Shown here: positions 1 to 64,000 of the stretch, one piece after another
Layout: every line of letters begins with the position of its first letter
Position numbering within the stretch: position 1 is the first letter of the stretch
From: Candidatus Korobacter versatilis
GTDB taxonomy: Bacteria; Acidobacteriota; Terriglobia; Terriglobales; Acidobacteriaceae
Direction: 5' to 3'
NCBI GenBank assembly: GCA_016185395.1
Contig: JACPNR010000009.1
Location: 295,843 to 359,842 of the forward strand
Length of the DNA: 64,000 nt
Translations under genes and position numbers: made by a program
Notes under the pieces: model-generated
What the model saw: the letters and a program-made list of their open reading frames with translations, nothing else
Told to the model about the DNA's origin: nothing
The model's database searches: none

Positions 1-820
1 TGACGAGGATCTTGGCGATGGGAGCCTCGGTGCGGATCTCCACGCCGGCTTCGCGCGCCGCGTCCGCAATCGCATTCGAGATCGCGCCGGTGCCGCCACG
101 CGCGAATCCCCAGGCGCGGAACGCGCCATCAATCTCGCCCATGTAGTGGTGCAGCAGCACGTACGCAGTTCCGGGTGAGCGCACGCCGAGGAACGTCCCG
201 ATGATGCCGCTGGCGGACATCGTTGCCTTGAGCACGTCGGTCTCGAACCATTGATCGAGGTAATCCACCGCGCTCATCGTCATGAGCTGGACCTGGTTGT
301 ACTTGTCCTCGTAGTTCAGCCCCTGGAAGCGCTTGCCGAGGAAGAGCAGTTTGCCGATATCTTTGGGCGAGAGCTTCGTCGGGTCCGGCGGCGTCATGTT
401 GAGGATGGGTTTGACGAAGCGGCACATGTCGAGCATGGTCTTGCCGAACTCGTCGTACGCCTCGGCATCGAGGCGCGAGTGGCGCGCGATCTCGCGGCGC
501 GTCTTGCCATGGTCGTTCACGCGCCACAAGTGGTCGCCGTTCGGCATGGGCGTGAAAGTGCCGTCGAGCGGAAGGATCTCGAGACCGTGGCGCGGCAGAT
601 CGAGCTCGCGAATGATCTCCGGACGCAGCAGGGACACCACGTAGGACGCGACCGAGAACTTGAAGCCGGGGAAGATCTCTTCCGTCACGGCGGCGCCGCC
701 GAGCACGTGGCGGCGCTCCAGCACGATGACTCTCTTGCCCGCGCGTGCCAGGTAGGCTGCGGTGACGAGGCCGTTGTGGCCTCCACCGATGATGATCGCG
801 TCGTATTTCTGACTCGCCAC
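1..820 (-). CDS. NAD(P)/FAD-dependent oxidoreductase, phytoene-desaturase (CrtI)-like family. Only the 5' part is present; the C-terminus lies left of the window.
   Basis: Not in the ORF track because it runs off the window. My minus-strand translation from GTG (818-820) reads VASQKYDAIIIGGGHNGLVTAAYLARAGKRVIVLERRHVLGGAA..., a GxGxxG dinucleotide-binding N-terminus. The frame then stays open to position 1. The listed + ORF 251..826 is its mirror frame. Confidence 0.7.
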   Translation of the reverse strand, partial: MASQKYDAIIIGGGHNGLVTAAYLARAGKRVIVLERRHVLGGAAVTEEIFPGFKFSVASYVVSLLRPEIIRELDLPRHGLEILPLDGTFTPMPNGDHLWRVNDHGKTRREIARHSRLDAEAYDEFGKTMLDMCRFVKPILNMTPPDPTKLSPKDIGKLLFLGKRFQGLNYEDKYNQVQLMTMSAVDYLDQWFETDVLKATMSASGIIGTFLGVRSPGTAYVLLHHYMGEIDGAFRAWGFARGGTGAISNAIADAAREAGVEIRTEAPIAKILV

Positions 821-972
821 GGCTGACTCCTGCTCTGTTATCAGTCTCTCTGGGAACAGTAAAAGGCCGGCAGCGCGGATCAGAGGCCGCTGGGAAGGAC
901 GCACCAAGCTAGCAGGGTGGCTTTCATGCGAGAAGGCGATTCTAGCCGAGGTGCTGCGCTTTGTCTTGAAAA

Positions 973-1001
973 TTGCTCCGCCCGCGCGCGGAATCTATAA
1001 T
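973..1001 (+). promoter_or_regulatory. Sigma-70-type promoter candidate (-35 TTGCTC, 17-nt spacer, -10 TATAAT)
   Basis: TTGCTC at 973-978 and TATAAT at 996-1001, read directly. Followed by a GAGGGA Shine-Dalgarno (1024-1029) and an in-frame TTG (1036). Confidence 0.4.
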
Positions 1002-1035
1002 CGCGGGGACTCAAAGCCTTGACGAGGGATTCCGC

Positions 1036-2238
1036 TTGCCGATTGGAACCGCATTCCACGAACGCACCTTCCCGCTGTGCGAGAGCCTGAATTTCCGCGA
1101 GTGGTCGGGCTATTACACCGTCAGCGTCTATGAGACGCACCACGAGCACGAGTACAACGCCATCCGCAACGCGGCCGCGCTCATCGACGTCTCGCCGCTG
1201 TACAAGTACCGCATCGCTGGCAAGGACGCCACGCGCTTCGTGGACCGCGTGAACGTGCGCAACATCAAGAAAGTCAGCATGGGCCAGGTCATCTACACCT
1301 GCTGGTGCGATGAGCAAGGCAAGGTCGTGGACGACGGCACCATCTCCCGCCTCGCCGACAACGAATATCGTTGGACGGCCGCCGACCCTAGCCTGCGCTG
1401 GTTCCAGCAGAACGCGCTCGGCATGGACGTCTCCATCGAAGACATCTCCGAGCAAATGGCCGCCGTCGCGCTGCAAGGGCCGACCTCCGGCAGGTTGCTT
1501 TCGAAGATCACGACCGATGCGGACGTCCGCGCGCTGAAGTATTTCCACGTGACCGCGGGCAAGATCGCCGGCGTCCCGGTGGACATCTCGCGCACCGGTT
1601 ACACCGGCGACCTCGGCTACGAGATCTGGATGCCGTGGACGGACGCCGTAAAAGTCTGGGACGCGCTCGCCGCCGCGGGCCGCGAGTTCGACCTGCACGC
1701 CGCCGGCATGCTCGCGCTCGACGTGGCGCGCATCGAGGCGGGCCTGCTGCTCATCGAGGTGGACTACAACTCGAGCAAAAAGGCGCTCATCGAGTCGCAG
1801 AAATTCTCTCCGTTTGAGATCGGCCTCGGACGCCTCGTCCATCTCGAAAAAGAAAACTTTGTGGGCAAGCGCGCGCTGCTCGCAGAGCAGAAGCAAGGCT
1901 CGGCGCGGCAGCTCGTGGGGCTCGAGATCGACTGGACCGCCGTGGAGAGGGAATACGACGCCGTCGGACTTCCCCCGGTCGCACCGAGCACGGCATCGCG
2001 GGTGCATGTGCCCGTCTACAGCGGCGGCAAGCAGGTCGGGAAAGCGACTTCGACCACGTGGTCGCCGACATTGAAGAAGATGATCGCGCTTGCGAGCGTC
2101 GACACGCCACACGCCGAGCTCGGCACGAAGCTGCACATGGAGATCACCGTCGAGGCGATGCGGCGCACCGTGCCGGCGACGGTCGTGAGGATGCCCTTCT
2201 TCAACCCGCCGCGCAAGACGGCCACGCCGGCGTGGTAA
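1036..2238 (+). CDS. Aminomethyltransferase (GcvT-like) family folate-binding protein
   Basis: ORF track 973..2238. Family-typical ISRTGYTGDLGYEIW segment and overall GcvT-like layout. I moved the start to TTG 1036 because the promoter-like element and the SD lie inside the 973 extension. The start is uncertain; the end is firm. Confidence 0.8.
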   Translation: MPIGTAFHERTFPLCESLNFREWSGYYTVSVYETHHEHEYNAIRNAAALIDVSPLYKYRIAGKDATRFVDRVNVRNIKKVSMGQVIYTCWCDEQGKVVDDGTISRLADNEYRWTAADPSLRWFQQNALGMDVSIEDISEQMAAVALQGPTSGRLLSKITTDADVRALKYFHVTAGKIAGVPVDISRTGYTGDLGYEIWMPWTDAVKVWDALAAAGREFDLHAAGMLALDVARIEAGLLLIEVDYNSSKKALIESQKFSPFEIGLGRLVHLEKENFVGKRALLAEQKQGSARQLVGLEIDWTAVEREYDAVGLPPVAPSTASRVHVPVYSGGKQVGKATSTTWSPTLKKMIALASVDTPHAELGTKLHMEITVEAMRRTVPATVVRMPFFNPPRKTATPAW

Positions 2239-2245
2239 AGGCGAG

Positions 2246-2680
2246 ATGATCCGCTACCTCGATCGACTGCAACCCTTCGGAGTGCTCGTGCTGCGTCTGG
2301 TGTTGGGCGCGATCATGGCCGCGCACGGCTATCCCAAAGTTTTCGGCGGACTGCAGCATAACGCAGACGTGGTCGCGTCCCTGGGGATTCCCGGCTGGCT
2401 GGGGTACGTCTCGGCATTCGCGGAGTTCGGCGGCGGATTGTTCCTCGTCTTCGGCATCCTCACCCGCTTCGCCGCGCTGGTCACGCTGGTGAACATGCTC
2501 GTCGCGGTTGGAAAGGTGCACTGGAAGAACGGCTTCGTGGGACAGGGCAACTACCAGTTCCCGCTCGCGCTTGCGGCGATGGCGCTGCTGCTCATCTTCA
2601 CCGGCGGCGGGGCTGCCGCGCTCGACCGCTGGCTGTTCCGTCCGGGCGGCCCGCCGCGTTCCAAACCGAAAACCAGCTAG
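2246..2680 (+). CDS. DoxX family membrane protein
   Basis: 144 aa with four hydrophobic segments. The N-terminus LVLRLVLGAIMAAHGYPKVFGG is typical of DoxX. Confidence 0.8.
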   Translation: MIRYLDRLQPFGVLVLRLVLGAIMAAHGYPKVFGGLQHNADVVASLGIPGWLGYVSAFAEFGGGLFLVFGILTRFAALVTLVNMLVAVGKVHWKNGFVGQGNYQFPLALAAMALLLIFTGGGAAALDRWLFRPGGPPRSKPKTS

Positions 2681-2698
2681 CCTTCCCCAAAGAAAAGA

Positions 2699-2720
2699 GG
2701 CGCGGCTGGTTGGCCGCGCC
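2699..2720. terminator. GC hairpin between convergent genes (bidirectional intrinsic terminator candidate)
   Basis: GGCGCGGC (2699-2706), 6-nt loop, GCCGCGCC (2713-2720). There is an A-run upstream, which becomes a T-run on the minus strand after the cytochrome c gene. Confidence 0.55.
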
Positions 2721-2743
2721 TTCGTGATCGCCTTGCAGGGCCC

Positions 2744-3058
2744 CTACTTCTTCAGCGAACGGATGTACGCCACGATCTCCTTGGCCTGCTCCGGAGTCAT
2801 TCCCTTGGTCGCATAGTTGTGGGGGAACTTCTTGTGGCCCTCGGAGGTGAGGATGGCTTTCGACAGTTGATCGTCGGTCATCTTTTGCACGCCGGCGGAG
2901 GCGAAGTCGGGTGCGCCCATCTTCACGCCCGCCGGACTTCCCTTGCCGTCAGCGCCATGGCAGCTCTGGCAGCTCTTGGTGTACGTGGCCGGAGGTCCGC
3001 CGGCGAACGCGCTGCCAGCGGCAAGAACGAGTACGAGCAATAGGACGGTGATCCTCAT
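2744..3058 (-). CDS. Exported mono-haem c-type cytochrome
   Basis: Signal peptide MRITVLLLVLVLAAGSAFA and a single CQSCH haem-binding motif. Confidence 0.85.
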   Translation of the reverse strand: MRITVLLLVLVLAAGSAFAGGPPATYTKSCQSCHGADGKGSPAGVKMGAPDFASAGVQKMTDDQLSKAILTSEGHKKFPHNYATKGMTPEQAKEIVAYIRSLKK

Positions 3059-3213
3059 GAGGTGTCTCCTTACCTGCTTCTAGGCATGACGAGTCTCGCA
3101 CCTCGCACGCCAACCTAAGTAGGACAGGGGACACAACCGGATGTGAGCGCCGACACACATATAACTGTCTTGATATCAGCAGGTTAGGCTGATTCCATCT
3201 CCGGGTCGATGCC

Positions 3214-5418
3214 TCAAAACTTCGCCAGTTCGCTCATCGCGCGGTAGACATCTTCGGCCTGCGGAAGGATCTCGTCTTCGAGCTGCGGCTGGTAGGCGAC
3301 GAAGGTATCTTTCGCGGCGACGCGACGCACGGGAGCGTCCAGGTCCTCGAAGAGCTCGTCGGCGATGCGCGCGGCTATCTCCGCGCCGTAGCCCCAACTC
3401 AGCGTGTCCTCATGCGCGACGATCACGCGATTCGTCTTGCGGACGGATTCCGCGATGGCTTCCCAGTCATACGGATTGAGCGTGCGGAGGTCGAGCAGTT
3501 CGACGGAGACGCCTTCCTCACGCTCGATCTTCTGCGCCGCCTGCAGCGCGCGCGGTACCACCGCACCGTAGGTAACGACGGTGATGTCCGTGCCTTCTTT
3601 CCACGTGCGCGCTTTACCGAACGGCACCATGTAGTCCGGGCCAGGATAGGGCGCGCGTCCGAAGGGCTCGCGATAGAGGCGCTTGTGCTCGAAGAACAGC
3701 ACCGGGTCATCACAGCGGATGGCCGTCCGCAGCAGTCCGTTGGCGTCGAGCGCGTTCGAGGGGAACACCACGCGCATGCCGGGCGTGTGCGTGAAGAGCG
3801 ACTCGCCGCACTGCGAGTGGTAGATGGCGCCGCCCGTGAGGTATCCGCCGATGGCCACGCGGATCACCGCGGGCGAAGTGAAGTTGCCGTTCGAGCGCCA
3901 GCGGATGAGCGGCAGCTCGTTGCGCAACTGCTGCATCGCCGGCCAGATGTAATCGAAGAACTGGACCTCGGGCACCGGTTTCAGCCCGCGCGTCGCCATG
4001 CCGGTGGTGCGTCCAACGATGTTGGCTTCGGCGAGCGGCGAATTGAACACGCGCTCGCAACCGAACTCGGTCTGGAGGCCGGCGGTCAGCTTGAACACGC
4101 CGCCCTTGCCCTTCACCTGCTTCTGCTCGAGATAGTCTTTGCGCGAGCAGTCGGCCACGTCTTCGCCGAAGACGACCACGCGCTCGTCGCGCCGCATCTC
4201 GTCGCGCAAGCACGCGGTGATGAGGTCGGCCATCGTCTTGTCGCCGCCGTCTTTCGCCGGTTCATTCGCGAACGGACCCGAAGACGGGTCGACGTCGGGC
4301 GAATAGATCTGCTGCGTCCACGAGCCCGGCGCGGGCAGCGCGGCGGCGAGTGCGCGGTCGGTGGCTTCCTGTATCTCGTCGTCCACCGCCTTCTCCAGCG
4401 CGTTGATCTCTTTTTCCTCGAGGATGTTCTCGCGGATCATGAACATCTGCATGCGCGTGATGGGGTCGCGCGCCGCGTCCTTCTGGCGCTCGGAATCCGG
4501 GCGGTACAAACGCTCGTCGTCCGAGAGCGAGTGCGAGTATGGGCGGATGACTTGTCCGTGGACGAACGCCGGGCCCTTCCCCGCGCGGCAATGGTCCACC
4601 GCCTTCGAGAGCGCGGCGTAGCTTGCGACCGGGTCGGTGCCGTCGCACTCCGCGAAATGGAAGTTGGGGAAACCCGCAACCAGCTTCGACACGTTGCCGC
4701 CCGCGGTCTGCACTTCCACCGGCACGGAGATGGCGTAACCGTTGTCTTCGACCAGGAAGAGCACCGGAAGCTTCAGGTTGGAGGCCGTGTTCATCGCTTC
4801 CCAGAACTCGCCTTGGCTCGTGGTGCCCTCGCCGCAGGAAACGTAGACGACTTCGTCCGCGTGGAAGATCACGTCCTTAAAGGCGCGGTAGTCGCCTTCG
4901 TGCTTCTTGGCGGCTTCCGGATGCTGCGCGAAGAACCGTCCGGCCTCGGCGCAGCCCACGGCTTGCAGGAATTGGGTGCCCGTCGGCGAAGACTGCGTCA
5001 CGATGTTCAGCTTCTTGTGGCCCCAGTGCGAGGGCATCTGGCGGCCGCCCGAGTTCGGATCATCGGCCGCACCGACGGCCTCGAGCAGTTGCTCATAGGG
5101 CGACATCCCCAGCGCGAGGCACAGCGCGCGGTCGCGATAATAAGGATAGAACCAGTCGTAGCCCGGCTTGAGCGCGGCAGCCGCGGCGACCAGCAGCGCC
5201 TCGTGTCCCGCGCCGGATATCTGGAAGTAGATCTTCTGCTGGCGCTTGAGCAGGATCTCGCGGTCGTCCATGCGCCGCGAGAGGAACATCAGGCGATACA
5301 TGTCGACGAGCTGCTTGCGCGTCAGCCCCTGCCACGTGCGCTCCGCCTTCGCTTCGCCCTTCTGGGGCGGCTGCTCTGCTTTGGGCGCGGGCTTCGGCTC
5401 GGCTTTCGTGGTCGCCAT
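3214..5418 (-). CDS. 2-oxoacid dehydrogenase E1 component, fused alpha and beta subunits (TPP-dependent)
   Basis: 734 aa. The N-terminal half is alpha-like ([18 protein letters not shown]-binding segment). The C-terminal half is beta-like ([20 protein letters not shown]). Confidence 0.9.
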
Positions 5419-5497
5419 CGATGTCCTTTGATATATGGGGTAGGCTGACTGCCTATTGTAAATCGCTGCACGAGCGCGGCGATATACTCACCTTGCG

Positions 5498-6193
5498 ATG
5501 ATCAAGGTGAATCGCCCCATCCCCGCAGACAAGATCAAGCTCGTCATCTTCGACCTCGACGGCACGCTGGTGGATTCCCGCCTCGACCTCGCCAACTCCA
5601 TCAACGCCATGCTCAGGCATTACGGCAAGACGGAGCTGCCCTGCGACGTGATCTCGGGGTACATCGGCGATGGCGCGCCCATGCTCGTGCGCCGCGCGCT
5701 CGGCGATCCCGATGACGAGAAGTTCGTCGCGGAAGCGCTCACCCATTTCCTCGGCTGGTATCGCGAGCACAAGCTGGACAACACTTACGTCTATGCCGGC
5801 GTGAAAGAGGCCCTGGCCGCCATCGCCAGGCCCGGCAATGGCGGAGGGCGCAAGATGGCCGTACTCACCAACAAGCCCGTGCGTCCCTCGCAGATGATCG
5901 TGGACGCGCTCGGCCTCGGCGGTTTCTTCACCCAGGTCTACGGCGGCAACAGCTTCCACACCAAGAAGCCGGACCCGGAAGGCGCGCGTGTGTTGTTCGC
6001 CGAGTACGGCGTGAGCCCGGAAGATGCGGTGATGGTCGGCGATTCCGAGATCGACGTCCTCACCGCGCGCAACACCGGCATGTACTCCGTTGGCCTGAGC
6101 TACGGCTTCGCACCGCACACGCTCGCTCACGTCCCCCCGGACGTGCTGGTGGATACGCCGGAAGAAATGGCGCAAGTCCTCGCCACCAAGTAA
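5498..6193 (+). CDS. HAD-superfamily hydrolase, phosphoglycolate phosphatase-like
   Basis: Motif I FDLDGTLVDS, motif III K (HTKKPDP) and motif IV GDSEIDV. Confidence 0.85.
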   Translation: MIKVNRPIPADKIKLVIFDLDGTLVDSRLDLANSINAMLRHYGKTELPCDVISGYIGDGAPMLVRRALGDPDDEKFVAEALTHFLGWYREHKLDNTYVYAGVKEALAAIARPGNGGGRKMAVLTNKPVRPSQMIVDALGLGGFFTQVYGGNSFHTKKPDPEGARVLFAEYGVSPEDAVMVGDSEIDVLTARNTGMYSVGLSYGFAPHTLAHVPPDVLVDTPEEMAQVLATK

Positions 6194-6237
6194 CTCTTCC
6201 GCAGCTCCTGGCTTTCGCTTACACTCCGCGCAACACC

Positions 6238-6840
6238 ATGGAAGATACCGGGCTCACAGCGGCGGAGTTGCGCAAGCTGCGCGCACTCAAGACGCCCGCC
6301 GGCATCCAGCGCTATCTCGAGACGCTTCCCTACCACCTCGCGCCCACGGCGTGGTCCCCGCAGCGCGTGCTACGCGAGGGCACGGCACACTGTCTCGAGG
6401 GTGCGATCTTTGCCGCGGCCGCGCTGCGTGCCATCGGATATCCGCCGCTCATCTTCGACATGGAAGCCGAGCACGATACCGACCACGTGATGGCCATCTA
6501 CCGCGACGGCGGACACTGGGGCGCCATCGCGAAATCCAACTGGACCGGCTGCCGCGGACGCGACCCCGTGTTTCGCACCCTGCGCGAGCTGGCGATGAGC
6601 TACTTCAACATCTACTGCAATTTCCGCCATGAGCGCACGCTGCGGACCTACTCGCGTCCCGTCAACCTCGCGCGCTTCGACCGTCGCCACTGGATGGTCG
6701 CGAAGGATGTGTGGTTCATCGCCGAGCACCTCTGCGACATCCCGCACACCCGCCTGCTCAAGCCGGGCATGAAGCGCCGCCTCACTCGCGTGGACGAGCG
6801 CCTGTTCAAGGCCGAACTCACTGGACATCTCTACAAGTAA
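6238..6840 (+). CDS. Hypothetical protein, possible transglutaminase-like Cys/His fold
   Basis: 200-aa ORF with coding-like composition. It contains GTAHCLEGAIFAAAAL followed by DHVMAIY, a Cys...His arrangement. Family not recognised with certainty. Confidence 0.55.
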   Translation: MEDTGLTAAELRKLRALKTPAGIQRYLETLPYHLAPTAWSPQRVLREGTAHCLEGAIFAAAALRAIGYPPLIFDMEAEHDTDHVMAIYRDGGHWGAIAKSNWTGCRGRDPVFRTLRELAMSYFNIYCNFRHERTLRTYSRPVNLARFDRRHWMVAKDVWFIAEHLCDIPHTRLLKPGMKRRLTRVDERLFKAELTGHLYK

Positions 6841-6940
6841 CTCCTTCCCTTCTCGCCGAATACGAGCGCACATCCGTTTGTGACATCGGTCACATCCGCC
6901 GTCCCCTGCCCAGCGGACAATCAGACATCACGAGGGTGAG

Positions 6941-7852
6941 ATGTTTCCTATCGTTGCGGCGCAGGAGCTGGCCAAGGACATCAAGCGGCTCACGCTGTTC
7001 GCGCCACGTATCGCGCGCCGCCACCAGCCCGGGCAGTTCGTCATCGTGCGCGTGCACGAGCACGGCGAGCGCATCCCGCTGACCATCGCTGATTCCGATC
7101 GCGAGAGCGGACACATCACCATCATCGTGCAGACGGCCGGCAAGACCACTGCCCTGCTCAACATGCTCGAGCCGGGTGACTGCCTGCTCGATGTCGTCGG
7201 GCCCCTGGGGAAGCCATCCGAGATCGAGCGCTACGGCAACGCGGTCGTCATCGGCGGCGGCGTCGGGACGGCCATCGCCTACCCCACCGCGCGCGCGCTC
7301 CACGCCGCCGACAATCACGTTACCGCTATCGTCGGCGCGCGCACGCGCGACCTGCTCATCCTCGAATCCGAGATGCGCGCCGCGACTGACGAACTGCTCG
7401 TCATGACCGACGACGGTTCCTATGGCGAAAAAGGTTTCGTCACCGACGCGTTGCGCCGCCTGATGGCCGAGCGCAGGCTCGACTACGTCCTCGCCATCGG
7501 TCCGGTGCCGATGATGAAGGCCGTCGCCGAAGTCACGCGCCCGCAAGCCATCCATACGTTCGTCAGTCTGAACGCCATCATGGTCGACGGCACGGGAATG
7601 TGCGGCGGATGCCGCGTGAGCGTCAACGAGGGCAGCCAGTTCGCCTGCGTCGACGGCCCGGAGTTCGACGCGCACCGCGTGGACTTCGACGTCCTCTCCC
7701 GCCGCAACCGGCAGTATCGCTCGCTCGAAGCCGAGTCCATGGCTGCATTCCATGCCGACCCGACGCCGGACCTCGAACTGATGCGCGCCGCCGGGCAGCT
7801 CACCCGCGAGATCGGCCCGCATCCCGCGCGGATGCGGAGCGTGGCGCGATGA
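6941..7852 (+). CDS. PyrK/NfnA-like FAD/NAD(P)-binding oxidoreductase subunit with a C-terminal 2Fe-2S Cys cluster
   Basis: RHQPGQFVIV flavin-binding segment and GTGMCGGCRV...FACVDGPEF Cys cluster. ATGA overlap with the next gene. Confidence 0.8.
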   Translation: MFPIVAAQELAKDIKRLTLFAPRIARRHQPGQFVIVRVHEHGERIPLTIADSDRESGHITIIVQTAGKTTALLNMLEPGDCLLDVVGPLGKPSEIERYGNAVVIGGGVGTAIAYPTARALHAADNHVTAIVGARTRDLLILESEMRAATDELLVMTDDGSYGEKGFVTDALRRLMAERRLDYVLAIGPVPMMKAVAEVTRPQAIHTFVSLNAIMVDGTGMCGGCRVSVNEGSQFACVDGPEFDAHRVDFDVLSRRNRQYRSLEAESMAAFHADPTPDLELMRAAGQLTREIGPHPARMRSVAR

Positions 7853-9333
7853 ACAAGCCCGTGAATCCCAACAATCCGCTCACGCTCAAAGAGAGGATGC
7901 AGCTCGACCGGCAACCCATGCCCGAGTGTCCGGCGGCGGAACGGGCGCACAGTTTCACCGAGGTGAACCAGGGCTACGATCCTCAGCTTGCGAATTGTGA
8001 GGCGATGCGCTGCCTGAGCTGCGCCAAGCCAACGTGCGTGGTCGGATGCCCCGTCGGCGTGAAAGTGAAAGACTTCATCGACCTGATACTGGCCGGAGAT
8101 TACCTCGGCGCGGCGGCGAAGATCCGCGAAGACAACGTGCTGCCCGCCATCACCGGACGCGTGTGCCCGCAGGAAGACCAGTGCGAAGGCGGATGCGTCG
8201 TTGGCAGGAAGAAAGAATCCATCGGCATCGGGAACCTCGAGCGCTTCGTGGCGGATTACGAGCAGCGCACCGGCGCCGTCGGTCTGCCCGAGCGCGCGCC
8301 GCGGACCGGCAAGCGCGTCGCCATCATCGGCTCGGGCCCGGCAGGACTCAGCTGTGCCGGCGACCTGGTGCAGCGCGGACACGAGGTCCGCGTCTTCGAG
8401 GCGCTGCACGAACTGGGCGGCGTCCTCGCTTACGGCATCCCGGAATTCCGCCTGCCTCGTGCCGTGCTTCATCAGGAGCTGAGGAACCTGGAAGCGATGG
8501 GCGTGGAGTTCGAGACCAACGTCGTCGTGGGACGCACCGTCACCATCGACGACCTGCTCGGCAACGAGGGATACCACGCCATCTTCGTCGCGACCGGCGC
8601 CGGCCTGCCGCAGTTCATGAAGATCCCCGGCGAGGACTTGAACGGCGTGTACTCCGCCAACGAGTTCCTCACGCGCGTGAATCTGATGCGCGCCTATCGC
8701 CACCCTGACTACGACCAGCCGGTGTACGACTGCCGCGACCAGGAGGTCGCCGTGGTCGGTGGCGGCAACACCGCTCTGGATGCGGCCCGAACGGCCCTCC
8801 GCATGGGCGCCAGAACCGTGAACCTCATCTATCGGCGCAGCGCAGCCGAGATGCCGGCACGCAAGGAAGAAGTGCGGCACGCGGTGGACGAAGGCATCCA
8901 CATCATGCACCTCACCAATCCCGTCGCGTATCTCGGTGACGAGCGTGTGCGTTCGGTGCGCGCGGTGAAGATGGCGCTCGGCGAACCCGATGAGTCCGGG
9001 CGCCGCCGCCCCATGCCGGTGGAAGGCTCGGAGTTCGAGGTTCCCGCGAGCATCGTGATCGTCGCCGTCGGCACCACGGCAAATCCGCTGGTGCAGGCGA
9101 CCACGCCCGGCCTCGCGACCACGAAGCGCAACTACATCGTCGCCGATCCCAAAACGCTGCGGACCTCCCGCGAAGGCGTGTTCGCCGGCGGCGACATCGT
9201 GACTGGCGGCGCCACGGTCATTCTCGCCATGGGCGCCGGACGCAAGGCCGCCCAGTCCGTCCATGAATGGCTCACCACCGGCGTTTGGCAGATGGATCCG
9301 CCCGCCCAGATCACTTCCACACCTGCCGTATAA
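7849..9333 (+). CDS. GltD/NfnB-like NADPH-dependent oxidoreductase (glutamate synthase small-subunit family)
   Basis: CLSCAKPTCVVGCP and CPQEDQCEGGC Fe-S motifs. Two Rossmann segments (IIGSGPAGL, VVGGGNTALD). Start set at ATG 7849 (MNKPVNP), which overlaps the upstream stop. The track start at 7600 is an out-of-gene extension. Confidence 0.88.
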   Translation: MNKPVNPNNPLTLKERMQLDRQPMPECPAAERAHSFTEVNQGYDPQLANCEAMRCLSCAKPTCVVGCPVGVKVKDFIDLILAGDYLGAAAKIREDNVLPAITGRVCPQEDQCEGGCVVGRKKESIGIGNLERFVADYEQRTGAVGLPERAPRTGKRVAIIGSGPAGLSCAGDLVQRGHEVRVFEALHELGGVLAYGIPEFRLPRAVLHQELRNLEAMGVEFETNVVVGRTVTIDDLLGNEGYHAIFVATGAGLPQFMKIPGEDLNGVYSANEFLTRVNLMRAYRHPDYDQPVYDCRDQEVAVVGGGNTALDAARTALRMGARTVNLIYRRSAAEMPARKEEVRHAVDEGIHIMHLTNPVAYLGDERVRSVRAVKMALGEPDESGRRRPMPVEGSEFEVPASIVIVAVGTTANPLVQATTPGLATTKRNYIVADPKTLRTSREGVFAGGDIVTGGATVILAMGAGRKAAQSVHEWLTTGVWQMDPPAQITSTPAV

Positions 9334-9384
9334 TAGAGGATTGCTCACGCGCCGATTTTCGGCTCTGAGAGTCTTCTCTTTCTT

Positions 9385-11382
9385 TTGCAGACCGTGGACT
9401 TCAAGCTCCAATCCGACTACACCCCGCAGGGCGACCAGGAGCGCGCCATCGAGCAGCTCGTCCGCGGACTCGCCGATGGCGAGAAACACCAGGTGCTGCT
9501 CGGCGTCACCGGTTCGGGCAAGACGTTCACCATGGCGAAGATCATCGAGCAGTTGCGCAAGCCCGCGCTCGTGCTCGCCCATAACAAGACGCTCGCCGCG
9601 CAGCTTTATCACGAGTTCAAGAGTTTCTTCCCCACCAACGCCGTTGAGTACTTCGTTTCGTATTACGACTACTACCAACCGGAGGCGTACATTCCCGCCG
9701 GCGACGTCTACATCGAGAAGGAAGCCACCATCAACGACGAGCTCGACAAGCTGCGTCTCTCGGCGACGCGTTCGCTCTTCGAGCGCCGCGATTGCATCAT
9801 CGTCGCGTCGGTGAGCTGCATCTACGGTCTCGGTTCGCCCGAGGCCTACTACGGCATGCTGCTCTTCCTCGAGAAGGGACAGACGATCAAGCGCGAGGAC
9901 ATCACCCGCAAGCTCGTCGAGATCCTCTACGAGCGTAACGACGGCGACTTCCGTCGCGGCACGTTCCGCGTCCGCGGCGACGTCATCGAGGTCTTCCCTA
10001 CTTACGACGACAACGCCTACCGCATCGAGCTGTGGGGCGACCAGGTCGAATCGCTCTCGCAGATCGACCCCCTGTTCGGCACGGTGAAGCACAAGTACGT
10101 CCGCCTGCCCATCTATCCCAAGACGCATTACGTGATGACGCCGGAGGCGCGCGGCAACGCCATCGTCTCCATCAAGGAAGAGCTCATCTGGTGGGAGAAG
10201 GAACTCGAGAAGCAGGGCCGGCTGGTCGAAGCGCAGCGCGTGCATCAGCGGACGATGTTCGATCTCGAGATGATCAAGTCCGTCGGCTACTGCCACGGCA
10301 TCGAGAACTACTCACGGCATTTCTCCGGACGCCTCCCCGGCGAGGCTCCGCCCACGCTGCTCGACTACGTGCCGCGCGATTACCTGCTCTTCATCGACGA
10401 ATCGCACCAGACCGTCCCGCAATTGCACGGCATGTATCACGGCGACCGCTCGCGCAAGACCACGCTGGTGGAATACGGCTTCCGCATGCCCTCTGCGATG
10501 GACAACCGCCCGCTGACTTTTGAGGAGTTCGAGCATCGCGTGAACCAAGCGGTATATGTCTCTGCAACCCCAGGGCCTTACGAGCTGACGCGTTCGGCCG
10601 GCGTCGTCGTCGAACAGATCATACGGCCCACGGGACTCGTCGATCCGGAGGTCGAGGTACGTCCGGTGAAGGGACAGATCGACGACCTGCTGCACGAGAT
10701 CCGCGCGCGCGTGGAGCGCGGCGAGCGCGTGCTCGTCACCACGCTGACCAAGCGCATGGCCGAGGACCTGGCCGAGTACTACGCCGAGGTCGGAGTGAAG
10801 TGCCGCTACATGCACTCGGAGATCGAGACGCTGGAGCGCATCAAGATCCTGCGCGGACTGCGCAAAGGCGAGTTCGACGTGCTCATCGGCATCAACCTGC
10901 TGCGCGAGGGACTCGACCTGCCGGAAGTTTCGCTCGTTGCCATCCTCGACGCCGACAAAGAAGGCTTCCTGCGTTCCGCCGGTTCGCTCATCCAGACCAT
11001 CGGACGCTGCGCACGCCACCTCGAGGGACGCGCCATCCTCTACGCCGACCGCATGACCGACTCGATGAAGAAGGCGCTCGACGAGACCGATCGCCGCCGT
11101 GCCATCCAGCGCGCGTACAACCAGGAGCACGGCATCACGCCGGAGTCCATCGTGCGCCCGGTGGAGATGTCGCTCGCCGCCATCATCGAGGCCGACTACG
11201 TGGACATCTCTTCGGCAGACGATGGGCTGCCGGAGTTCAAGTCGCAAGAAGAACTCGACGCCTACATTGTGAAGCTCGAAGTCGAGATGCGCGAAGCCGC
11301 CAAGCGCTTCGACTTCGAGAAAGCCGCGAAGCTGCGCGACCTGGTCCGCGACCTGCGGACGAAAGAGTTCCTGTTCGCGTAA
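9385..11382 (+). CDS. uvrB: Excinuclease ABC subunit B
   Basis: Walker [11 protein letters not shown], helicase motifs, and a C-terminal UVR motif [19 protein letters not shown] start as in the track. Confidence 0.95.
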
Positions 11383-12075
11383 TTACTCCGGCGCCTCGGG
11401 AACGCGATACTTCCATCCCATGTACCGGGTGCAGCACCGCTTCAACTCGCGCGCTGTATAGCTCTTCTTGATCTTGCCCGATGGAAGGGCAACCTCGTAG
11501 CCCATCACTTGGCCCATCATGCCGCCGAATCGCGAACTTGACGGGACTTCGGCGAACACAAGCAGCGTTTTCGCGTCCACCCAGGCGAGCGGCATCACGT
11601 TGACCCAGTCGCCTTCCGGCCCGTAGCCTCCGCAGGCATCGGGCGACCACTTGCTCCTGCAGATGACGAACCGGTCGGCTATGTCCCTGCGCGCCGCGCC
11701 GGCTAAATCGAACTCGCGCACGCTATCGCCTTCAAGGAACTCGACACGGAAGTCGAAGCCGCCGATCGCGCTGGCGCCCCCCGCAATCGTGAATGCGTCC
11801 GATGCCGGAGACCAGAGGACCTCGTACTGGTTCCACAATGCAGGCAGTTCCAACGGGACCGCCTTCCCGCCGACACGAAGCTCAACCTTCGGCAGCCAGA
11901 GCGAAGCTTTGTTGACCGATTCTTCAGCGTAGCGTACGCGGAGTATCGTGCGGCGATCTGGCGACACGATCGTCTTCTCGGGAGAGGGCTTCTCGCACCA
12001 CTTGTCAAAGGTACGAGCGGCGCGTGCGTAGGTGTCGTCGCGCGCAGAGGCCGCCGCCAGCAGAACCAATAACAC
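11383..12075 (-). CDS. Exported hypothetical protein carrying an unnamed WSP(D/A)S...EVAxPSG domain
   Basis: Hydrophobic N-terminus LLVLLAAASA. The body aligns by eye with the C-terminal domain of the 48215..49600 protein. Its stop abuts the uvrB stop (TAATTA). Confidence 0.6.
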   Translation of the reverse strand: MLLVLLAAASARDDTYARAARTFDKWCEKPSPEKTIVSPDRRTILRVRYAEESVNKASLWLPKVELRVGGKAVPLELPALWNQYEVLWSPASDAFTIAGGASAIGGFDFRVEFLEGDSVREFDLAGAARRDIADRFVICRSKWSPDACGGYGPEGDWVNVMPLAWVDAKTLLVFAEVPSSSRFGGMMGQVMGYEVALPSGKIKKSYTARELKRCCTRYMGWKYRVPEAPE

Positions 12076-12174
12076 GACGGCGAGCTGTTTCAGCTACCAA
12101 AGGAAGGCGCCGCAAGCTGGTTAGCCTGCGGCGCTTCTTTTCCGTCTACCCTCCCCCAAGGTTCAACGGAAAAC

Positions 12175-13755
12175 TTAGTCTGTTCTGGCTTTTAGAACCA
12201 CTCCTGCAGACTTTCCTGCCGCATCAACGCGTTCAACCCGGCGGCTCGGCTGGTCGCCTATTTCCACCAGGACGCTGCCATCAACCAGGGCGCCGATCAT
12301 CAGAATGGGCTCTTGGCTTCTCCAGACCCAAAGGATCTTTCCATCAAGAACGTTGAATGCGACGATGGCTCTGTCACCCGCAAAGAAGCCTCTATCATCC
12401 TCCCCCAGCAACATGTTCCAAGCCTTGCGGTCCTTCGGTGGTAGCACGGGCATGTGGTACTCATGAACGGCATCGCCATTGACGCGAAAGACTGACCCTC
12501 GCTCCAAAAGCGCCTTACCATCCAGAATGCTTCCGAGCTGCCCACGCGCAGGGATGAGAGCACCGCCGTGCCCATCAGGAATAGGGCTACCCCAGGGATA
12601 AAGCCATTCGGTAGGTCTTTCCCACGTGACCGTCTGGACTTGGCGACGGATCGTCCGCCAAGTGGTCTCCCCATTGTCGTTGACAGACAGCAGTTGCAGA
12701 TGACTGTCCACTGTGAGCTTGGCCGTGAGCGAGGAGATCAATAGCTCAGGTGCACAGCCGGTCGCATCAAAAGTCGCGTTCAACGTATTGATGGGGAGAT
12801 AGACGGTGTCATTCTCGTCAGTGAAGAGACTCCCGTGGCTACTCGGTCCTGACCGCGATACCGAGGAACCGGGAACGCATTTCGCTCCCATTCCCGGCGG
12901 CGGAACGTACCCTACGTGCTGAGTCAGATTAGTAGGTAGTGGGATCTGTACCTTTCGTTCACCTGTCTCCCCATCGAGCGCAGTCAGCACAGGAACATCT
13001 GGATGATCCTCAACGATGTAAAGCAGGTTGCCGTCTGTATATGTGTAAGCCCACCAAGGAGCAGTAGAAACGCGCCATCGCTCAGTACCGTCGTGGCGCA
13101 GTGCTGCAGTCTGGAACGCGCCACTGACCGCGATTGCAACCACTGCCCCTCCAAAATTGTCACCGCAAATTAGCCGCAGGTCCAAAGGTTCACGCGGCGA
13201 AGGCCAAACCCACTTTTGAATGCCGCTCTCATAGAACGCCCGAATGTAACTACCTTTGTCAGTGCCTTCCTGAACATATAGATCCGGCGTTTCCTCACTG
13301 ACCTTCCGCGATTGCAACTGGTTTCTGACTCGAGCCCCCTCGAGCAACGGCGGCATTGATCTCGCGACCGTTCCCGGCGGTAATTCCGGACCAGGGTACA
13401 CAGTCACATTCGCGGTGAACTCACGTCCGTCCACTGTCGCCCTAACCATTCCCTTGCCCGGCGCAAGCGCCGCGACGTACGACGGACCCGAAGCACCCGC
13501 CACCTCGGTGGGATCGACCAATGCGTCACCATACTCCACGCCCACCGCAATCACTCCATCTCCACTTTCGATGGACCAGAGAGCACTCGTAACATCGCGG
13601 CCCTGCCTGTCCAGAACTTGCAGCCGTTGGCGCCCTCCCACGACTAATCCAACCGGGTTCGGCGAAATCAGGTACTCGCTGTCCTGGGCTCTAGAAATAG
13701 CAGACCCACTCAGCAGCCAGAGAGCAATCACAAACAGCTGCAATCGCTTCCTCAC
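12175..13755 (-). CDS. Exported protein, Ig-like (Big_2-like) N-domain plus a probable beta-propeller
   Basis: Signal peptide RKRLQLFVIALWLLSGSAISRAQ. GTG start overlaps the upstream REC stop (GTGA). Repeated DG...W blades seen by eye. Visibly AT-richer than its neighbours. Confidence 0.7.
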   Translation of the reverse strand: MRKRLQLFVIALWLLSGSAISRAQDSEYLISPNPVGLVVGGRQRLQVLDRQGRDVTSALWSIESGDGVIAVGVEYGDALVDPTEVAGASGPSYVAALAPGKGMVRATVDGREFTANVTVYPGPELPPGTVARSMPPLLEGARVRNQLQSRKVSEETPDLYVQEGTDKGSYIRAFYESGIQKWVWPSPREPLDLRLICGDNFGGAVVAIAVSGAFQTAALRHDGTERWRVSTAPWWAYTYTDGNLLYIVEDHPDVPVLTALDGETGERKVQIPLPTNLTQHVGYVPPPGMGAKCVPGSSVSRSGPSSHGSLFTDENDTVYLPINTLNATFDATGCAPELLISSLTAKLTVDSHLQLLSVNDNGETTWRTIRRQVQTVTWERPTEWLYPWGSPIPDGHGGALIPARGQLGSILDGKALLERGSVFRVNGDAVHEYHMPVLPPKDRKAWNMLLGEDDRGFFAGDRAIVAFNVLDGKILWVWRSQEPILMIGALVDGSVLVEIGDQPSRRVERVDAAGKSAGVVLKARTD

Positions 13756-14528
13756 TCCGACGCCTGCAATGTCTTGACGTGCGCTTCGAGCGCGCGCGAG
13801 TACTCGCGCTCGGCCGTGAGCTCTGACTGGAGCTTCTTCACCAACGACTCCAGCCGCATGATCTCGTTCTTCAGTTTGGCGGCGTCCATGGTCGCAGTGG
13901 CGGTAGGGCGCACCGGCATGGGTGGCGCCACGTGAGCAGGCGCGGGCGCCGCAGCGGCAGCGGCCGGTGCGGCCATGGGAGCAGCAACCGGGCGCGGCGC
14001 GGGCGGCACATAAGCCGGCTGCGCCGGAGCCGGCCGCATCGCCGACGCCGGCCTCGGCGCCGGGTGACTGGCGGAAGCGAAGATGCTGCTGAGCGCGGCG
14101 GAAGCGGCTTCCGGCGGCGGCACGGCCTGTACCGGCGCGCCGGGATACAGCAGATGCTTCACGCGCGTGATCAGGTCCTGCGGCTGGAACGGTTTGCGGA
14201 TGAGCTCGTCCGCTTTCACCGCGAAGGCTTTTTCGGCGACCGCGCGATTCACCACGCCGGACATCAGGATCACGGGCGTCTTGCCCAGCACCGGATGCTG
14301 CTTGATGTACTGGCAGACCTCGTAGCCGTCCTTATCGGGCATGATGACGTCGGTGATGACGATGGACGGCCGTTCCTGCTCGATCATGGCGAGCGCCGAG
14401 GCGGCGTCGTTGCACGCCACCACGTTGATGTTCTCGCGGCGAAACGCGATCTTGATGACCTCGCGCATCGTCGCCGAGTCATCGATGAAATAGATCGTTG
14501 GGGTGGCGCCCTGCGCCAAGTCGCTCAT
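13752..14528 (-). CDS. Response regulator receiver with a Pro/Ala-rich linker and a C-terminal coiled coil
   Basis: Canonical REC residues (FIDDS, IVITDVIMPDKDG, LMSG, IRKPF). The tail KLKNEIMRLESLVKKLQSELTAERE is heptad-like. Confidence 0.85.
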   Translation of the reverse strand: MSDLAQGATPTIYFIDDSATMREVIKIAFRRENINVVACNDAASALAMIEQERPSIVITDVIMPDKDGYEVCQYIKQHPVLGKTPVILMSGVVNRAVAEKAFAVKADELIRKPFQPQDLITRVKHLLYPGAPVQAVPPPEAASAALSSIFASASHPAPRPASAMRPAPAQPAYVPPAPRPVAAPMAAPAAAAAAPAPAHVAPPMPVRPTATATMDAAKLKNEIMRLESLVKKLQSELTAEREYSRALEAHVKTLQASE

Positions 14529-15307
14529 TGCGGACCTCCTCCAGCCACGTCGTGCTCGCCCTCATCTACCTCGCGCAGTGCGTCGAGCATCAGCTCGGTG
14601 GCCGAACGCAGCACGGTCCGGGTTGCGGCCGTCGCGCCCGGGACGAACTTGTACACGCCCACTTCACTGTTGTTGCAGTTCTTCACGATGTGGATCACGG
14701 CGTCGTCACCGATCATGTCGCCGGCCTCGGCGTGCGAGACGTCGCCGAGGTCGAAGAAGATGATGCCGTCGAGCGAGCCGGCATTCACGTGCAGCGCGCC
14801 CGTCTGCCGCGAGTGGTTGAGCATCTGCACCACGCCCGGCAGGTCGAGGTGCGAGAGCGAGCCGGAGAGCGCCGTGTCCGACGCGCCCAGCATCTGCGTG
14901 GGCTGGAAGCCTTCTTCGTGCGAACGCAGGAAGCTGCGCACGTGCGTGGCGATGGAATCCGGCCCGACGCGGCGGTCGATGTAGTCATCGCATCCGGCGC
15001 GGAACGCTTCCATCAGCGCCTGGTCGCCGCCGTCGCCCATCGCGAGGATGGGGATGTGCGCCGTCTTGATGTCGGAGTGCAGCAGCTTCGGCAGCTCGTA
15101 CGCTCCCATCTCGCGCAGGTTGATGGCGCACAGGATGGCGATCGGCGTGTCCCATTCGAGCGAGGTGAGCGCAAACGCCGACTGCGTGGCGTGCGTCACC
15201 TCGAAGCCCTCTTTTTTCAGCGCCTCGGTCAGCCGCTTGGCAAAGAACACGTTGGCGTCGATCACCAGGATCTTGGGAAGGCCCGGCGCTGTTCCGGCTG
15301 CGCTCAT
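14525..15307 (-). CDS. Degenerate receiver domain fused to a DUF4388-like domain
   Basis: REC-like fold, but AILCAINLREMG occupies the place of the phospho-Asp strand and DYIDRR the place of DYxxKP. The C-terminal part LSGSLSHLDLPGVVQMLNHSRQTGALHV..GIIFFDLGDV matches the DUF4388 pattern. Confidence 0.75.
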   Translation of the reverse strand: MSAAGTAPGLPKILVIDANVFFAKRLTEALKKEGFEVTHATQSAFALTSLEWDTPIAILCAINLREMGAYELPKLLHSDIKTAHIPILAMGDGGDQALMEAFRAGCDDYIDRRVGPDSIATHVRSFLRSHEEGFQPTQMLGASDTALSGSLSHLDLPGVVQMLNHSRQTGALHVNAGSLDGIIFFDLGDVSHAEAGDMIGDDAVIHIVKNCNNSEVGVYKFVPGATAATRTVLRSATELMLDALREVDEGEHDVAGGGPQ

Positions 15308-15729
15308 GCCGCCACCCCCGATCCGATCAGCCGCTCGAGGTCCACGACCTCGATGATCTCTTTGTCGAGCGCGAGCAGGCCGATCACGTGCTTGGGCAGC
15401 TTCCCTGCCGGCGGCAGCAGCTCGGCCGTCGTGAGCTCACACTCGCCGGACACGGGGATGGCGGTCCACTCGCTGCCGTCCGAGAACTTGCGCGTGGCGA
15501 TGAGGAAGAACTTGCGCGGCGGCGCATCCGGCCCCACGAGCACAGGCGCGACGTCGCACACGGGGATGATGTGCCCGCGGCGGACCAGCACGCCGGTGAG
15601 CAGCTTCGACGTGTGCGGGAAATGCTGCTCGCGGTCGGGATGCGCCAGCTCCGTCACCGACGCAGCCGGCAGCGCGAAGCGCTTCTTCCCGATGGGAAAC
15701 AGCACGAACGAATTGGGACGCGACGTCAT
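15304..15729 (-). CDS. cheW: CheW-like coupling protein
   Basis: 141 aa from ATG 15729 (MTSRPNSFVLFPIGKKRFALPAASV...), a CheW-like fold pattern. The 324-aa track ORF is an upstream extension running through the neighbouring gene. Confidence 0.8.
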   Translation of the reverse strand: MTSRPNSFVLFPIGKKRFALPAASVTELAHPDREQHFPHTSKLLTGVLVRRGHIIPVCDVAPVLVGPDAPPRKFFLIATRKFSDGSEWTAIPVSGECELTTAELLPPAGKLPKHVIGLLALDKEIIEVVDLERLIGSGVAA

Positions 15730-16238
15730 GCGGTGGCCGCTCCCCTTTTCGCTTCTTCGGCTCCCGCCACAGCCGCTTGCAGCACCGTGAACTCCGCCTT
15801 CGACATGAACGCCGCCGGGTCGATCACCGGCACCACGCGCTCCTCGATCATGGCCAGCCCGCGATACCACTGCCGCTCTTCCCCTTGGAACGCGCGCGGC
15901 AGGGCGTGCAGCGAACCGATCTCGATGATGCGCTCGGTGTGGTCCACCAGCACCGCGGCTGCCGAATCGCGCAGCACCAGCAGGCGCGTGCCCTTCGAGG
16001 GGAACAGCCGGAAGTGCAGGTTCGAATCCACCACGAAGTACTTCTTGCGGTCGCGGTCGAGCACGTGCTTGAACTTGCCGAGACGCGGCGTGGCCGCTCC
16101 CGCAGGCAGCGGACGGATGCCATCGAGGTTGCGGATCTCTTCCACGGCGTGCGCGGCGATCGCGAAGGTGTAGCTGCCCACGCCGAAAAGGATCATCGCC
16201 TCGCTCTTCCCTCTTGGCTTCTTCTCGGTGCGCCTCAC
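15726..16238 (-). CDS. cheW: CheW-like coupling protein (second paralogue)
   Basis: ILFGVGSYTFAIAAHAVEEI... is CheW-like. GTGA overlap with the cheB stop and ATGA overlap with the next cheW. Confidence 0.75.
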   Translation of the reverse strand: MRRTEKKPRGKSEAMILFGVGSYTFAIAAHAVEEIRNLDGIRPLPAGAATPRLGKFKHVLDRDRKKYFVVDSNLHFRLFPSKGTRLLVLRDSAAAVLVDHTERIIEIGSLHALPRAFQGEERQWYRGLAMIEERVVPVIDPAAFMSKAEFTVLQAAVAGAEEAKRGAATA

Positions 16239-17422
16239 AGGGCACCGACCCTTGCTGCGCCGTAGACATAGAGCACACGTTTTTCGAGCGCCGGAAAGAT
16301 GTTCTCGATGCCGAGCACCTGGTCCACCGCGCCGGTCTTGATGGCCTCGGCGTTCATGCCGAAGATGACGGAGGTGGCTTCGTCTTGCGCGATGACGTGT
16401 CCGCCCTGGTCCTTGATGATCTGTACGCCGCGTGACGAGTCATTGCCCATGCCGGTCAACACGACGCCGATGGACATCGGCCCGGCAAATTGCGCGACCG
16501 TCTCCATCGTCACGTCCGCGCACGGGCGGTACCCGGAGATGCGTGGGCCGTCGTCGAGCGTGATGCGACCCGTCTGCGTGACGCGGAGGTGGTGCGAGCC
16601 CGGACAGACGTAGAGCACGCCCGGCTGCAGCAGCTCGCCCTGCTCGGCTTCTTTCACCTTGATCTGCGCGATCTCCGCGAGCTGCGTGGAGAACTGCGAG
16701 GTGAACGTTCCCGGCATGTGCTGCACCAGGATGACCGCGCCGGCAAAGCCTGCCGGGAAACGCGGGATGAAGTTCATCAGCGTCTGCGGACCGCCGGTCG
16801 AGGCGGCGACTACGACAACCGGGAATTTTCCATTGCCACGCGTCGCGGTAGGCGCTGGAGCAGCCGCAGGCGCGGCCTGCTTCGCCATCGCCGGTGCAGC
16901 GGCGGCAGCGCCACTGGCGCGCGCGGCCACCGGAGGCGGCGCGGGCTCGGTACGCGGCGCCGAGGTCGCGATCTCTGCCCCAAGCTTGGTGCGGACGGCT
17001 GTGCGGACCACCCGGACTTTCGACGCCAGCCGCAGCTTCCGCACCAGCTCTTCGCGGACGCTGTTCATGTCGAGGTCGATGCCGCTCGAAGGTTTGGCGA
17101 CAAAGTCGATGGCGCCGAGTTCCAGCGCCTTGAGCGTGATGTCCGCGCCATCGCGCGATTCCGAACTTACGATCACGATCGGTTTGGGCTGCTTCGACAT
17201 GATGATCTCGGTCGCCTGCAAGCCGTCCACGTGCGGCATGTTGATGTCCATCGTCAGCACGTCGGGATTGAGCTGCTCCGTCTTCTCCACCGCGTCTTTG
17301 CCGTCGCGCGCTTCGCCGCACACTTCCATCGACGGGTCCGCGCTGATGATGCTCTGCAGCACCTTGCGCATGAACGCTGAGTCGTCCACGATCAATACCC
17401 GGATTCGCTTGTCGAACGCCAT
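16235..17422 (-). CDS. cheB: Chemotaxis response regulator protein-glutamate methylesterase with a long Ala/Pro linker
   Basis: REC (VLIVDDS, DVLTMDINMP). Methylesterase motifs ASTGGPQ, VQHMP, GMGNDS. Confidence 0.92.
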   Translation of the reverse strand: MAFDKRIRVLIVDDSAFMRKVLQSIISADPSMEVCGEARDGKDAVEKTEQLNPDVLTMDINMPHVDGLQATEIIMSKQPKPIVIVSSESRDGADITLKALELGAIDFVAKPSSGIDLDMNSVREELVRKLRLASKVRVVRTAVRTKLGAEIATSAPRTEPAPPPVAARASGAAAAAPAMAKQAAPAAAPAPTATRGNGKFPVVVVAASTGGPQTLMNFIPRFPAGFAGAVILVQHMPGTFTSQFSTQLAEIAQIKVKEAEQGELLQPGVLYVCPGSHHLRVTQTGRITLDDGPRISGYRPCADVTMETVAQFAGPMSIGVVLTGMGNDSSRGVQIIKDQGGHVIAQDEATSVIFGMNAEAIKTGAVDQVLGIENIFPALEKRVLYVYGAARVGAL

Positions 17423-17428
17423 GTCTCT

Positions 17429-20400
17429 CTAGGTCGTCCCCACTGCCGCTTTCGTCTGCGTGCCGGCCCCGCCGATGAGCGCCGCGACCTCCGCCAGGAA
17501 CTGGTCTTCCTGCACCGGCTTCACCAGGAAGGCCGCCGCGCCTTCCTTGAGGGCGCGGTCTTTGTGCTTCGCTCCCGCGCGCGACGTCACCACCATCACG
17601 GGGATGTGGCGTGTCTCCGGCGATTGCCGCAAGTGCGCGATCAACTCGTAACCGTTAGTACGAGGCATCTCGAGATCGGTCACGACCAGATCGCAGCGAG
17701 TCTGGGTGGCGATCTCGAGAGCCTCGAGTCCATCGGACGCAAGCTTCACGCGGTAGCCTGCCTTCTCGAGCATGCGACCAACGAATTTGCGTACGCTGAT
17801 GGAATCGTCGGCGAGCACCACGACCTTCTCCTCCACCACCTCGTCGATGGCCGCCGCGGGGATCTCGCCCTTGGCGACCGCCGCGGCGCCCGGCGCGAAG
17901 ATGCGCGCCGCCGTCGCTGAGGCCATCAGCGGACGCCGCTCGATCGCTTCACCCGCGATCAACCGGTTCACGTCCACCAGGAGGATGAGGCTGCCGTCCG
18001 GCGCAATGGTCGCGCCGGGGAACATCTTCATGTTCCGCAGGTACTCGCCCAAACTTTTGATGACTATCTCGTCCTTGCGCAGAACCTCTTCGACCACGAT
18101 GCCGACCTGCCGCGCGGCCACGTTCACCAGCACCAGCCGGTAGTAGCCGTTCACCGGCTCGACCTCAGGAAGCCCGAGGTGCGTATCGAGGCGGACGATC
18201 TCGGTGACGACGTCGCGCACCTTGGTCAGCAGCTTGCCGCCGACTTCCTCGATCTCGTCGGCACGCAGCCGGCGTATCTCCTCGACGAACGCCAGCGGGA
18301 GCGCGAAGGTCGCCTCGCCGCAGCGCACGAACAACGCCTGCGAGATGATGAGCGTGAGTGGGACCTTCAGCGTGAAGCGCGAGCCGCGTCCCTTCTCGGT
18401 GTCGATCTCGATCTCGCCGTTCAGCGCGGCCACGTTGGCTTTGACCACGTCGAGCCCGACGCCGCGTCCGGCCAGTTCGGTCTTGCGTGGCGCGGTGGAG
18501 AATCCCGGGTGGAAGAGCAGGTCGAGCAGATCGCGCTCGGTCAGGCGTTCGATGTCGTCTTGAGCGACCAGGCCGGCCTCGATGGCGGTGGCGCGGACGC
18601 GGTCGTAGTCGATGCCGCGGCCGTCGTCCTCTACCTCTATATAGATGTGGTTGCCGCGGTGGTATGCGCGCACCGCGATGTTGCCCGAATCGGGCTTGCC
18701 GGCCGCGTAGCGCTCGTCGTGCTTTTCGAGGCCGTGCGCCACGGCGTTGCGCACCAGGTGGACGAGCGGGTCGGATATCTGCTGGATGATGTTGTTATCC
18801 AGTTCCGTCTCCGCGCCTCCGAGCGTCAGCTCCACTTGCTTGTTCGAGGCCTTCGCCGCATCGCGTACCGTGCGCGAGATGCGCGTATAGAGATTGCCGA
18901 TGGGCACCATGCGCGCCTGCGTGATCTCGTCCTGCAGGCGGTGTGCAAGCTTGGTGAACTCGTCGATATCGGAATCCACGCGGCGTACGAAGCCATCGAG
19001 CTGCGTCAGCACCTCCGTGATGTCGGCGGAGATCTCGGAGAGCGACCGCGACAGGATGTTGAAGTCGTCGTAGCGGTCCATCTCCAGCTCGCTGAACTCC
19101 GCCAGCGACGCGTCATACGAATGCGTGTAGCTGGAGTACCCGCCGCGATACGGCGAATCGAAGCTGATCCCCTTCTCCGCCTTCGGCTTCGGCGCGTTCG
19201 ACGTGATTTGTGAGAACTCGTGCTTCTCGGTGAACTCGGAGACCTTGTCGGACATGCGTCCCTTGGAGAAGTTCAGCACGTCGGCGAGTTTTTCCAGCTC
19301 GGCAAGACGGCCGAGCATGCGCGTACGGTTGATCACCAGCTCGCCGACCGCGTTCATCATGCGGTCCAGCCGCTCCAGGCCGATGCGCACCGACTTCGAC
19401 TGCGGCATCGCGACCGGCTCCTTGCGCAGCACGGTCTCGTCGTCCTCTTTCGCTTCGACGTGCGGCTCGCGGCGCACCGGCTCGATGTGCATCGGCGCCG
19501 CGACTTCCGGGACCGCGGACTCGGCGGCGACTCCGGACTGGGCCGGAACGTGCGCGGCCTCCGCAGCAGGCGATTCCGCTACCGCAGGCGCAACCATCGG
19601 CGCGGCAATCCCTTCCTCGCCTTCCTCCGGCGCGAGGCGCCCGATGCGATACATCAGCGCGCGCGTCGAGGCCTGCATCGTCAGCTCGTCCGGCCACTGG
19701 CGATAGAGGAACTTCTTCAGGATATCGACAGACTCCAGGCACAAGTCCACGATCTCAGCGGAGGGCTTGAGCTGCCCTTCGCGCAGCCGTCCGACCAGGT
19801 CTTCGGCCCGGTGCGCCACGCGCGAGATGCGCAGTAATCCCACTTGCGCCGCCGCGCCCTTGATGGTGTGGATAGCGCGGAACAGCCGGTTGATGTCTTC
19901 CGGATTCGGGTTCGCCTCGAGCGCGAGCAAGCACTCGGTCACGACCTGCAAATGCTCTTCCGCCTCCGGCACGAAGAATTCCAGGATCTCTTCCGGGACT
20001 TCTCCATCCGCGGGCAGGTCCGCGATCTCCGGCAGCGGCGCTTGCTCCGCGACCGTACCCTCGGACTGTTCGAGATACGCCGGCTCTTCTTCGGCTTCCG
20101 CCGGCGCCTGGAACGCGAACGGATACTTCTGCTTGAACGACGCGATGTCTTCGACCGCCTCCGCCGACGTCGCGCTGATCATGATCAGGTCGGACTCGAG
20201 CACCGCGATGGCTTCCGAGATGAACTCGACCAGCGGTCCGGCAGCGTCCGGACCTATCGTTGCGTTCATCGCGTATTGGAAAATGTGCGCCAGCTTGCCG
20301 CTCACGTCGGAAAACAGCGGGTAGCCGTAGCTCGCCGAAGTCCCCGCCAGCGTGTGCGCCGAGATGTACAACCGCTCCAGGTCCTCCGGCACGGGATATG

Positions 20401-20497
20401 GGTCCTGCAGGATCCCGGAGTACTCCCGCAGGAATTGCAGGTGCTCGCTCGCTTCCTGGAAAAAGATCTCCGCGAATTCCTGGCCTGGCGTGCTCAC
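17429..20497 (-). CDS. cheA: Hybrid CheA-type histidine kinase: two Hpt domains, kinase core, CheW-like domain and a C-terminal receiver (ChpA/FrzE-like)
   Basis: Hpt1 SAHTLAGTSA and Hpt2 AIHTIKGAAA. HLVRNAVAHG, DDGRGID and GRGVGLD boxes. CheW-like segment. REC with LADDS and LVVTDLEMPRTNG...KP. Confidence 0.92.
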   Translation of the reverse strand: MSTPGQEFAEIFFQEASEHLQFLREYSGILQDPYPVPEDLERLYISAHTLAGTSASYGYPLFSDVSGKLAHIFQYAMNATIGPDAAGPLVEFISEAIAVLESDLIMISATSAEAVEDIASFKQKYPFAFQAPAEAEEEPAYLEQSEGTVAEQAPLPEIADLPADGEVPEEILEFFVPEAEEHLQVVTECLLALEANPNPEDINRLFRAIHTIKGAAAQVGLLRISRVAHRAEDLVGRLREGQLKPSAEIVDLCLESVDILKKFLYRQWPDELTMQASTRALMYRIGRLAPEEGEEGIAAPMVAPAVAESPAAEAAHVPAQSGVAAESAVPEVAAPMHIEPVRREPHVEAKEDDETVLRKEPVAMPQSKSVRIGLERLDRMMNAVGELVINRTRMLGRLAELEKLADVLNFSKGRMSDKVSEFTEKHEFSQITSNAPKPKAEKGISFDSPYRGGYSSYTHSYDASLAEFSELEMDRYDDFNILSRSLSEISADITEVLTQLDGFVRRVDSDIDEFTKLAHRLQDEITQARMVPIGNLYTRISRTVRDAAKASNKQVELTLGGAETELDNNIIQQISDPLVHLVRNAVAHGLEKHDERYAAGKPDSGNIAVRAYHRGNHIYIEVEDDGRGIDYDRVRATAIEAGLVAQDDIERLTERDLLDLLFHPGFSTAPRKTELAGRGVGLDVVKANVAALNGEIEIDTEKGRGSRFTLKVPLTLIISQALFVRCGEATFALPLAFVEEIRRLRADEIEEVGGKLLTKVRDVVTEIVRLDTHLGLPEVEPVNGYYRLVLVNVAARQVGIVVEEVLRKDEIVIKSLGEYLRNMKMFPGATIAPDGSLILLVDVNRLIAGEAIERRPLMASATAARIFAPGAAAVAKGEIPAAAIDEVVEEKVVVLADDSISVRKFVGRMLEKAGYRVKLASDGLEALEIATQTRCDLVVTDLEMPRTNGYELIAHLRQSPETRHIPVMVVTSRAGAKHKDRALKEGAAAFLVKPVQEDQFLAEVAALIGGAGTQTKAAVGTT

Positions 20498-21381
20498 CGC
20501 GCCCCCTCTCCGCCGGCGACCGTGGCGCTGCGCTTGGGCGTGCCCGAACCCGGCTTCTGGTAGTAGATGGAATCGCCGTGGACGATGGGATCGAACTGCA
20601 CGCCCGTCTTGGCGATGGACTCGGCGTGCCCGAGGAAGAGATATCCGCCCGGCTCGAGGTATTCGTAGAAGCGCTGGATGAGCGCGGCGCGGCGCTCGTC
20701 AGAAAAATAGATCAGGACGTTCATGCAGAAGATGCAATCAAAGCGTCCCATGTAGACGACCTGCGCCAGGTTCATGGGCGCGAACGTCACCATGTTGCGG
20801 ATCTTCGGCTTCACCATGAACTGGTCGCCGAGTTTCGCGAAGTATTGTTCGATCAGCGCCGGGTCCTGCGGCCCCAGCTCACGCCGCGAATAGACACCGC
20901 GCTCCGCCGCCTGTAGCGCCTGCCGGCTGATGTCGGTGGCGAGGATGTGGATGTTCCATGCCTCGGCGAACTCGAGCGTCTCGCAGATGGACATCGCGAT
21001 CGAATACGGTTCTTCCCCGGTCGCGCAGCCCGCGCTCCAGATGCGTAGCGAGCGCGGGTTCTCCCAGAACTTTTTCATGTGCATCTCGGGGAGGACCTTG
21101 CGCTCCAGCGCGGCATGCACGTCGGGATAGCGGAAGAACGAAGTCTCCTGCGTGAGCAGGCGCTCGAGCAGCGAGTCGTACTCCACGTTCGACGACTTCA
21201 TCACCCGCAGCAGGTCGGTGCCATGCGCCAGCCGCTTGGCCGACATGTGCTCGCGCACGCGCGTGGAAAAGAACCGTTCGCGCGAGGTGTCGAACAGGAT
21301 GCCGGAGCGCTTTTCGATGAGCGCGCGGATCTCCGAGAGCTCGTGCTCGGTCACATTGTCGGGATTGGTTTTCTCTAGCAT
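20494..21381 (-). CDS. cheR: Chemotaxis protein methyltransferase
   Basis: SFFRYP segment and SAM-binding LRIWSAGCATGEEPYSIAM. ATGA overlap with cheA. Confidence 0.92.
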   Translation of the reverse strand: MLEKTNPDNVTEHELSEIRALIEKRSGILFDTSRERFFSTRVREHMSAKRLAHGTDLLRVMKSSNVEYDSLLERLLTQETSFFRYPDVHAALERKVLPEMHMKKFWENPRSLRIWSAGCATGEEPYSIAMSICETLEFAEAWNIHILATDISRQALQAAERGVYSRRELGPQDPALIEQYFAKLGDQFMVKPKIRNMVTFAPMNLAQVVYMGRFDCIFCMNVLIYFSDERRAALIQRFYEYLEPGGYLFLGHAESIAKTGVQFDPIVHGDSIYYQKPGSGTPKRSATVAGGEGAR

Positions 21382-21424
21382 GTGCGTCGCTGCAAACGCC
21401 TGCTACTTCTCTGTATGTTTGCTG

Positions 21425-22852
21425 TTATCTCCGCGCCGCCGCCATGCTGTCCGCGCGCTCCGGCGCCGTGCTCGAGATGCGGAATTGCGAGAGCGCTTCG
21501 TTGAGCTGCTCGGAGAGCTTCACCATGTTCTCCACCGTGCGCGCCGTCTGCCGGGCGCCTTGTGACGTGGACCGCGTGATGTTGGAGATGATCTGCATCG
21601 CGTTCGCCACGCCTTCCGTGCCGCGCACCTGCTGCTTCGACGCCAGCGAGATCTCCTGCACCAGTTCGGCCGACTGGCGCACGACGGAGGAGATGGCTTC
21701 GAGCGCCTTGCCGGCCTGGTCGGCCAGCCGCGCGCCCACTTCCACTTCCTTCGTCCCTTCCTCCATCACCACCACGGCCTCGTTCGTCTCTGCCTGAATG
21801 GCCTTGATGAGCGCGGCGATGTCTTTCGTCGCCGTACGCGAGTGCTCCGCCAGCTTGCGAACTTCGTCGGCAACCACCGCGAAACCGCGGCCGGCCTCGC
21901 CGGCGCGCGCCGCCTCGATGGCGGCATTGAGCGCGAGCAGGTTGGTCTGCTCGGTGATGTCGTTGATCACGTTGATGATCTCGGAGATCTCGAGCGAACG
22001 GTCGCCCAGCGACTTGATCTTCTTCGCCGTCGCCTGCACCGAGGCGCGGATGCGCTGCATCCCTTCCAGCGTGTCGCGCACGGCGCGGTTGCCCTGTTCG
22101 GCGGCGTCGAGCGCGCGGCGCGCGGCTTCCGCCGACGCTTCCGCGTTGTTCGATACCTGCTTCATCGAGACGGTAAGCTCTTCCACCGCCGAGGAGGTGT
22201 TGGTGATCTCCTGGTCCTGCTGGTTGGCGCCGTGCGACATCTCATCCGCCGACACCAGGATCTCGCTCGCGCTCGAGGAAACGTCGATGGCGGCCTTGCG
22301 CACGCGCTCGAGCACCTTGGCGAAGTTGTCGAGCATGTAGTTCACGGAGTCGACCACGTTGCCGAGCGCGTCGTTGGTCACTTTTCCGCGCAGCGTCAGG
22401 TCGCCGCGCGCGATCTGGCTGGTGATGGTCAGGAACTCGGTCACGCTGCGTTGCAGCGATTCCTGCGCTTCCTGGTTGAAGACCGCCTTCGAGACCTTTT
22501 CCGCGGTGCGGTTCAGGTTGTCGGCCACCAAGTTGAAGTCGTTGTTCGACTCCACGTCGGCCTTCGCGCGATAGTCCCCCGCGGCCAGGCGCTCGGAGAA
22601 CTCCGTGAGCTCTTTCACCGGCGTGAGCACCTTGCTCGACAGCATCATCACGATCACGACGCACGCTCCCACCAGCACCGCGATCGCGCCAAGCAGGCGC
22701 ATGCCCGCTTCGCTCGAGCCGCCGAATGCGTCGAAGAAAGGCAAGCCCTTCGCCCACGCGCCCGCGGCGTAGCCCAAACCGAGCACCATGGCCATCGCCA
22801 CGAGGTTGATGCCCACCAACGTCCAAACGGTCGAACTCAACCGACCCTTCAT
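21425..22852 (-). CDS. Methyl-accepting chemotaxis protein with two TM segments, a very short outer loop and a HAMP domain
   Basis: Conserved signalling hairpin [32 protein letters not shown]. Only about 20 residues lie between the two N-terminal hydrophobic helices. Confidence 0.92.
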
Positions 22853-22889
22853 ACCTGCCTCCAGGAACCCCGAACTTTTCTTACCAGAC

Positions 22890-23411
22890 TCAGATCACAC
22901 CCACCGGGAACGCCTCGGTCAGGCGCTTCAGGTCGAGTGCCAATGCCAAACGCTCTTCGTGCCGCAACATGCCATGACAGTGCGGCACGTCACGCGGCGC
23001 CTCGTCCACCAACAGCGGTTCGGTGGTGGAGTAAGTGCCGATCACTTCGTCGGCGGCGATGCCCAGCCGCAAGTCGTCATGGTCGTCGGTGCCCTTCATC
23101 CGCGCGACGACCACATGCTTCGGCGGCAGGTCGGCCCGGCGTCCTTCCGTGAACGCGATGTCGATCAGCGGCACGATCGAGCCGCGCAGGTTGAACACCC
23201 CCATCAGGAACGCGGGCGACAACGGGACGCGTGTCACCGTGGGCCACTCCACCACTTCTTCCACGTCGAGTACCATCAGGCAGAAACGCTCGCGTCCGGC
23301 GCGGAAGATGCAGTACTGCTTCTCCGGCAGATGCTCGGCGAACTCCGGCGGCATCGCTCCGCCTTCGGCCTCGGGCTGCAACGGTTCGAGTTGTGGCGTC
23401 TCGTCGGGCAT
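22890..23411 (-). CDS. cheW: CheW-like coupling protein
   Basis: [24 protein letters not shown]... [11 protein letters not shown] is CheW-like. Confidence 0.85.
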
Positions 23412-23418
23412 GTGTCCG

Positions 23419-23778
23419 CTACAAAAGTTTCTGCACCACGCCGAGGAGCACTTCTTTGCTCCACGGCTTCACCACGTAATCGTCGGCGCCCTGCTGCTTC
23501 GCCCAGAACTTGTCGCTGTCCGTGCTCTTCGAGCTCACCAGCACCACGGGGATGCGTCCGTACTCCGCGCTCGCCTTCAACTCACGGCACGCCTGGAATC
23601 CATTCCGGTTCGGCATGACCACGTCGAGCAGGATCAAGCTGGGACATTCGGCGTCGATGGTCTGCTCGATCTTCATGGAATCGTTGATTGCGACCGGCAC
23701 GTAGCCGGCCGCTTGCAGCACCGATTGCATCAGCTTGATCTCGGCCTGCGAATCGTCCACGATCAGGATCTTCTTCAT
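23419..23778 (-). CDS. cheY: Single-domain response regulator (CheY/PilH-like), first gene of chemosensory operon 1
   Basis: KILIVDDS, LILLDVVMPNRNG, LVSSK, VVKPW. Confidence 0.9.
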   Translation of the reverse strand: MKKILIVDDSQAEIKLMQSVLQAAGYVPVAINDSMKIEQTIDAECPSLILLDVVMPNRNGFQACRELKASAEYGRIPVVLVSSKSTDSDKFWAKQQGADDYVVKPWSKEVLLGVVQKLL

Positions 23779-23843
23779 GCCTTCTTCTTCCCGGAGCCCT
23801 CCGGCGGGCGAACGTCTCCGCGGGGATATCCAGTAAATATAAA

Positions 23844-23859
23844 AGCAATTGCGCAGCCA
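23844..23859 (-). promoter_or_regulatory. Sigma-54 (-24/-12) promoter candidate for chemosensory operon 1
   Basis: The minus strand reads TGGCTG-CGCAA-TTGCT, with the GG and GC in the exact consensus register of TGGCAC-N5-TTGCW. It lies about 65 nt upstream of the cheY ATG in an AT-rich intergenic region. Confidence 0.6.
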
Positions 23860-23940
23860 CCCTCAGTAGCTTTGCAATAACTTTCGTCTCGCTCGCTAAT
23901 ATGTTTATTTTGTGTAAGTTAGGATAGAGATGCGGTAAAG

Positions 23941-24624
23941 CTACGAGCCGGTCGCGGCGCGGTGAGACTGCGGCTTCGTCTCACGATGAGACTCCTTCTC
24001 AGCGAACTTCAGTTCGCTCTCCAACGACGAGAACCGCTGCATGATCTCGTGCATCCGCAAGGCCATCGAATGCATGGTCTCCACCTGCTCGCGGACGTCT
24101 GCGGTCAACGCCCCTGGCTCGAGCAGCAACAGCTCGGCATTGCCCAGCACCGAGGTCAGCGCGTTGTTCATCCCGTGCCGTTGCTCCAGCATGTAGCGCC
24201 CGAGCGTCGCGTCACGACGGTCTTTCGCCGCACTTTCCTCAGCTCGCTTCGCCCGAGCCGAGGCTTCCGCATGGCGAAGCGCCTCGATGGATAACAGGAT
24301 AAGCGCGTCGAGCCAGCCATCGTGTGGCGGCAGCACAAGCAATTTGGGATGACTATTGCGCACCGAGGTCGCCGATTGCGAATCCGACGGGACGAAGATC
24401 GTGGGACAGCCGGCGGCGTCCAGTGAATCGAGCACCATGGCAAGCCTGCCGTTGCGGACACCACCCACCAGCGCAAGGTCGCACGGCGCCGTCTGCGTGC
24501 CCTTCCACAGCTCGCTGCCGACCAGCGTGAAGGCGGGCACTTTGCGCTCCGCCTGCCAGCGCCCCATGACGTTGCGTGAAAAGTCCGCATCGTCGGCGAT
24601 GATCAGTACCGTCTCCTGGTTCAC
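23941..24624 (-). CDS. Receiver-like domain fused to a HisKA/DHp-like helix pair, with no ATPase domain
   Basis: 227 aa from GTG 24624 (GTGA overlap with the upstream stop). VLIIADD and CDLALVGG are receiver-like. The H-box-like EQRHGMNNALTSVLGNAELLLLEP is followed only by a short helix. The 328-aa track ORF is an upstream extension. Confidence 0.7.
   Translation of the reverse strand: MNQETVLIIADDADFSRNVMGRWQAERKVPAFTLVGSELWKGTQTAPCDLALVGGVRNGRLAMVLDSLDAAGCPTIFVPSDSQSATSVRNSHPKLLVLPPHDGWLDALILLSIEALRHAEASARAKRAEESAAKDRRDATLGRYMLEQRHGMNNALTSVLGNAELLLLEPGALTADVREQVETMHSMALRMHEIMQRFSSLESELKFAEKESHRETKPQSHRAATGS
23978..23992. promoter_or_regulatory. Palindrome GTCTCA-CGA-TGAGAC, candidate enhancer-binding-protein site (UAS) for the operon-1 sigma-54 promoter
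   Basis: Exact 6+6 inverted repeat read directly. Its centre is about 127 bp upstream of the -24 GG at 23857-23858. An extra TGAGAC half-site lies at 23963-23968. The arms are identical to the palindrome at 32089-32103. Confidence 0.55.
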
Positions 24625-26207
24625 TGCGCGCTCCGTTGTGGGGGTTTGGGGCCGCTTTCCAGTTCTTCCATCAGTCCGATGAGCCGTCGAGCGCTCGCCG
24701 AGAGGTTCACTGCGCCATCGATGTTCTTCTGTTCTTTCGCCTGCGCGATCTGTGCCTGCAACGCAGCCGCTTCCGCGTGCGCCGCCGCGAGTACGGGAGC
24801 GACCTCCACCTGCGTACCCTGCCTGCGCTCTTCCGCCATCCGCGAGAGCAACGCGCGCGCCCCCACGGCACGCTGCAACGCGTCGGAGACATCGTCGCCG
24901 CCTTGCACGAACGCGGCGACCTCCCACGAGGAGAGCATCAGTTTGTGTCCCGCGACCACGACCGCGGTGACGGCTGTCCCGGTCTTCGCGCTGTCCTTCA
25001 ATAGCTGCTCGGCGATTTGCTCGACGTATCCATCCACGTCAGCCGGAGCGGGGGTCGGAGCGGGCTTTCCGCCGATCGCGATCGGCTTCGGCGCGGCCTT
25101 CGCCAGAGTGAGCTTGGGCTCCGCCTTGTACGCCGCAACCATCTCTTTCTGCACAGCTGCCGCGCTCGGTGCGCCCGGCATAGCCTTCGCTTCTTTGGCC
25201 AGGGGTACTGCAGCCGGAACTTTGGCCACCGGAGCGATGACCTTAGGAGCCGGCGGCACCTCGACCGGGACTGGTTCCTCGACCGCGGCTGCGACCGGTC
25301 CCGGCTGGGCGACCTGCGGCGGAGGCGCTGCCAGTGCTGCTTCCAGCGCCGTACGCAATTGGATCAACTGCTGGAATGGCTGGCCGGAACTGTAGGCCGC
25401 CCGAAACGTGGTCTTCCAGTCATGACAGAAGAGGCGCAGATGTTCCCCGCTCTCGCTCTTCCCCAGGCCGGCGGCACTGCAATCGAAGCTTCTCTGTCCA
25501 CGCTGCTCGAGTTCGTGCAGCGCAAAACGAATGGCATGCAAGTCGTTGTGGATCAAGCGCACGAACGTGCCGCGCACGAGGAAGTTGAAGCGCGTGAAGG
25601 TGAGCATCGCTCCCGAACCAAAGAACATGTCGCCGGCATCGGTCTTGAGTTTCCGCGCGTGCGCCAGGATGCCGCGCTCGAGCAGGTCACGCAGCGTCTC
25701 GCAACCGCGCAGGTTCGCGATCACCGTATCGAGCCCACCCAGCCACGCCGGAGCCTCCGGGATGGACTCGCCCAACACCGGCTCGAGCACTTCCGCCATG
25801 TCATCCAGCGTCGGCTCGCCTTGGTGCATCTTCACCGGCGCGCAATGAAAGAAATACTGAGCGAGCAGGAAGTCGGCCTTGTCGCGGTCCGCCTCCGTGC
25901 GTTTTTCCTTCGCTAGGATTCGACCGATCAGCGCGCGCAGTACCGGCTCGCTACCCAGTTCGGAGGTCTGCAGCACTTGTCGCAGTTGCCACACCTCGAT
26001 CTTCGCGTCCGCCTCAGCAAACCATTTCTCGATGCGCTCGATCGCTTCCGGCTCGGAGCGGTCGACCGGATACTCTAGATCGCGCGAGGGCTCGATCGCG
26101 ATCCCATACTGACGCACAACGGCCGCGTACACGGGATACAGCTGCCGTGCGCTCCGCCACTGCGCGGCGATCTCGGTGAGTTGTGCCGGTGCGGCTGCCG
26201 TCGTCAT
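24621..26207 (-). CDS. Hypothetical protein: globular N-domain, Ala/Pro-rich spacer and a C-terminal coiled-coil region
   Basis: 528-aa ORF coupled by 4-nt overlaps to both neighbours. No family recognised. Confidence 0.7.
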   Translation of the reverse strand: MTTAAAPAQLTEIAAQWRSARQLYPVYAAVVRQYGIAIEPSRDLEYPVDRSEPEAIERIEKWFAEADAKIEVWQLRQVLQTSELGSEPVLRALIGRILAKEKRTEADRDKADFLLAQYFFHCAPVKMHQGEPTLDDMAEVLEPVLGESIPEAPAWLGGLDTVIANLRGCETLRDLLERGILAHARKLKTDAGDMFFGSGAMLTFTRFNFLVRGTFVRLIHNDLHAIRFALHELEQRGQRSFDCSAAGLGKSESGEHLRLFCHDWKTTFRAAYSSGQPFQQLIQLRTALEAALAAPPPQVAQPGPVAAAVEEPVPVEVPPAPKVIAPVAKVPAAVPLAKEAKAMPGAPSAAAVQKEMVAAYKAEPKLTLAKAAPKPIAIGGKPAPTPAPADVDGYVEQIAEQLLKDSAKTGTAVTAVVVAGHKLMLSSWEVAAFVQGGDDVSDALQRAVGARALLSRMAEERRQGTQVEVAPVLAAAHAEAAALQAQIAQAKEQKNIDGAVNLSASARRLIGLMEELESGPKPPQRSAQ

Positions 26208-26554
26208 GCCTGGATGATCCAGTTCGCCGGTTTCGCGGTGAAGCGCGCCGCGATGGCGATGTGTCCGTTGTGATATTGCAGCGCGACGATGGAAGCCTCC
26301 GCCCGCAGGCTGCCATCCGCATTCTCCAATCGAAGATGGTCATCGAATTCGAGCGGCAGGCTTGAGGAGAAGAGCACCTCCGCCGCCGTCCCGTACTCGA
26401 TCAATGTCTGCTCGGAGAGTTCCCGCCCACGGCCGCCCGTTCCGGTAACGCGCACCGGTATCCGGACCGCGACCGCTTCCGGAAAGAACTGCGCCAGTCT
26501 GGAGACGGAGCCTTCGCTAGCAGTCTGTGACGCGACCGCGACTTGCTGTGTCAC
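26204..26554 (-). CDS. Hypothetical small protein, possibly a PilZ-like beta-barrel without the RxxxR motif
   Basis: 116 aa. RIPVRVTG...LIEYGTAAEVLFSS...LRLE...AEASIVALQYHNGHIAIAARF resembles PilZ strand order. No RxxxR or DxSxxG motif seen. ATGA overlap with the next gene. Confidence 0.55.
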   Translation of the reverse strand: MTQQVAVASQTASEGSVSRLAQFFPEAVAVRIPVRVTGTGGRGRELSEQTLIEYGTAAEVLFSSSLPLEFDDHLRLENADGSLRAEASIVALQYHNGHIAIAARFTAKPANWIIQA

Positions 26555-26706
26555 CGCACTTCCTCGCGCCTCTCTCCTGGTTTTGGAGCGCGCCCGGGGG
26601 AATTGGGCGATCCAGAAAGAGGCCAGGTTGCGTCTGATTCACTCCCGTCCAGCCGGCAGTTTCCCCGTCCGAACGCTGCGAAGGCGTGAAGAGACGCCAG
26701 TAGAAC

Positions 26707-26722
26707 TGCACGGCAACAGCCA
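26707..26722 (-). promoter_or_regulatory. Sigma-54 (-24/-12) promoter candidate for the 3-gene operon
   Basis: The minus strand reads TGGCTG-TTGCC-GTGCA (GG-N10-GC register). It lies about 150 nt upstream of ATG 26554. An alternative overlapping register, TGGCTT-AGGTG-CGGCA, sits at 26729-26744. Confidence 0.45.
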
Positions 26723-26796
26723 AACGGCTGCCGCACCTAAGCCATTGATTTAATGGTGATTTCTACTCGGAATACGCTGGAAGCGGAGCTTGGGTC

Positions 26797-26811
26797 GTCT
26801 CAGGATGAAAC
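26797..26811. promoter_or_regulatory. Near-palindrome GTCTCA-GGA-TGAAAC, candidate UAS for the 3-gene operon promoter
   Basis: 11 of 12 arm positions match the GTCTCA/TGAGAC palindrome. A second GTCTCA lies at 26813-26818. The centre is about 83 bp upstream of the -24 GG at 26720-26721. Confidence 0.45.
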
Positions 26812-26822
26812 AGTCTCACGCA

Positions 26823-28249
<1,427 letters not shown>

Positions 28250-28253
<4 letters not shown>

Positions 28254-28648
28254 ACGGCCTTCCCGAATATCTTCTGCACGACCTCGAGCAGTTGCTGCAC
28301 ACGGAAGGGTTTCTCCACGCACGGCGCGTTCGTCTTGCGCAGCAACGCAACCGTCTCTTCGTTCACCGTGTCGCCGGTGACCAGGATCACGCGGTCGGCG
28401 AGATGTGGCCGGTTGGTCACGATCCAGGCGTGCACGTCGGCGCCGCTCACTCCGCCGGGCGTGCGCATGTCGGTGATCACGCCGCGGAACTCGGCTGTCT
28501 CGAACAGCTTCAGCGCTTCCACGCCCGAGGACGCGGTCACGACCGAATACCCACTGCGTTCGAGCGCCGCCTGCAGGAACGCCATCACCGACGGCTCGTC
28601 CTCGACCACGAGGATGGGCAACACTGCGGGCTTCGTCGTCGCTGTCAT
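28250..28648 (-). CDS. Stand-alone response regulator receiver
   Basis: 132 aa from ATG 28648 (MTATTKPAVLPILVVEDEP...GVITDMRTPGG...EKPF). ATGA overlaps on both sides. Confidence 0.85.
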
Positions 28649-31600
28649 GCCTGGCCTCCCGCCGCCGCTTTGCCCGCCGACAACGGCAAGCGCACGATGA
28701 ACGTCGCTCCTGGGCGCTCGCCATTGTTCTGGCATGTGATCTCGCCGCCGTGCTCGTGCACGATGCCGTAGCAAATACTCAAGCCGAGCCCCGTCCCCTT
28801 GCCCACTTCCTTCGTGGTGAAGAATGGGTCGAAGATGCGGTCGGGTTGTGCGATGCCGCTGCCGTTGTCACTGAAGGCGATGTCGGCCATGCCGTTGCTC
28901 GCGCTGGTGGATATCTCGATCGCGCCGCGCCGGCCGGTCTCGCGCACCGCGTCGTACGCATTATTGATGATGTTGAGAAATACCTGTTGCAACTGGTGCG
29001 CGTCACCCACGATGGCGGGCAGGTCAGGCTGGCAGCGTTCGACCACGTCGATGCCGTGGCTCGACAAATCGTAAGCGCGCAATTGCAATGTGCGCCGCAG
29101 GATGGCATTGATGTCGATGGCCTTGCGTTCCGCCGGCATCTGCCGCGCGAAGCTCAGCAGGTTCTGCACGATCTGCCGCGTGCGCTGCGACTCCTGCACG
29201 ATCACCGCAAGGTCTTTTTTCGCGGACTCGGGAATGTCTTCCTGCTGCACCAGCAAGTCCGCGAACCCAAGGATCGCGGTCAGCGGATTGTTGACTTCGT
29301 GCGCCACGCCCGACACAAGCTGTCCCACCGCCGCCATCTTTTCCGCGTGCATCAGCTTGGCATTCAGCAGCGCGGCATCCGTGATGTCCGTCATCACCAC
29401 GACGATGCTCGACACGTTTCCCTGCTCGTCGCGCATCGGGCTCAGGTTCATCGAAAAGTGGCCCACCTTCTCGGACCCGCGTCGAATGGGCAGTTCCAGG
29501 TTGTCGACCTGTTGGCCGGACATCACGCTCTCGAGCGCGTCGGTCAGGTTGTTGCGGCGCGACGGCTCGACCAGGTCGAGCAGCCGGTTGCCGAGCAGCT
29601 CCGATTCCTTGAAACCGCCTGCTTCGAAGCAGCGCCGGTTCGCGTAGCTGATGAGCCCCGCCGTGTCCGACACCAGGATCATGCTCTGCGTGTTGTTCAG
29701 GATCTTGCTGTTGAAGTCGCGCTCGTGCAGCAGTTGCGATTGGAACGTCTTGAGCTCGGTGATGTCGAGGATCATGCCGCGATACTGCGTGACCTTGCCG
29801 CCAGCATCGCGGACCGCAAAAGAGTTTTGCAGCGTGTGCACCAGCGTGCCATCCTTGCGCCGCAACACTTCCTGGTAGTTGCGCACCATGCCGCGTTCCT
29901 CGATCAGTTGCCGGAAGCGTTGCCGGTCTTCCGGCTGCAGGTAAAGCCGCGTCGGGACATCGATCTCGAGCAACTCCTGCCGGCTGGAATATCCCAGCAT
30001 GCGGACGAGGGCGTCGTTCACTTCGATGAAGCGGCCTTCCGGCGACGAGAAGAAAATGCCTTCCTGCGTGTTGTCGAAGAGTTCGCGATAACGGCGCTCG
30101 ACCTCGCGCCGGTCAGTGATGTCCTTGAGCACGTGGATGGTCTGCGTACCTTCGTTGAGCGCGCCCCGCATGCGTGAGGTCGAAACCAGGTACGTGCGCT
30201 CGAGCACCGGATGGATGTACTCGTCCGCCGTCTCCATGCCGCTGCGGCAGAACGGGCACGGCAGCGCGTTCGCCTCCGCCGTGATCGAGACTAGCGCCCG
30301 CATGCCCACGCCGATCAACTCCGGCGGCCGCACGCCAATGAACTCCGCCAGCGAGCGGTTCACGCGCAGCACGCGGTTGCTCTCGTCGTGCACCACGATG
30401 AAATCGGAGATGGCGTCGAAGATCTCCGCCCACTGCTTGTTCGACTGTGCGATGCGCGTGAACAATCGCGAGTTCTCGAGCGCTACCGAGATGTGGCCGG
30501 AGATCGCGCGCAACAGCTCATAGTCGGCGGGCGAGAGTGGACGCCGCAGTTCAGCGAGACAAAGATAGCCCAGGAATTCTTCCGAAGCCGCTGCCAGGCG
30601 CACGATGCAAGCATCGTTCCAGCCGAGTGACGCCGCCAGGCCCGCCCCGAGCAGCTCCGCCGCGCTCCCCGCGGAAACAGGCGCGCGCTGCGCGTGCCCA
30701 AGCTCGACCAGCGCCTGGCTCAAGCGCCGCGGCAGGGCACGATCGGTGACCTCGCGCTCATCATGCAGAAGTACCGTCTCGAGCGAAGGGCCCTGCGCCA
30801 GGACGAGCGCGGCCGCGTGCGCATCCAGCATCTCCGCCGCCCGCAAAGTGAACTTCTTAACGAACTCCGGCAGATTGAGCGACGAACTCAACTCCAGCCC
30901 GAGCTTGACCAGGTTTTCCGCGCGATTGCGGTGCTGCTCCGTGGTCGAATACAGCTCGGCGTTCGCCAGGATCAATCCGGCGATGTTCGCGAGCGACCCG
31001 AGCAGCCGGAAATCGCGTCCCGACACTTTTCCATCCGGAGGAAAGCAGACGAGAAGCACCCCCTCGCGGCGCGCGGTGCGAATCCGCACAGCAACAGCGT
31101 CCCCGAAAGCGACTACGCCGCCGTGCAGCGCGGCGTCGAAGCGGATGGCCGCCGGCAACTCGCTCGCCGTCGTAGCGATGAGCTTCGCAGCAGCCGCATG
31201 CGCAAGCGTCTCGGCGTGCGCGATCGCCAGTGGCTCCGGCACCGCTCCAGCCGCAACGGCCTTGGTCTGCAAGCCATCCTTCTCGCAGGAGTAAAGGATG
31301 ACCGAAGCCGCTCCAAACAATGCACAGACGCGATGCACCAGCGTCGCCATGATCTTCCCGGCGTCCAGGCCAGACTGCAGCGCGTGCGTCAATTCCACGA
31401 GGTGGACAGCGCGCTCGCGTTCCTCGAGCGACGATTCGCGCAAGCGCGCGATCTCGGCCATCGTGCCGAGCTGCGCCGCGAGGATGGTCGCCTTCGCAGC
31501 CAGGTCGTCGGTGAAGAAATTGGGATCCGAATCGTGCAACAGGACGCCCACACCGATCACTTCTCCCGCCACTACCAGCGGCGCCGCCAGCATCGCGCGG

Positions 31601-32037
31601 GCCCCGAAACGCCCCGCCATGGGATAGCGGTCCGCGTCGAGCTCGTTGACGTAAACGGTGCGCCGGCTGGTGACCGCCTCATTCGCGACCGCGCTCTCGT
31701 CGAGCTGCAACGACGCCTGCAGGAACTCCGCCACCATCCGTCCTTCCGCATCGACGGCGTCCAGGCGTTCGTTCTCTTTCAGGTCCCAGTAGTAAACCCC
31801 GCTGACCTCGAACAGGTCTTTCGCCGACCGGCAAAAAAGACGGATGAGCGCGCTGAAGTCTGCGCCATCGGCGACCGCAGCGGAAAATTGCAGCAGCGTC
31901 TGCTGAAACACAGACGCCGACGTCGAAACAGGCTCTGCCGTCGATCTTCCTGAGACACTCATTGTTTGCGTTGAGACGGGTGTGCGGTTGCCTTCGGGGG
32001 AGAAGGTGACGTTATGCGGAATCTCAAAATGAGTCAA
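28645..32037 (-). CDS. Cytoplasmic multi-sensor histidine kinase (several GAF and PAS domains, HisKA, HATPase_c)
   Basis: H-box AHEVNNPLTAILG, N/G boxes NNAYDA, DNGSGI and GTGLGLSICYGIV. No hydrophobic TM segment seen. TTG start as in the track; an alternative ATG at 31962 is possible. Confidence 0.9.
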   Translation of the reverse strand: MTHFEIPHNVTFSPEGNRTPVSTQTMSVSGRSTAEPVSTSASVFQQTLLQFSAAVADGADFSALIRLFCRSAKDLFEVSGVYYWDLKENERLDAVDAEGRMVAEFLQASLQLDESAVANEAVTSRRTVYVNELDADRYPMAGRFGARAMLAAPLVVAGEVIGVGVLLHDSDPNFFTDDLAAKATILAAQLGTMAEIARLRESSLEERERAVHLVELTHALQSGLDAGKIMATLVHRVCALFGAASVILYSCEKDGLQTKAVAAGAVPEPLAIAHAETLAHAAAAKLIATTASELPAAIRFDAALHGGVVAFGDAVAVRIRTARREGVLLVCFPPDGKVSGRDFRLLGSLANIAGLILANAELYSTTEQHRNRAENLVKLGLELSSSLNLPEFVKKFTLRAAEMLDAHAAALVLAQGPSLETVLLHDEREVTDRALPRRLSQALVELGHAQRAPVSAGSAAELLGAGLAASLGWNDACIVRLAAASEEFLGYLCLAELRRPLSPADYELLRAISGHISVALENSRLFTRIAQSNKQWAEIFDAISDFIVVHDESNRVLRVNRSLAEFIGVRPPELIGVGMRALVSITAEANALPCPFCRSGMETADEYIHPVLERTYLVSTSRMRGALNEGTQTIHVLKDITDRREVERRYRELFDNTQEGIFFSSPEGRFIEVNDALVRMLGYSSRQELLEIDVPTRLYLQPEDRQRFRQLIEERGMVRNYQEVLRRKDGTLVHTLQNSFAVRDAGGKVTQYRGMILDITELKTFQSQLLHERDFNSKILNNTQSMILVSDTAGLISYANRRCFEAGGFKESELLGNRLLDLVEPSRRNNLTDALESVMSGQQVDNLELPIRRGSEKVGHFSMNLSPMRDEQGNVSSIVVVMTDITDAALLNAKLMHAEKMAAVGQLVSGVAHEVNNPLTAILGFADLLVQQEDIPESAKKDLAVIVQESQRTRQIVQNLLSFARQMPAERKAIDINAILRRTLQLRAYDLSSHGIDVVERCQPDLPAIVGDAHQLQQVFLNIINNAYDAVRETGRRGAIEISTSASNGMADIAFSDNGSGIAQPDRIFDPFFTTKEVGKGTGLGLSICYGIVHEHGGEITCQNNGERPGATFIVRLPLSAGKAAAGGQA

Positions 32038-32088
32038 GAAATAACGCCAGACGTTAATTAGTTGATAAACATTCCGAACATTCGTCAG

Positions 32089-32103
32089 GTCTCACTATGA
32101 GAC
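32089..32103. promoter_or_regulatory. Palindrome GTCTCA-CTA-TGAGAC, candidate UAS in the divergent control region
   Basis: Exact 6+6 inverted repeat. Its centre is about 148 bp upstream of the -24 GG at 32244-32245. Extra TGAGAC half-sites lie at 31951-31956, 31972-31977 and 32128-32133. Confidence 0.55.
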
Positions 32104-32242
32104 AGATGCGGCTAGGTAGGGGGCTGATGAGACTGGTTCTCGCTCCACCGGAGCCCAAAGTGGAGCCGCCATATCCAGTGTAACTTGTTGTAAATATTAG
32201 CATTGGACTTTTATTTCTGTTTCCGTCCGAATGCCTGCAGGG

Positions 32243-32258
32243 TGGCACCGGCATTGCA
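32243..32258 (+). promoter_or_regulatory. Sigma-54 (-24/-12) promoter, perfect consensus
   Basis: TGGCAC-CGGCA-TTGCA read directly. It lies about 40 nt upstream of the GAGGAGGAG Shine-Dalgarno and GTG 32297 of the first gene of chemosensory operon 2. Confidence 0.7.
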
Positions 32259-32296
32259 CATATGGGGGTCGGCATACTGCCGTTCGAGGAGGAGCT

Positions 32297-32632
32297 GTGT
32301 CTTTCAGTCGATTTAAAAGTTGGGTCGCGCGTGCTGCGCTGGTCGCAGTGATTGCCGCGAGCGTAACGCCGTCCGCGCTGGCGGACGACCGCAAGATCAA
32401 GTCAGAGGTCAAGCCGGCTTATCCGGAACTCGCGAAAAAAATGAACGTAAGCGGCGCGGTGAAGGTGGAGATCGTTATCACTCCCGCCGGCACGGTGAAG
32501 AGCGCGAAGGCGCTCGGCGGACATCCGCTGCTGATTGAACCCTCGGTCGAGGCCGCCAAGAAGTGCAAGTTCGAACCGGGCAGCGGTGAGACCACGCAAG
32601 TCATGACCTTCAATTTCAAAGCAGCCCAGTAA
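32297..32632 (+). CDS. Small exported TonB C-terminal-domain protein
   Basis: Signal-like [19 protein letters not shown], then [29 protein letters not shown]...FEP, typical of TonB_C. Start moved to GTG 32297, behind a strong SD; the track start is 32231. Confidence 0.75.
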
Positions 32633-32660
32633 TCGCCCGCAAGCGGCGGAGGCAACGGTA

Positions 32661-34655
32661 ATGAACATCGGCAAGAAACTCTTCTACGGATTTGGCGCCA
32701 TTCTCGGATTGCTGCTCCTGCTCTACGGCGTGAGCACCACCGCGCTGTGGCGCGCGGACAGCGCTCGCCGCGCGACCATGACCTCGCTCGACACCATGCG
32801 CGGCATGGAAGACGTCCGCTTGCAGATGATGACCAACCGCCAATACCTGGATAGCTACCTCCTCGCCGGCGTTCCCGGCGAACTGGAGAAGTTCCGCGCC
32901 GGATTGTCCGATCTCCAGAACAAGCTGCGCATCGCCGAGTCCAAGGCCACCGACGAACAGCGCGCCGCGCTCGGCACCGTGCGCAATTCAGAAGCAACCT
33001 GGTTCAGCAGCTACGCTGACCCGCTCATCCAAAAACGCCAGCAGGTGGATTCCGGCAACGCGACCGCCGCTGACCTGCAGATCGCTTTCATTCAGCTTCA
33101 GGAGAAGAACGAGCAACAGCTCACCGCCTCCACGACCGCCCTCGACCAGGTGGAAAAGGTCACGCAGAAGGCCGCGGAGGAGCAACGCGATTCCAGTGAC
33201 ACCACCGCCCGGTTCGCCTACTGGGCGTCGTTCATCTTCATGGTCATCGCCTGCGTGCTTGGCGGTTTCATCGCCATCCGCACCGCGAATTCCATCACCG
33301 AGCCGCTCGGGCGCCTCATCGTCGTTGCCGACCAGATCGGCAACTCCGGCGACCTAGAACACTCCATCGACATCAGCGGTTCCGACGAGATCGGCGAACT
33401 CGCCCGCACCTTCAACAACATGGTCGCGTACCTCAAGGAGATGGCCGCGGTCTCCGAAGCCATCGCCGGCGGCGACCTCTCTGTTCAGGTCGAGCCGCGC
33501 TCGCAGCGCGACACTCTCGCCAACGCCTTCTCGGCCATGACCACCGGCCTGCGCGCGCTCGTGAAGCGCGTGCGTGATAGCGCCGCGCAAGTCGCCAGCG
33601 GCTCCAACCAGGTCGCGGACGCCTCCGATGAATCCGCCAAGATCAGCGTGCACGCCTCCTCGGCCATCGACGAAGTCACCAGCACCATGCACGAGATGTC
33701 CATCAACGTGCAGAACATGGTGAAGAACACGCAGACGCAGGCCTCGAGCGTTTCCGAGACCTCCGCCTCCATCGACCAGATGGTCGCCTCCATCCAGCGC
33801 GTGGCCGATACCGCGAAAGTCCTGCTCGACATCTCGCAGCGTTCGCGCGAAGAGGTGCAGAGCGGCATCACCACCATGGAGAAAGCGACGGACGGACTCA
33901 CCCGCATCAACGGCTCCATCCGCTCGTCTGGCGAGATCATCGGCGCTCTCGGTCAACGCGCCGACGACATCGGCAAGATCATCGAGGTCATCGACGACCT
34001 CGCCGAGCAGACCAACTTGCTGGCGCTGAACGCCGCCATCGAAGCCGCCCGCGCCGGCGAGCACGGTCTCGGCTTCGCCGTCGTTGCGGACGAAGTCCGC
34101 AAGCTGGCGGAAAAATCAGCGTCGTCCACCAAGGAGATCAGCGAACTCATCCAGTCCATCCAGAAGGAGGCCCGCAAGGCGGTCGAGAACATGGAGAAGT
34201 CGACCACCATCGTGAACGAGGGCCTCACGCTCGGGTCCGACCTCTCCACCGCGCTGCGCAAGATCTCGAACGTCGTCACCGAGGTCTACAAGTTCGCGCA
34301 GGAGATCGGCGCCGCCACCAACGAGCAATCGCACGGTTCGGCGCAGATCGCCAAGGCCACCACGCGGCTCAACGAGATCACCCACGAGATCAATTCCTCC
34401 GTCGAGGAGCAGGCCTCGGGCGCGCAGGCCGTGGTCAAGGCCATGGAAAAGATGCGCGAACTGGTGCAGCAATCCACTTCCGGCTCCACCGAGTTGGCCG
34501 CTTCGGCGGAGCAGATGTCGAAGATGTCGCGCATGCTGCTCGAAGCCATGGACCGCTTCGTCATCGAGTCGAACGGCGACGCACGCCACGCGATGGCGCA
34601 GCGCCGCCACGGACACGAACCGGGCCGCATGGCGGCCGCGGCGGCGAGGAACTAG
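32661..34655 (+). CDS. Methyl-accepting chemotaxis protein (four-helix-bundle type sensor, HAMP, signalling domain)
   Basis: Two TM segments flank a periplasmic region of about 160 aa. Signalling hairpin [32 protein letters not shown]. Confidence 0.92.
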
Positions 34656-34664
34656 GGCAGACGC

Positions 34665-35156
34665 ATGATCACCAAGGACCTGCACATCGTCGGGTTCCGC
34701 ATCGGGCGCGAGACGTTTGGCGTCCCCATCGAGCTGGTGCACGAGATCGTGCGCGTGCCCGAGATCACTGCCGTGCCCGATTCGCCCGAGTACATCGAGG
34801 GCGTCATCAACCTGCGCGGCAAGATCATCTCCGTCGTCGATCTGCGCAAGCGCTTTGGCGAGCGCGAGATCACCTGGACGAAGAAGAACCGCATCCTCGT
34901 CGCCGAGTTGGAAGATAAGAAGGTCGGGCTCATCGTCGACGCGGCTTCGGAAGTCATCAAGCTCCCCCGCACCGATGTCGACAATCCGCCCAACGTCTTC
35001 GAGGAAGGCGAGTTGAACTACGTGACCGGCGTGGGCAAGCTCAACGGCCGGCTCATCATCCTCATCGAGTTGGCGAAGATCCTGCAGCGCGGCGAATTGA
35101 AACGGCTGGGCGATCTGGCGGAAGCGGCGCAATCGGCCGCATCCGCGGGCTCGTAA
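34665..35156 (+). CDS. cheW: Chemotaxis coupling protein CheW
   Basis: HIVGFRIGRETFGVPIELVHEIVRVPEIT...INLRGKIISVVDLRKRFG. Confidence 0.92.
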   Translation: MITKDLHIVGFRIGRETFGVPIELVHEIVRVPEITAVPDSPEYIEGVINLRGKIISVVDLRKRFGEREITWTKKNRILVAELEDKKVGLIVDAASEVIKLPRTDVDNPPNVFEEGELNYVTGVGKLNGRLIILIELAKILQRGELKRLGDLAEAAQSAASAGS

Positions 35157-35196
35157 TAGCGGACCCGTATCAGGACGCGGCGGCACCTTTGTCGCG

Positions 35197-36126
35197 ATGC
35201 AGCACTGGCGAGAGGCGATGGCGACGACACCGAGTCTTCAGATCCAACTGACCGAACCCGAACTCAAGCTGCTGCAGACCCTGATCTATCAGGAATGCGG
35301 CATGTATTTCGACGAGCGCCGCGTCCACTTCCTGCAGGACCGCTTGCAGCGCCGCCTCAAGGCCACCGGCCTCGAGAGTTTCTATCGCTATTACCAGCTC
35401 CTCACCAGCCGCGAAGGCAAGAGCGAACTCTCCGCGCTGCTCGAGAACCTCACCGTCAACGAGACCAGCTTCTTCCGCAACAAGCCGCAGCTCGACCTCT
35501 TCCACAAGAACACGCTCGAAGAGATCCTGCAGCGCAAGACCGAGCGGCGCGATTGGAGCCTGCGGGTGTGGAGCGCCGGATGCTCGACCGGCCAGGAACC
35601 CTACACGCTCGCCATGCTCATCTGCGACGCGCTCGCCTACTACTACCTGCGCAACCCGCTTCCCTTCGAGATGCCGAGCCCAAAGCCGCTCATCCCGCCG
35701 CCGTGGAGAGTGGAGATCCTCGCTTCCGACATCAACTACTCCGTCCTCCGCGCGGCGCAAGAGGCCGTCTATCCCGAGAACCACATGGAGCCGGTGGATT
35801 ACACCTATCGCCTGCGCTACTTCGATAAGGGCGGCGACAAGTATTCCATCAAGAAAGCGGTCAAGGACCTCGTCCACTTCGACTTCCACAATCTGAAGAC
35901 GGAGTTCTTGCCGCAGCGCAACGACGTCATCTTCTGCCGCAATGTGATGATCTATTTCGACGAAGCCGAGCAGAAGCGCCTGGTCGACAAGTTCTATCGC
36001 TGCCTGAACCGCGAGGGCTATCTCTTCGTCGGGCACGCGGAGAGCCTCTTCGGCCTCACCGACAAGTTCAAAATGATCCACGTGAACAACGGCACCGCAT
36101 ACCAGCGCATCGAGGCTGCCCCGTGA
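35197..36126 (+). CDS. cheR: Chemotaxis protein methyltransferase
   Basis: TSFFRN segment and SAM-binding LRVWSAGCSTGQEPYTLAM. An alternative start at ATG 35218 is possible. Confidence 0.9.
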   Translation: MQHWREAMATTPSLQIQLTEPELKLLQTLIYQECGMYFDERRVHFLQDRLQRRLKATGLESFYRYYQLLTSREGKSELSALLENLTVNETSFFRNKPQLDLFHKNTLEEILQRKTERRDWSLRVWSAGCSTGQEPYTLAMLICDALAYYYLRNPLPFEMPSPKPLIPPPWRVEILASDINYSVLRAAQEAVYPENHMEPVDYTYRLRYFDKGGDKYSIKKAVKDLVHFDFHNLKTEFLPQRNDVIFCRNVMIYFDEAEQKRLVDKFYRCLNREGYLFVGHAESLFGLTDKFKMIHVNNGTAYQRIEAAP

Positions 36127-38192
36127 GTTTCTTCTCGGAAGACAAGGCGAGCGAGCTCAAAGAGATCTTCTTCGAAAGCGCGCAGGAACTCCTGCAGACG
36201 CTGAACGAGGAAGCGCTCGCCCTGGAGAAGAACCCCGCCGACGCCGAGACCGTGCGCAGCGTCCGCCGCACCGTGCACACGCTCAAGGGCGATTCCGCCG
36301 CTTGCGGTTATCGCGAGCTGAGCGAGCTCGCGCACGAACTAGAAGACGTGCTCACGCCCGAGCTCGCGCAGAGCGCCCAGAACGCGCGCATCCCGGAAGT
36401 AGTACTCGCCGCTGCGGACACCTTCCAGTCCATGCTCGCCGCGTATCGCAACAACCTGCAGCCGCCTTCGGGCGACGCCCTGCGCCAGCACGTCCGTAAG
36501 CTCACCAGCGCGCCCGCTGCTCCCGAACAGGCAAGGCTCGCTCCCACCTTCGCGTGGTCGGAATACGAGCAGGTCGTGATCGCGCACTCATTGGATAAGG
36601 GCAACAACATCTTCCACGTCGCGCTGCAGATCGACCGTGACTGCCCGATGCGCGCCGCTGCGATGCAGATGATCCGCAACGTCGTCGGCGATTTCGGCAC
36701 CGTGCTTGCCATCCATCCCGAGGACAACACGCCCGCTGAGCAGATCGACGTGGTCGAGATGGCCATCGCCAGCAAGCACGACGAGCAATGGATCGCGAAG
36801 AAGTCGCACATCCCTGCCGTCATCAAGGATGTCGTCGTAGTGCGCGCCGGGGGCGCGGCCGAGACGGCGCCGGCAAAGACGGTCCTCGAGATCGCCGACA
36901 CGCTCACTCAGCCCGTGCTCACCGCCGTCCCTGCGCCCGCCGAATCCAAAGACGAGCCCGCGGAAAAGACCGCCAGCAAGAGCGTGGTCTCCGAGAACAG
37001 CCTGCGCGTGGACGCCGACCGCATCGACGACGTCCTCAACCTCGTCGGCGAGCTCATCATCGGCAAGTCGATGCTCCTGCAAACGATGAGCGAGTTCGAC
37101 AAGCGCTTCGCCAAGGACCCGCTGCGCGGCAAGTTCGCCGACGCCATGGCATTCCAGGCGCGCGTCCTCACCGACCTGCAGAAATCGGTGATGAAGATCC
37201 GCATGGTGCCGGTCGAGCAGCTCTTCCGCCGCGTGCCGCGCGTCATCCGCGACGTCGCCAAGAGCGCCGGCAAGGAAGTCGCGCTCCAGATCAGCGGGCA
37301 GGACACCGACCTCGACAAGAGCATCCTCGATACGCTCGCCGAGCCGCTCACTCATCTCGTGCGCAACGCGGTCGACCACGGACTCGAAGCGCCGCAGGAG
37401 CGCGTCGCGCTCGGCAAGCCCGCGGCCGGGACCATTCGCCTCAACGCCTTCCACCAGGGCAATCAGGTCGTCATCGAAGTCGGCGACGACGGACGCGGCA
37501 TCGATCGCGCCAAGGTCGTCGCGAAAGCCATCGAGCGCGGCATCGTCACCGCGGATGAAGCCGGCCGCATGAGTGAAGGCGAGCAGTTCGCGCTTATCTT
37601 TAATCCCGGCCTCTCGACCGCGGCGCAGGTCACCGAAGTCTCCGGACGCGGCGTTGGCATGGACGTAGTCAAGACCGTGCTCGACCGGCTGAAAGGTTCC
37701 ATCATCATCCTCAGCAAGGTCGGCGAAGGCACCACGTTCCAGTTGAAGGTACCGCTCACGCTCGCCATCATCAAAGCGTTGCTGTTCCGCGTGGCCGACA
37801 AACTTTACGCCGTCCCGCTCGGTTCCGTCCTCGAGATCACGCGCGCCCGCGAGAGCGAGATCCATCGCGTGGACAACCACGAGGTGGTGCAGTTGCGCGA
37901 CCAGGTGCTCACGCTCGTCCGCGTCGCCAAGCTCAGCAAGCGCAAGGCGTCGCCCGGCAAACAGTTGTTCATCGTCATCATCGCCATCGGCGACCGCAAG
38001 TTCGGACTCGTGGTCGACCGCCTCATCGGCGAAGAAGAATTGGTCATCAAGGCGCTCGACGATCATCTCGTCGCCACCGAACTGGTGTCCGGCGCCTCCA
38101 TCCTCGGCGATGGAACCGTCGTCCTCATCCTGAACGTGCAGGCCGTCGTCGGACGCGTCGGCCGCGAGGGCGCGAAGGGAGCGCACGCATGA
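36123..38192 (+). CDS. cheA: Chemotaxis histidine kinase CheA (single Hpt)
   Basis: Hpt RRTVHTLKGDSAACG. HLVRNAVDHG, DDGRGID and GRGVGMD boxes. C-terminal CheW-like domain. Confidence 0.95.
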   Translation: MSFFSEDKASELKEIFFESAQELLQTLNEEALALEKNPADAETVRSVRRTVHTLKGDSAACGYRELSELAHELEDVLTPELAQSAQNARIPEVVLAAADTFQSMLAAYRNNLQPPSGDALRQHVRKLTSAPAAPEQARLAPTFAWSEYEQVVIAHSLDKGNNIFHVALQIDRDCPMRAAAMQMIRNVVGDFGTVLAIHPEDNTPAEQIDVVEMAIASKHDEQWIAKKSHIPAVIKDVVVVRAGGAAETAPAKTVLEIADTLTQPVLTAVPAPAESKDEPAEKTASKSVVSENSLRVDADRIDDVLNLVGELIIGKSMLLQTMSEFDKRFAKDPLRGKFADAMAFQARVLTDLQKSVMKIRMVPVEQLFRRVPRVIRDVAKSAGKEVALQISGQDTDLDKSILDTLAEPLTHLVRNAVDHGLEAPQERVALGKPAAGTIRLNAFHQGNQVVIEVGDDGRGIDRAKVVAKAIERGIVTADEAGRMSEGEQFALIFNPGLSTAAQVTEVSGRGVGMDVVKTVLDRLKGSIIILSKVGEGTTFQLKVPLTLAIIKALLFRVADKLYAVPLGSVLEITRARESEIHRVDNHEVVQLRDQVLTLVRVAKLSKRKASPGKQLFIVIIAIGDRKFGLVVDRLIGEEELVIKALDDHLVATELVSGASILGDGTVVLILNVQAVVGRVGREGAKGAHA

Positions 38193-39271
38193 GCGACCCG
38201 GTGCGCGTCCTGGTGGTCGACGATTCCGCGCTCATGCGGAAGCTCATCCCGCAGATCCTCGAGCGCGACAACAGCATCCAAGTCGTCGGCACGGCCATGG
38301 ACGGCAGCTTCGGCCTGAAGAAGATCGACGAGCTCAAGCCCCAGGTCGTCACCCTCGACCTCGAGATGCCGCGCATGGATGGCATCGAGACGCTGCGCGA
38401 GATCACCAAGCGCCATCGCATCCCGGTCATCGTCGTCAGCGCGCATACCACGCAAGGCGCGTCCGCCACCTTCAAAGCGCTCTCGCTCGGTGCCTTCGAT
38501 TTCGTCGCCAAGCCCAAGGACGCCGCCTCCGCCCGCATGGAGGACATTGCCACCGAGCTCATCACCAAGATCAAGGCGGCCGCGCAGACGAAAATGCCCA
38601 GCACGCCGCGCTTCGAGCTCTCGGCACTGCCTTCGCTCCGCCGGCCGAAGCAACACGGAAAGCCGCACGCTGCGCCCAGCCGCGTGGTCGCCATCGGCAT
38701 CTCCACCGGCGGCCCGAACGCGCTGCAGTACGTCCTCTCCCAATTGCCCGGAGACTTTCCCGGCTCCCTCATCGTCGTGCAGCACATGCCGGAAGGGTTC
38801 ACCGACCTGTTCGCCCGCCGCCTCGACGAATGTTGCGCCATCGAAGTGAAGGAAGCGCAGTCCGGCGACCTGCTCGTCGCGGGACGCGCCCTCATCTGTC
38901 CCGGCAACCGGCACATCAAAGTCCGCCGCATGCCCCTCGGCAACATCGTGGTGCTCTCCGACGAAGAGCGCGTCAACGGACATCGCCCGTCGGTGGACAT
39001 CCTCTACCGCTCGGTCGCGCAAGAGTTCGGCAAGGAAGCCATCGCCGTCATCATGACGGGCATGGGCGAAGACGGCGCCGACGCGCTCGGCGTGGTCAAG
39101 GCCGCCGGTGGTTTGACCATCGCACAGAGTGAGGATTCGTGCGTCGTCTACGGCATGCCGAAGGCCGCCATCGAGCGCGGACACGCCATCCGCGTGGTGC
39201 CGCTCGACATGATGGCCAACACGCTGCAGGCGCAGTGCGTCCCCGAACGGGCGCGCGCGGTGAAGGTCTGA
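38189..39271 (+). CDS. cheB: Chemotaxis methylesterase/response regulator CheB
   Basis: REC (VLVVDDS, VVTLDLEMPRMDG). ISTGGPN, VQHMP and GMGEDG motifs. Confidence 0.95.
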   Translation: MSDPVRVLVVDDSALMRKLIPQILERDNSIQVVGTAMDGSFGLKKIDELKPQVVTLDLEMPRMDGIETLREITKRHRIPVIVVSAHTTQGASATFKALSLGAFDFVAKPKDAASARMEDIATELITKIKAAAQTKMPSTPRFELSALPSLRRPKQHGKPHAAPSRVVAIGISTGGPNALQYVLSQLPGDFPGSLIVVQHMPEGFTDLFARRLDECCAIEVKEAQSGDLLVAGRALICPGNRHIKVRRMPLGNIVVLSDEERVNGHRPSVDILYRSVAQEFGKEAIAVIMTGMGEDGADALGVVKAAGGLTIAQSEDSCVVYGMPKAAIERGHAIRVVPLDMMANTLQAQCVPERARAVKV

Positions 39272-39360
39272 TGGTTAAGGTGGAAAAGCATCCGGGATAA
39301 GGTGGGGCGCGGCGAGCGCCCGGTGGCAAGATAAGCAGCACGTGGTTCAGGAGACTGGTC

Positions 39361-39807
39361 ATGGAACAATTCGCGGCTCTGCTTCGCAGCAAAGACAAGC
39401 AGCCGGTACGTTATCTCGTGGTCGACGATTCCGTGTTCGCCCGCAAGAACATCACCAAGATGATCGAGACCTTCGGCGGACAAGTGGCGGGTGAGGCCGG
39501 CGACGGCTGCACTGCTATCACCGAATACGACCGCACCCGTCCCGACGTCGTGCTCATGGACATCACCATGCCGCAGATGGAAGGCATCGAGGCGGCCGAG
39601 CGTATCGTGCGCAATCATCCCGAAGCCCGCGTCATCATGGTCTCCTCCGTCGGCTACCAGGAGAACATCGTGACCGCGCTGCAAAAGGGCGCGCGCCACT
39701 TCGTGCAGAAGCCGGTGAAGCCGGAAGTGCTCTACGAGGTGATCAAATACGTGCTCGGTGAAGACGCCGTCGCGGCCGCCGGCGCCGCCGCAGGAGAAAA
39801 GCAATGA
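39361..39807 (+). CDS. cheY: Chemotaxis response regulator CheY
   Basis: YLVVDDS, VVLMDITMPQMEG, MVSS, VQKP. Confidence 0.9.
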   Translation: MEQFAALLRSKDKQPVRYLVVDDSVFARKNITKMIETFGGQVAGEAGDGCTAITEYDRTRPDVVLMDITMPQMEGIEAAERIVRNHPEARVIMVSSVGYQENIVTALQKGARHFVQKPVKPEVLYEVIKYVLGEDAVAAAGAAAGEKQ

Positions 39808-40301
39808 GGATGGAGCTCATTCAACCCTTCATCAACGCGGCAGACGCCGTCTTGGCCGAGACCCTGCAGTGCTCCACCAAGATCGGCGACGTGGCGATGG
39901 AAGAGGAAGCCTATCGCCGCAAGGGCACCGCCGCCATCATCCACATCCATGGCGATATTGAAGGCCGCGTGATCTTCGACCTCGACAACGCCACCGCCGC
40001 CAAGGTCGCGGCCTATCTCGCCGGCGAACCCGTCGGCGAGAGCGCCGACATCATTCGCGAGACCGTCTTCGAACTCGCCAACCAGATCATCGGCAACGCC
40101 GTCACCACGCTCAATGACCAGGGCTTCCGCTTCAAGATCGCGCCGCCGGAACTGCACTCGGACGAACTGGGGGAGAAGAGCAACGAGGAGCAGGAAGCCC
40201 TCGTCATGTGCTTCGACACCGCCAACGGCAGCGTCTACATGAACATCGCCATGCGCTACAATCGCCGCCGCCGCCAGGAACGCGCCGTCGTCGCCGGATA
40301 G
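39804..40301 (+). CDS. cheX: CheX/CheC-family CheY-P phosphatase
   Basis: E-x3-E-x2-N-x22-P, read as ETVFELAN...(22 aa)...P, close to the family motif D/S-x3-E-x2-N-x22-P. ATGA overlap with cheY. Confidence 0.8.
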   Translation: MRMELIQPFINAADAVLAETLQCSTKIGDVAMEEEAYRRKGTAAIIHIHGDIEGRVIFDLDNATAAKVAAYLAGEPVGESADIIRETVFELANQIIGNAVTTLNDQGFRFKIAPPELHSDELGEKSNEEQEALVMCFDTANGSVYMNIAMRYNRRRRQERAVVAG

Positions 40302-40326
40302 CAAACAACTCTCAGCAAACTAAAAA

Positions 40327-40347
40327 GGGCGGCCGCTTAGGCCGCCC
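40327..40347. terminator. Bidirectional intrinsic terminator between convergent cheX and the YVTN gene
   Basis: AAAAA-GGGCGGCC-gctta-GGCCGCCC-TTGTTTC: a perfect 8-bp GC stem with U-runs on both strands. Confidence 0.75.
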
Positions 40348-40367
40348 TTGTTTCTTGCGCAGCGGAT

Positions 40368-41696
40368 CTATGGCGCCATGGTCACGAACGTCGGCACCTG
40401 CAGCGCGCAGTAATTGTTCGCCGCGGCCACTGGGTCGCACGTCGGGTTCTGTTGTGGCGGCTTCAGCATCACCAGCACCGAATCCGTCTGCGTATTGATG
40501 GTGAGGATCCGCGGTGGATCGGCGAAGTTCAGCCCGCCCGCCGTGACGATCCCGTTCGGGTCAGTCGTCACGCCCGAGCCCTGCACGCCCACGATCACGC
40601 GCGAGGAATCGGTCGGCGACGTCAGCCATATCGGGCATGTCCCCGTCGGGATGGTGTTCACCACCGTCAAGCTCGTCGTATCGATCACCGAAACGCTGTT
40701 CGAGCCGCAGTTAGACACATACGCTTTCGCGCCATTGCGCAGCGCGGTGATCGACGTCGGATTGCTGCCCACCGGGATCGTCGCGATCACCGTCATGAAG
40801 TTTGGCGAGGTGGACACCGCGTCAATCACGAAGACTTTCCCACCCGGCGAGTCGACCACGTAAAGCCGCCGCTTGGTCGGATCAAAGGTCGTGAAGCCCG
40901 GCACGCTCGCGCCCGTCAGCGTGATTTGGTTCACCGGGACCGGTGTCGGCGTCGCCGCCAGCGCTTCCGTGACCGTATCGATCACGCTCACGTAACCGGC
41001 TTCGTTGGTGACGAACAGCAGGCTGCCATCCTGGTTCAGGTCAGACCACACCGGGTTCCCGCCCACTGCGACCGTGTTCGTGACCACGTTGTCCAGCGTG
41101 CTCATCACGCTCACACTGCCCCCGTTGTAGTTGAGCGCAAACACCTTGTTGCCGTTCAGGCTTTCCGTCAACCGGCGTGGGTTGCTGCCCACGGTGGCCG
41201 TGGTGACGATGGAATCGAGGGCAGCGTTCAACACCGCGATCCTATTGATTCCTGGGCAGGCCACGTACGCCGTTCCCGTGTTGCGGCTCGCCACGAAATC
41301 CGGACTGCATCCCGCTGGCATGGCGATCGTGACCGGAGATGTAAAGGGTGAGCTAGTCAGAAAGCGCGTCACGCTATTGTCGCCCCGGTTCGCGACATAA
41401 GTCCGCAAGCTGGTCACGAAGCCCGCATGCACCGGGCCCACACCGGCCACCACGTTACCGACGTTGGTGTCACCGGTGGTGTCCACACTGGTCGCGCTGC
41501 CCTGGCAGGGTCCGGCGACGCACGCCGGCAAAGCTGCTCCCGGGTTCTGGTTCACCACAATGGCATGCCGCAGATTGTTCGGGTCGCCACCGGGCTCGGG
41601 AATAGCTGTCGCCACCGGACGGTACGTCTGCCCGCATCCGATGGCAAAGAGGGTAAGAAGAATGATGGCTGTGCTACCGGTGCTGCGTCTGCGCAT
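40368..41696 (-). CDS. YVTN-family beta-propeller repeat lipoprotein
   Basis: Lipobox LFAIGC. Repeated YVANRGDNSVT and YVSNCGSNSVSVIDT blades. Confidence 0.85.
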   Translation of the reverse strand: MRRRSTGSTAIILLTLFAIGCGQTYRPVATAIPEPGGDPNNLRHAIVVNQNPGAALPACVAGPCQGSATSVDTTGDTNVGNVVAGVGPVHAGFVTSLRTYVANRGDNSVTRFLTSSPFTSPVTIAMPAGCSPDFVASRNTGTAYVACPGINRIAVLNAALDSIVTTATVGSNPRRLTESLNGNKVFALNYNGGSVSVMSTLDNVVTNTVAVGGNPVWSDLNQDGSLLFVTNEAGYVSVIDTVTEALAATPTPVPVNQITLTGASVPGFTTFDPTKRRLYVVDSPGGKVFVIDAVSTSPNFMTVIATIPVGSNPTSITALRNGAKAYVSNCGSNSVSVIDTTSLTVVNTIPTGTCPIWLTSPTDSSRVIVGVQGSGVTTDPNGIVTAGGLNFADPPRILTINTQTDSVLVMLKPPQQNPTCDPVAAANNYCALQVPTFVTMAP

Positions 41697-41826
41697 CCCT
41701 ACTCCGCCGGCTCTGCGCCGGACACAGGTCTGACTGCTAGTAGTGCAAGGAATTCCTTATTGTAGCTGGGAACATCGACCCACGCTAGTCTGCCGGCTCG
41801 CCAGAGGGCTGCTCCCAAAGGAGAAA

Positions 41827-41844
41827 GGCGGGCCGCAGCCCGCC
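41827..41844 (-). terminator. Intrinsic terminator candidate downstream of ku
   Basis: GGCGGGC-cgca-GCCCGCC. On the minus strand it is followed by TTTCTCCTTT. Confidence 0.55.
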
Positions 41845-41863
41845 TCTTCCAACTCACAAACCA

Positions 41864-42730
41864 CTATCCCTTCGCGCGCTTCTTCGCGACGCTCCGCAGC
41901 TTCACCGACGACTCCGCCTGCGCCGCTTCCACCCGCTGCGGCTTCTTCTTCTCCATCTGGTCCAGGCTCTGCTTGAGCGCCGCCATCAGGTCCACCACCT
42001 TGCCGGGCTTCGCCGCACGGTCGATGGGGATCACTTCCTTGCCCTCCAGACGCGCCTTGATCAGCTGCTTCAGGTTCTCTTCGAAGGTGTCGTAATACTT
42101 CTTCGGGTCCCAATCGGCGGCGAGCGCCTCGATGAGCTGGTGCGCCACTTTCACCTCGGCCTCTTTGACCTGGACGTCTTTGGTCGCATCGTCAAAGCCC
42201 TCGACCTCGCGGACTTCGTCCTTGTAATACATCGTGTGCAGCATCATCCCGTGTTTGTACGGACGCAGGAACACGGTGTACTCGCGGTTGTGCATCGCCA
42301 GCTTCGCGATGGCCACGTACTCACTCTCCTCCAGCGCCTTCTGCAGCAGCGCGTAGGGACGCTTCCCTGCCTCTTCCGGCATCAGGTAGTACGACGACTC
42401 GAAGTACAGCGGATCGATCTGGCCGGCGGGGACGAACTCCAGTATCTCCATCGCCTTCGCCGTCTTCGGCTCGATCTTCTTGATCTCGTCCGGCTCGATC
42501 ACCACGTACTCGCCCTTGCGGAACTCGTAGCCCTTCACGATCTCGTCCCGGGAGATCACCTTGCCGTCCTCCGAGCAGACCATCTGCTGCCTCACGCGCG
42601 CGTGGTCCTCGCGGTGCAGCATGTTGAACGACACCCGGCTGCCGCGCGCGCCTGAGAACAGCCGCACCGGCATCGAGATAAGTCCAAACGTCAAATAGCC
42701 AGTCCACACGGACGCAGCCATGGGTTCCAC
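41864..42730 (-). CDS. ku: Non-homologous end-joining protein Ku
   Basis: N-terminus WTGYLTFGLISMPVRLF, the YEF.KGEYV segment and a basic C-terminal tail. Confidence 0.9.
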   Translation of the reverse strand: MEPMAASVWTGYLTFGLISMPVRLFSGARGSRVSFNMLHREDHARVRQQMVCSEDGKVISRDEIVKGYEFRKGEYVVIEPDEIKKIEPKTAKAMEILEFVPAGQIDPLYFESSYYLMPEEAGKRPYALLQKALEESEYVAIAKLAMHNREYTVFLRPYKHGMMLHTMYYKDEVREVEGFDDATKDVQVKEAEVKVAHQLIEALAADWDPKKYYDTFEENLKQLIKARLEGKEVIPIDRAAKPGKVVDLMAALKQSLDQMEKKKPQRVEAAQAESSVKLRSVAKKRAKG

Positions 42731-42818
42731 CTTCTGCTTTTCAGTCTTCGCTCGGCAGACTGCCGGGCGCTAGGGCGATGTTCTAGAACGATGTCTCAGG
42801 GGTCCTCTGCTAGGATGC

Positions 42819-43685
42819 GTGGCACTCACGCCCGTGCCGCCACCAACTGCCGCCTCCGCTACCTCGCGCAAGCCGTCTCGGGCCGCTTCCTATCAGGCCT
42901 GGGCTGTGATTATAGGTTTTGCTCCCGCCGCCTTCATCCTGTATTTCGGCCCCCGTTTACCATTCGGGAACATCGCCCTTTCTGCGGCCATATCTGCCCT
43001 TTTTGCGCTCATCGCATGGCTTTTGAGGGGGGTAAACGCCTCTGGAGCACTCGCCGGCTTTGCCATTGCCTTCACCTTTTATTTGGCTGGCGGGACTCTA
43101 GAAAGAGGATGGCGGGGTTTTGCCGTACTGCTCTTCGTTTTCGTTCTGACGTGGGCCGCGACCCGGGCCGGCAACGGCCGAAAGGCGGCCCGTGGCATCG
43201 CGGAACCGGGTCATGGGCGGGACGCTCCCCAGGTAGTTGCGAACGTCGGGCTGGCGGCCTACGCGCTCTTGCTGCCGCTCCCGCCCCTCGCCCTCTGCTG
43301 CGCCATCGCCGTCCTGGCGGAAGCCGCCGCCGACACCTGCTCGAGCGAACTGGGAAAGGCCTTCGGCGGCAAGACCGTGTTGATCACCAACGGGCGCCGC
43401 GTCGCGCCGGGGACCGATGGCGGCATTAGCCTCCTCGGCGTCGTCTCCGCCATCGTTTCGGCCGCCGCCGTCTGCTCCTTGGCGGCGGTCATTGGCGCGC
43501 TTCCGCGCGGCGCCACCACCCGCGTCACCATCGCCGCCGTGCTCGCCACCTTCCTCGACAGCCTGCTCGGCGCCACGCTGGAGGGCAAGGTTTGGATGAA
43601 CAGAGTCTGGCTCAACAATGACGCCGTGAACCTGCTCAGCACCGCCGCAGCAGCCTTCTTCGCCCTCGTGCTCTGTCTCTACTAG
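42819..43685 (+). CDS. DUF92/TMEM19-like integral membrane protein
   Basis: Polytopic membrane protein with AAADTCSSELGKAFGGKTVLITNGRRVAPGTDGGISLLG, the segment I associate with DUF92. The start is uncertain. Confidence 0.7.
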   Translation: MALTPVPPPTAASATSRKPSRAASYQAWAVIIGFAPAAFILYFGPRLPFGNIALSAAISALFALIAWLLRGVNASGALAGFAIAFTFYLAGGTLERGWRGFAVLLFVFVLTWAATRAGNGRKAARGIAEPGHGRDAPQVVANVGLAAYALLLPLPPLALCCAIAVLAEAAADTCSSELGKAFGGKTVLITNGRRVAPGTDGGISLLGVVSAIVSAAAVCSLAAVIGALPRGATTRVTIAAVLATFLDSLLGATLEGKVWMNRVWLNNDAVNLLSTAAAAFFALVLCLY

Positions 43686-43879
43686 CGCGCCGACGAAGCC
43701 GCCAGCTTCTTCGCCTGCTCCGTCTCGTGCCACTTCACCGAGCTCCATATCCGGTGCGCCGTCTCGACCGCTGCGTCGATCTCCTTCTGCGCCTTCGCTC
43801 CTGTGCCCACCGTCTTGCCGGAGAGCAGCACCGCCGTCATCAATGCCACCACTTTTTGCCGTTCTTCGCCGATGTCCAT
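43682..43879 (-). CDS. Small hypothetical protein (65 aa)
   Basis: GGAGG lies 6 nt upstream of the ATG, and third codon positions are GC-rich as in neighbouring genes. No family recognised. Confidence 0.5.
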   Translation of the reverse strand: MDIGEERQKVVALMTAVLLSGKTVGTGAKAQKEIDAAVETAHRIWSSVKWHETEQAKKLAASSAR

Positions 43880-43965
43880 GTTCGACCTCCAAGAGTTAAT
43901 AAAGACGCGCGGATTATACTTCCGGCGCTTCCCCGAACGACGCGATTTGCTATCCTCGTCGCCCT

Positions 43966-46116
43966 ATGCGAACCGCCCTCCTGGCCCTGCTGCTCGCCGT
44001 CTCTTCCTTCGCCCAGAACGCCGCCGCCGCCCCGGCCGCCAAACGCCCGCTGCGTCTCGACGACCTGTACCAGCTCCGCACCGTCAGCGATCCGCAGCGC
44101 TCGCCCAACGGAGACTGGGTCGCATACACCGTCAGCACCGTGGACGTGAAGAAAGACAAGAACGTCAGCCACATCTGGCTCGCCAGTTGGGACGGCAAGC
44201 AGGAACGCCAGCTCACCTTCAGCGACGAAGGCGAGAGCACGCCGCGCTGGAGCGCCGACGGTCGCCAGCTCGCCTTCCTCTCTCCCCGCTCCGACGCGTG
44301 CGAGAAGTCGCAGCTCTGGCTGCTTCCCATGGGAAGCGGCGGCGGTGAGGCCGCGGCCGTCACCAAGTTCCGCCGCGACATCGACGACTTCGCCTGGGCG
44401 CCCGACGGCAAGCATCTCGTCCTCGTCGTCGAGGACGATCCTGACGAGATGAAGCCGGAGAAGCCCCAGCCCACTCCCGACGCCACCAAGCCCAAGTCCG
44501 GCGATGACTCCACCGCCGCCTCCACACCAGCAAAGGAAGCGGACGAAGGCTGCCCGCTCAAGGACAAGAAACCCAAGCCCATCGAGGTCACGCGCTACAA
44601 GTTCAAGGAAGACATCTCCGGCTACCTCACGCGCAAGCGCAGCCACCTTTACATCGTCGACATCGAAACGCGCAAGGCCGAGCTGCTCACTCCCGGCGAG
44701 CACGACGAGGTCCTGCCCGCGTGGTCGCCGGACGGAAAGTGGATCGCCTTCGTCTCCAAGCGCCACCCCGCCGATCCCGACCGCGGCGATGACTGGGACG
44801 TGTTCGCCATCGAGCCGCGCGCCGGAGCGCAGGCGAAGTAGCTCACCACCTCGATCGGGCAAGACAACTCGCCGCTAACCGCGAGTCCGCTCGCCTGGAG
44901 TCCGGACTCCACCCGCGTCGCCTACCTCGCCGGCCAGCCTGACCCGAAGTACTACGCCTACGACCAGCGCGCGCTTGCCGTCGTTAGTGTGAACGGCGGC
45001 GACCTGAACGGAAACGCGAAAGAGCTCGGCCGCGCGCTCGACCGCAGCCAGTTCGGCCCGCAGTGGTCCGCCGACGGCAAATCCATCTCCGTCGTCTTGG
45101 AAGACGACCGCACCGTCCTGCCCATCACCTTCGACGTCGCTACCGGGAAGTCCACGCCGCTGTTGCGTGGCGCGCTCACCGTCTCCAGCATCTCCGCCGG
45201 AAACGCAAAAGACGGCGCCTTCGCCGCGCTCGTCTCCAGCGACATCGCGCCCGACGAAGTCGTCGCCATCGAAAACGGCCGATCGCGCCCGCTCTCCCAC
45301 CAGAACGACAAGTGGCTGCGCGAGGTCCAGTTCGCCGCCGTCGAGGACTTCACCTCGCGCTCGAGCGACGGCACGGAGGTCCATGGACTCATCACCAAGC
45401 CCGCCGGCTCGGGGCAAAAGCTGCCCACGCTGCTCCGCATCCACGGCGGTCCCGACGGCCAGGACCAGCACGAGTTCCGCTTCGACTGGCAGCTCTTCGC
45501 CGCCAACGGATACGCCGTAATCGCCGCCAACTACCGCGGCAGCAGCGGACGCGGCGCCGCCTATCAGCGCGCCATCTACGCCGACTGGGGACACAAAGAA
45601 GTCATCGACCTCCTGGGCGCTGTGGATCACGAAATAAAGACCGGCCTCGCCGATCCCGCCAAGCTCGGCGTCGGCGGATGGAGCTACGGCGGCATCCTCA
45701 CCGACTACATCATCGCCGGCGACCAGCGCTTTAAGGCGGCCACCAGCGGCGCCGGCTCCGCGCTCACCCTTGCGATGTATGGCGTGGACGAGTACGTCAC
45801 CCAGTACACCCTCGAACTCGGCGAGCCGTGGAAGGCCACCGGCCTCTGGCAGCGTCTCAGTCCATTCCTCCACGCCGACCGCATCAAGACGCCCACGCTC
45901 TTCCTCGGCGGCGACAAGGATTTCAACGTGCCCCTCATCGGCGGCGAGCAGATGTACCAGGCGCTCCGCCAACTCAACGTCCCCAGCGAACTCGTCGTCT
46001 ATCCCGGCGAGTTCCACGGCATCAAGCGCCCCAGCTTCAAACGCCATCGGCTGGACCGCTACGTGCAGTGGTACGACCGCTACATCAAAGGCACGCCCGC
46101 ACCACCGGCAAAATGA
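43966..46116 (+). pseudogene. S9 family serine peptidase (N-terminal propeller plus alpha/beta hydrolase) interrupted by one in-frame TAG at 44839-44841
   Basis: Track ORFs 43966..44841 and 44989..46116 are in the same frame. The text reads ...PRAGAQAK*LTTSIGQDNSPLTASPLAWSPDSTRVAYL... straight through the stop. GGWSYGG nucleophile elbow, GGDKDFNVP Asp and GEFHGI His are all intact. Confidence 0.7.
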
Positions 46117-46232
46117 CGCCCTGCCTCTGACTTTGCCGAAATCGCCCAATGCCACAACAACCGTAGAAGCCCCCGCCTTCTAGGCGGGATGCCCTTCCAT
46201 GATGTACCTTGCTTCCCTCAAGGATGATTCGC

Positions 46233-48218
46233 ATGAAAAAGCTCGTCCTCATCGCGCTGCTCCTCGCCTCCGTCTGCGCCGTCGGACAAACGCCGCAGTA
46301 CGACGTCCTCATCCGCAACGGCAAGGTCGTCGACGGCAGCGGCAACCCGTGGTTTTACGCCGACCTCGGCATCATCGGCGACCGCATCGCGTTCATCGGA
46401 CGCGCCGGCGCAGACGTCACCGCCAAGCGCACCATCGACGCCAAGGGACTCGTCGTCGCCCCCGGGTTCATTGATATGCTCGGCCAGTCCGAGACCGGCG
46501 TGCTCATCGACAAGACCGTCTTCTCCAAGATCACCCAGGGCATCACCACCGAGATCACCGGCGAGGGCGAGTCCATCGCGCCGCAGAACGACTTCACCAT
46601 CAACGAAGGCAAAGATTTCCTCGAGCACTTCAAGCTCACTGTGGACTGGCGCACGCTCGCCGACTACTTCAAGCGCCTCGAGAAGCAAGGCTCGGCGGTC
46701 AACATCGGGACCTTCGTCGGCGCCACGCAGGTGCGCGAGGTCGTCCTCGGCAAGGAGAACCGGCCGCCCACCGGCGAAGAACTCAAGCAGATGGTCGAGT
46801 ACGTGGAAGACGCCATGTACGATGGCGCCCTCGGCCTCTCCACCTCCCTCATCTACGCGCCCGCCAACTACGCCAACACCGAAGAACTCATCGCGCTCGC
46901 TAAGGCCGCCTCGAAGCACGGCGGCATTTACTCCTCGCACATCCGCAACGAGGGCGACACCGAGCTGCAGGCGCTCGACGAAGCCTTCCGCATCGGCCGC
47001 GAGGCGAACATCCCCGTCGAGATCTGGCACTTCAAGGTCTCCGGCCGCCAGAACTGGGGCAAGATGCGCCAGGTCATCGCCAAGGTCGAGCAGGCACGCG
47101 CCGAAGGGCTCGACGTCACCGCCGACCAGTATCCTTACGTCGCGTCGGCGACCTCGCTCGGCGCCACCATCCCGCCCAGCTTCCATGCGGGCGGCGAGGA
47201 GCAATTCGTCAAGCGCCTGCAGGACCCCGCCGTCCGCAAGCAGGTCCGTGACGAACTCATGGGACCGGGCAACAAGATCGAGAACATGTGGCGCGGTACC
47301 GGCGGACCAGCCGGCATCCTCGTCACCTCAGTGCTCAATCCCGAGCTCAAGAAGTACGAAGGCCAGACCGTCGCCCAGATCGCCAAGGACCAGAACAAGG
47401 ACCCGCTCGACGCGCTCATCGATTTCGTCATCGCCGATCGCGACAACACCGGCGCCGTCTACTTCTCCATGGCGGAAGAGGATGTCCGCCTCGCCATGCA
47501 GCAGCCCTGGGTCGCGGTGGACACCGACTACGGCGGCGTCAACGTCACCGGCCCGCTCAGCGAATCCAAATCGCATCCCCGCGCGTGGGGCGCCTTCCCG
47601 CGGATCCTCGGAAAATATGTGCGCGAGGAGCACGTCTTGCGCCTCGAGGACGCCATCCGCAAAATGACTTCGCTCGCCGCCCAGCGCGTGAAGCTCCGCA
47701 ACCGGGGCCTGCTCAAGCAGGACTACTTCGCCGACGTCACCATCTTCGATCCCGAGAACGTCATTGACGTCGCGACCTTCGAGGACCCGAACCGTCCCGC
47801 GAAAGGCATCGAGTATGTCCTCGTCAACGGCGTGCTCACGCTCGAGCGCGGCAAGCTGACCGGACAATTCGGCGGACGTCCGCTGCGCGGTCCCGGCTAC
47901 AACGGCCCCGACGAAGGCGCGCCGCCCAGAGGCAAGATCCAGGGCGTCGTCACCGACGAAGGCGGCTGGCCGCTCGGCCGCACCATGGTCTCCGTCGTCG
48001 ATTCCGCTGGCAAGGTCGTCGCGCAGATGCAGACGCGCTACCTCGGCCGCTACGAGATCCCGCTCGAACAACCCTGCGACCGCTGCAAGGTCCGCGCGAC
48101 CCGCGACGGCTTCGACCAGCAAGAGCGCGCCGCCGACTACAACGGCGCCAATTCGCTCTGGTTCAGCTTCGCGCTCAAGCGCCTTCAAGTCCGCGACGCC
48201 GACTTGAACCGACCGTGA
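46233..48218 (+). CDS. Exported D-aminoacylase-like amidohydrolase with a C-terminal carboxypeptidase-regulatory-like domain
   Basis: Signal peptide MKKLVLIALLLASVCAVG. DVLIRNGKVVDGSGNPWFYADLGIIGDRIAFIG N-terminus, then SSHIRNEGD and EIWHFK segments. Start set at ATG 46233. Confidence 0.8.
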   Translation: MKKLVLIALLLASVCAVGQTPQYDVLIRNGKVVDGSGNPWFYADLGIIGDRIAFIGRAGADVTAKRTIDAKGLVVAPGFIDMLGQSETGVLIDKTVFSKITQGITTEITGEGESIAPQNDFTINEGKDFLEHFKLTVDWRTLADYFKRLEKQGSAVNIGTFVGATQVREVVLGKENRPPTGEELKQMVEYVEDAMYDGALGLSTSLIYAPANYANTEELIALAKAASKHGGIYSSHIRNEGDTELQALDEAFRIGREANIPVEIWHFKVSGRQNWGKMRQVIAKVEQARAEGLDVTADQYPYVASATSLGATIPPSFHAGGEEQFVKRLQDPAVRKQVRDELMGPGNKIENMWRGTGGPAGILVTSVLNPELKKYEGQTVAQIAKDQNKDPLDALIDFVIADRDNTGAVYFSMAEEDVRLAMQQPWVAVDTDYGGVNVTGPLSESKSHPRAWGAFPRILGKYVREEHVLRLEDAIRKMTSLAAQRVKLRNRGLLKQDYFADVTIFDPENVIDVATFEDPNRPAKGIEYVLVNGVLTLERGKLTGQFGGRPLRGPGYNGPDEGAPPRGKIQGVVTDEGGWPLGRTMVSVVDSAGKVVAQMQTRYLGRYEIPLEQPCDRCKVRATRDGFDQQERAADYNGANSLWFSFALKRLQVRDADLNRP

Positions 48219-49600
48219 ACCGCCCTCAGCGAACTCGCCCTTGCTTTGCGACCTCTGCGTTTCAAGCTCTGGCTGTGACTCCAGCAACGCTTGTCGTCCT
48301 CTTGGTTTTGGTTGCGCAACCATTCGCGCAGCAGAAACCCACGGTCGTCGACCTCACCCACACCCTCGGCCCGAAATCCCCCGACTGGGAAGGCACCGAG
48401 AAGCGTCCCTTCGACGCGCGCGACCTCGCCACGTTCGACAAGAACGGATACTTCACGCGCTACATCTCGATGCAGGAGCACTTCTCCACCCACATCGACG
48501 CACCCGCGCACTTCTCGAAGAACGGTTGGACGGTCGACCAGATCCCCGCTGACCATCTCGTCGCTCCGCTCGTCGTCATCGACATCGCGAAGCAGAGCGC
48601 TGCCAACGCCGACTACGCGCTCACCGTCGCCGACATCACCGCGTGGGAGAAGAAGCACGGCAACATCCCGCGCGGGGCCGTGGTCGAGGTCCACACCGGC
48701 TGGGCGGCGAAGTGGGACTCGATGCAGGACTATCGCAACGCCGACGCCAAGGGCACCATGCACTTCCCTGGCTACTCGCTCGCGGCCGCGCAGTTCCTCG
48801 TGGAGAAGCGCGGCGTCTTCGGGCTCGGCGTCGACACGCTGTCGGTCGACGTCGGGATGTCAGCCGACTATCCCGTGCACGCCTACACCGCGAAGCACAA
48901 CGTCTATCACCTGGAGAACTCCACCAACCTCGACCGCGTCCCCGCGACCGGCGCAACCGTCGTGGTCGGCGCGGCGAAGCTCGAAGGCGGTTCTGGCGGG
49001 TCGGTGCGCATCCTCGCGTTGGTGCCGCCCTTCGATCCGACCGCGGCTTGCGACAAGATCAAGGTCATCGAGGTTGCCGCGAACAACTTCTCCGTAGCAG
49101 CGCCCGATATGTCCCACGCCGCCTGTATCAAGGAGGACCGGGAGGACGGCGGTACGGACCTCTATCTGGCGACCCGAGGAAAGTTGAAGCGACTGCGTAG
49201 ATACTCCGACATAGGCCCGAGTGGCGACCTTCAGTGGTCACCTGATTCGACCTATTTCGCTTACAACCTGACCGGAGGCGGCGCCGCCGGACAATGGAGT
49301 ATCGACGTTTACGATGCACAAAAAGGGGTCTTCTACGACGTCACAATCTCGGCGGAAAAAGATTACCTGAAACCGTTCCGGTGCAAGTTCAAGCTGGGAG
49401 ATTCAAACCTGATGTTGCTCGGCTGGAGCAGCACACACACGATCGTGTTGTCCGCCGAGCTCCACCCGTTATCCACTTTCTGCGAGCCGAACCGAGCCGA
49501 CGAACGCTTCTACGAGGTCGCTGTTCCTTCTGGTCGAGTGCTGAAGGAATACCGCGGCGCAGAGCTCGAAGCACTCAAGAAAGAATTTGCCGGGAGATAG
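48215..49600 (+). CDS. Cyclase-family protein (kynurenine-formamidase-like) fused to a C-terminal uncharacterised domain of about 180 aa
   Basis: HFSTHIDAPAHF metal motif and GLGVDTLSVD. The C-terminal part (about 49025-49597) is AT-richer and aligns by eye with the 11383..12075 protein. GTGA overlap with the upstream stop. Confidence 0.8.
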   Translation: MNRPQRTRPCFATSAFQALAVTPATLVVLLVLVAQPFAQQKPTVVDLTHTLGPKSPDWEGTEKRPFDARDLATFDKNGYFTRYISMQEHFSTHIDAPAHFSKNGWTVDQIPADHLVAPLVVIDIAKQSAANADYALTVADITAWEKKHGNIPRGAVVEVHTGWAAKWDSMQDYRNADAKGTMHFPGYSLAAAQFLVEKRGVFGLGVDTLSVDVGMSADYPVHAYTAKHNVYHLENSTNLDRVPATGATVVVGAAKLEGGSGGSVRILALVPPFDPTAACDKIKVIEVAANNFSVAAPDMSHAACIKEDREDGGTDLYLATRGKLKRLRRYSDIGPSGDLQWSPDSTYFAYNLTGGGAAGQWSIDVYDAQKGVFYDVTISAEKDYLKPFRCKFKLGDSNLMLLGWSSTHTIVLSAELHPLSTFCEPNRADERFYEVAVPSGRVLKEYRGAELEALKKEFAGR

Positions 49601-49606
49601 CTTGAT

Positions 49607-50227
49607 CTACGTCAGCCCCGCCCGCCACGCCATGTAGCTCACCACCTCGCGCAGCACGGCGAGGTTGCGCGACCACCAGCCTTGCGGCTTGCCTTGCGGA
49701 CGCGGCGACGTGTACACCGCCACGCCTTCGCGCTCCAGCATCCTGCGGATCCTATAGAGATGATAGGGATCGCTCACCGCGATGCAGGTCCGCATGCCGT
49801 TGCGCTGCATGATGGCGGCCACGCGCGCCACCGATTCGCTGGTGTCATCGCTCTGCGTCTCGGCGATGAGCGCTTGGTCGGGGATGCCGCGCGCGACCAG
49901 GTAGTCGCGCCCCACGCCGCCCTCGCTGAATTTCGGATCGCCTCCCTGTCCGCCGGTCGTGATGACCACGGGCGCGAGCTTGCGCCGGAACAGGTCGTAG
50001 CCGTGGTCGAGGCGCGCCTTGAACACCGGCGAAGGATGCCCGGAATACTGCGCCGCGCCGAACACGATCACCGCGTCGGCAGGACGCGCGTCATCCACCC
50101 GCGATTGGCGGACGACGCGCGCGTAAGTCACGCCCGCGTAGGCCAGGAACGCAGCCAGCGCGGCCCAAAGCAGCCAGCGAAGCGCGCTGCGTTCTTTAGG
50201 ACCGGCTGCGGCGGACGAACGGCTCAC
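49607..50227 (-). CDS. YdcF/DUF218 family protein (SanA/ElyC-like), N-terminal membrane anchor
   Basis: ADAVIVFGAAQYSG...VVITTGGQGG...DTSESV...AVSDPYHLYR pattern. Confidence 0.75.
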   Translation of the reverse strand: MSRSSAAAGPKERSALRWLLWAALAAFLAYAGVTYARVVRQSRVDDARPADAVIVFGAAQYSGHPSPVFKARLDHGYDLFRRKLAPVVITTGGQGGDPKFSEGGVGRDYLVARGIPDQALIAETQSDDTSESVARVAAIMQRNGMRTCIAVSDPYHLYRIRRMLEREGVAVYTSPRPQGKPQGWWSRNLAVLREVVSYMAWRAGLT

Positions 50228-50244
50228 GCTTTACGCGTCTCCGT

Positions 50245-50934
50245 TCACGCGTCACCTAAAAGGTCGAGCAACTCCTGCCGCGTGATGGCGCCTTCGCGCT
50301 GCACGCTCCAGCGGCCGTCCGCGTCGGTGAGGTCCACGATGGTCGAGGCCACCGAGCGTGGCGACACGCCGCCATCCACGATGATGGGGATGCGGTCGCC
50401 GAGCTGCTCCTGCACGCCCTTCGCGGTCGTGCACTCTTTCGCGCCGGAAAGGTTGGCGGAGGTCGCCGTGATTGGCACCTTCGCCGCGCGGATGACCGCC
50501 AGCGGTATCTCCGCCGCGGGCACACGCAGCGCCACGTTGCCGGTATTGGCCGTGACCCGGAGCGGCAATCCCGACGCCGCTTTCACGATCATCGTCAGCG
50601 GCCCGGGCCAGAACTTGCGCGCCAGCAGGTAGAACACGTCGCTCTGCGGACGCGCGAGCTCCTCTGCCTGGTCCACGCTCTCGATCAGCAGCGAGAGCGG
50701 CTTGTGCCGCGAGCGCGATTTCACTTCATAGATCTTGTCCACGGCGCGCAGGTTCAGCGGATCGGCGGCGAGGCCGTAGAACGTGTCCGTCGGCATGCCG
50801 GTCACCTGGCCCGCGCGGATGCGCTCGGCCACGTACGTCACCAGCTTGGCTTCCGGTTGGTTCGGATTGATCTTGATGATCTCGGCTGGCAATCCGCGTC
50901 CTCTGAAGAACCCTGCGTTCGGCATCGCTCCCAT
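50245..50934 (-). CDS. tsaC: L-threonylcarbamoyladenylate synthase (YrdC/TsaC family)
   Basis: MPTDTFYGLAADP, KSRSRHKPLSLL, WPGPLT and SANLSG motifs. Start at ATG 50934 or 50925. The 542-aa track ORF is an extension antisense to the next gene. Confidence 0.85.
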   Translation of the reverse strand: MGAMPNAGFFRGRGLPAEIIKINPNQPEAKLVTYVAERIRAGQVTGMPTDTFYGLAADPLNLRAVDKIYEVKSRSRHKPLSLLIESVDQAEELARPQSDVFYLLARKFWPGPLTMIVKAASGLPLRVTANTGNVALRVPAAEIPLAVIRAAKVPITATSANLSGAKECTTAKGVQEQLGDRIPIIVDGGVSPRSVASTIVDLTDADGRWSVQREGAITRQELLDLLGDA

Positions 50935-51072
50935 TGCAAGGCCTCCCGAATCGCGAAACGTACCATACCACTTTCCCTTCTCACAAGTCCGGCGCTCCGG
51001 TTTTGCCTGGGTGGGATACCGGAAACTCGCCCAGCGTAGAATTGACGTTCGTGTTTCCTGAGGGAGTTCCCC

Positions 51073-51885
51073 GTGCCCACGACCGACCGCAGCCGCTTGC
51101 GCAAGATCGCCAGCAGTTCCAACGGCACCGTCCAGGGACTGCGCAAAGCGTTCTCGCGCGCCGAGCAAACAGAAGACGGCTTCATCGCCATTGAGAGCGT
51201 GCGGGTCATCGAAGAAGCCATCCGCTCCGGACTGCGCTTCAAGTCCGTCTTCTTCGCCGAGTCTGCCGAGCCGCGCATCGAGAAGCTGCTGCCGCAGATC
51301 TCCAGCCACGCCGAAACCTTCCTCCTTCCCGACGGCGTCTTCCAAAGCGCCGTCGCCACGGAGACGCCGCAAGGCGTCGCCGCGCTGGTCAAGCTGAAAG
51401 ACTTTTCCTTCGACGATGCCGTTGCCGGCCCCGCGCCGCTCGTCATCGTCGCCGCGGGCCTGCAGGACCCCGGGAATCTCGGCACCATCCTCCGCTCGGC
51501 CGAAGCCTTCGGCGCGACCGGCGTGCTCACCGCGGAAAAGACCGTGAGCCATCTGAACGCGAAGGTCATCCGCGCCGCGGCCGGGTCGCTGTTCCGCTTG
51601 CCGGTGCTGCGCGTCGAATCCGGCGACGCGGTGAAGCGACTCCGCGAGCGCGGCCTGCGCATCGTGGGGACGTCCTCGCACAAAGGGACGCCCGCCACCG
51701 AAGCCGACCTCACCGCGCCGCTCGCACTCTTCATCGGCAGCGAAGGCGCGGGCTTGCCGCGCGAGGTTTCCCGCGAACTCGACGAGACGCTGATGGTCCC
51801 GCACTCTCCGAAGGTCGAATCGCTCAACGCCGGCGTCGCGACTTCCATCCTGCTCTACGAGATCTCCCGGCAAAGAAGCTCATGA
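51073..51885 (+). CDS. TrmH/SpoU-family RNA 2'-O-methyltransferase
   Basis: LQDPGNLGTILRSAEAFG, FIGSEGAGL and ESLNAGVATSILLYE motifs. Confidence 0.88.
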   Translation: MPTTDRSRLRKIASSSNGTVQGLRKAFSRAEQTEDGFIAIESVRVIEEAIRSGLRFKSVFFAESAEPRIEKLLPQISSHAETFLLPDGVFQSAVATETPQGVAALVKLKDFSFDDAVAGPAPLVIVAAGLQDPGNLGTILRSAEAFGATGVLTAEKTVSHLNAKVIRAAAGSLFRLPVLRVESGDAVKRLRERGLRIVGTSSHKGTPATEADLTAPLALFIGSEGAGLPREVSRELDETLMVPHSPKVESLNAGVATSILLYEISRQRSS

Positions 51886-53273
51886 GCCTCTTCGCTCCCA
51901 TCCCGGACGCCGGCGCGGTGGACAAGTCGCGTCCGCTGGCCGACCGCATGCGTCCGCGCACGCTCGACGAGTTCATCGGACAGGAGCAGGTCCTCGGCCC
52001 GGGCAAGCCGCTGCGCGTGGCCATCGAGCGCGACGACACCGGCTCCATCCTCTTCTGGGGGCCGCCCGGCACCGGGAAAACAACGTTGGCGCACATCATC
52101 GCGCGCGCCAGCCACGCCGAGTTCCTCGAATTCTCCGCCGTGCTCTCCGGCATCAAGGAGATCAAGGAAGTGATGGCGCAGGCCGAGAAGGCGCGCGCTT
52201 ACGGCACCCGCACCATCGTGTTCGTGGACGAGATCCACCGCTTCAATAAAGCGCAGCAGGATGCGTTCCTTCCTCACGTGGAGAAGGGCAACATCCGGCT
52301 CATCGGCGCGACCACCGAGAACCCCTCGTTCGAGATCATCTCCGCGCTGCTCTCGCGCATGCGCGTCTACATCCTGAACGCGCTCTCCGAAGACCAGATC
52401 GTCGAGCTGCTCGAGCGCGCGCTCGCGGACAAAGAGCGCGGACTCGGCGAGCTGAACGCCACCGCCTCCGACGAGGTGCTGCGCACCATCGCCAGCTACA
52501 GCTCCGGGGACGCGCGCAGCGGATACAACGTGCTCGAGGTCGCGGCAAATACCGCGGTTTCTACCTCCCAGCCGAATTCCTCGCACCCCAGCAAAACCAC
52601 CTCGGGTGGGCTACCCACGGCGATCATCACTCCCGAGCTGGTGCAGGACGCGGTGCAGAAGCGCATCCTGCTGTACGACAAGAGCGGCGAGGAGCACTAC
52701 AACCTCATCTCCGCGCTGCACAAGTCGGTGCGCAACTCCGACGCCGACGCCTCGCTCTATTGGCTGGGACGCATGCTCGAGGCCGGCGAGGACCCGCTCT
52801 ACGTCGCGCGCCGCGTCGTCCGCATGGCGGTGGAAGACATCGGCCTCGCCGACCCGCAGGCGCTCGCCGTCACGCTGGCCGCGCGCGACGCCATCGACTT
52901 CCTCGGCATGCCCGAAGGCGCGCTCGCGCTCGGCCAGGCGGTCGTCTATCTCGCGCTCGCGCCGAAATCGAACGCGCTCTACACCGCCTACGGCGCCGTC
53001 CTCGAAGACGTGGAGCGGACCGCGCAGCAGCCCGTCCCGCTGCACCTGCGCAATGCTCCCACGGGATTCATGAAGTCCGTGGGCTACGGCAAGGGCTACC
53101 AGTACGCGCACTCGCTCGAGGAGAAGGTCGCGGACATGCAGTGCCTGCCCGAATCACTCGCCGATCGCCGCTACTACCAACCCACCAACGAAGGCCGGGA
53201 AAAGCGCTGGCGCGAGATCATGGCAGAGATCGCGCACCGCCGCGCCGAGCTGGCAAAGAGGCCGAAGGGTTAG
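51882..53273 (+). CDS. rarA: Replication-associated recombination protein A (AAA+ ATPase)
   Basis: LADRMRPRTLDEFIGQ, Walker A GPPGTGKTT, VFVDEIHRFNK, and a C-terminal MgsA-type region with YQYAH. Confidence 0.93.
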   Translation: MSLFAPIPDAGAVDKSRPLADRMRPRTLDEFIGQEQVLGPGKPLRVAIERDDTGSILFWGPPGTGKTTLAHIIARASHAEFLEFSAVLSGIKEIKEVMAQAEKARAYGTRTIVFVDEIHRFNKAQQDAFLPHVEKGNIRLIGATTENPSFEIISALLSRMRVYILNALSEDQIVELLERALADKERGLGELNATASDEVLRTIASYSSGDARSGYNVLEVAANTAVSTSQPNSSHPSKTTSGGLPTAIITPELVQDAVQKRILLYDKSGEEHYNLISALHKSVRNSDADASLYWLGRMLEAGEDPLYVARRVVRMAVEDIGLADPQALAVTLAARDAIDFLGMPEGALALGQAVVYLALAPKSNALYTAYGAVLEDVERTAQQPVPLHLRNAPTGFMKSVGYGKGYQYAHSLEEKVADMQCLPESLADRRYYQPTNEGREKRWREIMAEIAHRRAELAKRPKG

Positions 53274-53362
53274 AGGTTAGGCACCCACCCCCTTCCCCTA
53301 GGGCGTGTTCTCTGCGGAATCGCTTCTATTCCTTGTATTTGCAATGAGATAGGGATAAACCT

Positions 53363-53412
53363 AATCCCGAAGGAATCCCAGTCGAATCCCAATTGAATCC
53401 CAATCGAATCCC
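53363..53412. repeat. Five phased copies of (G)AATCCC with an exact 11-bp period
   Basis: AATCCC occurs at 53363, 53374, 53385, 53396 and 53407, read directly. It lies in an AT-rich non-coding stretch between rarA and the 3' end of the Fic gene. Confidence 0.8.
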
Positions 53413-53624
53413 GGTCGCTTAACCTGGATCTCTGGTCGATTCCCTTTGCCGCCGCGGTGCAGAAAGCTATCAAAGAGCTAAACAGGAGCCGACTAGGCGT
53501 TCCTGCATAGGCGAATAATAAGCGAACATACCTCGCTCGTCAAGTGAAAAGCGCGCTAAATCCTTCTTCCCACCCGAGCAACACCAACGAGGGTGGGGTA
53601 CTCACGGTCTGGGTAGGCTGTCCG

Positions 53625-55139
53625 TTACAACTGATCGCCATATTCCTTCACAGCGACTGCCAGGGCCGCATCAAGCCACCTGCCAAAGGCATCGGCAATT
53701 TCACTCGTCTTGGTCTTGTACGTAAAAACAAACGGCTCGACGGAGCATAAAGAGAATCTCTCGGATACAGATTCGCGGTCCTCTGAATCCTCGTAGGACT
53801 CTAACCGTGAAAATGCGGTGGCCTCCATGATGCCTGTTATCTCTCTTCCCACATGATGAAACGAAACAACGAAAATCATGCGTTCTCTTCCAACACGAAT
53901 GGAGCTCTTGATGAAGTAATGATCCTCGTCGAAGTTGGCAAATTTGCCGGCTTCCTTTGCGGACTGCACCACTTCAAACCTGTACCAGTGGGCGTTCCCT
54001 CGATCGGGGCCACCGTTCACAATGTGGACATCTGGCTCGCCTACTTCCTCAAGTGTTCCCCGAAGCTCCGTAACATATTGCTCCAAGACAGTCCGTGCTC
54101 TCGTTCTCAGTTCCTGAGCAATTGAGTTCACTTGGCGAAGCTCTGCCAGCTTTCGGACGCGTCGTTTCCCAAATTTGTCTGCAAGAGACTCGATGACGGC
54201 AGAAGTCAAGCTCATCTGGTGGGACATGTCGGAGTCTGCGTCAACACTGAGAGCCTGGAGAATCGCTTTGCGCTCCAATCTTGAGAATATTTCTGCGAGC
54301 ACCGACAGTTGGAAGTGGTCGGCCATCTCCAGAGCCTTGATGTATTCGGTCCGAAGGTCACGGTCTACGACCAGCGGAAGGAGATCAGCGCGGAGGAGAA
54401 TCAAGGTCGTGAGCGCGCGAGCTACCCGGCCATTCCCATCTTGGTAGGGATGTATCTGCGTAAAGCGGTGATGAAACCAAGCTGCCACGGTAATGGGATC
54501 GTCATTCCCATACCCGGGCAGCCACGCAAGCAGGTTGTCGATCTCCGATTCCACCTGAACAGGTGGGCAATACTCATGGAGCGTTCCATCCTGGCGCTTG
54601 GGATTGTTCGGTTGCTCCTTGAATTTCCCTTTGAGTAGCGGTATCTCCCGCCGATTACCAAACTGATCTGCTGCCATCGTCATGTCTTGATGCCGAGTTA
54701 GGATGGCATGGAGCTCGTGGATAATTCCCTTCGTCAGTTCGCGATTCTTGGCAACGCAATCGATAACCAGCTGTACCGCTGCCTCTTGGTCGTGAAGGAT
54801 GTCGATAAGACGGGATGGCTCGATGTTGGTGCTGGAGTGCGATACGAGATCCTCCGCGAAGCCGTACGCGACCAGCGCTTCCGTGGTTCCTCTGTCCAGG
54901 TCATAGAGGCGCTCCAAGATGCCAGTCTCCACGCTCAGTCGGCGGATCAAGCGCTTATTAAAGTCCGCTAGCTGGGCCGGGCTCGACTCCTCGAGACGTT
55001 TCTTCGAGGCTCTCCATGTCTCGTATAGAGGCATAGTAGCCAAGTCAATCTTCCTTTCTTCATCGGAGAGAGGCTCAATCGGCTTCCATTTGTAGTCGGG
55101 CATGAGACTGAGTGTATTGAGATTTCGGGACCGTGTCAT
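53625..55139 (-). CDS. Fic-domain protein (AMPylase-type motif) with an unassigned C-terminal region of about 170 aa
   Basis: HPYQDGNGRVAR (nt 54417-54452) matches HxFx(D/E)GNGRxxR, with Y in place of F. The whole gene is visibly AT-richer than its flanks. Confidence 0.88.
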   Translation of the reverse strand: MTRSRNLNTLSLMPDYKWKPIEPLSDEERKIDLATMPLYETWRASKKRLEESSPAQLADFNKRLIRRLSVETGILERLYDLDRGTTEALVAYGFAEDLVSHSSTNIEPSRLIDILHDQEAAVQLVIDCVAKNRELTKGIIHELHAILTRHQDMTMAADQFGNRREIPLLKGKFKEQPNNPKRQDGTLHEYCPPVQVESEIDNLLAWLPGYGNDDPITVAAWFHHRFTQIHPYQDGNGRVARALTTLILLRADLLPLVVDRDLRTEYIKALEMADHFQLSVLAEIFSRLERKAILQALSVDADSDMSHQMSLTSAVIESLADKFGKRRVRKLAELRQVNSIAQELRTRARTVLEQYVTELRGTLEEVGEPDVHIVNGGPDRGNAHWYRFEVVQSAKEAGKFANFDEDHYFIKSSIRVGRERMIFVVSFHHVGREITGIMEATAFSRLESYEDSEDRESVSERFSLCSVEPFVFTYKTKTSEIADAFGRWLDAALAVAVKEYGDQL

Positions 55140-55173
55140 TCCACGGCTTTCAGCACCCTCAGCGGGCGAACAG

Positions 55174-55524
55174 TCAGTTCTTAAACGACGCGATGGCCTC
55201 GGCTTCGCTCTGGTTGAGGTCGAAGACGCGGTTGAGGTTGGTCATCATCATCAGGTCGCGGACCTTGGGGGTAACGGCGGCGAGGCGCAGTTCCCCGCCC
55301 GATTCGCGGGCGGCGCTGTAGGCGCTGACGATCTCGCCGACGCCGCTCGAGTCCACGTAGCTGACGCCAGCCAGGTGCAGAACGAGCTTGCGCGCGCCCT
55401 GGGCGAGCTGCTCGCGCACGGCTGTGTGCAACTGCTGGCTGGATCCGGACACCAGGATGCGGCCTTCCAGTTCCAGTACCGTGATCCCCTCTGACTCCTG
55501 ACGTATCTTCAGCCCAAAGGCCAT
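55174..55524 (-). CDS. STAS-domain protein (anti-sigma-factor antagonist family)
   Basis: 116 aa from ATG 55524. LHLAGVSYVDSSGVGEIV, with the conserved Ser, and RLAAVTPKVRDLMMMTNL. Confidence 0.8.
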   Translation of the reverse strand: MAFGLKIRQESEGITVLELEGRILVSGSSQQLHTAVREQLAQGARKLVLHLAGVSYVDSSGVGEIVSAYSAARESGGELRLAAVTPKVRDLMMMTNLNRVFDLNQSEAEAIASFKN

Positions 55525-55806
55525 TCTGCCTCCGCCACCGGTTGCGGGAGGACGGAAGTCTACCGGAAGGCGCTGCGGAGCGCGACTGTTTTGGCGGGAT
55601 GAACGTCTGCCGCTTCGCCTGACAAGAAAGGAAGCGTCGTGGTCCATTGTTGATCTACTTAGATACCGCCGGCCGGGCCGGCACGCGCCGTTCCAACGCC
55701 GGCGAGATGGACGTGCTCACGGCCGCAGCATGATGAGGAGACGGTCATCCTGATCCGGGCGCAACAACCTGCTAGCGGAATGAGAGCGACCTGCTAACTT
55801 GTTGAC

Positions 55807-57219
55807 ATGTCAGTCGTCCAACGCCGGATGAATGCACGCCTGTTGCGCTTTTCGACCCTCGCCATCCTCCTGCTTTGCACCGCGGCCGCATTCGGGCAAG
55901 CGGACCGCGAAGCGCAGTACAAACAGAGCATCGACGCGTACGTCGAGGCCTTCAACAGCGGCGACGACGCGAAGATGTCGGCATACCTTACCGCCCACAT
56001 GGCGGACGCGAGCTTGCAGCAGCGTCCGATGGCCGAACGGTTGGAGCGCTATCGCTCGATGCACGCCGACTTGAAGAGCCTGAAGCTGGTGGAAATCGCG
56101 GACGTAGAGCTCTCCCTCGAAAAGCAGTCCGTCACGGCGGAGATGCGGGCCGGCAACGGCGAGACCGTCGCGGTGAGTTTCCTGTTCGATCCGCAACCGC
56201 CGAACAAGCTGATGGGATTGCGCATCGAGCTCGGCGCTCCTCGCGCTGGCGGCGCGCCATCTGCTGCGACGAGCGGTCCGGCGCCAACGAACGAAGACGC
56301 CTTCCAGCGCCAGCTCACCGGCTACCTTGACGACGCCAGCAAGCGCGACGAATTCTCCGGCGTGGTGCTGGTGGTGCGCAAGGGCAAGACCATCTTCGAG
56401 CACGCGTACGGATACGCCGACAAACCGGCCAGGACGCCGAGTCGCATCGACACGAAATTCAACCTTGGGTCCATCAACAAGGTCTTTACGCGGCTCTCCA
56501 TCGAAGGCCTGGCGAGCGAGGGCAAGCTCTCGCTCGACGACACCATCGCTAAGTTCCTGCCGGATTATCCAAACAAAGAAGCGGCGCAGAAGGTGACCGT
56601 CCGCCAGCTGCTCGACATGACCTCGGGCATCGGAGACTTTTTCGGCGACCGCTACCTGGCGGCTCCGAAAGACAAGCTGCGCACGCTCGCCGATTACCTG
56701 CCGCTATTCGCCGATAAGCCGCTGCTGTTCCCGCCGGGAACGTCGAATCACTATTCCAATGGCGGCTATGTAGTGCTCGGACTCATCCTCGAGAAGGTCG
56801 CCGGCCAGAGTTACTACGACTACGTGAAGCAGCACATCTTCGTGCCTGCCGGAATGACGGACACCGATTACTACTTCACCGAGCAAAACGTAGCGAACCG
56901 CGCCGAGGGATACACCAAGCAAGCCGGCGACGGGAAAGAGTGGGTGAACAATCGCGCGACGCGTCCGGCACGCGGCAGCTCGGCGGGCGGCGGATATTCC
57001 ACCGCTCCCGACCTGGTGAAGTTTGCGGCGGCGCTCGAAAGCGGCAAGTTCGGGCCTCCGAGTCCCGGCCTGGGCATCGCCGGTGGCGCGCCGGGTGTGA
57101 ACGCGGCGCTCGAAGCCGATGCGCGCGCCGGGTTCGTGGTCGTCGTGCTCAGCAACTACGATCCGCCGTCGGCAGAGCGGGTGGCGAGACAGATTCTGGA
57201 GTGGACGCGGGGGATCTAG
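55807..57219 (+). CDS. Exported serine hydrolase, beta-lactamase/PBP4* family, with an extra N-terminal domain
   Basis: Signal-like N-terminus, SxxK as GSINK, and YxN as HYSNGGY. Confidence 0.82.
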   Translation: MSVVQRRMNARLLRFSTLAILLLCTAAAFGQADREAQYKQSIDAYVEAFNSGDDAKMSAYLTAHMADASLQQRPMAERLERYRSMHADLKSLKLVEIADVELSLEKQSVTAEMRAGNGETVAVSFLFDPQPPNKLMGLRIELGAPRAGGAPSAATSGPAPTNEDAFQRQLTGYLDDASKRDEFSGVVLVVRKGKTIFEHAYGYADKPARTPSRIDTKFNLGSINKVFTRLSIEGLASEGKLSLDDTIAKFLPDYPNKEAAQKVTVRQLLDMTSGIGDFFGDRYLAAPKDKLRTLADYLPLFADKPLLFPPGTSNHYSNGGYVVLGLILEKVAGQSYYDYVKQHIFVPAGMTDTDYYFTEQNVANRAEGYTKQAGDGKEWVNNRATRPARGSSAGGGYSTAPDLVKFAAALESGKFGPPSPGLGIAGGAPGVNAALEADARAGFVVVVLSNYDPPSAERVARQILEWTRGI

Positions 57220-57349
57220 GCGAGCTTCTCGCCGCAGCGGAAGGCAGAAGGATAAGGTCGGGAAACCGAGATGCTTCGTCACTACTCGCGGTCCGGAGAA
57301 AGCGACCGCTCGCCACGCTCCTCAGCATGACCCTTGAGGTGAAGGGGGC

Positions 57350-57766
57350 CTAGAGGAAGCGCGCGCGGTGTTCCTTGAGGATGCACTTGTCCATCACGAC
57401 CTTGATGCCCGCCTTGCGCGCTTTCTTGGCGGCCTCTTCGTGGACCACGTCTTCCTGCATCCAGATGGCGGGGACTTTGAGCTTGATGGCTTCGGCGACG
57501 ACTTCGGGGACAGCGTCGGAGCGGCGAAAGACGTCGACGATGTCGATCTTCTCGGGGACGTCCGCGAGCGTGGCGTAGGCCTTTTCGCCGAGCGCGCCCT
57601 TGATGGTCGGGTTCACGGGGATGATGCGGTATCCGTGATGCTGGAGGTAAGCAGCCACGCCGTAGCTGGGACGCAGCGGGCTCGAGGACAGGCCCACAAC
57701 GGCGATGATCTTCGCGTCCTTGAGGATGTCATGGATCTCGTCGGTCTTTACTTTGTGGGTCGTCAC
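57350..57766 (-). CDS. CoA-binding domain protein (YccU/YneT-like)
   Basis: KIIAVVGLSSSPLRPSYGVAAYLQHHGYRIIPVNP. Confidence 0.85.
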   Translation of the reverse strand: MTTHKVKTDEIHDILKDAKIIAVVGLSSSPLRPSYGVAAYLQHHGYRIIPVNPTIKGALGEKAYATLADVPEKIDIVDVFRRSDAVPEVVAEAIKLKVPAIWMQEDVVHEEAAKKARKAGIKVVMDKCILKEHRARFL

Positions 57767-57881
57767 TCGATGGGCGTCCTCGCGACCGCCTGCACCGCCA
57801 TCAGGGCAGCCATTGTATAGAGAGTGGCGCGCGCCCGCCAGTTGTCTGTGGTATTGGAACCAGCAAGAAGAAGCAGGAGGC

Positions 57882-59057
57882 TTACTCGCTCTTCTTACCG
57901 CCCGCGGGCGCGGACTTCTCCTTGTATTTCTTGAGCGCGGCTTTGCGCAGCGTGTCGCCGATGTTCTTGTTCATCGAGAGCGCCTTCAGGTCGTTGACCA
58001 GCAGATGGTTCTGCAGGGGCAGTCCAATGTCGATGGGCGTGCGCGGATTGTTCACCAGTTGCCGCACCACGCCATAGTTCTTGATGAACTTGCGATTGCG
58101 CGCGATCTCGCGCAACACGCTCTCCTGAACGTTCTTCATGCCGGCAAAGGTCTCGACTTCGGCGTCGGAGAGCTTGGGGGATTGCAGCACCGCGCCGGAG
58201 ACGACCTTCGAGCCGTCGCGGATGAGGATGTAGCGCTCGTCCTTGGAGCCCTTCATCGCCTGCTGCACGCGCTCGCCCACGCTCATCTTGGCGAGCTTCT
58301 GCAGAGTGGATTGCCGTTCGCGGACTTTCTGCTCGGCGACGCGCATCTTCTGCGTGGTCTCGTCGAGCGCCGGAGCGGTGGCGGCGGCTGTGGCAGCAGG
58401 GGTGGCGGTTGCCTCCGCGGCTTCGGCGGCCCTGGCAGCGGCCATGTCTTCTTCGTCTTCGAGGGAACCGCCCACGAGCTCGAAGGCCTTGCCTTCTTCG
58501 GCGGCGATCTCGGCGGCGTGGTCGATCTCGTACTGCGTCTTGCCGCTTTCGAGTCCCTGGTAAGCCTCAAAGGTGCCGGTGTCTTCGCCGAGATTGCCGA
58601 GCGCGCCTTTGAGCTCTTCGTACTCTTCGCGGCTGAGGTGATGGTTGGTGGCGAGGGCGTGCAGGACGTCTTTGGAAGCGCGCACACGCGGCGACTTGAG
58701 CATCATGTCCACGATCTCGCGCAGCGGCGTTTGCGCCATCTGCTGCAAGGTGGCTTCGCGCACGGAGGGATTCTCGAGCAGCGCGGGGACGAGCTTCGGC
58801 CGGCGGTTCTCGGGCGCGCAGAAATACTGCAGGACCTCCCACGCCGTGCTCGGGTCGGAGCAGAGGGCGATGGAAGCTCGCTCGTCCCATGCCGCGAGCG
58901 TCATCTTGGCTTGCTCGGCGAAGAGGGGATTGGTGGTGAGGAAGACGAGGATCTCGACCATCTCGGCGGAGGAGAGCGCGAGCGCGCCTTTGGCGGCCGA
59001 GCGCATGACGTTCGCCGGCACGGCGGACTGCTTGATGAGGTCGAGCATCCGCGCCAT
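57882..59057 (-). CDS. Hypothetical protein, helical-repeat-like halves separated by an acidic/Ala-rich spacer
   Basis: 391-aa ORF starting 5 nt downstream of the RodZ-like gene. No family recognised. Confidence 0.65.
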   Translation of the reverse strand: MARMLDLIKQSAVPANVMRSAAKGALALSSAEMVEILVFLTTNPLFAEQAKMTLAAWDERASIALCSDPSTAWEVLQYFCAPENRRPKLVPALLENPSVREATLQQMAQTPLREIVDMMLKSPRVRASKDVLHALATNHHLSREEYEELKGALGNLGEDTGTFEAYQGLESGKTQYEIDHAAEIAAEEGKAFELVGGSLEDEEDMAAARAAEAAEATATPAATAAATAPALDETTQKMRVAEQKVRERQSTLQKLAKMSVGERVQQAMKGSKDERYILIRDGSKVVSGAVLQSPKLSDAEVETFAGMKNVQESVLREIARNRKFIKNYGVVRQLVNNPRTPIDIGLPLQNHLLVNDLKALSMNKNIGDTLRKAALKKYKEKSAPAGGKKSE

Positions 59058-59062
59058 GTTGC

Positions 59063-59989
59063 CTACCTTTGCATGCCTTCGGGAGTGAAGACGACGACGC
59101 GGCGCTGGTTCTCGGAGCCGAGTTGCGGCAGCGCCTTGCCGTTGTGCGATATCTCGACGCCGCCGGCGTTGCCCAAGACCAGCTTCACACGCTTCTGCGC
59201 GTGGATGGAAACGGCGTGGTCGGTGGACTTCATCTGCACTTCCTTGGCCGGCTGGTCGTCGGTGGTGTAGCTGATCCAGGCGTCCTGCTTGGCCCGGACC
59301 TCGAGCAGGAAGCCGCCGGCGAGCGTGGCGGCACCATCTTTTTTCAGTTCGGGCTTCAGTTCGGGCGTGGTGGCCTTGGCATTGGTCGCAGCAGACGGAT
59401 CTGCGGCGGCGGAATCCGTGCCCGTGGTGGTGGCATCCGGCGAAGCGGGCGCGTTCGGGTCAGCAGCGGGAGTCGCTGCCTGCGCCGGCGGCGGCGCGGG
59501 CGTGCTGACGATGGCCGGCGGAGGTTGTTCCGCGACCTTCTGGTTCTGATACCAGCGCCATCCGGCGAAGCCGCCCATGCCGAGCAGCGCGAGCAGCGCG
59601 AGCGCGACCCAGGGGCCACTGCTCGAGTCATCGCGGATGGTGGTGTGCTCGGACTGCACGTTGGCGGAAGGATTGGGCAGCGGCTGCTCGTCCTCGCCGG
59701 AAGCGGTGAGGTAGTCGGCGACGGCCTGCTCTTCGTCGATGCCGAGATACTTGGCGTAGGCGCGGACGAAGCCCTTATTGAAGATGCCGCCGGGAAGCTG
59801 GTCGAAGTCTTCCTCTTCGAGCGCGCGCAGGCTGCGCGTGCCGATCTTGGTGGAGGTAGCGATCTCTTCGAGCGTGATGCCGCGCATCTCGCGCTCGCGC
59901 TGCAATCTTTGGCCGAACGAGCCCATGGATGGCGTTCCCTGAAAGAGTTTTTCGGCTGGGGGAATTTTTGGTAGAAGCGCGCTCATCAT
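59063..59989 (-). CDS. RodZ-like protein (N-terminal HTH, TM segment, Pro/Ala-rich spacer, C-terminal beta domain)
   Basis: FGQRLQREREMRGITLEEIATSTKIGTRSLRALEEEDFDQLPGGIFNKGFVRAYAKYLG and TM WVALALLALLGMGGFAGW. The start may instead be ATG 59926. Confidence 0.75.
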   Translation of the reverse strand: MMSALLPKIPPAEKLFQGTPSMGSFGQRLQREREMRGITLEEIATSTKIGTRSLRALEEEDFDQLPGGIFNKGFVRAYAKYLGIDEEQAVADYLTASGEDEQPLPNPSANVQSEHTTIRDDSSSGPWVALALLALLGMGGFAGWRWYQNQKVAEQPPPAIVSTPAPPPAQAATPAADPNAPASPDATTTGTDSAAADPSAATNAKATTPELKPELKKDGAATLAGGFLLEVRAKQDAWISYTTDDQPAKEVQMKSTDHAVSIHAQKRVKLVLGNAGGVEISHNGKALPQLGSENQRRVVVFTPEGMQR

Positions 59990-60194
59990 AGGTTCGTTCG
60001 CGCGCGGGAGTCAAAGGAAAAACGGGCGTAAGCGCCGCCTGAGCAAGGACTTTGCCGCGTCCTTCTTGGCGACTAGGGGTTGTTACCTAAGTCGAAACTC
60101 GGGCCTCGGGTTGGTTGCTGGGGAAGCAAATCGTGCATATAATACGCGCCACTTGGCGTCCCCTCGCTCGACCCTTGTGCGCCAGGCACCTGGC

Positions 60195-61247
60195 ATGACT
60201 GAAGCAGCCGGAACCGACCGCAGACGCGAGCTCCAGGAACTGACCATCTTCCACGACGTGGCGAAGGCGCTGACGTCGTCGTTGAACCTCGACTCCGTGC
60301 TGCAGACGATCATGGAGAAGATCTCGGAGTACTTCCGGCCGGACACGTGGTCGCTGCTGATGGTGGACGAGAACAAGGACGAACTCTACTTCGCCATCGC
60401 CGTTGGTCCCGCGGCAGACACGCTGAAGGCGCTGCGCCTGAAGGTGGGCGAAGGCATTACCGGCTGGGTGGCGAAGCACGGCGAGTCGCTCATCGTGCCG
60501 GACGTCTACACCGACCCGCGTTTTGCCAAGCGCATCGACGAGATGACGAAATGGCAGACGCGCTCGATCATCTGCATCCCGCTGAAGTCGAAGCACCGGA
60601 CGCTGGGAGTGATCCAGCTCATCAATTGCGACGTCAATAATTTCTCGGACAACGAGATGTTCTTCCTGCACGCGCTGTGCGATTACGCCGCCATCGCGGT
60701 GGATAACGCGCGCGCGGTCGAGCGCATCCAGGAACTGACGATCACGGATGACGTCACGGGACTGTATAACGCGCGCCATCTCTATAAGACGCTCGAGGCG
60801 GAGGTCTACCGCTCGGCGCGCTTCGGCTACCAGTTCACCGTGATCTTCCTCGACCTCGACCACTTCAAGCTGGTCAACGACACGCACGGGCATCTCGTCG
60901 GCTCGAAGCTGCTCGCCGAGATCGGCTTCAAGGTCAAGGCGCAACTGCGGCTCATCGATTTCGCGTTTCGCTACGGTGGTGACGAGTTCGTGGTGCTGCT
61001 GCCGCAGACGGGGAAAGATTCCGGCCTGGTGGTGGCCAAGCGCCTGCGCGACGGCTTCCGCGGCGCGACTTTCCTCAACGACGAGAACCTGCACATCAAC
61101 GTGCGCTGCTCGATCGGCATGGCGACGTATCCGGAAGACGCGAAGAGCGCGCACGAGATCATCCGCCAGGCGGACGAGATGATGTACATGGTGAAGAACT
61201 CGACGCGCGACAACATCGCGGTGGCGCAGCAGGGGATGGTGAAGTAA
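60195..61247 (+). CDS. GAF-domain diguanylate cyclase (GGDEF)
   Basis: GAF segment GEGITGWVAKHGESLIVPDVYTDPRF and active-site RYGGDEF. Start set at ATG 60195. Confidence 0.88.
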   Translation: MTEAAGTDRRRELQELTIFHDVAKALTSSLNLDSVLQTIMEKISEYFRPDTWSLLMVDENKDELYFAIAVGPAADTLKALRLKVGEGITGWVAKHGESLIVPDVYTDPRFAKRIDEMTKWQTRSIICIPLKSKHRTLGVIQLINCDVNNFSDNEMFFLHALCDYAAIAVDNARAVERIQELTITDDVTGLYNARHLYKTLEAEVYRSARFGYQFTVIFLDLDHFKLVNDTHGHLVGSKLLAEIGFKVKAQLRLIDFAFRYGGDEFVVLLPQTGKDSGLVVAKRLRDGFRGATFLNDENLHINVRCSIGMATYPEDAKSAHEIIRQADEMMYMVKNSTRDNIAVAQQGMVK

Positions 61248-61275
61248 GTCCAGTCCGTGCTCTTGCCTTTGGTTT

Positions 61276-61377
61276 ACATCCCGAGCGGAGCGAGGGATCC
61301 CTACCTCCGCGAAAACCTAGCAGGGACTCACCAGAGATCCTTCCTGTTATCGGGCTTCCTCGCTTCGCTCGGAATGT
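61276..61377. repeat. 20-nt inverted repeat (long hairpin) between convergent genes
   Basis: ACATCCCGAGCGGAGCGAGG (61276-61295) pairs with CCTCGCTTCGCTCGGAATGT (61358-61377): 18 Watson-Crick pairs, 1 G-T and 1 mismatch. Confidence 0.7.
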
Positions 61378-61394
61378 AAGCAAGACAGAAGACG

Positions 61395-62369
61395 CTACTT
61401 GCGCTTGTCCAGCACCGGGCTTTTCGTGGTGCCGGTATCGGTGCGCTGCTGCGGGGCGGGACGCCAGGCGGCGTCGTTGCGCGGAGCGGTCTGGTCCACT
61501 CCGAAATCCCACACGTACAGGTTCATCTCTTTAGGGTTGAGCATCTCGACGATGGCGTACTCGCCGGGCGCGAGCGGCGCGGCGGGCGTGACTTTTACCC
61601 ATCCGCCGGAGACGGGCTCCTGGCGCACGGCGACCCAGTTCCCTTGCTGGCTCACCTTGCCGGTGAGCGCGATCTTCAGGTTGCCGACCACCCTGGTGTT
61701 CTTCTTTCCTAGTACGCGGACGATGCGGAAACGATCGGGGGACTGGTCGGGATCGGGTGCGGGCTTCTTCGCGTCCGAGCCAGCATCGGCGTTATCCAGC
61801 GCGACGTTCAGATAGAAGACCGGCTGGGCGGCGTGGGCCTGGACGCGGGCGCGCGTTCCCTTCAACTCGATGCTCTGCTTCACGGAGGCAAACGGGTTGA
61901 TGGCCGCGCGCAGGATGTTCTTGCCGCGGTCGGCGTTGATCTCGCCCGAGTCCTGCACCATCTCGACCAGGGATGGCTCGCCATGGAAAGGATCGAGCAG
62001 GTAGACGCCACCGTCGTAGGGCAGCTTGAGGCCGGGCGCGACTTGGGGAGTCTTCGCTTCTTCCGCTTTCTTCTCGGCTTCTTCCTCGGCGGAGAGCTGC
62101 ATCACCTCGCGGGAGACGCCGCGGGGATGGTCCTTCTCCCCGTTTTTGGTGGCGGTCCAGTCCACCATCGCGTTGGGCAGCTCCTCCCACATGGAGCGTT
62201 CGGCGGAGTAGTAGCGGACGCGGTCGCCCTTGACTTCCCACTTGGTGGCCGTCTGGTAGGAGCCGTCTTTGAGGACGAGGCGCTTCGTGCCGCGCGCCGC
62301 CTCTTGTGCGAACGTAACGGCGGCGGCCATCACCGCCAAGAGCAGCGCGTATTGGAGGAAACGTCGCAT
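61395..62369 (-). CDS. Exported hypothetical protein
   Basis: Signal peptide MRRFLQYALLLAVMAAAVTFAQEA. Coding-like composition; no family recognised. Confidence 0.65.
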   Translation of the reverse strand: MRRFLQYALLLAVMAAAVTFAQEAARGTKRLVLKDGSYQTATKWEVKGDRVRYYSAERSMWEELPNAMVDWTATKNGEKDHPRGVSREVMQLSAEEEAEKKAEEAKTPQVAPGLKLPYDGGVYLLDPFHGEPSLVEMVQDSGEINADRGKNILRAAINPFASVKQSIELKGTRARVQAHAAQPVFYLNVALDNADAGSDAKKPAPDPDQSPDRFRIVRVLGKKNTRVVGNLKIALTGKVSQQGNWVAVRQEPVSGGWVKVTPAAPLAPGEYAIVEMLNPKEMNLYVWDFGVDQTAPRNDAAWRPAPQQRTDTGTTKSPVLDKRK

Positions 62370-62394
62370 GGTGTGCGGGTACTCAGTTTAGATG

Positions 62395-64000
<1,606 letters not shown>

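Follow-up and report, generated by a model that had tools for sequence, protein, structure and literature searches.

A Conserved Acidobacterial Chemosensory Block with Sigma-54 Elements and a Common Upstream Palindrome

Two chemosensory gene clusters lie next to each other in the genome of Candidatus Korobacter versatilis, with a histidine kinase and a sigma-54 activator encoded between them. This arrangement raises the question of whether the clusters belong together or are merely neighbors. The window analysed here is a stretch of 64,000 nucleotides, and the genes of interest occupy a 28-kb block of 25 genes (12.1-40.3 kb). In this report, we describe a new regulatory finding, namely that three units of the block carry sigma-54 elements and a common palindrome, which suggests that one activator switches on the whole block from three matching promoter/operator sites.

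Gene Content and Boundaries

The content and order of all 25 genes, as proposed in a first-pass annotation, were reproduced by Pfam scans, and the 13 ATGA/GTGA gene overlaps were found at 13752, 14525, 15304, 15726, 16235, 20494, 24621, 26204, 28250, 28645, 36123, 38189, and 39804 (13/13). The minus-strand pathway, from 23778 down to 12175, reads CheY-CheW-MCP-CheR-CheA (two Hpt domains and a C-terminal REC)-CheB-CheW-CheW-REC-DUF4388/PatA_N-REC-signal-peptide protein. The plus-strand pathway, first read as 32231-40301, is TonB_C-MCP-CheW-CheR-CheA-CheB-CheY-CheX. Between the two che operons, Pfam confirmed a minus-strand GAF-GAF-PAS-PAS histidine kinase, a single REC, an NtrC-type enhancer-binding protein (EBP), and an operon with ORFs of 116, 528, and 227 amino acids. 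The individual features are presented in Table 1.

Table 1. Positions of genes and regulatory elements in the window
Feature	Position	Strand	Description	Basis
Terminator	12107..12134	-	Intrinsic; end of long minus-strand che operon	12-bp stem, 9 GC pairs, T-rich tail
g1	12175..13755	-	526-aa exported protein, signal peptide, weakly resembling beta-propeller/PQQ_2; tail gene specific to the lineage	Sub-threshold Pfam hit to PQQ_2 (E=2e-4)
g2	13752..14528	-	Response regulator: intact REC, Pro/Ala-rich linker, conserved ~45-aa C-terminal coiled coil	Pfam REC 88 bits
g3	14525..15307	-	Pseudo-receiver + PATAN (DUF4388/PatA_N)	Pfam REC and DUF4388
g4	15304..15729	-	CheW adaptor, divergent	Pfam CheW 54.6 bits
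g5	15726..16238	-	CheW adaptor, divergent	Pfam CheW 33.4 bits
g6	16235..17422	-	CheB methylesterase with REC	Pfam CheB_methylest 189 bits + REC
g7	17429..20497	-	Hybrid CheA: Hpt-Hpt-P3 (~80-aa insertion)-HATPase-CheW-REC	Pfam, two Hpt stretches
g8	20494..21381	-	CheR methyltransferase	Pfam CheR 186 bits
g9	21425..22852	-	475-aa MCP: two TM segments flanking very short outer loop, two HAMP, 40H signalling domain	
g10	22890..23411	-	CheW	Pfam
g11	23419..23778	-	Single-domain CheY	Pfam; active site complete
-24/-12, Pil-Chp-like operon	23844..23859	-	TGGCTGCGCAATTGCT	Sequence match
g12	23941..24624	-	227 aa: degenerate receiver-like N-domain + HisKA/DHp helix pair, no ATPase domain	Pfam HisKA 27.6 bits, residues 149-201
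UAS palindrome	23978..23992	.	GTCTCACGATGAGAC (perfect), inside 3' end of g12; extra half-site 23963-23968	
g13	24621..26207	-	528 aa, acidobacterial family: all-alpha N-domain, disordered linker, C-domain	
g14	26204..26554	-	116-aa split beta-barrel, PilZ-like	AF2 pLDDT 82.5
-24/-12, three-gene unit	26707..26722	-	TGGCTGTTGCCGTGCA	Sequence match
UAS palindrome	26797..26818	.	GTCTCAGGATGAAAC (1 mismatch) + flanking TGAGAC half-site	
g15	26823..28253	-	NtrC-type EBP: REC, sigma-54 AAA+ with GAFTGA, Fis-type HTH	Pfam Sigma54_activat 233 bits, REC, HTH_8
g16	28250..28648	-	Single-domain receiver between g17 and g15	Pfam REC
g17	28645..32037	-	GAF-GAF-PAS-PAS-HisKA-HATPase histidine kinase	Pfam; true start uncertain
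UAS palindrome	32089..32133	.	GTCTCACTATGAGAC (perfect, 32089-32103) + half-site 32128-32133, divergent region	
Sigma-54 promoter, classical che operon	32243..32258	+	TGGCACCGGCATTGCA (TGGCAC-N5-TTGCA)	Consensus 11/11
g18	32297..32632	+	111-aa exported protein, TonB_C domain alone (start revised)	Pfam TonB_C; signal peptide; RBS
g19	32661..34655	+	664-aa MCP: ~170-aa periplasmic domain, two HAMP, 44H signalling domain	
g20-g23	34665..39271	+	CheW, CheR, CheA (P1-P2-P3-P4-P5, no REC), CheB	Pfam
g24, g25	39361..40301	+	CheY (148 aa), CheX phosphatase	Pfam REC, CheX, CheC
Terminator	40325..40349	.	Bidirectional; end of plus-strand che operon	10-bp stem, 8 GC pairs, T tracts on both strands

One reading frame was revised. 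The TonB_C gene, g18, cannot begin at 32231 because the perfect sigma-54 promoter falls inside that frame. Its likely start, judged from the sequence, is the GTG at 32297 after the ribosome-binding site GAGGAGGAG, and the orthologues are 114-131 amino acids long.

The two strong terminators flank exactly the interval 12175-40301, the first of them 40 nt past the stop codon of g1, and neither a sigma-70-like promoter nor a strong terminator was found within the transcription units. The window outside the block contains only housekeeping genes, and flagellar, pilus, and EPS genes are absent from the window, as originally reported. The block had been termed a 28-kb signalling island of back-to-back operons. 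The interval and both operons stand; the geometry is head-to-head plus tandem, and the block is no mobile island, since its composition equals that of the flanks.

Conservation and Shared Promoter Elements

The arrangement was compared among species-level genomes of uncultured Acidobacteriota (Terriglobales, Ca. Angelobacter, and Ca. Acidiferrales). The EBP gene and the divergent mcp-cheW-cheR genes are retained in 63 of 67 loci, the downstream cheY-cheW-mcp-cheR-cheA-cheB genes in 60 of 63, and the whole layout in 49 of the 54 species-level genomes having enough flank, including genomes in which identity of the marker protein is as low as 35-48%. The marker, g13, has 483 homologues and occurs in at least 563 genomes. 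The arrangement, whose absence from all relatives had been taken in advance as a sign of chance, is conserved and not a chance adjacency. Pilus, flagellar, and mglAB genes were found neither in the window nor within ±10 kb of any relative's locus.

Three of the transcription units are preceded by sigma-54 elements. For the classical che operon, an element matching at least 9 of the 11 consensus positions is found at the equivalent site in 67 of 67 loci. The two minus-strand elements match only 8 of 11 positions in this window, and matches of this kind have a background frequency of 1 per 2.1 kb. Like elements are located 55-85 nt ahead of the cheY start in 60 of 71 loci and at a conserved site ahead of g14 in 69 of 72.

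Upstream of each element is a 15-bp palindrome, GTCTCA-N3-TGAGAC. Palindromes with 0 or 1 mismatch occur only three times in the window, each time upstream of a sigma-54 element (~0.14 expected by chance), and 10 of the 16 TGAGAC hexamers in the 64 kb cluster at these sites. A weaker copy is found at 32021-32035. A scan of 83 related loci (1.55 Mb) that allowed up to 1 mismatch gave 218 hits, every one of them at one of the three syntenic positions and none elsewhere; ~3 would be expected by chance. The copy in or just past g12 was found in 78 loci, that between the EBP gene and g14 (g13 if there was no g14 hit) in 82, and that of the divergent region in 58, with median distances to the -24 element of 126, 90, and 158 nt, respectively. 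The interquartile ranges of the spacings, in the same order, are 124-126, 81-91, and 156-158 nt. The palindrome and promoter pair is also present on 29 unrelated metagenome contigs, mostly with no EBP gene in view.

The kinase/activator module is probably the common transcriptional switch of the three neighboring units, each of which has a sigma-54 promoter with the same palindrome upstream. The EBP gene, g15, is the only gene of the block for a DNA-binding protein and is co-conserved with all three palindrome sites. Its product is AtoC/NtrC-like by NCBIfam, under the equivalog cut-offs, and a 13-residue segment of the HTH is invariant across 70 orthologues. We infer that g15 is the obvious candidate to bind the palindrome, and the block thus reads as one regulon. 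The receiver g16 has an intact active site with E12 instead of D12. The kinase g17 is probably soluble, and its sensor region is variable among the orthologues (797-1281 amino acids).

Two Different Chemosensory Pathways and a Three-Gene Unit

The two che clusters differ in kind and are not two ordinary flagellar sets: in one, the receptor is 40H and the CheA a hybrid, and the other combines a 44H receptor with CheX. The minus-strand receptor, g9, aligns without gaps to the 40H receptor PcaY (6s18) and has two symmetric 14-residue insertions relative to the 36H receptor Tsr; the hairpin tip is E319, the arms are 140 residues long, and the periplasmic domain is almost nil. Both Hpt motifs of g7 keep their histidine, and in an alignment with T. 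maritima CheA from the PDB, the match picks up again at residue 504. This cluster had been described as Pil-Chp/Frz-like. The Pil-Chp part holds, given the identical gene order, the CheA-REC with several Hpt domains, and the PilJ-like 40H receptor; PilJ is itself 40H, and several adaptors are used by Tfp and ACF systems (PMC13599512). A resemblance to the cyanobacterial Tax systems is also apparent. The likeness to Frz is weak, as there is neither a cytoplasmic FrzCD-type receptor nor FrzZ.

The distal genes of this operon are less uniform. The adaptors g4 and g5 are missing from a Ca. Angelobacter subset (L025-L028). The REC of g3 is a pseudo-receiver, as annotated, because D13, D57, and K109 are missing (D13->A, D57->A, and K109->R), and its orthologues are 58-90% identical across loci. 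Its receiver is inactive, and PatA-type regulators have their domains in the opposite order to its REC-PATAN. All active-site residues of g2 are present (D12, D13, D57, S87, and K109). It lies downstream of g3 in loci L025, L026, L028, L034, and L064, and in L063 g2 alone is kept behind the promoter. The last gene, g1, has the signal peptide expected from its annotation as an exported protein and a GC3 of 0.59, compared with 0.84-0.90 in neighboring genes. No relatives were found in 80 loci or in the JGI metagenomes, and the operon of L025 stops after g2. Being compositionally foreign and unconserved, g1 is therefore not the ancestral output.

The plus-strand receptor, g19, aligns over 273 residues without gaps to the 44H receptor TM1143 (2ch7), with E467 at the hairpin tip. 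The P2 match of g22 is weak (Pfam E=7e-4). With a 44H receptor, a CheA with P2, CheY, and CheX, this pathway looks flagellar-type; F1 flagellar systems go with 44H receptors (bioRxiv 10.1101/2022.05.07.491037). The outputs of both pathways, which the first-pass annotation could not read from the context, are proposed here by analogy: the 44H pathway may act on flagella, and the Pil-Chp-like pathway on type IV pili or cell polarity.

For the three-gene unit, Pfam gave no family for two of the proteins and only the HisKA match for g12. The N-domain of g12 lacks T87 and K109, and of 72 orthologues, 26 have His at the phospho-His position and 46 have Pro. No match to g13 was found in Pfam or NCBIfam, and its AF2 model (pLDDT 80) had no PDB match with E below 0.8. 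The likeness of the g14 model to the PilZ fold is weak: Foldseek matched it to the PilZ domains of MotI/DgrA, BcsA, MrkH, and PlzD (E~3e-3, TM~0.5), and flavin-reductase barrels scored just as well. R31 and R35 of g14 are conserved, and the DxSxxG motif was not found. The three proteins are probably accessory or adaptor proteins.

Proposed Regulon and Its Alternatives

Directly established are the gene content and its conservation, the promoter elements, and the palindromes with their fixed spacing. From these we lean, with somewhat better than even confidence, toward the block at 12.1-40.3 kb being one conserved acidobacterial sigma-54 regulon of four transcription units. The soluble GAF/PAS kinase g17 would phosphorylate the NtrC-type activator g15, with the receiver g16 as a side branch or phosphate sink. 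The activator would bind GTCTCA-N3-TGAGAC about 90, 126, and 158 nt upstream of the three sigma-54 promoters and turn on g14-g13-g12, the Pil-Chp-like operon, and the flagellar-type che operon together. The hybrid CheA g7 would phosphorylate the CheY g11 and the receiver-coiled-coil protein g2, and g3 may serve as a docking or output module.

A wiring like that of Che3 and CrdSA is unlikely, but it would be compatible with the regulon. The hybrid-CheA pathway would be ACF-type with transcription as its main output, and g7 would add or remove phosphate on g15 (or g16) alongside g17, so that chemosensory input gates a regulon that includes the flagellar-type che operon. The kinase, REC, EBP, and che genes do share a strand within a single conserved block, g7 is a hybrid with REC as in ACF systems, and a receptor nearly devoid of a periplasmic domain fits an internal or membrane signal. 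In M. xanthus, CheA3 of Che3 co-regulates the kinase CrdS and the NtrC-like CrdA; however, Che3 has no CheY (PMC3147164), whereas this operon has a canonical one. In addition, g2 and g3 are further receiver proteins whose non-DNA-binding tails point to protein-level outputs.

Somewhat more doubtful is a non-motility output, in which the minus-strand pathway would use g2, g3, and the exported g1 to control, for example, development, the cell envelope, or the biofilm matrix, with no pilus link, and the likeness to Pil-Chp would reflect shared ancestry of gene order only. No pil genes were found near any of 80 loci, and an exported protein does end the operon in this organism. ACF systems such as Wsp also have a CheA-REC hybrid and two CheWs. 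MiST-based surveys have reported Tfp-class systems only from Gamma-/Betaproteobacteria and Cyanobacteria, and therefore a formal classifier may place the hybrid-CheA system in ACF. However, g1, foreign in composition and unconserved, is not the ancestral output, and the unit is predicted to be co-regulated with a motility-type che operon. PATAN is also linked to MglA/MglB by gene neighborhood and to the pilus motor by experiment, since PilB and PilC are binding partners of PATAN domains in Synechocystis (bioRxiv 10.1101/2021.06.11.447907).

A different regulator for the palindrome and the -24/-12-like elements is improbable. Both would be genuine conserved motifs but serve a repressor, an EBP encoded elsewhere, or a product of g12-g14, and the kinase/EBP pair would regulate something else. 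Binding of g15 to the palindrome is a prediction, its Fis-type HTH motif is generic among EBPs, and the metagenome contigs mostly show the motif pair without an EBP gene. However, a palindrome at a fixed spacing 80-160 nt upstream of sigma-54 elements is classic EBP geometry, the sole DNA-binding protein of the block is co-conserved with the three sites, and an EBP gene does lie within ~2 kb of the motif pair on 3 of the 29 contigs.

Chance juxtaposition of a two-component system with two che clusters that are unrelated has a negligible probability. In its favor one can cite only the prior that che clusters are sometimes adjacent in bacteria that carry many; the synteny at low marker identity and the common cis-elements ahead of all three units refute it.

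Gene layout and the sigma-54 promoters

The best-supported reading of the 25 genes of the block (g1-g25, numbered from left to right along the window) is a single sigma-54 regulon of three units under the histidine kinase g17 and the NtrC-type enhancer-binding protein (EBP) g15. Together, g17 and g15 would turn on the trio g14-g12, the Pil-Chp-like pathway of the minus strand (g11-g1), and the flagellar-type pathway of the plus strand (g18-g25). The components are of known kinds. What is new is their combination: a single conserved design of putative upstream activator sequence (UAS) and sigma-54 promoter precedes a pair of unlike chemosensory operons as well as three genes that have hardly any annotation.

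The gene list of the first-pass annotation was reproduced exactly by an ORF listing and by Pfam and NCBIfam scans, and 13 of the 13 ATGA/GTGA overlaps that it had recorded were found in place. Its proposal of a signalling island, with a Pil-Chp/Frz-like and a classical che operon, is supported overall and is extended here; the Frz likeness and one reading frame did not stand. As it had noted, there are no flagellar, pilus, or EPS genes among the remaining window ORFs, which are of the housekeeping kind (GcvT, E1 dehydrogenase, UvrB, Ku, peptidases, Sua5, MgsA, and RodZ) together with a GAF-GGDEF protein. Gaps of 268 and 162 nt separate g15 from g14 and g12 from the CheY gene g11, respectively, and the two strongest terminator-like hairpins of the region lie just outside the outermost genes. 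The block is not a compositional island, since the base composition is equal within and beyond it. The flanking features listed in the table include an Acido-Lenti-1 small RNA that exceeds the gathering score and is consistent with an acidobacterial origin of the window.

Features of the block and its flanks, in window coordinates
Feature	Position	Strand	Description
Terminator-like hairpin	12134-12107		
g1	12175-13755	minus	526-aa protein with signal peptide
g2		minus	REC (receiver) protein with Pro/Ala linker and coiled coil
g7 (CheA)	17429-20497	minus	1022 aa: two Hpt, P3, P4, P5, REC
Pil-Chp-like operon (g11-g1)		minus	CheY, CheW, MCP, CheR, CheA, CheB, CheW, CheW, REC-DUF4388, REC/coiled-coil, exported 526-aa protein
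-24/-12 element of cheY g11	23859-23844	minus	TGGCTGCGCAATTGCT
Palindrome	23978-23992		perfect
g14, g13, g12		minus	ORFs of 116, 528, and 227 aa; two without family match, third HisKA only
-24/-12 element of g14	26722-26707	minus	TGGCTGTTGCCGTGCA
IHF-like site	26745-26757	minus (reading)	AATCAATGGCTTA
Palindrome	26797-26811		one mismatch
g15	26823-28253	minus	NtrC-type EBP
g16		minus	single receiver, between kinase g17 and EBP g15
g17	28645-32037	minus	GAF-GAF-PAS-PAS-HisKA-HATPase kinase
TGAGAC half-sites	31951 and 31972		
Weaker palindrome	32021-32035		two mismatches
Palindrome	32089-32103		perfect
-24/-12 element of plus-strand che operon	32243-32258	plus	TGGCAC-N5-TTGCA, perfect
che operon (g18-g25)		plus	TonB_C, MCP, CheW, CheR, CheA, CheB, CheY, CheX
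Terminator-like hairpin	40325-40349		
Ku gene	41864-42730		non-homologous end joining
Fic-domain gene	53625-55139		504 aa
GAF-GGDEF gene	60066-61247		diguanylate cyclase
Acido-Lenti-1 RNA	62464-62509	plus	Rfam RF01687, 42.6 bits

A scan with the sigma-54 consensus located a perfect promoter (11/11 matches) ahead of the plus-strand che operon, and an element matching at least 9 of 11 occupies this position in 67 of 67 loci. The -24/-12 elements of g14 and of cheY g11 are weaker (8/11 each, against a background rate of one such match per 2.1 kb), and their positions are conserved in 69/72 and 60/71 loci, respectively. The intergenic regions of the block contained nothing that resembles a sigma-70 promoter, and the kinase-receiver-EBP unit (g17-g15) yielded no promoter of its own. 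The start of the TonB_C gene g18 was moved because the perfect promoter falls inside the frame of the first-pass annotation (start at 32231). The true start is most likely the GTG at 32297, which is preceded by the ribosome-binding site GAGGAGGAG. From this codon g18 would be an exported protein of 111 aa with a TonB_C domain alone, of the same size as its orthologues, and is likely to be co-transcribed with the 44H receptor gene g19. An Rfam scan of the ~140-nt leader of g14 returned no riboswitch and no family match. A site that fits the IHF consensus WATCAANNNNTTR, spotted by eye in the window sequence alone, sits in the g14 promoter region, after the putative UAS and ahead of the -24 element.

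The hexamer TGAGAC is rarer in the window than expected (16 copies vs 34), and 10 of the 16 copies are clustered upstream of the three sigma-54 promoters, where they make up a 15-bp palindrome, GTCTCA-N3-TGAGAC. The three palindromes listed in the table as perfect or with one mismatch are the only ones of that quality in the 64 kb. Across 83 related loci (1.55 Mb), 218 of the 218 copies with at most one mismatch were found at the three syntenic positions and none elsewhere; about three copies would be expected by chance in this amount of DNA. The distances from the centre of the palindrome to the -24 element are about 90, 126, and 158 nt and are tightly conserved. As read from the sequence, this geometry is the textbook UAS arrangement for a sigma-54 EBP, in which the activator's site stands 80-160 bp from the promoter.

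Two further half-sites and a palindrome with two mismatches are located in the annotated 5' end and upstream region of the kinase gene. Together with the divergent palindrome, the weaker copy and the two half-sites hint at autoregulation of the kinase-receiver-EBP unit, and g17 possibly starts further downstream, for example at the ATG at 31962.

The two chemosensory pathways

The g19 receptor of the plus-strand operon gives a gapless 273-residue alignment to the 44H receptor TM1143 and has a periplasmic domain of ~170 residues. Receptors of the 44H class go with F1 flagellar systems (bioRxiv 10.1101/2022.05.07.491037). By its features (44H receptor, P2-like region, single-domain CheY, and CheX) the operon appears to be of the flagellar type. 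It shares with the F1 systems of Thermotoga and Bacillus the 44H class of receptor, the P1-P5 make-up of CheA with its P2-like region, a CheY of one domain, CheB and CheR, and a phosphatase of the CheC/CheX family. In the operon searched here there is no CheC, CheD, or CheV, and CheX, which has a CheC-like motif, is the only protein of this kind. The operon differs from the F1 systems in the small exported TonB_C protein that is probably co-transcribed with it and in its predicted promoter, which is of the sigma-54 and not of the sigma-28/sigma-D type.

On the minus strand, g11-g10-g9-g8-g7-g6-g5 read cheY-cheW-mcp-cheR-cheA-cheB-cheW, and the order from cheY to cheB is kept in 60 of the 63 loci having at least 9 kb downstream. 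The g9 receptor was assigned to the 40H class because its alignment with PcaY, a 40H receptor, is gapless, because it has two symmetric insertions of 14 residues each when compared with Tsr, a 36H receptor, and because its hairpin tip is at E319 with arms of 140 residues. It has two TM segments, an outer loop of ~20 residues, and two HAMP domains. A histidine is present in both Hpt stretches of the CheA g7, whose C-terminal REC spans residues 893-1004. An insertion of ~80 residues (~422-504) was seen in the P3 dimerisation hairpin of g7 relative to the CheA proteins of T. maritima and E. coli. NCBIfam returned generic CheA and MCP names only, and PDB sequence searches with both CheAs and CheY did not separate the chemotaxis classes. 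In an alignment of all receiver domains, the DUF4388 protein g3 lacks D13, D57, and K109, as its first-pass label of pseudoREC implied; the other receivers keep the phosphorylation residues, with the exception of the degenerate N-domain of g12.

The likeness to Pil-Chp that had been claimed for this operon was borne out in gene order, in the multi-Hpt hybrid CheA, and in the 40H receptor. Its order equals the pilG/H-pilI-pilJ-pilK-chpA-chpB-chpC order of P. aeruginosa, and the two share a CheA with more than one Hpt and a C-terminal receiver, more than one CheW adaptor, and a 40H receptor like PilJ. The 40H class is not exclusive to Tfp systems. PilJ is itself a 40H receptor, and Tfp and ACF systems use several adaptors (PMC13599512). 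The differences are also numerous: two Hpt domains in g7 rather than the many of ChpA, a single CheY rather than the antagonistic PilG/PilH pair, a receptor without the large periplasmic domain of PilJ, the extra pseudo-receiver-PATAN (g3) and REC-coiled-coil (g2) genes, a sigma-54 promoter with a dedicated putative UAS, and no adjoining pil genes. MiST-based surveys report Tfp-class systems only from the Gamma- and Betaproteobacteria and the Cyanobacteria.

The PATAN domain of g3 (57 bits; DUF4388 = PF14332, PatA_N) serves as the output domain in the Tax regulators of cyanobacteria and, in Synechocystis, binds both PilB1 and PilC (bioRxiv 10.1101/2021.06.11.447907); it is also found beside mglA/mglB genes. 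The Tax systems (PixG/PixH-PixI-PixJ-PixL and PatA-type) are likewise chemotaxis-like operons with a plain CheY, a PATAN receiver protein, and a hybrid CheA. Unlike them, the minus-strand operon has CheB and CheR, and its receptor has no photosensory domain. A PatA-type regulator was rejected as an identity for g3, whose domain order is REC-PATAN instead of PATAN-REC and whose receiver, with D57, D13, and K109 missing, cannot be phosphorylated. Likened to these systems by gene order and domains, the minus-strand operon would, on paper, work as a Pil-Chp/Tax system.

The comparison with Frz of Myxococcus was not upheld. The two TM segments of g9 set it apart from the cytoplasmic FrzCD type and there is no dual-REC protein (FrzZ), which leaves the CheA-REC hybrid, as in the CheA-CheY protein FrzE, as the sole shared feature. 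FrzS consists of a pseudo-receiver and a long coiled coil. In RomR, a REC is followed by a linker rich in Pro and by the RomR-C part, which is rich in Glu and in which Trp and Pro residues are invariant (PMC3441718). Both were rejected as identities for g2, which is similar in architecture alone; its receiver is intact, and its last 45 residues form a coiled coil without Trp or Pro.

The trio g14-g12 and the tail gene g1

In the AlphaFold model of g13 (pLDDT 80, rising above 90 where the chain is folded), a disordered linker separates an N-domain made up wholly of alpha helices (residues 1-295) from a small C-domain. No fold match was found in the PDB, where the lowest Foldseek E-value was 0.8. 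Because the model is confident and has no such match, the g13 family is a candidate new domain family.

For g14 the model shows a split beta-barrel (pLDDT 82.5). The best of its matches at low rmsd are with the PilZ domains of MotI/DgrA, BcsA, MrkH, and PlzD; they are modest (E~3e-3, TM~0.5) and are equalled in score by flavin-reductase barrels. The c-di-GMP-binding motifs of PilZ domains are RxxxR and D/NxSxxG. An RxxxR-like R31-x3-R35 is conserved in g14; there is no DxSxxG and no Pfam PilZ match.

The third member, g12, has a receiver-like N-domain without T87 and K109, followed by a HisKA/DHp helix pair with no ATPase domain. The H-box around the phospho-acceptor position is nearly invariant among the orthologues (in L008-L087), and the position itself is His in 26 of the 72 (Terriglobales-like) and Pro in the other 46 (Ca. 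Acidiferrales-like). A general phosphotransferase of the Spo0B/ChpT kind was rejected for g12 on account of this proline. All three genes are co-conserved with the block, and the trio has its own putative UAS and promoter; we infer that they would serve the signalling system as accessory proteins or adaptors. Three families with little or no annotation are tied to chemosensory signalling, namely those of g13, of g14 with its PilZ-like fold, and of g12 with its degenerate receiver and DHp pair.

The exported protein g1, weakly propeller-like, has no relatives in 80 related loci or in the JGI metagenomes, and for this reason it is probably a recent, lineage-specific addition to the operon, despite its 4-bp overlap with g2. 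The GC3 of g1 is 0.59, compared with 0.84-0.90 in the neighbouring genes, and in one related locus (L025) the operon stops after g2.

The proposed regulon, its alternatives, and its distribution

The EBP g15 matches Sigma54_activat (233 bits) and HTH_8, and the GAFTGA motif is present in its sequence. It is the sole DNA-binding protein encoded in the block, its HTH is invariant across 70 orthologues, and it is the candidate binder of the three palindromes. The sigma-54 regulators of motility, FlrB/FlrC, FleS/FleR, FlgS/FlgR, and PilS/PilR, likewise pair a histidine kinase with a REC-AAA+-HTH activator, which binds upstream and drives genes related to motility through their -24/-12 promoters. 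Their targets are flagellar or pilin structural genes, whereas those proposed here comprise both chemosensory operons and the trio of unknown genes; the kinase here also has GAF/PAS sensors, and an extra receiver stands between kinase and activator. To our knowledge, GTCTCA-N3-TGAGAC is not the described site of FlrC, FleR, FlgR, or PilR.

A fuller version of this regulon is offered tentatively, as a possibility that we hold to be somewhat doubtful: a phylum-specific motility-signalling regulon in which the kinase and activator would co-express the flagellar-type pathway, a pilus/polarity pathway of the Pil-Chp type, and three accessory proteins, with the hybrid CheA possibly feeding back on the activator. 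If true, this would be the first Pil-Chp-type pathway outside the Proteobacteria and Cyanobacteria, and there would be three previously unrecognised chemosensory accessory proteins, one of them without a fold match in the PDB. A single switch may coordinate the expression of two different chemosensory machines, and both the Pil-Chp-type layout and the PATAN module may be at work far outside the groups studied so far. Few soil bacteria are as abundant as the Acidobacteria, yet the control of their movement and surface behaviour is almost unstudied, and the lineages that bear the block are mostly uncultured. The block provides a concrete, testable circuit in which a kinase and its activator would act on three defined pairs of operator and promoter, with a chemosensory pathway on either strand.

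A serious alternative, which does not exclude the regulon, is feedback in the manner of Che3, in which the CheA g7 would act on g15 or on the receiver g16. The Che3 system of M. xanthus (ACF class) with CrdS/CrdA is the closest precedent for a combination of kinase, activator, and che genes: a chemosensory cluster with a hybrid CheA has a histidine kinase and a sigma-54 activator of the NtrC type as its neighbours, and the phosphorylation state of the activator is under the joint control of CheA3 and the kinase (PMC3147164). There is no CheY in Che3, whereas the minus-strand cluster has the CheY g11 along with two other receiver proteins that bear tails for protein interaction, and the block adds a flagellar-type che operon and three unknown genes with the same design of putative UAS and promoter. 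Should the hybrid CheA feed back on the activator, one chemosensory system would gate the expression of the other.

It is unlikely that the hybrid-CheA pathway serves an output other than motility. In favour of such an output, no pil genes were found in the 64-kb window or within +/-10 kb in 80 loci; the PATAN domain, with its ties to PilB1, PilC, and mglA/mglB, speaks against it.

Binding of the palindrome by a regulator other than g15 is less probable still. Metagenomes were scanned for further regulon members, as a palindrome and a strong sigma-54 promoter at other spacings, and 29 contigs were obtained, one of which is the same island and many others of which are of low GC content. On the other contigs the pairs precede unrelated or unknown small ORFs, with no flagellar or pilus genes among them. 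An EBP gene lies within about 2 kb on 3 of the 29 contigs (L103 and L112 among them). On one unrelated contig an EBP is encoded beside the same motif, but setting its HTH against that of g15 gave no information, the HTH motif being generic. Six near-identical marine, non-acidobacterial contigs (L090, L093, L106, L107, L110, and L111; GC 0.46) have the palindrome and a strong sigma-54 promoter at 108-nt spacing before a 112-aa ORF, and in L091 and L097 the pair stands before homologous exported proteins of ~212 aa with a GDCED motif.

Chance juxtaposition of the clusters is excluded, the whole layout being kept on both sides in 49 of 54 loci, as the first-pass annotation had suggested checking. 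These counts come from tblastn searches of all 25 window proteins against 80 loci; the EBP with the divergent mcp-cheW-cheR was found in 63 of the 67 loci having at least 9 kb upstream. The 528-aa g13 served as the marker for the survey. It has 483 database relatives, all from Acidobacteriota or Terriglobales where named, and when each species was represented by a single genome, a pattern scan detected relatives in at least 563 of them. With the exception of a few bins that carry the names of other phyla, the 80 best genomes bearing g13 are uncultured Acidobacteriota (Terriglobales, Ca. Angelobacter, and Ca. Acidiferrales), and in three relatives with g13 proteins 44-69% identical the called genes are in the same order on both flanks. 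The combination is restricted to uncultured Acidobacteriota and is widespread there; in the literature that we searched for chemosensory or sigma-54 regulation in acidobacteria, there was no description of the block.

Among the relatives, the sensor region of the kinase varies in length, and g12/g14 and the two distal CheWs are missing from a subset of Ca. Angelobacter. In a Ca. Acidiferrales locus (L063, 12100-13200), the che genes of the Pil-Chp-like operon have been lost and the g2 orthologue directly follows g12 and the putative UAS and promoter, an arrangement that suggests that g2 is a core member of the regulon.

Follow-up and report, generated by a model that had tools for sequence, protein, structure and literature searches.

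Does the NtrC-type activator encoded in this 64-kb stretch of DNA (the window, analysed over its full length) control, through a shared palindrome, the chemosensory (che) operons and the three-gene operon that accompany it? We consider it highly likely that the palindrome is an enhancer recognized by the Fis-type HTH of the adjoining activator and that it marks a private regulon of chemosensory operons.

Gene content and palindromic arrays of the window

The gene map of the initial annotation agrees with Pfam, which confirms the kinase, the stand-alone receiver (REC), the activator, two complete che operons, and the three-gene operon (Table 1). The GAFTGA loop and Fis-type HTH of the activator are found by Pfam and sequence alike, and, consistent with the earlier view of the activator as the sole DNA-binding protein of the island, Pfam detects no second HTH protein encoded there; the activator reached no NCBIfam equivalog at cut-off. 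The REC gene overlaps both of its neighbours by an ATGA, at the stop of the kinase gene and at the start of the activator gene. A hybrid kinase was rejected, the REC being a separate, translationally coupled gene. Pfam found no membrane or periplasmic domain in the kinase, whose start is probably ATG 31962, preferred because the listed TTG 32037 falls within a −35 element. Homologues of the three-gene operon turned up in Terriglobales only; its all-alpha protein had no PDB fold match when an AF2 model was searched with Foldseek, and the tail of its DHp protein is unconserved apart from the class-C site region.

Table 1 Features of the window discussed in the text
Feature	Coordinates	Strand	Description
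REC gene	13752-14528	-	after operon 1
REC-DUF4388 gene	14525-15307	-	after operon 1
Operon 1 (che1)	15304..23778	-	Pfam
CheW-domain protein	15304-16278	-	operon 1
CheB1	16235-17422	-	operon 1
CheA1	17429-20497	-	operon 1; 2 Hpt + CheW + REC
CheR1	20494-21381	-	operon 1
MCP1	21425-22852	-	operon 1
CheW1	22890-23411	-	operon 1
CheY1	23419-23778	-	operon 1
Promoter C, sigma-54-type	23844-23859	-	TGGCTGCGCAATTGCT; TGGCTG-CGCAA-TTGCT; cheY1 operon; 2 mismatches
Three-gene operon	23941..26554	-	Pfam, NCBIfam, AF2 + Foldseek
Receiver-like + DHp (HisKA) protein	23941-24621	-	three-gene operon; without ATPase (kinase) domain
Class-C enhancer array, predicted	23963..24001		inside 3' coding end of DHp gene
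Class-C palindrome	23978-23992		GTCTCACGATGAGAC; exact; predicted UAS, cheY1 operon
All-alpha protein with Pro/Ala linker	24621-26207	-	three-gene operon
PilZ-fold protein	26204-26554	-	three-gene operon
Promoter B, sigma-54-type	26707-26722	-	TGGCTGTTGCCGTGCA; TGGCTG-TTGCC-GTGCA; three-gene operon; 3 mismatches
IHF-like site	26738..26750	-	AATCAATGGCTTA; WATCAR-N4-TTR; between class-B enhancer and −24 element
Class-B palindrome	26797-26811		GTCTCAGGATGAAAC; 11/12; predicted UAS, three-gene operon
Class-B enhancer array, predicted	26797..26818		palindrome + half-site 26813-26818
NtrC-type enhancer-binding protein (EBP; activator)	26823..28253	-	REC-sigma-54 AAA+-Fis-type HTH; PF00158 E=1.9e-69, PF00072, PF02954
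Stand-alone receiver (REC)	28250..28648	-	Pfam PF00072 E=8.7e-18
Sensor histidine kinase	28645..31962	-	GAF-GAF-PAS x3-HisKA-HATPase; Pfam
Candidate −10 TAACGT	32009..32014	-	kinase-REC-activator operon; 17 bp after TTGACT
Fourth (distal) site	32021-32035		ATCTCAAAATGAGTC; ATCTCAAAATGAGTCAAG at 32021..32038; minus-strand reading CTTGACTCATTTTGAGAT
Class-A (proximal) palindrome	32089-32103		GTCTCACTATGAGAC; GTCTCA-CTA-TGAGAC; exact; predicted UAS, tonB_C-mcp2 promoter
Half-site TGAGAC	32128..32133	+	downstream of proximal palindrome
Promoter A, sigma-54-type	32243-32258	+	TGGCACCGGCATTGCA; TGGCAC-CGGCA-TTGCA; tonB_C-mcp2 operon
Operon 2 (che2, tonB_C-mcp2)	32297..40301	+	Pfam, NCBIfam; synteny conserved
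TonB_C-like protein	32297-32632	+	operon 2
MCP2	32661-34655	+	operon 2
CheW2	34665-35156	+	operon 2
CheR2	35197-36126	+	operon 2
CheA2	36123-38192	+	operon 2
CheB2	38189-39271	+	operon 2
REC	39361-39807	+	operon 2
CheX-like protein	39804-40301	+	operon 2

When the sequence was re-read, the two exact palindromes and the single 11/12 copy reported earlier were all present. The claim that they exceed chance also held, with three observed at up to one mismatch vs 0.21 expected, a count equalled in 1 of 100 shuffles. The hexamer TGAGAC is scarcer in the window than expected (16 vs 34), and 10 of its 16 copies lie in the three regulatory regions. With a weight matrix derived from the orthologous sites, only four sites of at least 8 bits were found in the 64 kb, namely the three palindromes and one extra. 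This fourth site, found at two mismatches, had been overlooked in the initial annotation, as had flanking half-sites at 26813-26818, 23963-23968, 23996-24001, and 32128-32133. The motif core is TCTCA-N3-TGAGA, mostly G/C-flanked, and conserved half-sites (one or two additional copies of TGAGAC) flank each palindrome; the predicted sites are half-site arrays rather than single dyads. On the minus strand, the class-B array reads TGAGAC-T-GTTTCA-TCC-TGAGAC and the class-C array reads TGAGAA-GGA-GTCTCA-TCG-TGAGAC-N9-GTCTCA. The pattern TGAGAC-N1-6-GT(T/C)TCA-N3-TGAGAC is kept in 50 loci (class B), and (A/G)TGAGAC(A/G) is kept 25-40 bp past the class-A palindrome in most orthologues.

Predicted promoters and conservation across orthologous loci

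All three GG-N10-GC elements first proposed are present, and the distances from palindrome centre to −24 GG were reproduced (148, 127, and 83 bp for promoters A, C, and B). Promoter A is the sole 0-mismatch TGGCAC-N5-TTGCW match in the window and reads TGGC(A/C)C-N5-TTGCA in orthologues, with a conserved GGAGGA-N3-GTG start ~40 bp further on. Promoter C appears as TGG(C/T)TG-N3-AATTGC(A/T) in 23/27 loci. Promoter B, which taken alone is at noise level (202 window matches at up to three mismatches vs 241 expected), appears as TTTGG(C/T)-N8-(G/T)TGC(A/T) in 43/50. Across the orthologous loci, the −24/−12 element lies 125-160 (class A), 73-116 (class B), or 122-131 bp (class C) from the palindrome; such elements occur in the background at 0.8 per kb per strand, and the chance of a GG/GC element is ~1% per 12-nt band. 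Moreover, class-B spacings cluster at ~11-bp steps (p = 0.0002 on unique values), and an IHF-like core, TCAR-N4-TTR, occupies fixed offsets in 31/43 class-B spacers (chance ~4%) and is found in 14/23 class-C and 9/20 class-A spacers. We infer that the predicted promoters are sigma-54-dependent; rpoN is absent from the 64-kb window.

The phylogenetic footprinting that the initial annotation had proposed drew on 91 Terriglobia loci (834 kb) from related soil Acidobacteria, in which gene order is conserved (11 genome loci and 80 metagenome loci), and on 69 control loci around non-orthologous EBPs (1.06 Mb). At up to one mismatch, 96 of the 98 palindromes in the orthologous loci fall at the three predicted positions, namely the divergent region between tonB_C/mcp2 and the kinase, the stretch preceding the three-gene operon, and the 3' end of that operon's last gene, before cheY1, although locus counts overstate independent observations because many metagenome loci are mutually related. 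The control loci contained zero palindromes. Every one of the 11 genome orthologues has the class-A palindrome, and so do further metagenome loci. The palindrome arms keep their sequence, whereas the 3-bp spacer and the surrounding DNA are divergent. In some loci, 1.5-6 kb are inserted after the activator gene, and the class-B array remains beside the three-gene operon. The class-C site occurs in 25/27 loci where cheY1 or mcp1 follows, the other two having two mismatches, vs 0/56 loci without the che1 operon (Fisher p = 3e-19). The original proposal of a regulon comprising both che systems and the three-gene operon is thus upheld in that sites are conserved at all three, and narrowed in that che1 is accessory (~1/3 of loci); the predicted core consists of che2 (tonB_C-mcp2) and the three-gene operon. 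The motif survey covered the window and the orthologous and control loci, and further targets or a wider spread of the motif may exist outside them.

Proposed mechanism and alternative readings

In the scheme that we propose, the GAF/PAS kinase would phosphorylate the receiver of the activator, with the stand-alone REC as a possible competing phosphate acceptor. Once activated, the protein would oligomerize on the half-site arrays, which precede the −24/−12 promoters by 73-160 bp. An IHF-like bend would then bring it into contact with the sigma-54 RNA polymerase, and the promoters would be opened by ATP hydrolysis through the GAFTGA loop. The predicted targets are the tonB_C-mcp2-cheW-cheR-cheA-cheB-cheY-cheX operon (A), the operon of the PilZ-fold, alpha, and kinase-less DHp proteins (B), and, in a subset of genomes including the present one, the cheY1-cheW-mcp-cheR-cheA(REC)-cheB-cheW operon (C).

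The right arm of the fourth site (minus strand) overlaps a conserved −35-like TTGACT (32037..32032) of the kinase-REC-activator operon, which suggests autoregulation with this site as the operator. In 23 orthologous loci it recurs as CTTGACTCAAWTTGAGAT, separated by 66-85 bp from the proximal palindrome, and this pattern has 1 match in 1.06 Mb of control loci; orthologues likewise retain TTGACT-N17/18-TA(G/C/T)TTT at the operon promoter. Occupancy would probably repress the operon from this sigma-70-type promoter, as NtrC does at glnAp1/glnLp, and the site may in addition serve promoter A as a second enhancer. We infer the sign of autoregulation as well as the signal. Autoregulation is the weakest part of the explanation because the sigma-70 promoter fails an E. 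coli-grade scan, which makes no promoter call, the candidate −10 being weak relative to the E. coli consensus.

It is unlikely that another transcription factor, encoded elsewhere, binds the palindrome while the local activator uses a different sequence or acts from solution. Three loci (L100, L110, and L111) keep a class-C palindrome and have no gene for the activator within 10 kb, as such a factor would allow, and they are equally compatible with action of the activator in trans. The recognition helix of the activator is invariant in 42 orthologues and different in paralogues with 48-50% identity, at whose loci the motif is absent; this invariance is not specific proof of binding because the helix is a common Fis-HTH pattern. 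However, the motif accompanies activator orthologues in every locus spanning the region and is missing from the 69 loci of other EBPs, it lies at enhancer distance from −24/−12 elements with IHF-like sites between, the island encodes no other HTH protein, and the alignments show no other prominent conserved dyad.

We regard it as quite improbable that the palindromes are mainly repressor operators (sigma-70 or read-through control), with only promoter A being sigma-54-dependent and the GG-N10-GC elements of B and C fortuitous. Promoters B and C do deviate from consensus by three and two positions, the fourth site overlaps a −35-like element, and read-through is possible because the terminator scan found no terminators between the activator operon, the three-gene operon, and cheY1. 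Nevertheless, GG and GC stand at fixed positions in narrow distance bands (43/50 class-B and 23/27 class-C loci), the flanking positions match a class-specific sigma-54-like consensus, and no conserved −35/−10 pair is present downstream of the B and C palindromes. A role as RNA (hairpins, terminators, or processing sites), or as repeat-element or chance features, is already disfavoured and hardly credible: the 6-3-6 inverted repeat is foldable, the class-B site lies 12 bp past the activator stop codon, and the class-C site is transcribed within the DHp gene, but the arms are conserved in sequence without compensatory changes, no T-tract follows the palindromes and the terminator scan is negative there, the class-A site sits between two divergent transcription units, in the promoter region ahead of both, the class-B site travels with its target operon upon gene insertion, and chance would give 0.21 palindromes per window, with 0 in the 1.06 Mb of controls. 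Overall, the predicted regulon of the adjoining activator is well supported and mechanistically conventional.

Comparison with known systems

In NtrB-NtrC of the enteric glnALG operon, the activator, of REC-AAA+-Fis-HTH type, is phosphorylated by a two-component kinase. Its dyad enhancer sites precede a GG-N10-GC promoter by ~100-150 bp, the presence of multiple sites aids oligomer assembly, and NtrC sites that overlap a sigma-70 promoter (glnAp1/glnLp) give negative autoregulation. The present locus likewise combines a kinase and a REC-AAA+-Fis-HTH activator with multiple dyad sites upstream of GG-N10-GC elements and a site over a sigma-70-type promoter. However, the activator is not an NtrC orthologue (TIGR01818, 401 bits vs a cut-off of 559), the motif is TCTCA-N3-TGAGA rather than the TGCACC-N5-GGTGCA of NtrC, the kinase is a large GAF/PAS protein, an additional stand-alone REC is encoded between kinase and activator, and the predicted targets are chemosensory operons, whereas those of NtrC are nitrogen assimilation genes. 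The NtrB-NtrC mechanism is reviewed in PMC7057263. The top-scoring named family is AtoS-AtoC of E. coli (activator NF008469, 440 bits; kinase NF008468, 274 bits), far under the curated cut-offs of 714 and 646, respectively; AtoC has the same domain order as the activator but differs in targets and binding site.

CrdS-CrdA of Myxococcus xanthus resembles the present system in that an NtrC-like activator and kinase are genetically linked to a che cluster, the host being a soil bacterium rich in EBPs. There, CrdA is an output of Che3, since the Che3 system modulates CrdA phosphorylation (PMC3147164), whereas the activator here would act upstream of the che systems because the sites predicted for its binding lie in front of the che operons; the reverse link, with Che proteins acting on the activator, may also exist. 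The NtrC-like NmpR of M. xanthus (NmpRSTU) binds in front of its own operon and also upstream of a sigma-54 site located within pilS, the preceding ORF (PMC6211767). These two arrangements are paralleled here by the fourth site, at the operon of the activator itself, and by the predicted class-C enhancer within the DHp gene. NmpRSTU differs in its proteins and targets (pilR/pilA), and its paper (PMC6211767) reports no binding motif matching TCTCA-N3-TGAGA. The motif and regulon content had no counterpart in the literature searched. The logic is the same as that of the sigma-54 regulon reconstruction in Clostridiales, where every EBP has a palindromic UAS of its own, located upstream of the −24/−12 promoters of adjacent operons and conserved in related genomes (PMC6615313), and it is encountered here in another phylum, in the class Terriglobia of the Acidobacteriota.

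Palindromes and sigma-54-type promoters in the window

The initial annotation proposed a private regulon in which three palindromes, each upstream of a GG-N10-GC element, are grouped around the gene of an NtrC-type activator (EBP). We read all three palindromes directly and recovered the elements and the spacings between them, but the list of sites was incomplete, as a fourth site is present besides. The three palindromes are designated here class A, B, and C for the positions upstream of the tonB_C-mcp2 operon (che2), the three-gene operon, and the cheY1 operon (che1), respectively. The rarity claimed for the palindrome was borne out, with three copies at ≤1 mismatch in the window versus 0.21 expected from shuffles. 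In addition, the window has fewer copies of the half-site hexamer TGAGAC than expected (16 versus 34), yet 10 of the 16 fall within the three regulatory regions.

Features of the predicted regulon and its surroundings in the window
Feature	Position	Strand	Content	-24/-12 element in loci; distance from palindrome centre
REC genes following che1	13752-15307	-	REC-DUF4388 protein; another REC-containing protein	
che1 operon	23778 down to 15304	-	cheY1, cheW, mcp, cheR, cheA, cheB, cheW-domain gene (Pfam/NCBIfam)	
Promoter C	23844-23859	-	GG-N10-GC; GG 127 bp from palindrome centre	23/27; 122-131 bp
Class C palindrome	23978-23992		GTCTCACGATGAGAC	
Three-gene operon	26554 down to 23941	-	three genes, below (Pfam/NCBIfam)	
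Third gene	23941-24621	-	DHp protein	
Second gene	24621-26207	-	all-alpha protein, 528 aa	
First gene	26204-26554	-	PilZ-fold protein, 116 aa	
Leader hairpin	26574-26588	-	5' leader of three-gene operon	
Promoter B	26707-26722	-	GG-N10-GC; GG 83 bp from palindrome centre	43/50; 73-116 bp
Class B palindrome	26797-26811		GTCTCAGGATGAAAC	
Kinase operon	31962 down to 26823	-	GAF-GAF-PAS3 histidine kinase, stand-alone REC, REC-AAA+-HTH activator (Pfam/NCBIfam)	
GTCTCA pair	31951-31977	-	two direct half-sites, 21 bp apart	
Fourth site	32021-32038		second conserved element of region A	
Class A palindrome	32089-32103		GTCTCACTATGAGAC	
Promoter A	32243-32258	+	GG-N10-GC; GG 148 bp from palindrome centre	20/22; 125-160 bp
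che2 operon	32297-40301	+	tonB_C-like, mcp2, cheW, cheR, cheA, cheB, REC, cheX-like (Pfam/NCBIfam)	
Ku-domain gene	41864-42730	-	unrelated flanking gene	
Fic-domain gene	53625-55139	-	unrelated flanking gene	
GAF-GGDEF gene	60066-61247	+	diguanylate cyclase; unrelated flanking gene	

All three GG-N10-GC elements point toward the adjacent operon, as sigma-54 promoters should. Promoter A is the sole perfect match to TGGCAC-N5-TTGCW in the window, while promoter C has two mismatches and promoter B, the weaker one, has three and alone would not stand out in the consensus scan of the window. The gene rpoN is absent from the 64-kb window. No palindrome was found near the flanking Ku-domain, Fic-domain, or GAF-GGDEF genes.

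Conservation of sites and promoters in related loci

With the activator as query, scanning of genomes identified 11 syntenic loci in Acidobacteriota (Terriglobales) MAGs at 67-73% identity, below which activator identity falls sharply to paralogues at ≤50%, and 80 soil loci were added from metagenomes by a search with the DHp protein alignment. Across the 91 orthologous loci (834 kb), 98 palindromes occur at ≤1 mismatch, and phylogenetic footprinting, the check proposed in the initial annotation, placed 96 of them at the three predicted positions: between tonB_C/mcp2 and the kinase gene (class A), ahead of the three-gene operon's first gene (class B), and within the final ~100 bp of DHp or between DHp and cheY1/mcp1 (class C). 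One of the two exceptions lies directly 5' of the DHp gene in a locus without the other two genes. The palindrome is absent from 69 non-orthologous EBP loci (1.06 Mb).

The -24/-12 elements, on whose conservation the initial annotation had staked its reading, are kept in all three classes (see table) when called at ≥8/11 consensus positions with GG and GC fixed, and the loci lacking a called element are mostly contig ends. The background of such elements in the same DNA is 0.8 per kb per strand, giving a chance match of about 16% when the full search span is considered and of about 1% for a band of 12 nt. Class B distances cluster near 73, 82, 94, 105, and 116 bp, with a period of about 11 bp (unique values: p = 0.0002, uncorrected for relatedness); little or weak periodicity is seen in classes A and C, and helical phasing is thus supported in class B only. 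Overall, the palindromes have the traits expected of enhancers (UAS), namely dyad sites within 70-200 bp upstream of the -24 element that are conserved and specific to the loci of activator orthologues.

The matrix built from all sites reveals a near-invariant T-C/T-T-C-A N3 T-G-A-G/A-A core, in which the outer palindrome positions are 77% G/C and the N3 spacer is free. Additional half-sites surround the core, in the array TGAGAC-N1-6-GTYTCA-N3-TGAGAC in class B and TGAGAA-N3-GTCTCA-N3-TGAGAC-N8-9-GTCTCA in class C, and in class A the palindrome is accompanied by TGAGAC 25-40 bp downstream and often by another just upstream. Such arrays would fit the assembly of a higher-order activator oligomer. 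Moreover, an IHF-like core, TCAR-N4-TTR, recurs at fixed offsets in 31/43 class B, 14/23 class C, and 9/20 class A enhancer-promoter spacers versus about 4% by chance. The strict 13-mer WATCAR-N4-TTR is present in only 19/86 spacers, and the class B copy in the window, AATCAATGGCTTA, matches this full consensus.

The palindrome could also be read as a terminator of the activator gene. However, the terminator scan of 23700-32400 found none at the palindromes, and in ~15 loci an insertion of 1.5-6 kb separates the activator gene from the three-gene operon while the palindrome remains with the operon, so this reading is rejected. The inserted segments include L004 11404-15196 and L106 2654-8628 (L numbers denote orthologous or related loci collected from genomes and metagenomes), with similar ones in L115, L117, L129, L136, L137, L142, L144, L151, L152, L158, and L160. 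An RNA role is opposed by the lack of covariation between the palindrome arms; the palindrome was rejected as an RNA hairpin, and likewise as a repeat element or a chance occurrence. Rfam gave no credible family in the region (E≤1) or in three orthologous loci (gathering threshold).

The initial annotation named three target operons, and here the comparison divides them: che2 and the three-gene operon are universal, whereas che1 is accessory and present in about a third of the loci, including the window. The class C site tracks this distribution: it occurs in 25/27 loci in which DHp is succeeded by the che1 operon, the remaining two carrying two mismatches, and in 0/56 loci in which a cheR-like gene or something else comes next (Fisher p = 3e-19). 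Since the tail of the DHp protein (S-H/Q-x-E-T) is otherwise unconserved, the constraint on the class C site acts on DNA.

Two variants of the neighborhood of DHp were observed. A CheR-family methyltransferase gene (PF01739) lies immediately 3' of DHp in L002, L003, L010, and about 33 more loci; it occurs where the che1 operon is absent, no palindrome precedes it, and in those genomes it probably forms a fourth gene of the target operon. The genes beyond it in L003 (uvrB, a TPR protein, and an amidase) are unrelated. In L100, L110, and L111, a class C palindrome (GTCTCACCGTGAGAT; about 10630 in L100 and L111) accompanies a DHp-cheY1 cluster, and genes for the activator, the PilZ-fold protein, and the all-alpha protein are all missing from the 10 kb upstream. 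This regulon member thus seems not to be linked to its regulator there. In L111, the region upstream of the cluster showed no class-B-type promoter.

The activator and the candidate promoter of its operon

The kinase, REC, and activator genes are joined by ATGA stop/start overlaps. The activator has the architecture of an NtrC-type EBP, consisting of a receiver (PF00072, E=2.2e-25), a sigma-54 AAA+ domain (PF00158, E=1.9e-69, residues 147-313), and a Fis-type HTH (PF02954, E=1.6e-6, residues 424-460). In the receiver, VDD, VLVDLKM, IMTGYG, and ITKPF provide the acidic pocket, the phospho-acceptor Asp, and the conserved Thr and Lys. The GAFTGA contact loop reported in the initial annotation is legible as EKGAFTGA in the translation, Walker A and B are present, and the activator is indeed the only HTH protein in the island. 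It reaches no NCBIfam equivalog cut-off (AtoC, NtrC, ZraR, NtrX, PEP-CTERM regulator, GlrR, FlbD, and others), the best score being 440 bits for AtoC versus a cut-off of 714, with 401 versus 559 for NtrC; we therefore regard it as an uncharacterised NtrC-type EBP. Its HTH does not vary among 42 orthologues but is different in paralogues with motif-free loci, which is consistent with, but no proof of, the activator being the binder of the palindrome.

Alignment of region A reveals the fourth site as a second element, 66-85 bp from the proximal palindrome and conserved better than it, which reads CTTGACTCAAWTTGAGAT in the direction of the kinase gene and is found in 23 loci with one match in controls. 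Two deviations from the palindrome consensus produce a TTGACT hexamer, followed after 17-18 bp by TA(G/C/T)TTT in orthologues and TAACGT in the window. We read this pair as a sigma-70-type promoter of the kinase-REC-activator operon, with the predicted activator site overlying its -35 and spacer. This call is weakened by the promoter scan, which found no E. coli-grade sigma-70 promoter within 23700-32400: the consensus scan makes no call here, and by the measure of E. coli the -10 is a poor match. As the TTG at 32037 of the kinase ORF belongs to the -35, the ATG at 31962 is the likelier start. The GTCTCA pair that brackets this probable ATG is not conserved in the aligned orthologues.

NtrC represses glnAp1 and glnLp from activator sites that overlie a sigma-70 promoter, and the predicted site over the -35 of the activator's own operon resembles this arrangement. 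Judged from this layout, the chances that the kinase operon is autorepressed seem roughly even.

About 10-35 bp after the candidate -10, a strongly conserved TTATATTCAAT-ACTTGTGAA is present in L002-L004, L006, L007, L010, L011, L087, L119, L123, L129, L132, L138, L139, L142, L145, L151, L152, and L160 and missing from the window, L001, L005, and L085. Candidate functions are an alternative -10 and a 5'-UTR element.

Predicted target operons and comparison with known systems

The gene order of che1 recalls Pil-Chp systems, and its cheA encodes two Hpt domains and a C-terminal REC. The REC-DUF4388 and REC proteins encoded after it on the same strand may be additional outputs of the che1 system.

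The first protein of the three-gene operon is modeled as a PilZ-type split beta-barrel (AF2, pLDDT 84), and its best Foldseek matches are the PilZ domains of BcsA, MotI, PP4397, PA0012, VCA0042, and Alg44 (E 1e-3 to 3e-2, TM about 0.5). The Pfam PilZ model gave no match, even at E≤5 across 15 members, and the c-di-GMP motifs RxxxR and (D/N)xSxxG are not conserved in the family: RxxxR occurs in the window copy with a second Arg that is not conserved, and an invariant N-x-D-G departs from (D/N)xSxxG. Based on the model and the lack of conserved canonical motifs, the protein may be a non-canonical PilZ. The second protein has a confidently modeled all-alpha N-terminal domain of 300 residues (AF2 pLDDT 88.6, pTM 0.84) with no PDB fold match (Foldseek best E 0.8, TM<0.21). 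After this domain comes a linker rich in Pro and Ala, and some genomes add a conserved C-domain. Neither protein matches anything in Pfam, NCBIfam, or PDB sequence searches; their homologues are annotated as hypothetical only, and the organism-labelled ones come from Terriglobales and related Acidobacteria. In the third protein, a receiver-like alpha/beta domain not recognized by Pfam precedes a HisKA/DHp domain (PF00512, 27.6 bits) with an invariant H-box His. As it has no HATPase_c domain and ends about 25 residues past DHp, it is a kinase-less DHp protein rather than a histidine kinase, and it may serve in phosphotransfer or as a phosphatase.

The 5' leader of this operon carries a conserved hairpin, also seen in L003, L004, L007, L009-L011, L087, and others, with an invariant (U/A)AACC(G/A) loop and a covarying stem. 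For one stem pair, 10 sequences have CG, 10 have GC, and 2 have UA, and covariation scores 0.36 compared with 0.14 in shuffles. By eye, the hairpin seems in many orthologues to cap a longer stem, possibly of three helices; RNAalifold recovers only the apical hairpin stem, and no Rfam match was found. In the window, about 12 nt separate the end of the hairpin, which adjoins the Shine-Dalgarno sequence, from the start codon.

Taken together, we consider it likely that the activator controls a sigma-54 regulon through the palindrome. A far more tentative reading, which we hold to be doubtful, is that the three-gene operon is a previously undescribed signalling module coupling the two-component/sigma-54 circuit to chemosensory arrays, with the che1 enhancer a recent add-on. 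Such a module might, for example, feed back on the activator or on Che response regulators by phosphotransfer or as a phosphatase, and the enhancer in the DHp coding tail would have evolved recently, recruiting a second, Pil-Chp-like chemosensory system. If so, the circuit would go beyond simple switching of transcription.

Acidobacteria (class Terriglobia) rank with the most abundant bacteria of soil, and to our knowledge, hardly any transcriptional circuits have been defined in them. Our literature search retrieved no report of the motif or the regulon and nothing relevant on sigma-54 or EBPs in Acidobacteria. The locus supplies a precise predicted binding motif, three to four promoters predicted at base level (enhancer array, IHF-like site, -24/-12, and operator fused to a -35), and a defined set of predicted targets, namely one or two complete chemosensory systems and three proteins of unknown function. 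Consequently, the timing of expression of the chemosensory systems and the roles of the unknown proteins become testable. Its value lies in unusually clean comparative evidence, base-level architecture, three uncharacterised targets, and the co-occurrence of a coding-tail enhancer with an accessory operon; the exact tracking of an extra operon by an enhancer in a dispensable coding tail is a clean natural case of regulon growth.

The mechanism is conventional, carrying the textbook NtrC paradigm into a new clade and onto new targets without challenging it. The same regulatory logic is found in NtrBC/glnALG (PMC7057263) and in the EBP-private regulons derived from comparative genomics (PMC6615313). 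The closest biological parallels come from Myxococcus, in which CrdS-CrdA is linked to the Che3 cluster and the Che system acts on the activator (PMC3147164), and NmpR binds both ahead of its own operon and ahead of a sigma-54 site embedded in the preceding ORF (PMC6211767).

Follow-up and report, generated by a model that had tools for sequence, protein, structure and literature searches.

What does a three-gene operon do when it lies between a sensor system and a chemotaxis-like gene cluster? Chemotaxis-like pathways with non-flagellar outputs are common and poorly understood, and to our knowledge the Acidobacteria, although abundant in soil, have almost no signalling genetics. The locus considered here lies in a stretch of 64,000 nucleotides from Candidatus Korobacter versatilis (hereafter the window), and its three genes, all on the minus strand, had been taken in a preliminary description to be an accessory signalling or output module.

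Gene A (26554-26204, 116 aa, GTG start), gene B (26207-24621, 528 aa, ATG start) and gene C (24624-23941, 227 aa, GTG start) are linked by overlaps that can be read directly from the sequence, ATGA at 26207-26204 between A and B and GTGA at 24624-24621 between B and C. Genes called independently on a Logan contig encoding the same protein are the identical three, with identical overlaps; the arrangement of three minus-strand reading frames joined by 4-nt overlaps, as first described, is thus confirmed by coordinates, sequence and gene call. The list of open reading frames began gene C at 24927, inside gene B, but we prefer the 227-aa start, which agrees with the N-termini of the homologues and has GGAG just before it. 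Between the three genes we found neither a sigma-70-like promoter nor a minus-strand terminator. A 4-nt overlap is present at the A-B junction in 26 of about 58 related loci and at the B-C junction in six; the B-C junctions of the other loci are mostly gaps of 8-58 nt.

On the upstream side is a two-component module (26823..32037, minus strand), identified by Pfam and by tblastn conservation. It consists of a histidine kinase with GAF, PAS, HisKA and HATPase domains (32037-28645), a single receiver of 131-132 aa (28648-28250) that shares an ATGA overlap with the kinase stop, and an NtrC-type sigma-54 activator of about 477 aa (28256-26823) with Sigma54_activat and HTH_8 domains and the GAFTGA motif. 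NCBIfam places the activator as NtrC/AtoC-like, under the equivalog cut-offs. A longer activator reading frame of 633 aa was rejected, as it over-extends across the separate receiver gene in another frame. On the downstream side, Pfam and synteny define a chemosensory cluster (13752..23778, minus strand) encoding CheY, CheW, an MCP, CheR, CheA, CheB, a CheW-like protein, a REC-DUF4388 protein and a receiver with a coiled coil. The CheA, of 1022 aa, has two Hpt stretches, a CheW domain and a C-terminal receiver, and the order of Pfam domains over 23778-15304 matches pilH-I-J-K-chpA-B-C, while NCBIfam gave no named subtype for the Che proteins. The REC-DUF4388 (PATAN) protein is the sole hint of a pilus in the window; in Synechocystis, PATAN regulators bind the pilus motor (bioRxiv 10.1101/2021.06.11.447907).

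The placement of the operon between these modules is conserved. In metagenome-assembled genomes of the Terriglobia the order is histidine kinase, single receiver, NtrC-type activator, A-B-C, and then CheY-CheW-MCP-CheR-CheA/REC-CheB; a tblastn search found the order from kinase through cheY again in 80 Terriglobia loci, and the position of A-B-C is kept in hundreds of genomes. Presence and absence were counted in the 72 loci having sufficient flanking sequence. Genes A, B, C and cheY are all present in 47 of these, and gene B is the only gene never missing (72/72). A and/or C are missing in 17 of the 72, B standing alone in nine, and C is missing in 11 loci that retain the entire che cluster. 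As several lineages do without A and several without C, and nine loci have B alone, the three genes are not an obligate triad. Five loci lack the che core (CheY, CheW, MCP and CheA) and nevertheless keep A, a truncated B and C together with the kinase, receiver and activator, indicating that its bond with the two-component system is no looser than that with the che genes. The tight linkage of the unit to a two-component system with its activator on one side and a che cluster on the other is therefore not peculiar to this genome. It had been allowed at the outset that homologues might show no conserved linkage, or that profile searches might assign all three proteins to well-known families of unrelated function, and neither proved to be so. 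The neighbourhoods of B homologues bear out linkage to signalling genes, but not a constant company of both small partners (the 17 loci of 72 above). Of the original proposal of an accessory signalling or output module, the accessory signalling role is the better supported half.

The regulatory sequences connect the operon to both of its neighbours. A sigma-54-type -24/-12 element, TGGCTGTTGCCGTGCA, lies upstream of gene A at 26722-26707 on the minus strand (P1), and has an equivalent in 64 of 65 related loci, compared with 9.5% of random 300-nt windows; the operon had been credited with a promoter of its own of this type, and it evidently has the element for one. Upstream of P1 are candidate activator sites (26797..26818, minus strand) consisting of two direct copies of TGAGAC, at 26818-26813 and 26802-26797. 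A palindrome had been described here; the repeated site stands, but the palindrome containing the first copy, TGAGACtGTTTCA (26818-26806, minus strand), is only imperfect. TGAGAC or GTCTCA is found upstream of P1 in all 65 loci (9% of random 200-nt windows), the sites clustering at about -109/-97 and -88/-78.

A second element, TGGCTGCGCAATTGCT (P2; 23859-23844, minus strand), precedes cheY, whose ATG is at 23778. It is conserved in 52 of 66 loci, mostly 53-59 nt ahead of cheY, against the same background of 9.5%. Its candidate activator sites (23963..23992, minus strand) are within the 3' end of gene C, and include a palindrome, GTCTCAtcgTGAGAC, at 23992-23978 (minus strand), 124-133 nt upstream of P2, plus GTCTCA at 23968-23963. 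The presence of TGAGAC at about -124 from P2 in 51 of 53 loci, also where gene C itself is missing, upholds the earlier suggestion that the palindrome at the 3' end of the operon serves the next one. P1 and P2 each combine a -24 GG and a -12 GC at the exact spacing, and are conserved at orthologous positions; TGAGAC/GTCTCA sites lie upstream of both in 100% of loci at fixed distances. A third sigma-54 promoter with such sites precedes a second che cluster, and 10 of the 16 TGAGAC copies in the window fall into three groups, every one of which lies upstream of a sigma-54 element. In 1.18 Mb there are 53 copies of the perfect palindrome GTCTCA-N3-TGAGAC, where 0.07 would be expected. These palindromes, with arms of 6 nt, are too short for a general repeat search, and were read directly and confirmed by sequence search. 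A scan of the leader (about 140 nt) and the intergenic regions against Rfam gave no match, which leaves the leader without a known riboswitch. Sigma-54-dependent regulation of the A-B-C operon is well supported by these sequence patterns, and it is apparently the neighbouring sensor system that turns the operon on. The presumptive binder of the TGAGAC sites is the adjacent activator, although other sigma-54 activators of the genome could bind them instead.

The AlphaFold2 model of the gene A product (pLDDT 82) has six strands, and its best Foldseek matches in the PDB are PilZ domains, those of BcsA, Alg44, MotI, PP4397 and PA0012, with E values of 1e-3 to 1e-2 and TM scores of 0.5-0.55. Flavin-reductase-like barrels are also in the list, with much worse rmsd. 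As modeled, the protein is a PilZ-fold beta-barrel with the six-stranded split-barrel arrangement, and at the level of the fold this bears out the original PilZ-like call. The Pfam PilZ model (PF07238) gave no match up to an E value of 10 in A or in any of 31 homologues, and a search of A against PDB sequence profiles gave none either. The protein had been described as lacking RxxxR. That motif is in fact there, as R31-x-x-x-R35 within predicted strand 1 (R31 in 31 of 31 sequences, R35 in 27), and the motif that is missing is (D/N)xSxxG, at whose position the 31 sequences have an invariant E53-x-G55-T56-x-x-E59. The c-di-GMP motifs are thus degenerate, and binding of c-di-GMP is doubtful from the sequence.

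Gene B had been said to encode a protein of no recognisable family, and every search we made agrees. No match was found in Pfam, NCBIfam or PADLOC; the best E value against PDB sequence profiles was 1.2; and Foldseek gave at best an E value of 0.35 against the PDB (TM scores of 0.15 or less) and 0.13 against viral models. The B family has neither a relative nor a matching fold in Pfam, NCBIfam, the PDB or the viral models. The AlphaFold2 model is confident (pLDDT above 90) in two domains, an all-helical N-domain (residues 1-295; 26207-25323, minus strand) and a C-domain (residues 389-528; 25043-24621, minus strand), and falls below 50 in the Pro/Ala linker between them (25322-25044, minus strand), which is variable in length and predicted to be disordered. 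The family comprises 812 clusters at 50% identity, and the best 150 matches listed from a profile search of 1.84 billion representatives all share this architecture. Eight long members, scanned with Pfam, have longer, coiled-coil-like linkers only and no added domains. We considered whether B might be a paralogue of the unknown 526-aa protein that closes the che cluster, and rejected this on comparison; a defence-system role was also rejected, there being no PADLOC match. The five loci with no che core have a B without its C-domain, while every locus with a che core keeps full-length B, C-domain included. The joint loss of the C-domain and the che core was probably one evolutionary event in one clade. 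We consider that B probably links the neighbouring sensor system to the chemotaxis-like pathway.

Pfam matches HisKA to residues 149-201 of the gene C product, at 27.6 bits against a cut-off of 26.9, within a DHp helix pair at about residues 135-205; the codon of its histidine, His150, is at 24177-24175 (minus strand). All 31 sequences compared share R149, H150, N153, N154, T157 and S158. The H+1 position is Ser, Gly, Asn or Thr in all 31, never acidic, and H+4 (N154) is Asn in all 31. There is no Pfam match to HATPase_c, the protein ends 77 residues past the histidine, and the homologues are all of 225-255 aa. In HisKA kinases, an acidic residue at H+1 is needed for kinase activity only, and Thr or Asn at H+4 for phosphatase activity only (PMC3510030). 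We read C, from its sequence, as a predicted phosphatase or phosphotransfer protein and not a kinase. The best PDB sequence matches to the DHp pair are RetS and a histidine kinase, with E values of about 0.06. The H-box of C is 41% identical to that of the adjacent kinase over 29 residues, both having H-x-x-N-N-x-L-T, a likeness that rests mostly on residues generic to that HisKA subtype.

The preliminary description saw C as a receiver-like domain plus a DHp helix pair. The helix pair holds up, but the receiver is weak: when the N-terminus (about residues 1-115) was compared by hhalign with nine receiver domains of the window, strands 1-4 were in register with a probability of 34% and an E value of 4e-4. 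As an invariant Gly54 occupies the phospho-Asp column, and there is no Pfam Response_reg match, this region is a pseudo-receiver at best. The view that none of the three proteins is a standard chemotaxis or two-component part remains apt for B, but not for C, with its HisKA helix pair, invariant histidine and phosphatase-type asparagine.

Our preferred reading, to which we would assign a probability of about one half, is that A-B-C is a sigma-54 operon, run by the adjacent kinase, receiver and activator, that encodes an accessory complex coupling this two-component system to the Pil-Chp-like pathway. The kinase, single receiver and NtrC-type activator would turn on A-B-C through the TGAGAC/GTCTCA sites, and such sites would also serve the promoters of the adjacent che operon and the second che cluster. 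B, the invariant core, would be a two-domain scaffold, its N-domain partnering A and C, and its C-domain, on the flexible Pro/Ala tether, contacting some component of the che cluster. C would be a HisKA dimer with no catalytic domain, controlled by its pseudo-receiver, and would either strip phosphoryl groups from a receiver domain or shuttle them. Its likeliest targets would be the single receiver or the activator, giving negative feedback, with a CheY-type receiver less likely. A may serve as a PilZ-fold adaptor. We infer the formation of the complex, the substrate of C and the scaffold role of B; the many invariant Arg, Asp and Lys residues in the alignment of B would also suit a protein that binds a ligand or acts as an enzyme, and is not just a passive scaffold.

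Much of the same evidence can be read in another way, with B (with or without A and C) acting on the adjacent NtrC-type activator as its anti-activator or co-sensor, from within the sigma-54 regulon of that activator, and having no direct role in the che pathway. An anti-activator encoded beside its activator is an established pattern, as in the control of PspF by PspA and of NifA by NifL, and this precedent from psp and nif fits a B that always comes directly after the activator, behind a conserved sigma-54 promoter with common upstream sites. The five loci in which A, truncated B and C stay with the kinase, receiver and activator after the che core has gone fit it as well. We nevertheless consider such a role rather unlikely, as B has no sequence or fold likeness to PspA, NifL or any solved protein, full-length B with its C-domain is found in every locus with a che core, and the upstream sites of the che operon are inside the 3' end of gene C, so that the units are physically tied.

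Other alternatives turn on gene C. It could supply the phosphatase or phosphate sink that che cluster 1 lacks, with A and B targeting or regulating it at the receptor array: cluster 1 has no CheC/CheX/CheZ-type gene by Pfam, while cluster 2 has a CheX, gene C is directly upstream of cheY, and C keeps the phosphatase-type Asn at H+4 while lacking all of the kinase requirements (PMC3510030). The absence of C from 11 loci with a full che cluster, its presence in five loci with no CheY, CheW, MCP or CheA, and an H-box of the same subtype as that of the adjacent NtrB-like kinase make this improbable. Slightly less probable again is a Spo0B/ChpT-like phosphorelay running from the kinase to the single receiver, to His150 of C, and then to the NtrC-type activator. 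A stand-alone receiver lies between kinase and activator in nearly all loci, and an invariant histidine in a DHp pair with no ATPase domain is the architecture of a histidine phosphotransferase, but C would be transcribed from a promoter that itself needs the phosphorylated activator. An obligatory relay of this kind can be rejected, since at least seven loci that lack C still hold the kinase, single receiver and activator. Least probable, in our estimation, is that the linkage is incidental and the proteins are non-signalling ones, structural or enzymatic for example, that are merely co-regulated. B has no identifiable signalling domain and A has lost the canonical c-di-GMP motif, but a position conserved in hundreds of genomes, the two-component parts of which C is made, the fold of A (typical of signalling adaptors) and the lack of any defence-system or phage-fold match all argue otherwise.

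Our preferred reading of A-B-C as a coupling complex can be extended further, although we hold the extension only tentatively. B could be a Terriglobia-restricted coupler, of a fold absent from solved structures, whose N-domain docks C and A and whose C-domain docks the chemosensory array; chemoreceptor activity would then set the phosphorylation of the activator, which would transcribe both che operons. If so, the locus would form a closed loop of transcription and signalling, and we know of no such loop described for any chemosensory system. In any case the locus offers a circuit that is well delimited and open to test, made up of one kinase-receiver-activator module, a pair of che clusters, the conserved accessory operon, and three sigma-54 promoters with a common 15-bp palindrome (imperfect at P1). 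Should B indeed couple the two-component system with the array, this would be a new way to join the two main bacterial signalling architectures, and the B family, with its roughly 800 clusters, would gain an assigned function. With C there would also be a natural "phosphatase-only" HisKA design, as mutagenesis of CrdS predicted.

Several known systems have some of these features. In the Pil-Chp system of Pseudomonas the gene order is pilH-I-J-K-chpA-B-C, with the accessory proteins PilZ, FimX and FimL. The order CheY-CheW-MCP-CheR-CheA (multi-Hpt, with a C-terminal receiver)-CheB-CheW matches it in our locus, as does the company of a degenerate small PilZ-fold protein and a helical protein of about 530-560 aa beside the pathway. 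Our locus differs in the short periplasmic loop of its MCP, in the absence of pilus genes among the Pfam-scanned reading frames of the 64-kb window, in an A that is missed by the Pfam PilZ model, in a B with no Foldseek match to a solved Hpt-like or FimL structure, and in having the accessory genes in one sigma-54 operon.

Spo0B and ChpT are phosphotransferases, and RetS acts on GacS via its DHp domain. C resembles these in having a DHp pair with a conserved histidine and no functional kinase module, but it has an N-terminal pseudo-receiver instead of a C-terminal ATPase-like domain, and it keeps the phosphatase Asn at H+4. In PspF-PspA circuits, the gene for a sigma-54 activator adjoins an operon under its control that encodes a regulator of the activator. 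The activator gene here likewise adjoins a sigma-54 operon, its predicted target, although B has no homology to PspA and the activator is of the phosphorylation-controlled NtrC type with its own kinase. CheS3, from the Che3 system of Rhodospirillum centenum, is a full hybrid kinase whose receiver can be phosphorylated (PMC3868531). Like C, it is a receiver and histidine-kinase-type protein of a che-like cluster that modulates phosphate flow (a prediction in the case of C), whereas in C a pseudo-receiver takes the place of the receiver and the ATPase domain is missing.

Che3 of Myxococcus xanthus is a chemosensory cluster wired to CrdS and CrdA, the latter an NtrC-type sigma-54 activator whose phosphorylation depends on at least two partners, a phosphatase among them (PMC3147164). 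What it has in common with our locus, likened by wiring alone, is a che cluster together with a two-component NtrC-type activator. The M. xanthus system has no counterparts of A, B or C and no CheY, while cheY genes are present here; in our locus, the A-B-C operon separates the kinase-activator pair from the che genes, and the che operon has a sigma-54 promoter of its own with the same upstream sites.

Genes A, B and C, encoding proteins of 116, 528 and 227 aa, occupy 23941-26554 of the minus strand in the order A (26204-26554), B (24621-26207) and C (23941-24624), as delimited from the ORF list and by reading the sequence. Read directly, the stop codon of A overlaps the ATG of B as ATGA (26207-26204), and the stop codon of B overlaps the GTG start of C as GTGA (24624-24621). 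The mechanical ORF list runs the third ORF out to 24927; we prefer the 227-aa start because GGAG precedes it and because all homologues begin at the corresponding position. An independent gene call on a Logan contig encoding an identical 528-aa protein gave the same three genes with the same overlaps, bearing out the overlap-coupled arrangement proposed in the preliminary description of this region. Among about 58 related loci, 26 have a 4-nt overlap between A and B; B and C either overlap by 4 nt or are separated by a short gap. The A-B-C feature is real and conserved.

Upstream on the same strand, a 1130-aa GAF-PAS histidine kinase is first in transcription order, followed by a stand-alone receiver of 131-132 aa (28250-28648), joined to the kinase gene by an ATGA overlap of its ATG with the stop codon, and by an NtrC-type sigma-54 activator that starts near 28256, is about 477 aa long and contains GAFTGA. 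A 633-aa ORF for the activator was rejected as an over-extension across the separate receiver gene, which is kept between kinase and activator in most related loci. A, B and C come next, and then cluster 1, also on the minus strand, with genes for CheY, CheW, an MCP with HAMP, CheR, a 1022-aa CheA having two Hpt stretches and a C-terminal receiver, and CheB. Five further genes (11383-16278, minus) form its tail, encoding a 324-aa CheW-like protein, a REC-DUF4388 (PATAN) protein, a 258-aa receiver with a Pro/Ala linker and a C-terminal coiled coil, reminiscent in architecture of RomR or FrzS, a 526-aa protein with just a weak PQQ_2/BamB-like match, and a 230-aa protein of no family. Cluster 2 (32661-40301, plus) diverges from 32661 and is a conventional che cluster (MCP, CheW, CheR, CheA, CheB, CheY, CheX), preceded by a gene for a 111-aa TonB_C-like secreted protein (32297-32632, plus). 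A 937-aa ORF (7483-10296, minus) has no Pfam match, overlaps uvrB (9385-11382, plus) and is probably spurious, of the kind typical in GC-rich DNA.

To place this arrangement in context, relatives of B were sought in a one-genome-per-species scan, which returned more than 516 contigs; 80 loci, all from metagenome-assembled genomes, were fetched, and the 72 with sufficient flanks were classified. The fetched loci are almost all from Terriglobia (Terriglobales, Angelobacter and Acidoferrales). Contigs L020, L028, L048, L064 and L070 bear the labels Limnocylindrales, Verrucomicrobiia, Saccharimonadales, Udaeobacter or Dormiibacterota; mis-binning is the probable cause, and we do not take them as evidence of a wider distribution. 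With the window proteins as tblastn queries, the order kinase, receiver, activator, A, B, C, CheY, CheW, MCP, CheR, CheA was recovered in most fetched loci.

Co-occurrence of B with its two small partners and the che genes is common, but not universal. A, B, C and CheY are found together in 47 of the 72 loci, B and C with CheY in five, and A and B with CheY in two, while nine have B alone with CheY and gaps too small for A or C. In two more, A, B and C are present but no CheY match adjoins them, and two have other gene content. The remaining five (L062, L065, L069, L074 and L079), which look like one clade and are therefore counted as one evolutionary event, have A, a truncated B of 349-384 aa (the N-domain only) and C, and lack CheY, CheW, MCP and CheA. 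In these loci (about 7600-10800 in L062) A-B-C still lies downstream of kinase, receiver and activator, with a TPR/peptidase-like gene on the opposite strand between activator and A, and is followed by an orphan CheR-like gene and uvrB. The gene-content counts make B the core, with A and C as frequent but dispensable partners, and the association of the module with the two-component system is no looser than its association with the che genes.

Candidate sigma-54 elements precede A (P1, TGGCTGTTGCCGTGCA, 26722-26707, minus) and cheY (P2, TGGCTGCGCAATTGCT, 23859-23844, minus), and a consensus element precedes the TonB_C-like gene and cluster 2 (P3, TGGCACCGGCATTGCA, 32243-32258, plus). Scored by a regular expression for the -24/-12 element in the equivalent intergenic region, P1 is matched in 64 of 65 loci and P2 in 52 of 66, mostly 53-59 nt before cheY, compared with 9.5% of random 300-nt windows from the same loci; a sigma-54-type promoter belonging to A-B-C itself had been anticipated in the preliminary description. 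A search for over-represented hexamers upstream of P1 and P2 found TGAGAC/GTCTCA in all 65 P1 and all 53 P2 upstream regions, versus 9% of background windows. Upstream of P1 there are two direct copies at fixed positions, near -109/-97 and -88/-78. Upstream of P2, TGAGAC lies at about -124 in 51 of 53 loci, with flanking GTCTCA at -133 and -109 in about half.

The P2 sites of the window comprise a palindrome (GTCTCAtcgTGAGAC, 23992-23978, minus) and GTCTCA (23968-23963, minus) within the last codons of C, the palindrome falling in codons E-S-H-R-E-T (residues 211-216). These sites are kept at the same distance from P2 in loci without C, which argues that the DNA element is the selected feature, and it agrees with the earlier suggestion that a palindrome at the 3' end of this operon serves the next one. 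S212 and E215 are nearly invariant in the otherwise variable C-terminal tail of C, a pattern that such a constraint at the DNA level probably explains. In 1.18 Mb of loci there are 53 copies of the perfect 15-bp palindrome, where 0.07 would be expected. Within the window TGAGAC is scarce, at 16 copies compared with 34 expected from shuffles; 10 of these 16 fall in three regulatory clusters (23963-23992, 26797-26818 and 31951-32133), the last of which includes GTCTCActaTGAGAC (32089-32103) and TGAGAC (32128-32133) upstream of P3. The kinase ORF as listed takes in the copies at 31951 and 31972 at its 5' end, and its TTG start may have been placed too far upstream. Both che clusters may belong to one regulon. 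The simplest reading would have one activator controlling P1, P2 and P3, for which the adjacent NtrC-type protein is the obvious candidate. The cis-regulatory logic of the locus is unusually clear and testable.

B has about 480 homologues in a word-indexed search and 812 clusters at 50% identity in an exhaustive profile search; among the matches listed the architecture is identical throughout, and none has a Pfam domain. The alignment divides it into a conserved N-domain (residues 1-295) that has many invariant Arg, Asp and Lys residues (among them R18, R21, R108-D109-K110, R206, R212 and R217), a linker very variable in length and composition, and a C-domain, again conserved (about residues 389-520), that carries the motifs SSWEVAAF, ALQRAV and KNIDAAVNLAA. 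Longer family members differ by longer linkers only. The structural model has pLDDT above 90 in both domains and a disordered linker, and its fold resembles nothing in the PDB (best E 0.35, TM at most 0.15) or in a viral structure library (best E 0.13), so that B remains, as first described, a protein of no recognisable family. With its two folded domains, its flexible tether and no recognisable catalytic signature, B fits a scaffold or coupler best, although the N-domain might alternatively be ligand-binding or enzymatic. Loss of the C-domain coincides exactly with loss of the che core, which suggests that this domain addresses che proteins.

C was described as a receiver-like domain plus a DHp helix pair. 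For the helix pair, Pfam HisKA scores just above the cut-off at residues 149-201. In 31 homologues R149, H150, N153, N154, T157 and S158 are invariant, and the residue after the His is S, G, N or T, never acidic. In HisKA kinases an acidic residue at this position is required for kinase activity only, and Thr or Asn at H+4 for phosphatase activity only (Willett and Kirby, PMC3510030), so C has the signature predicted for a phosphatase-competent, kinase-incompetent DHp. It ends 77 residues past the His, with no ATPase domain, and its H-box is of the same type (H-x-x-N-N-x-L-T) as that of the adjacent kinase. For the N-terminal half, an alignment to nine receiver domains from the window is in register over their strands 1-4 but weak (hhalign probability 34%), and an invariant Gly occupies the phospho-Asp column; we take it to be a pseudo-receiver.

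A has no sequence match in Pfam, NCBIfam or the PDB, and none in Pfam even across 31 homologues at E 10. AlphaFold models it (pLDDT 82) as a barrel of six strands plus an N-terminal helix, and the best PDB fold matches are the PilZ domains of BcsA, Alg44, MotI, PP4397 and PA0012 (E 1e-3 to 1e-2, TM about 0.5). The PilZ-like assignment therefore stands, but the supposed absence of RxxxR does not, as R31 is invariant and R35 mostly conserved. Both residues lie inside strand 1, and an invariant E-x-G-T-x-x-E replaces (D/N)xSxxG, which makes c-di-GMP binding doubtful; the invariant residues also include L66-P67-L68-E69-F70. In predicted fold A is PilZ-like, without being a canonical member.

We regard A, B and C as probable accessories of a two-component/chemosensory supercluster, with the B family, which has no known relatives, at their centre, and we put the probability that they form an accessory signalling module at about 0.6. 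The kinase-receiver-activator module would turn on A-B-C and both che operons via the sigma-54 promoters and GTCTCA/TGAGAC sites, a regulatory scheme that we hold with considerable confidence. The roles within it are much more tentative: B might be a two-domain coupler, A a PilZ-fold adaptor, and C a DHp dimer that acts on a receiver in the flanking systems, either removing its phosphate or exchanging phosphate with it. The likeliest target would be the single receiver or the activator, which would give feedback.

One rival explanation is a pure anti-activator loop of the PspF/PspA kind. In another, C, with its phosphatase-competent signature, would be the CheY phosphatase that cluster 1 lacks. 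A third is a relay through C like that of Spo0B, an explanation weakened by loci that keep kinase, receiver and activator and have no C. The linkage of A, B and C might also be incidental, a possibility to be weighed against the gene order conserved across most fetched loci.

We found no paper describing this module in Acidobacteria. The nearest analogue at the level of the whole system is Myxococcus Che3 with CrdS/CrdA, in which a two-component system and a che pathway together determine how far an NtrC-type activator is phosphorylated (PMC3147164). Che3 has no counterparts of A, B or C.

The Pil-Chp genes of Pseudomonas are ordered pilH-I-J-K-chpA-B-C, and the domain order of cluster 1 is the same. 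The window has no pilus genes, however, and B matches no solved Hpt-like structure. The che order of cluster 1 and the degenerate PilZ fold of A nevertheless recall Pil-Chp with PilZ, FimX and FimL, and the REC-DUF4388 gene of cluster 1 calls to mind the PATAN regulators, which in Synechocystis bind the pilus motor (bioRxiv 10.1101/2021.06.11.447907).
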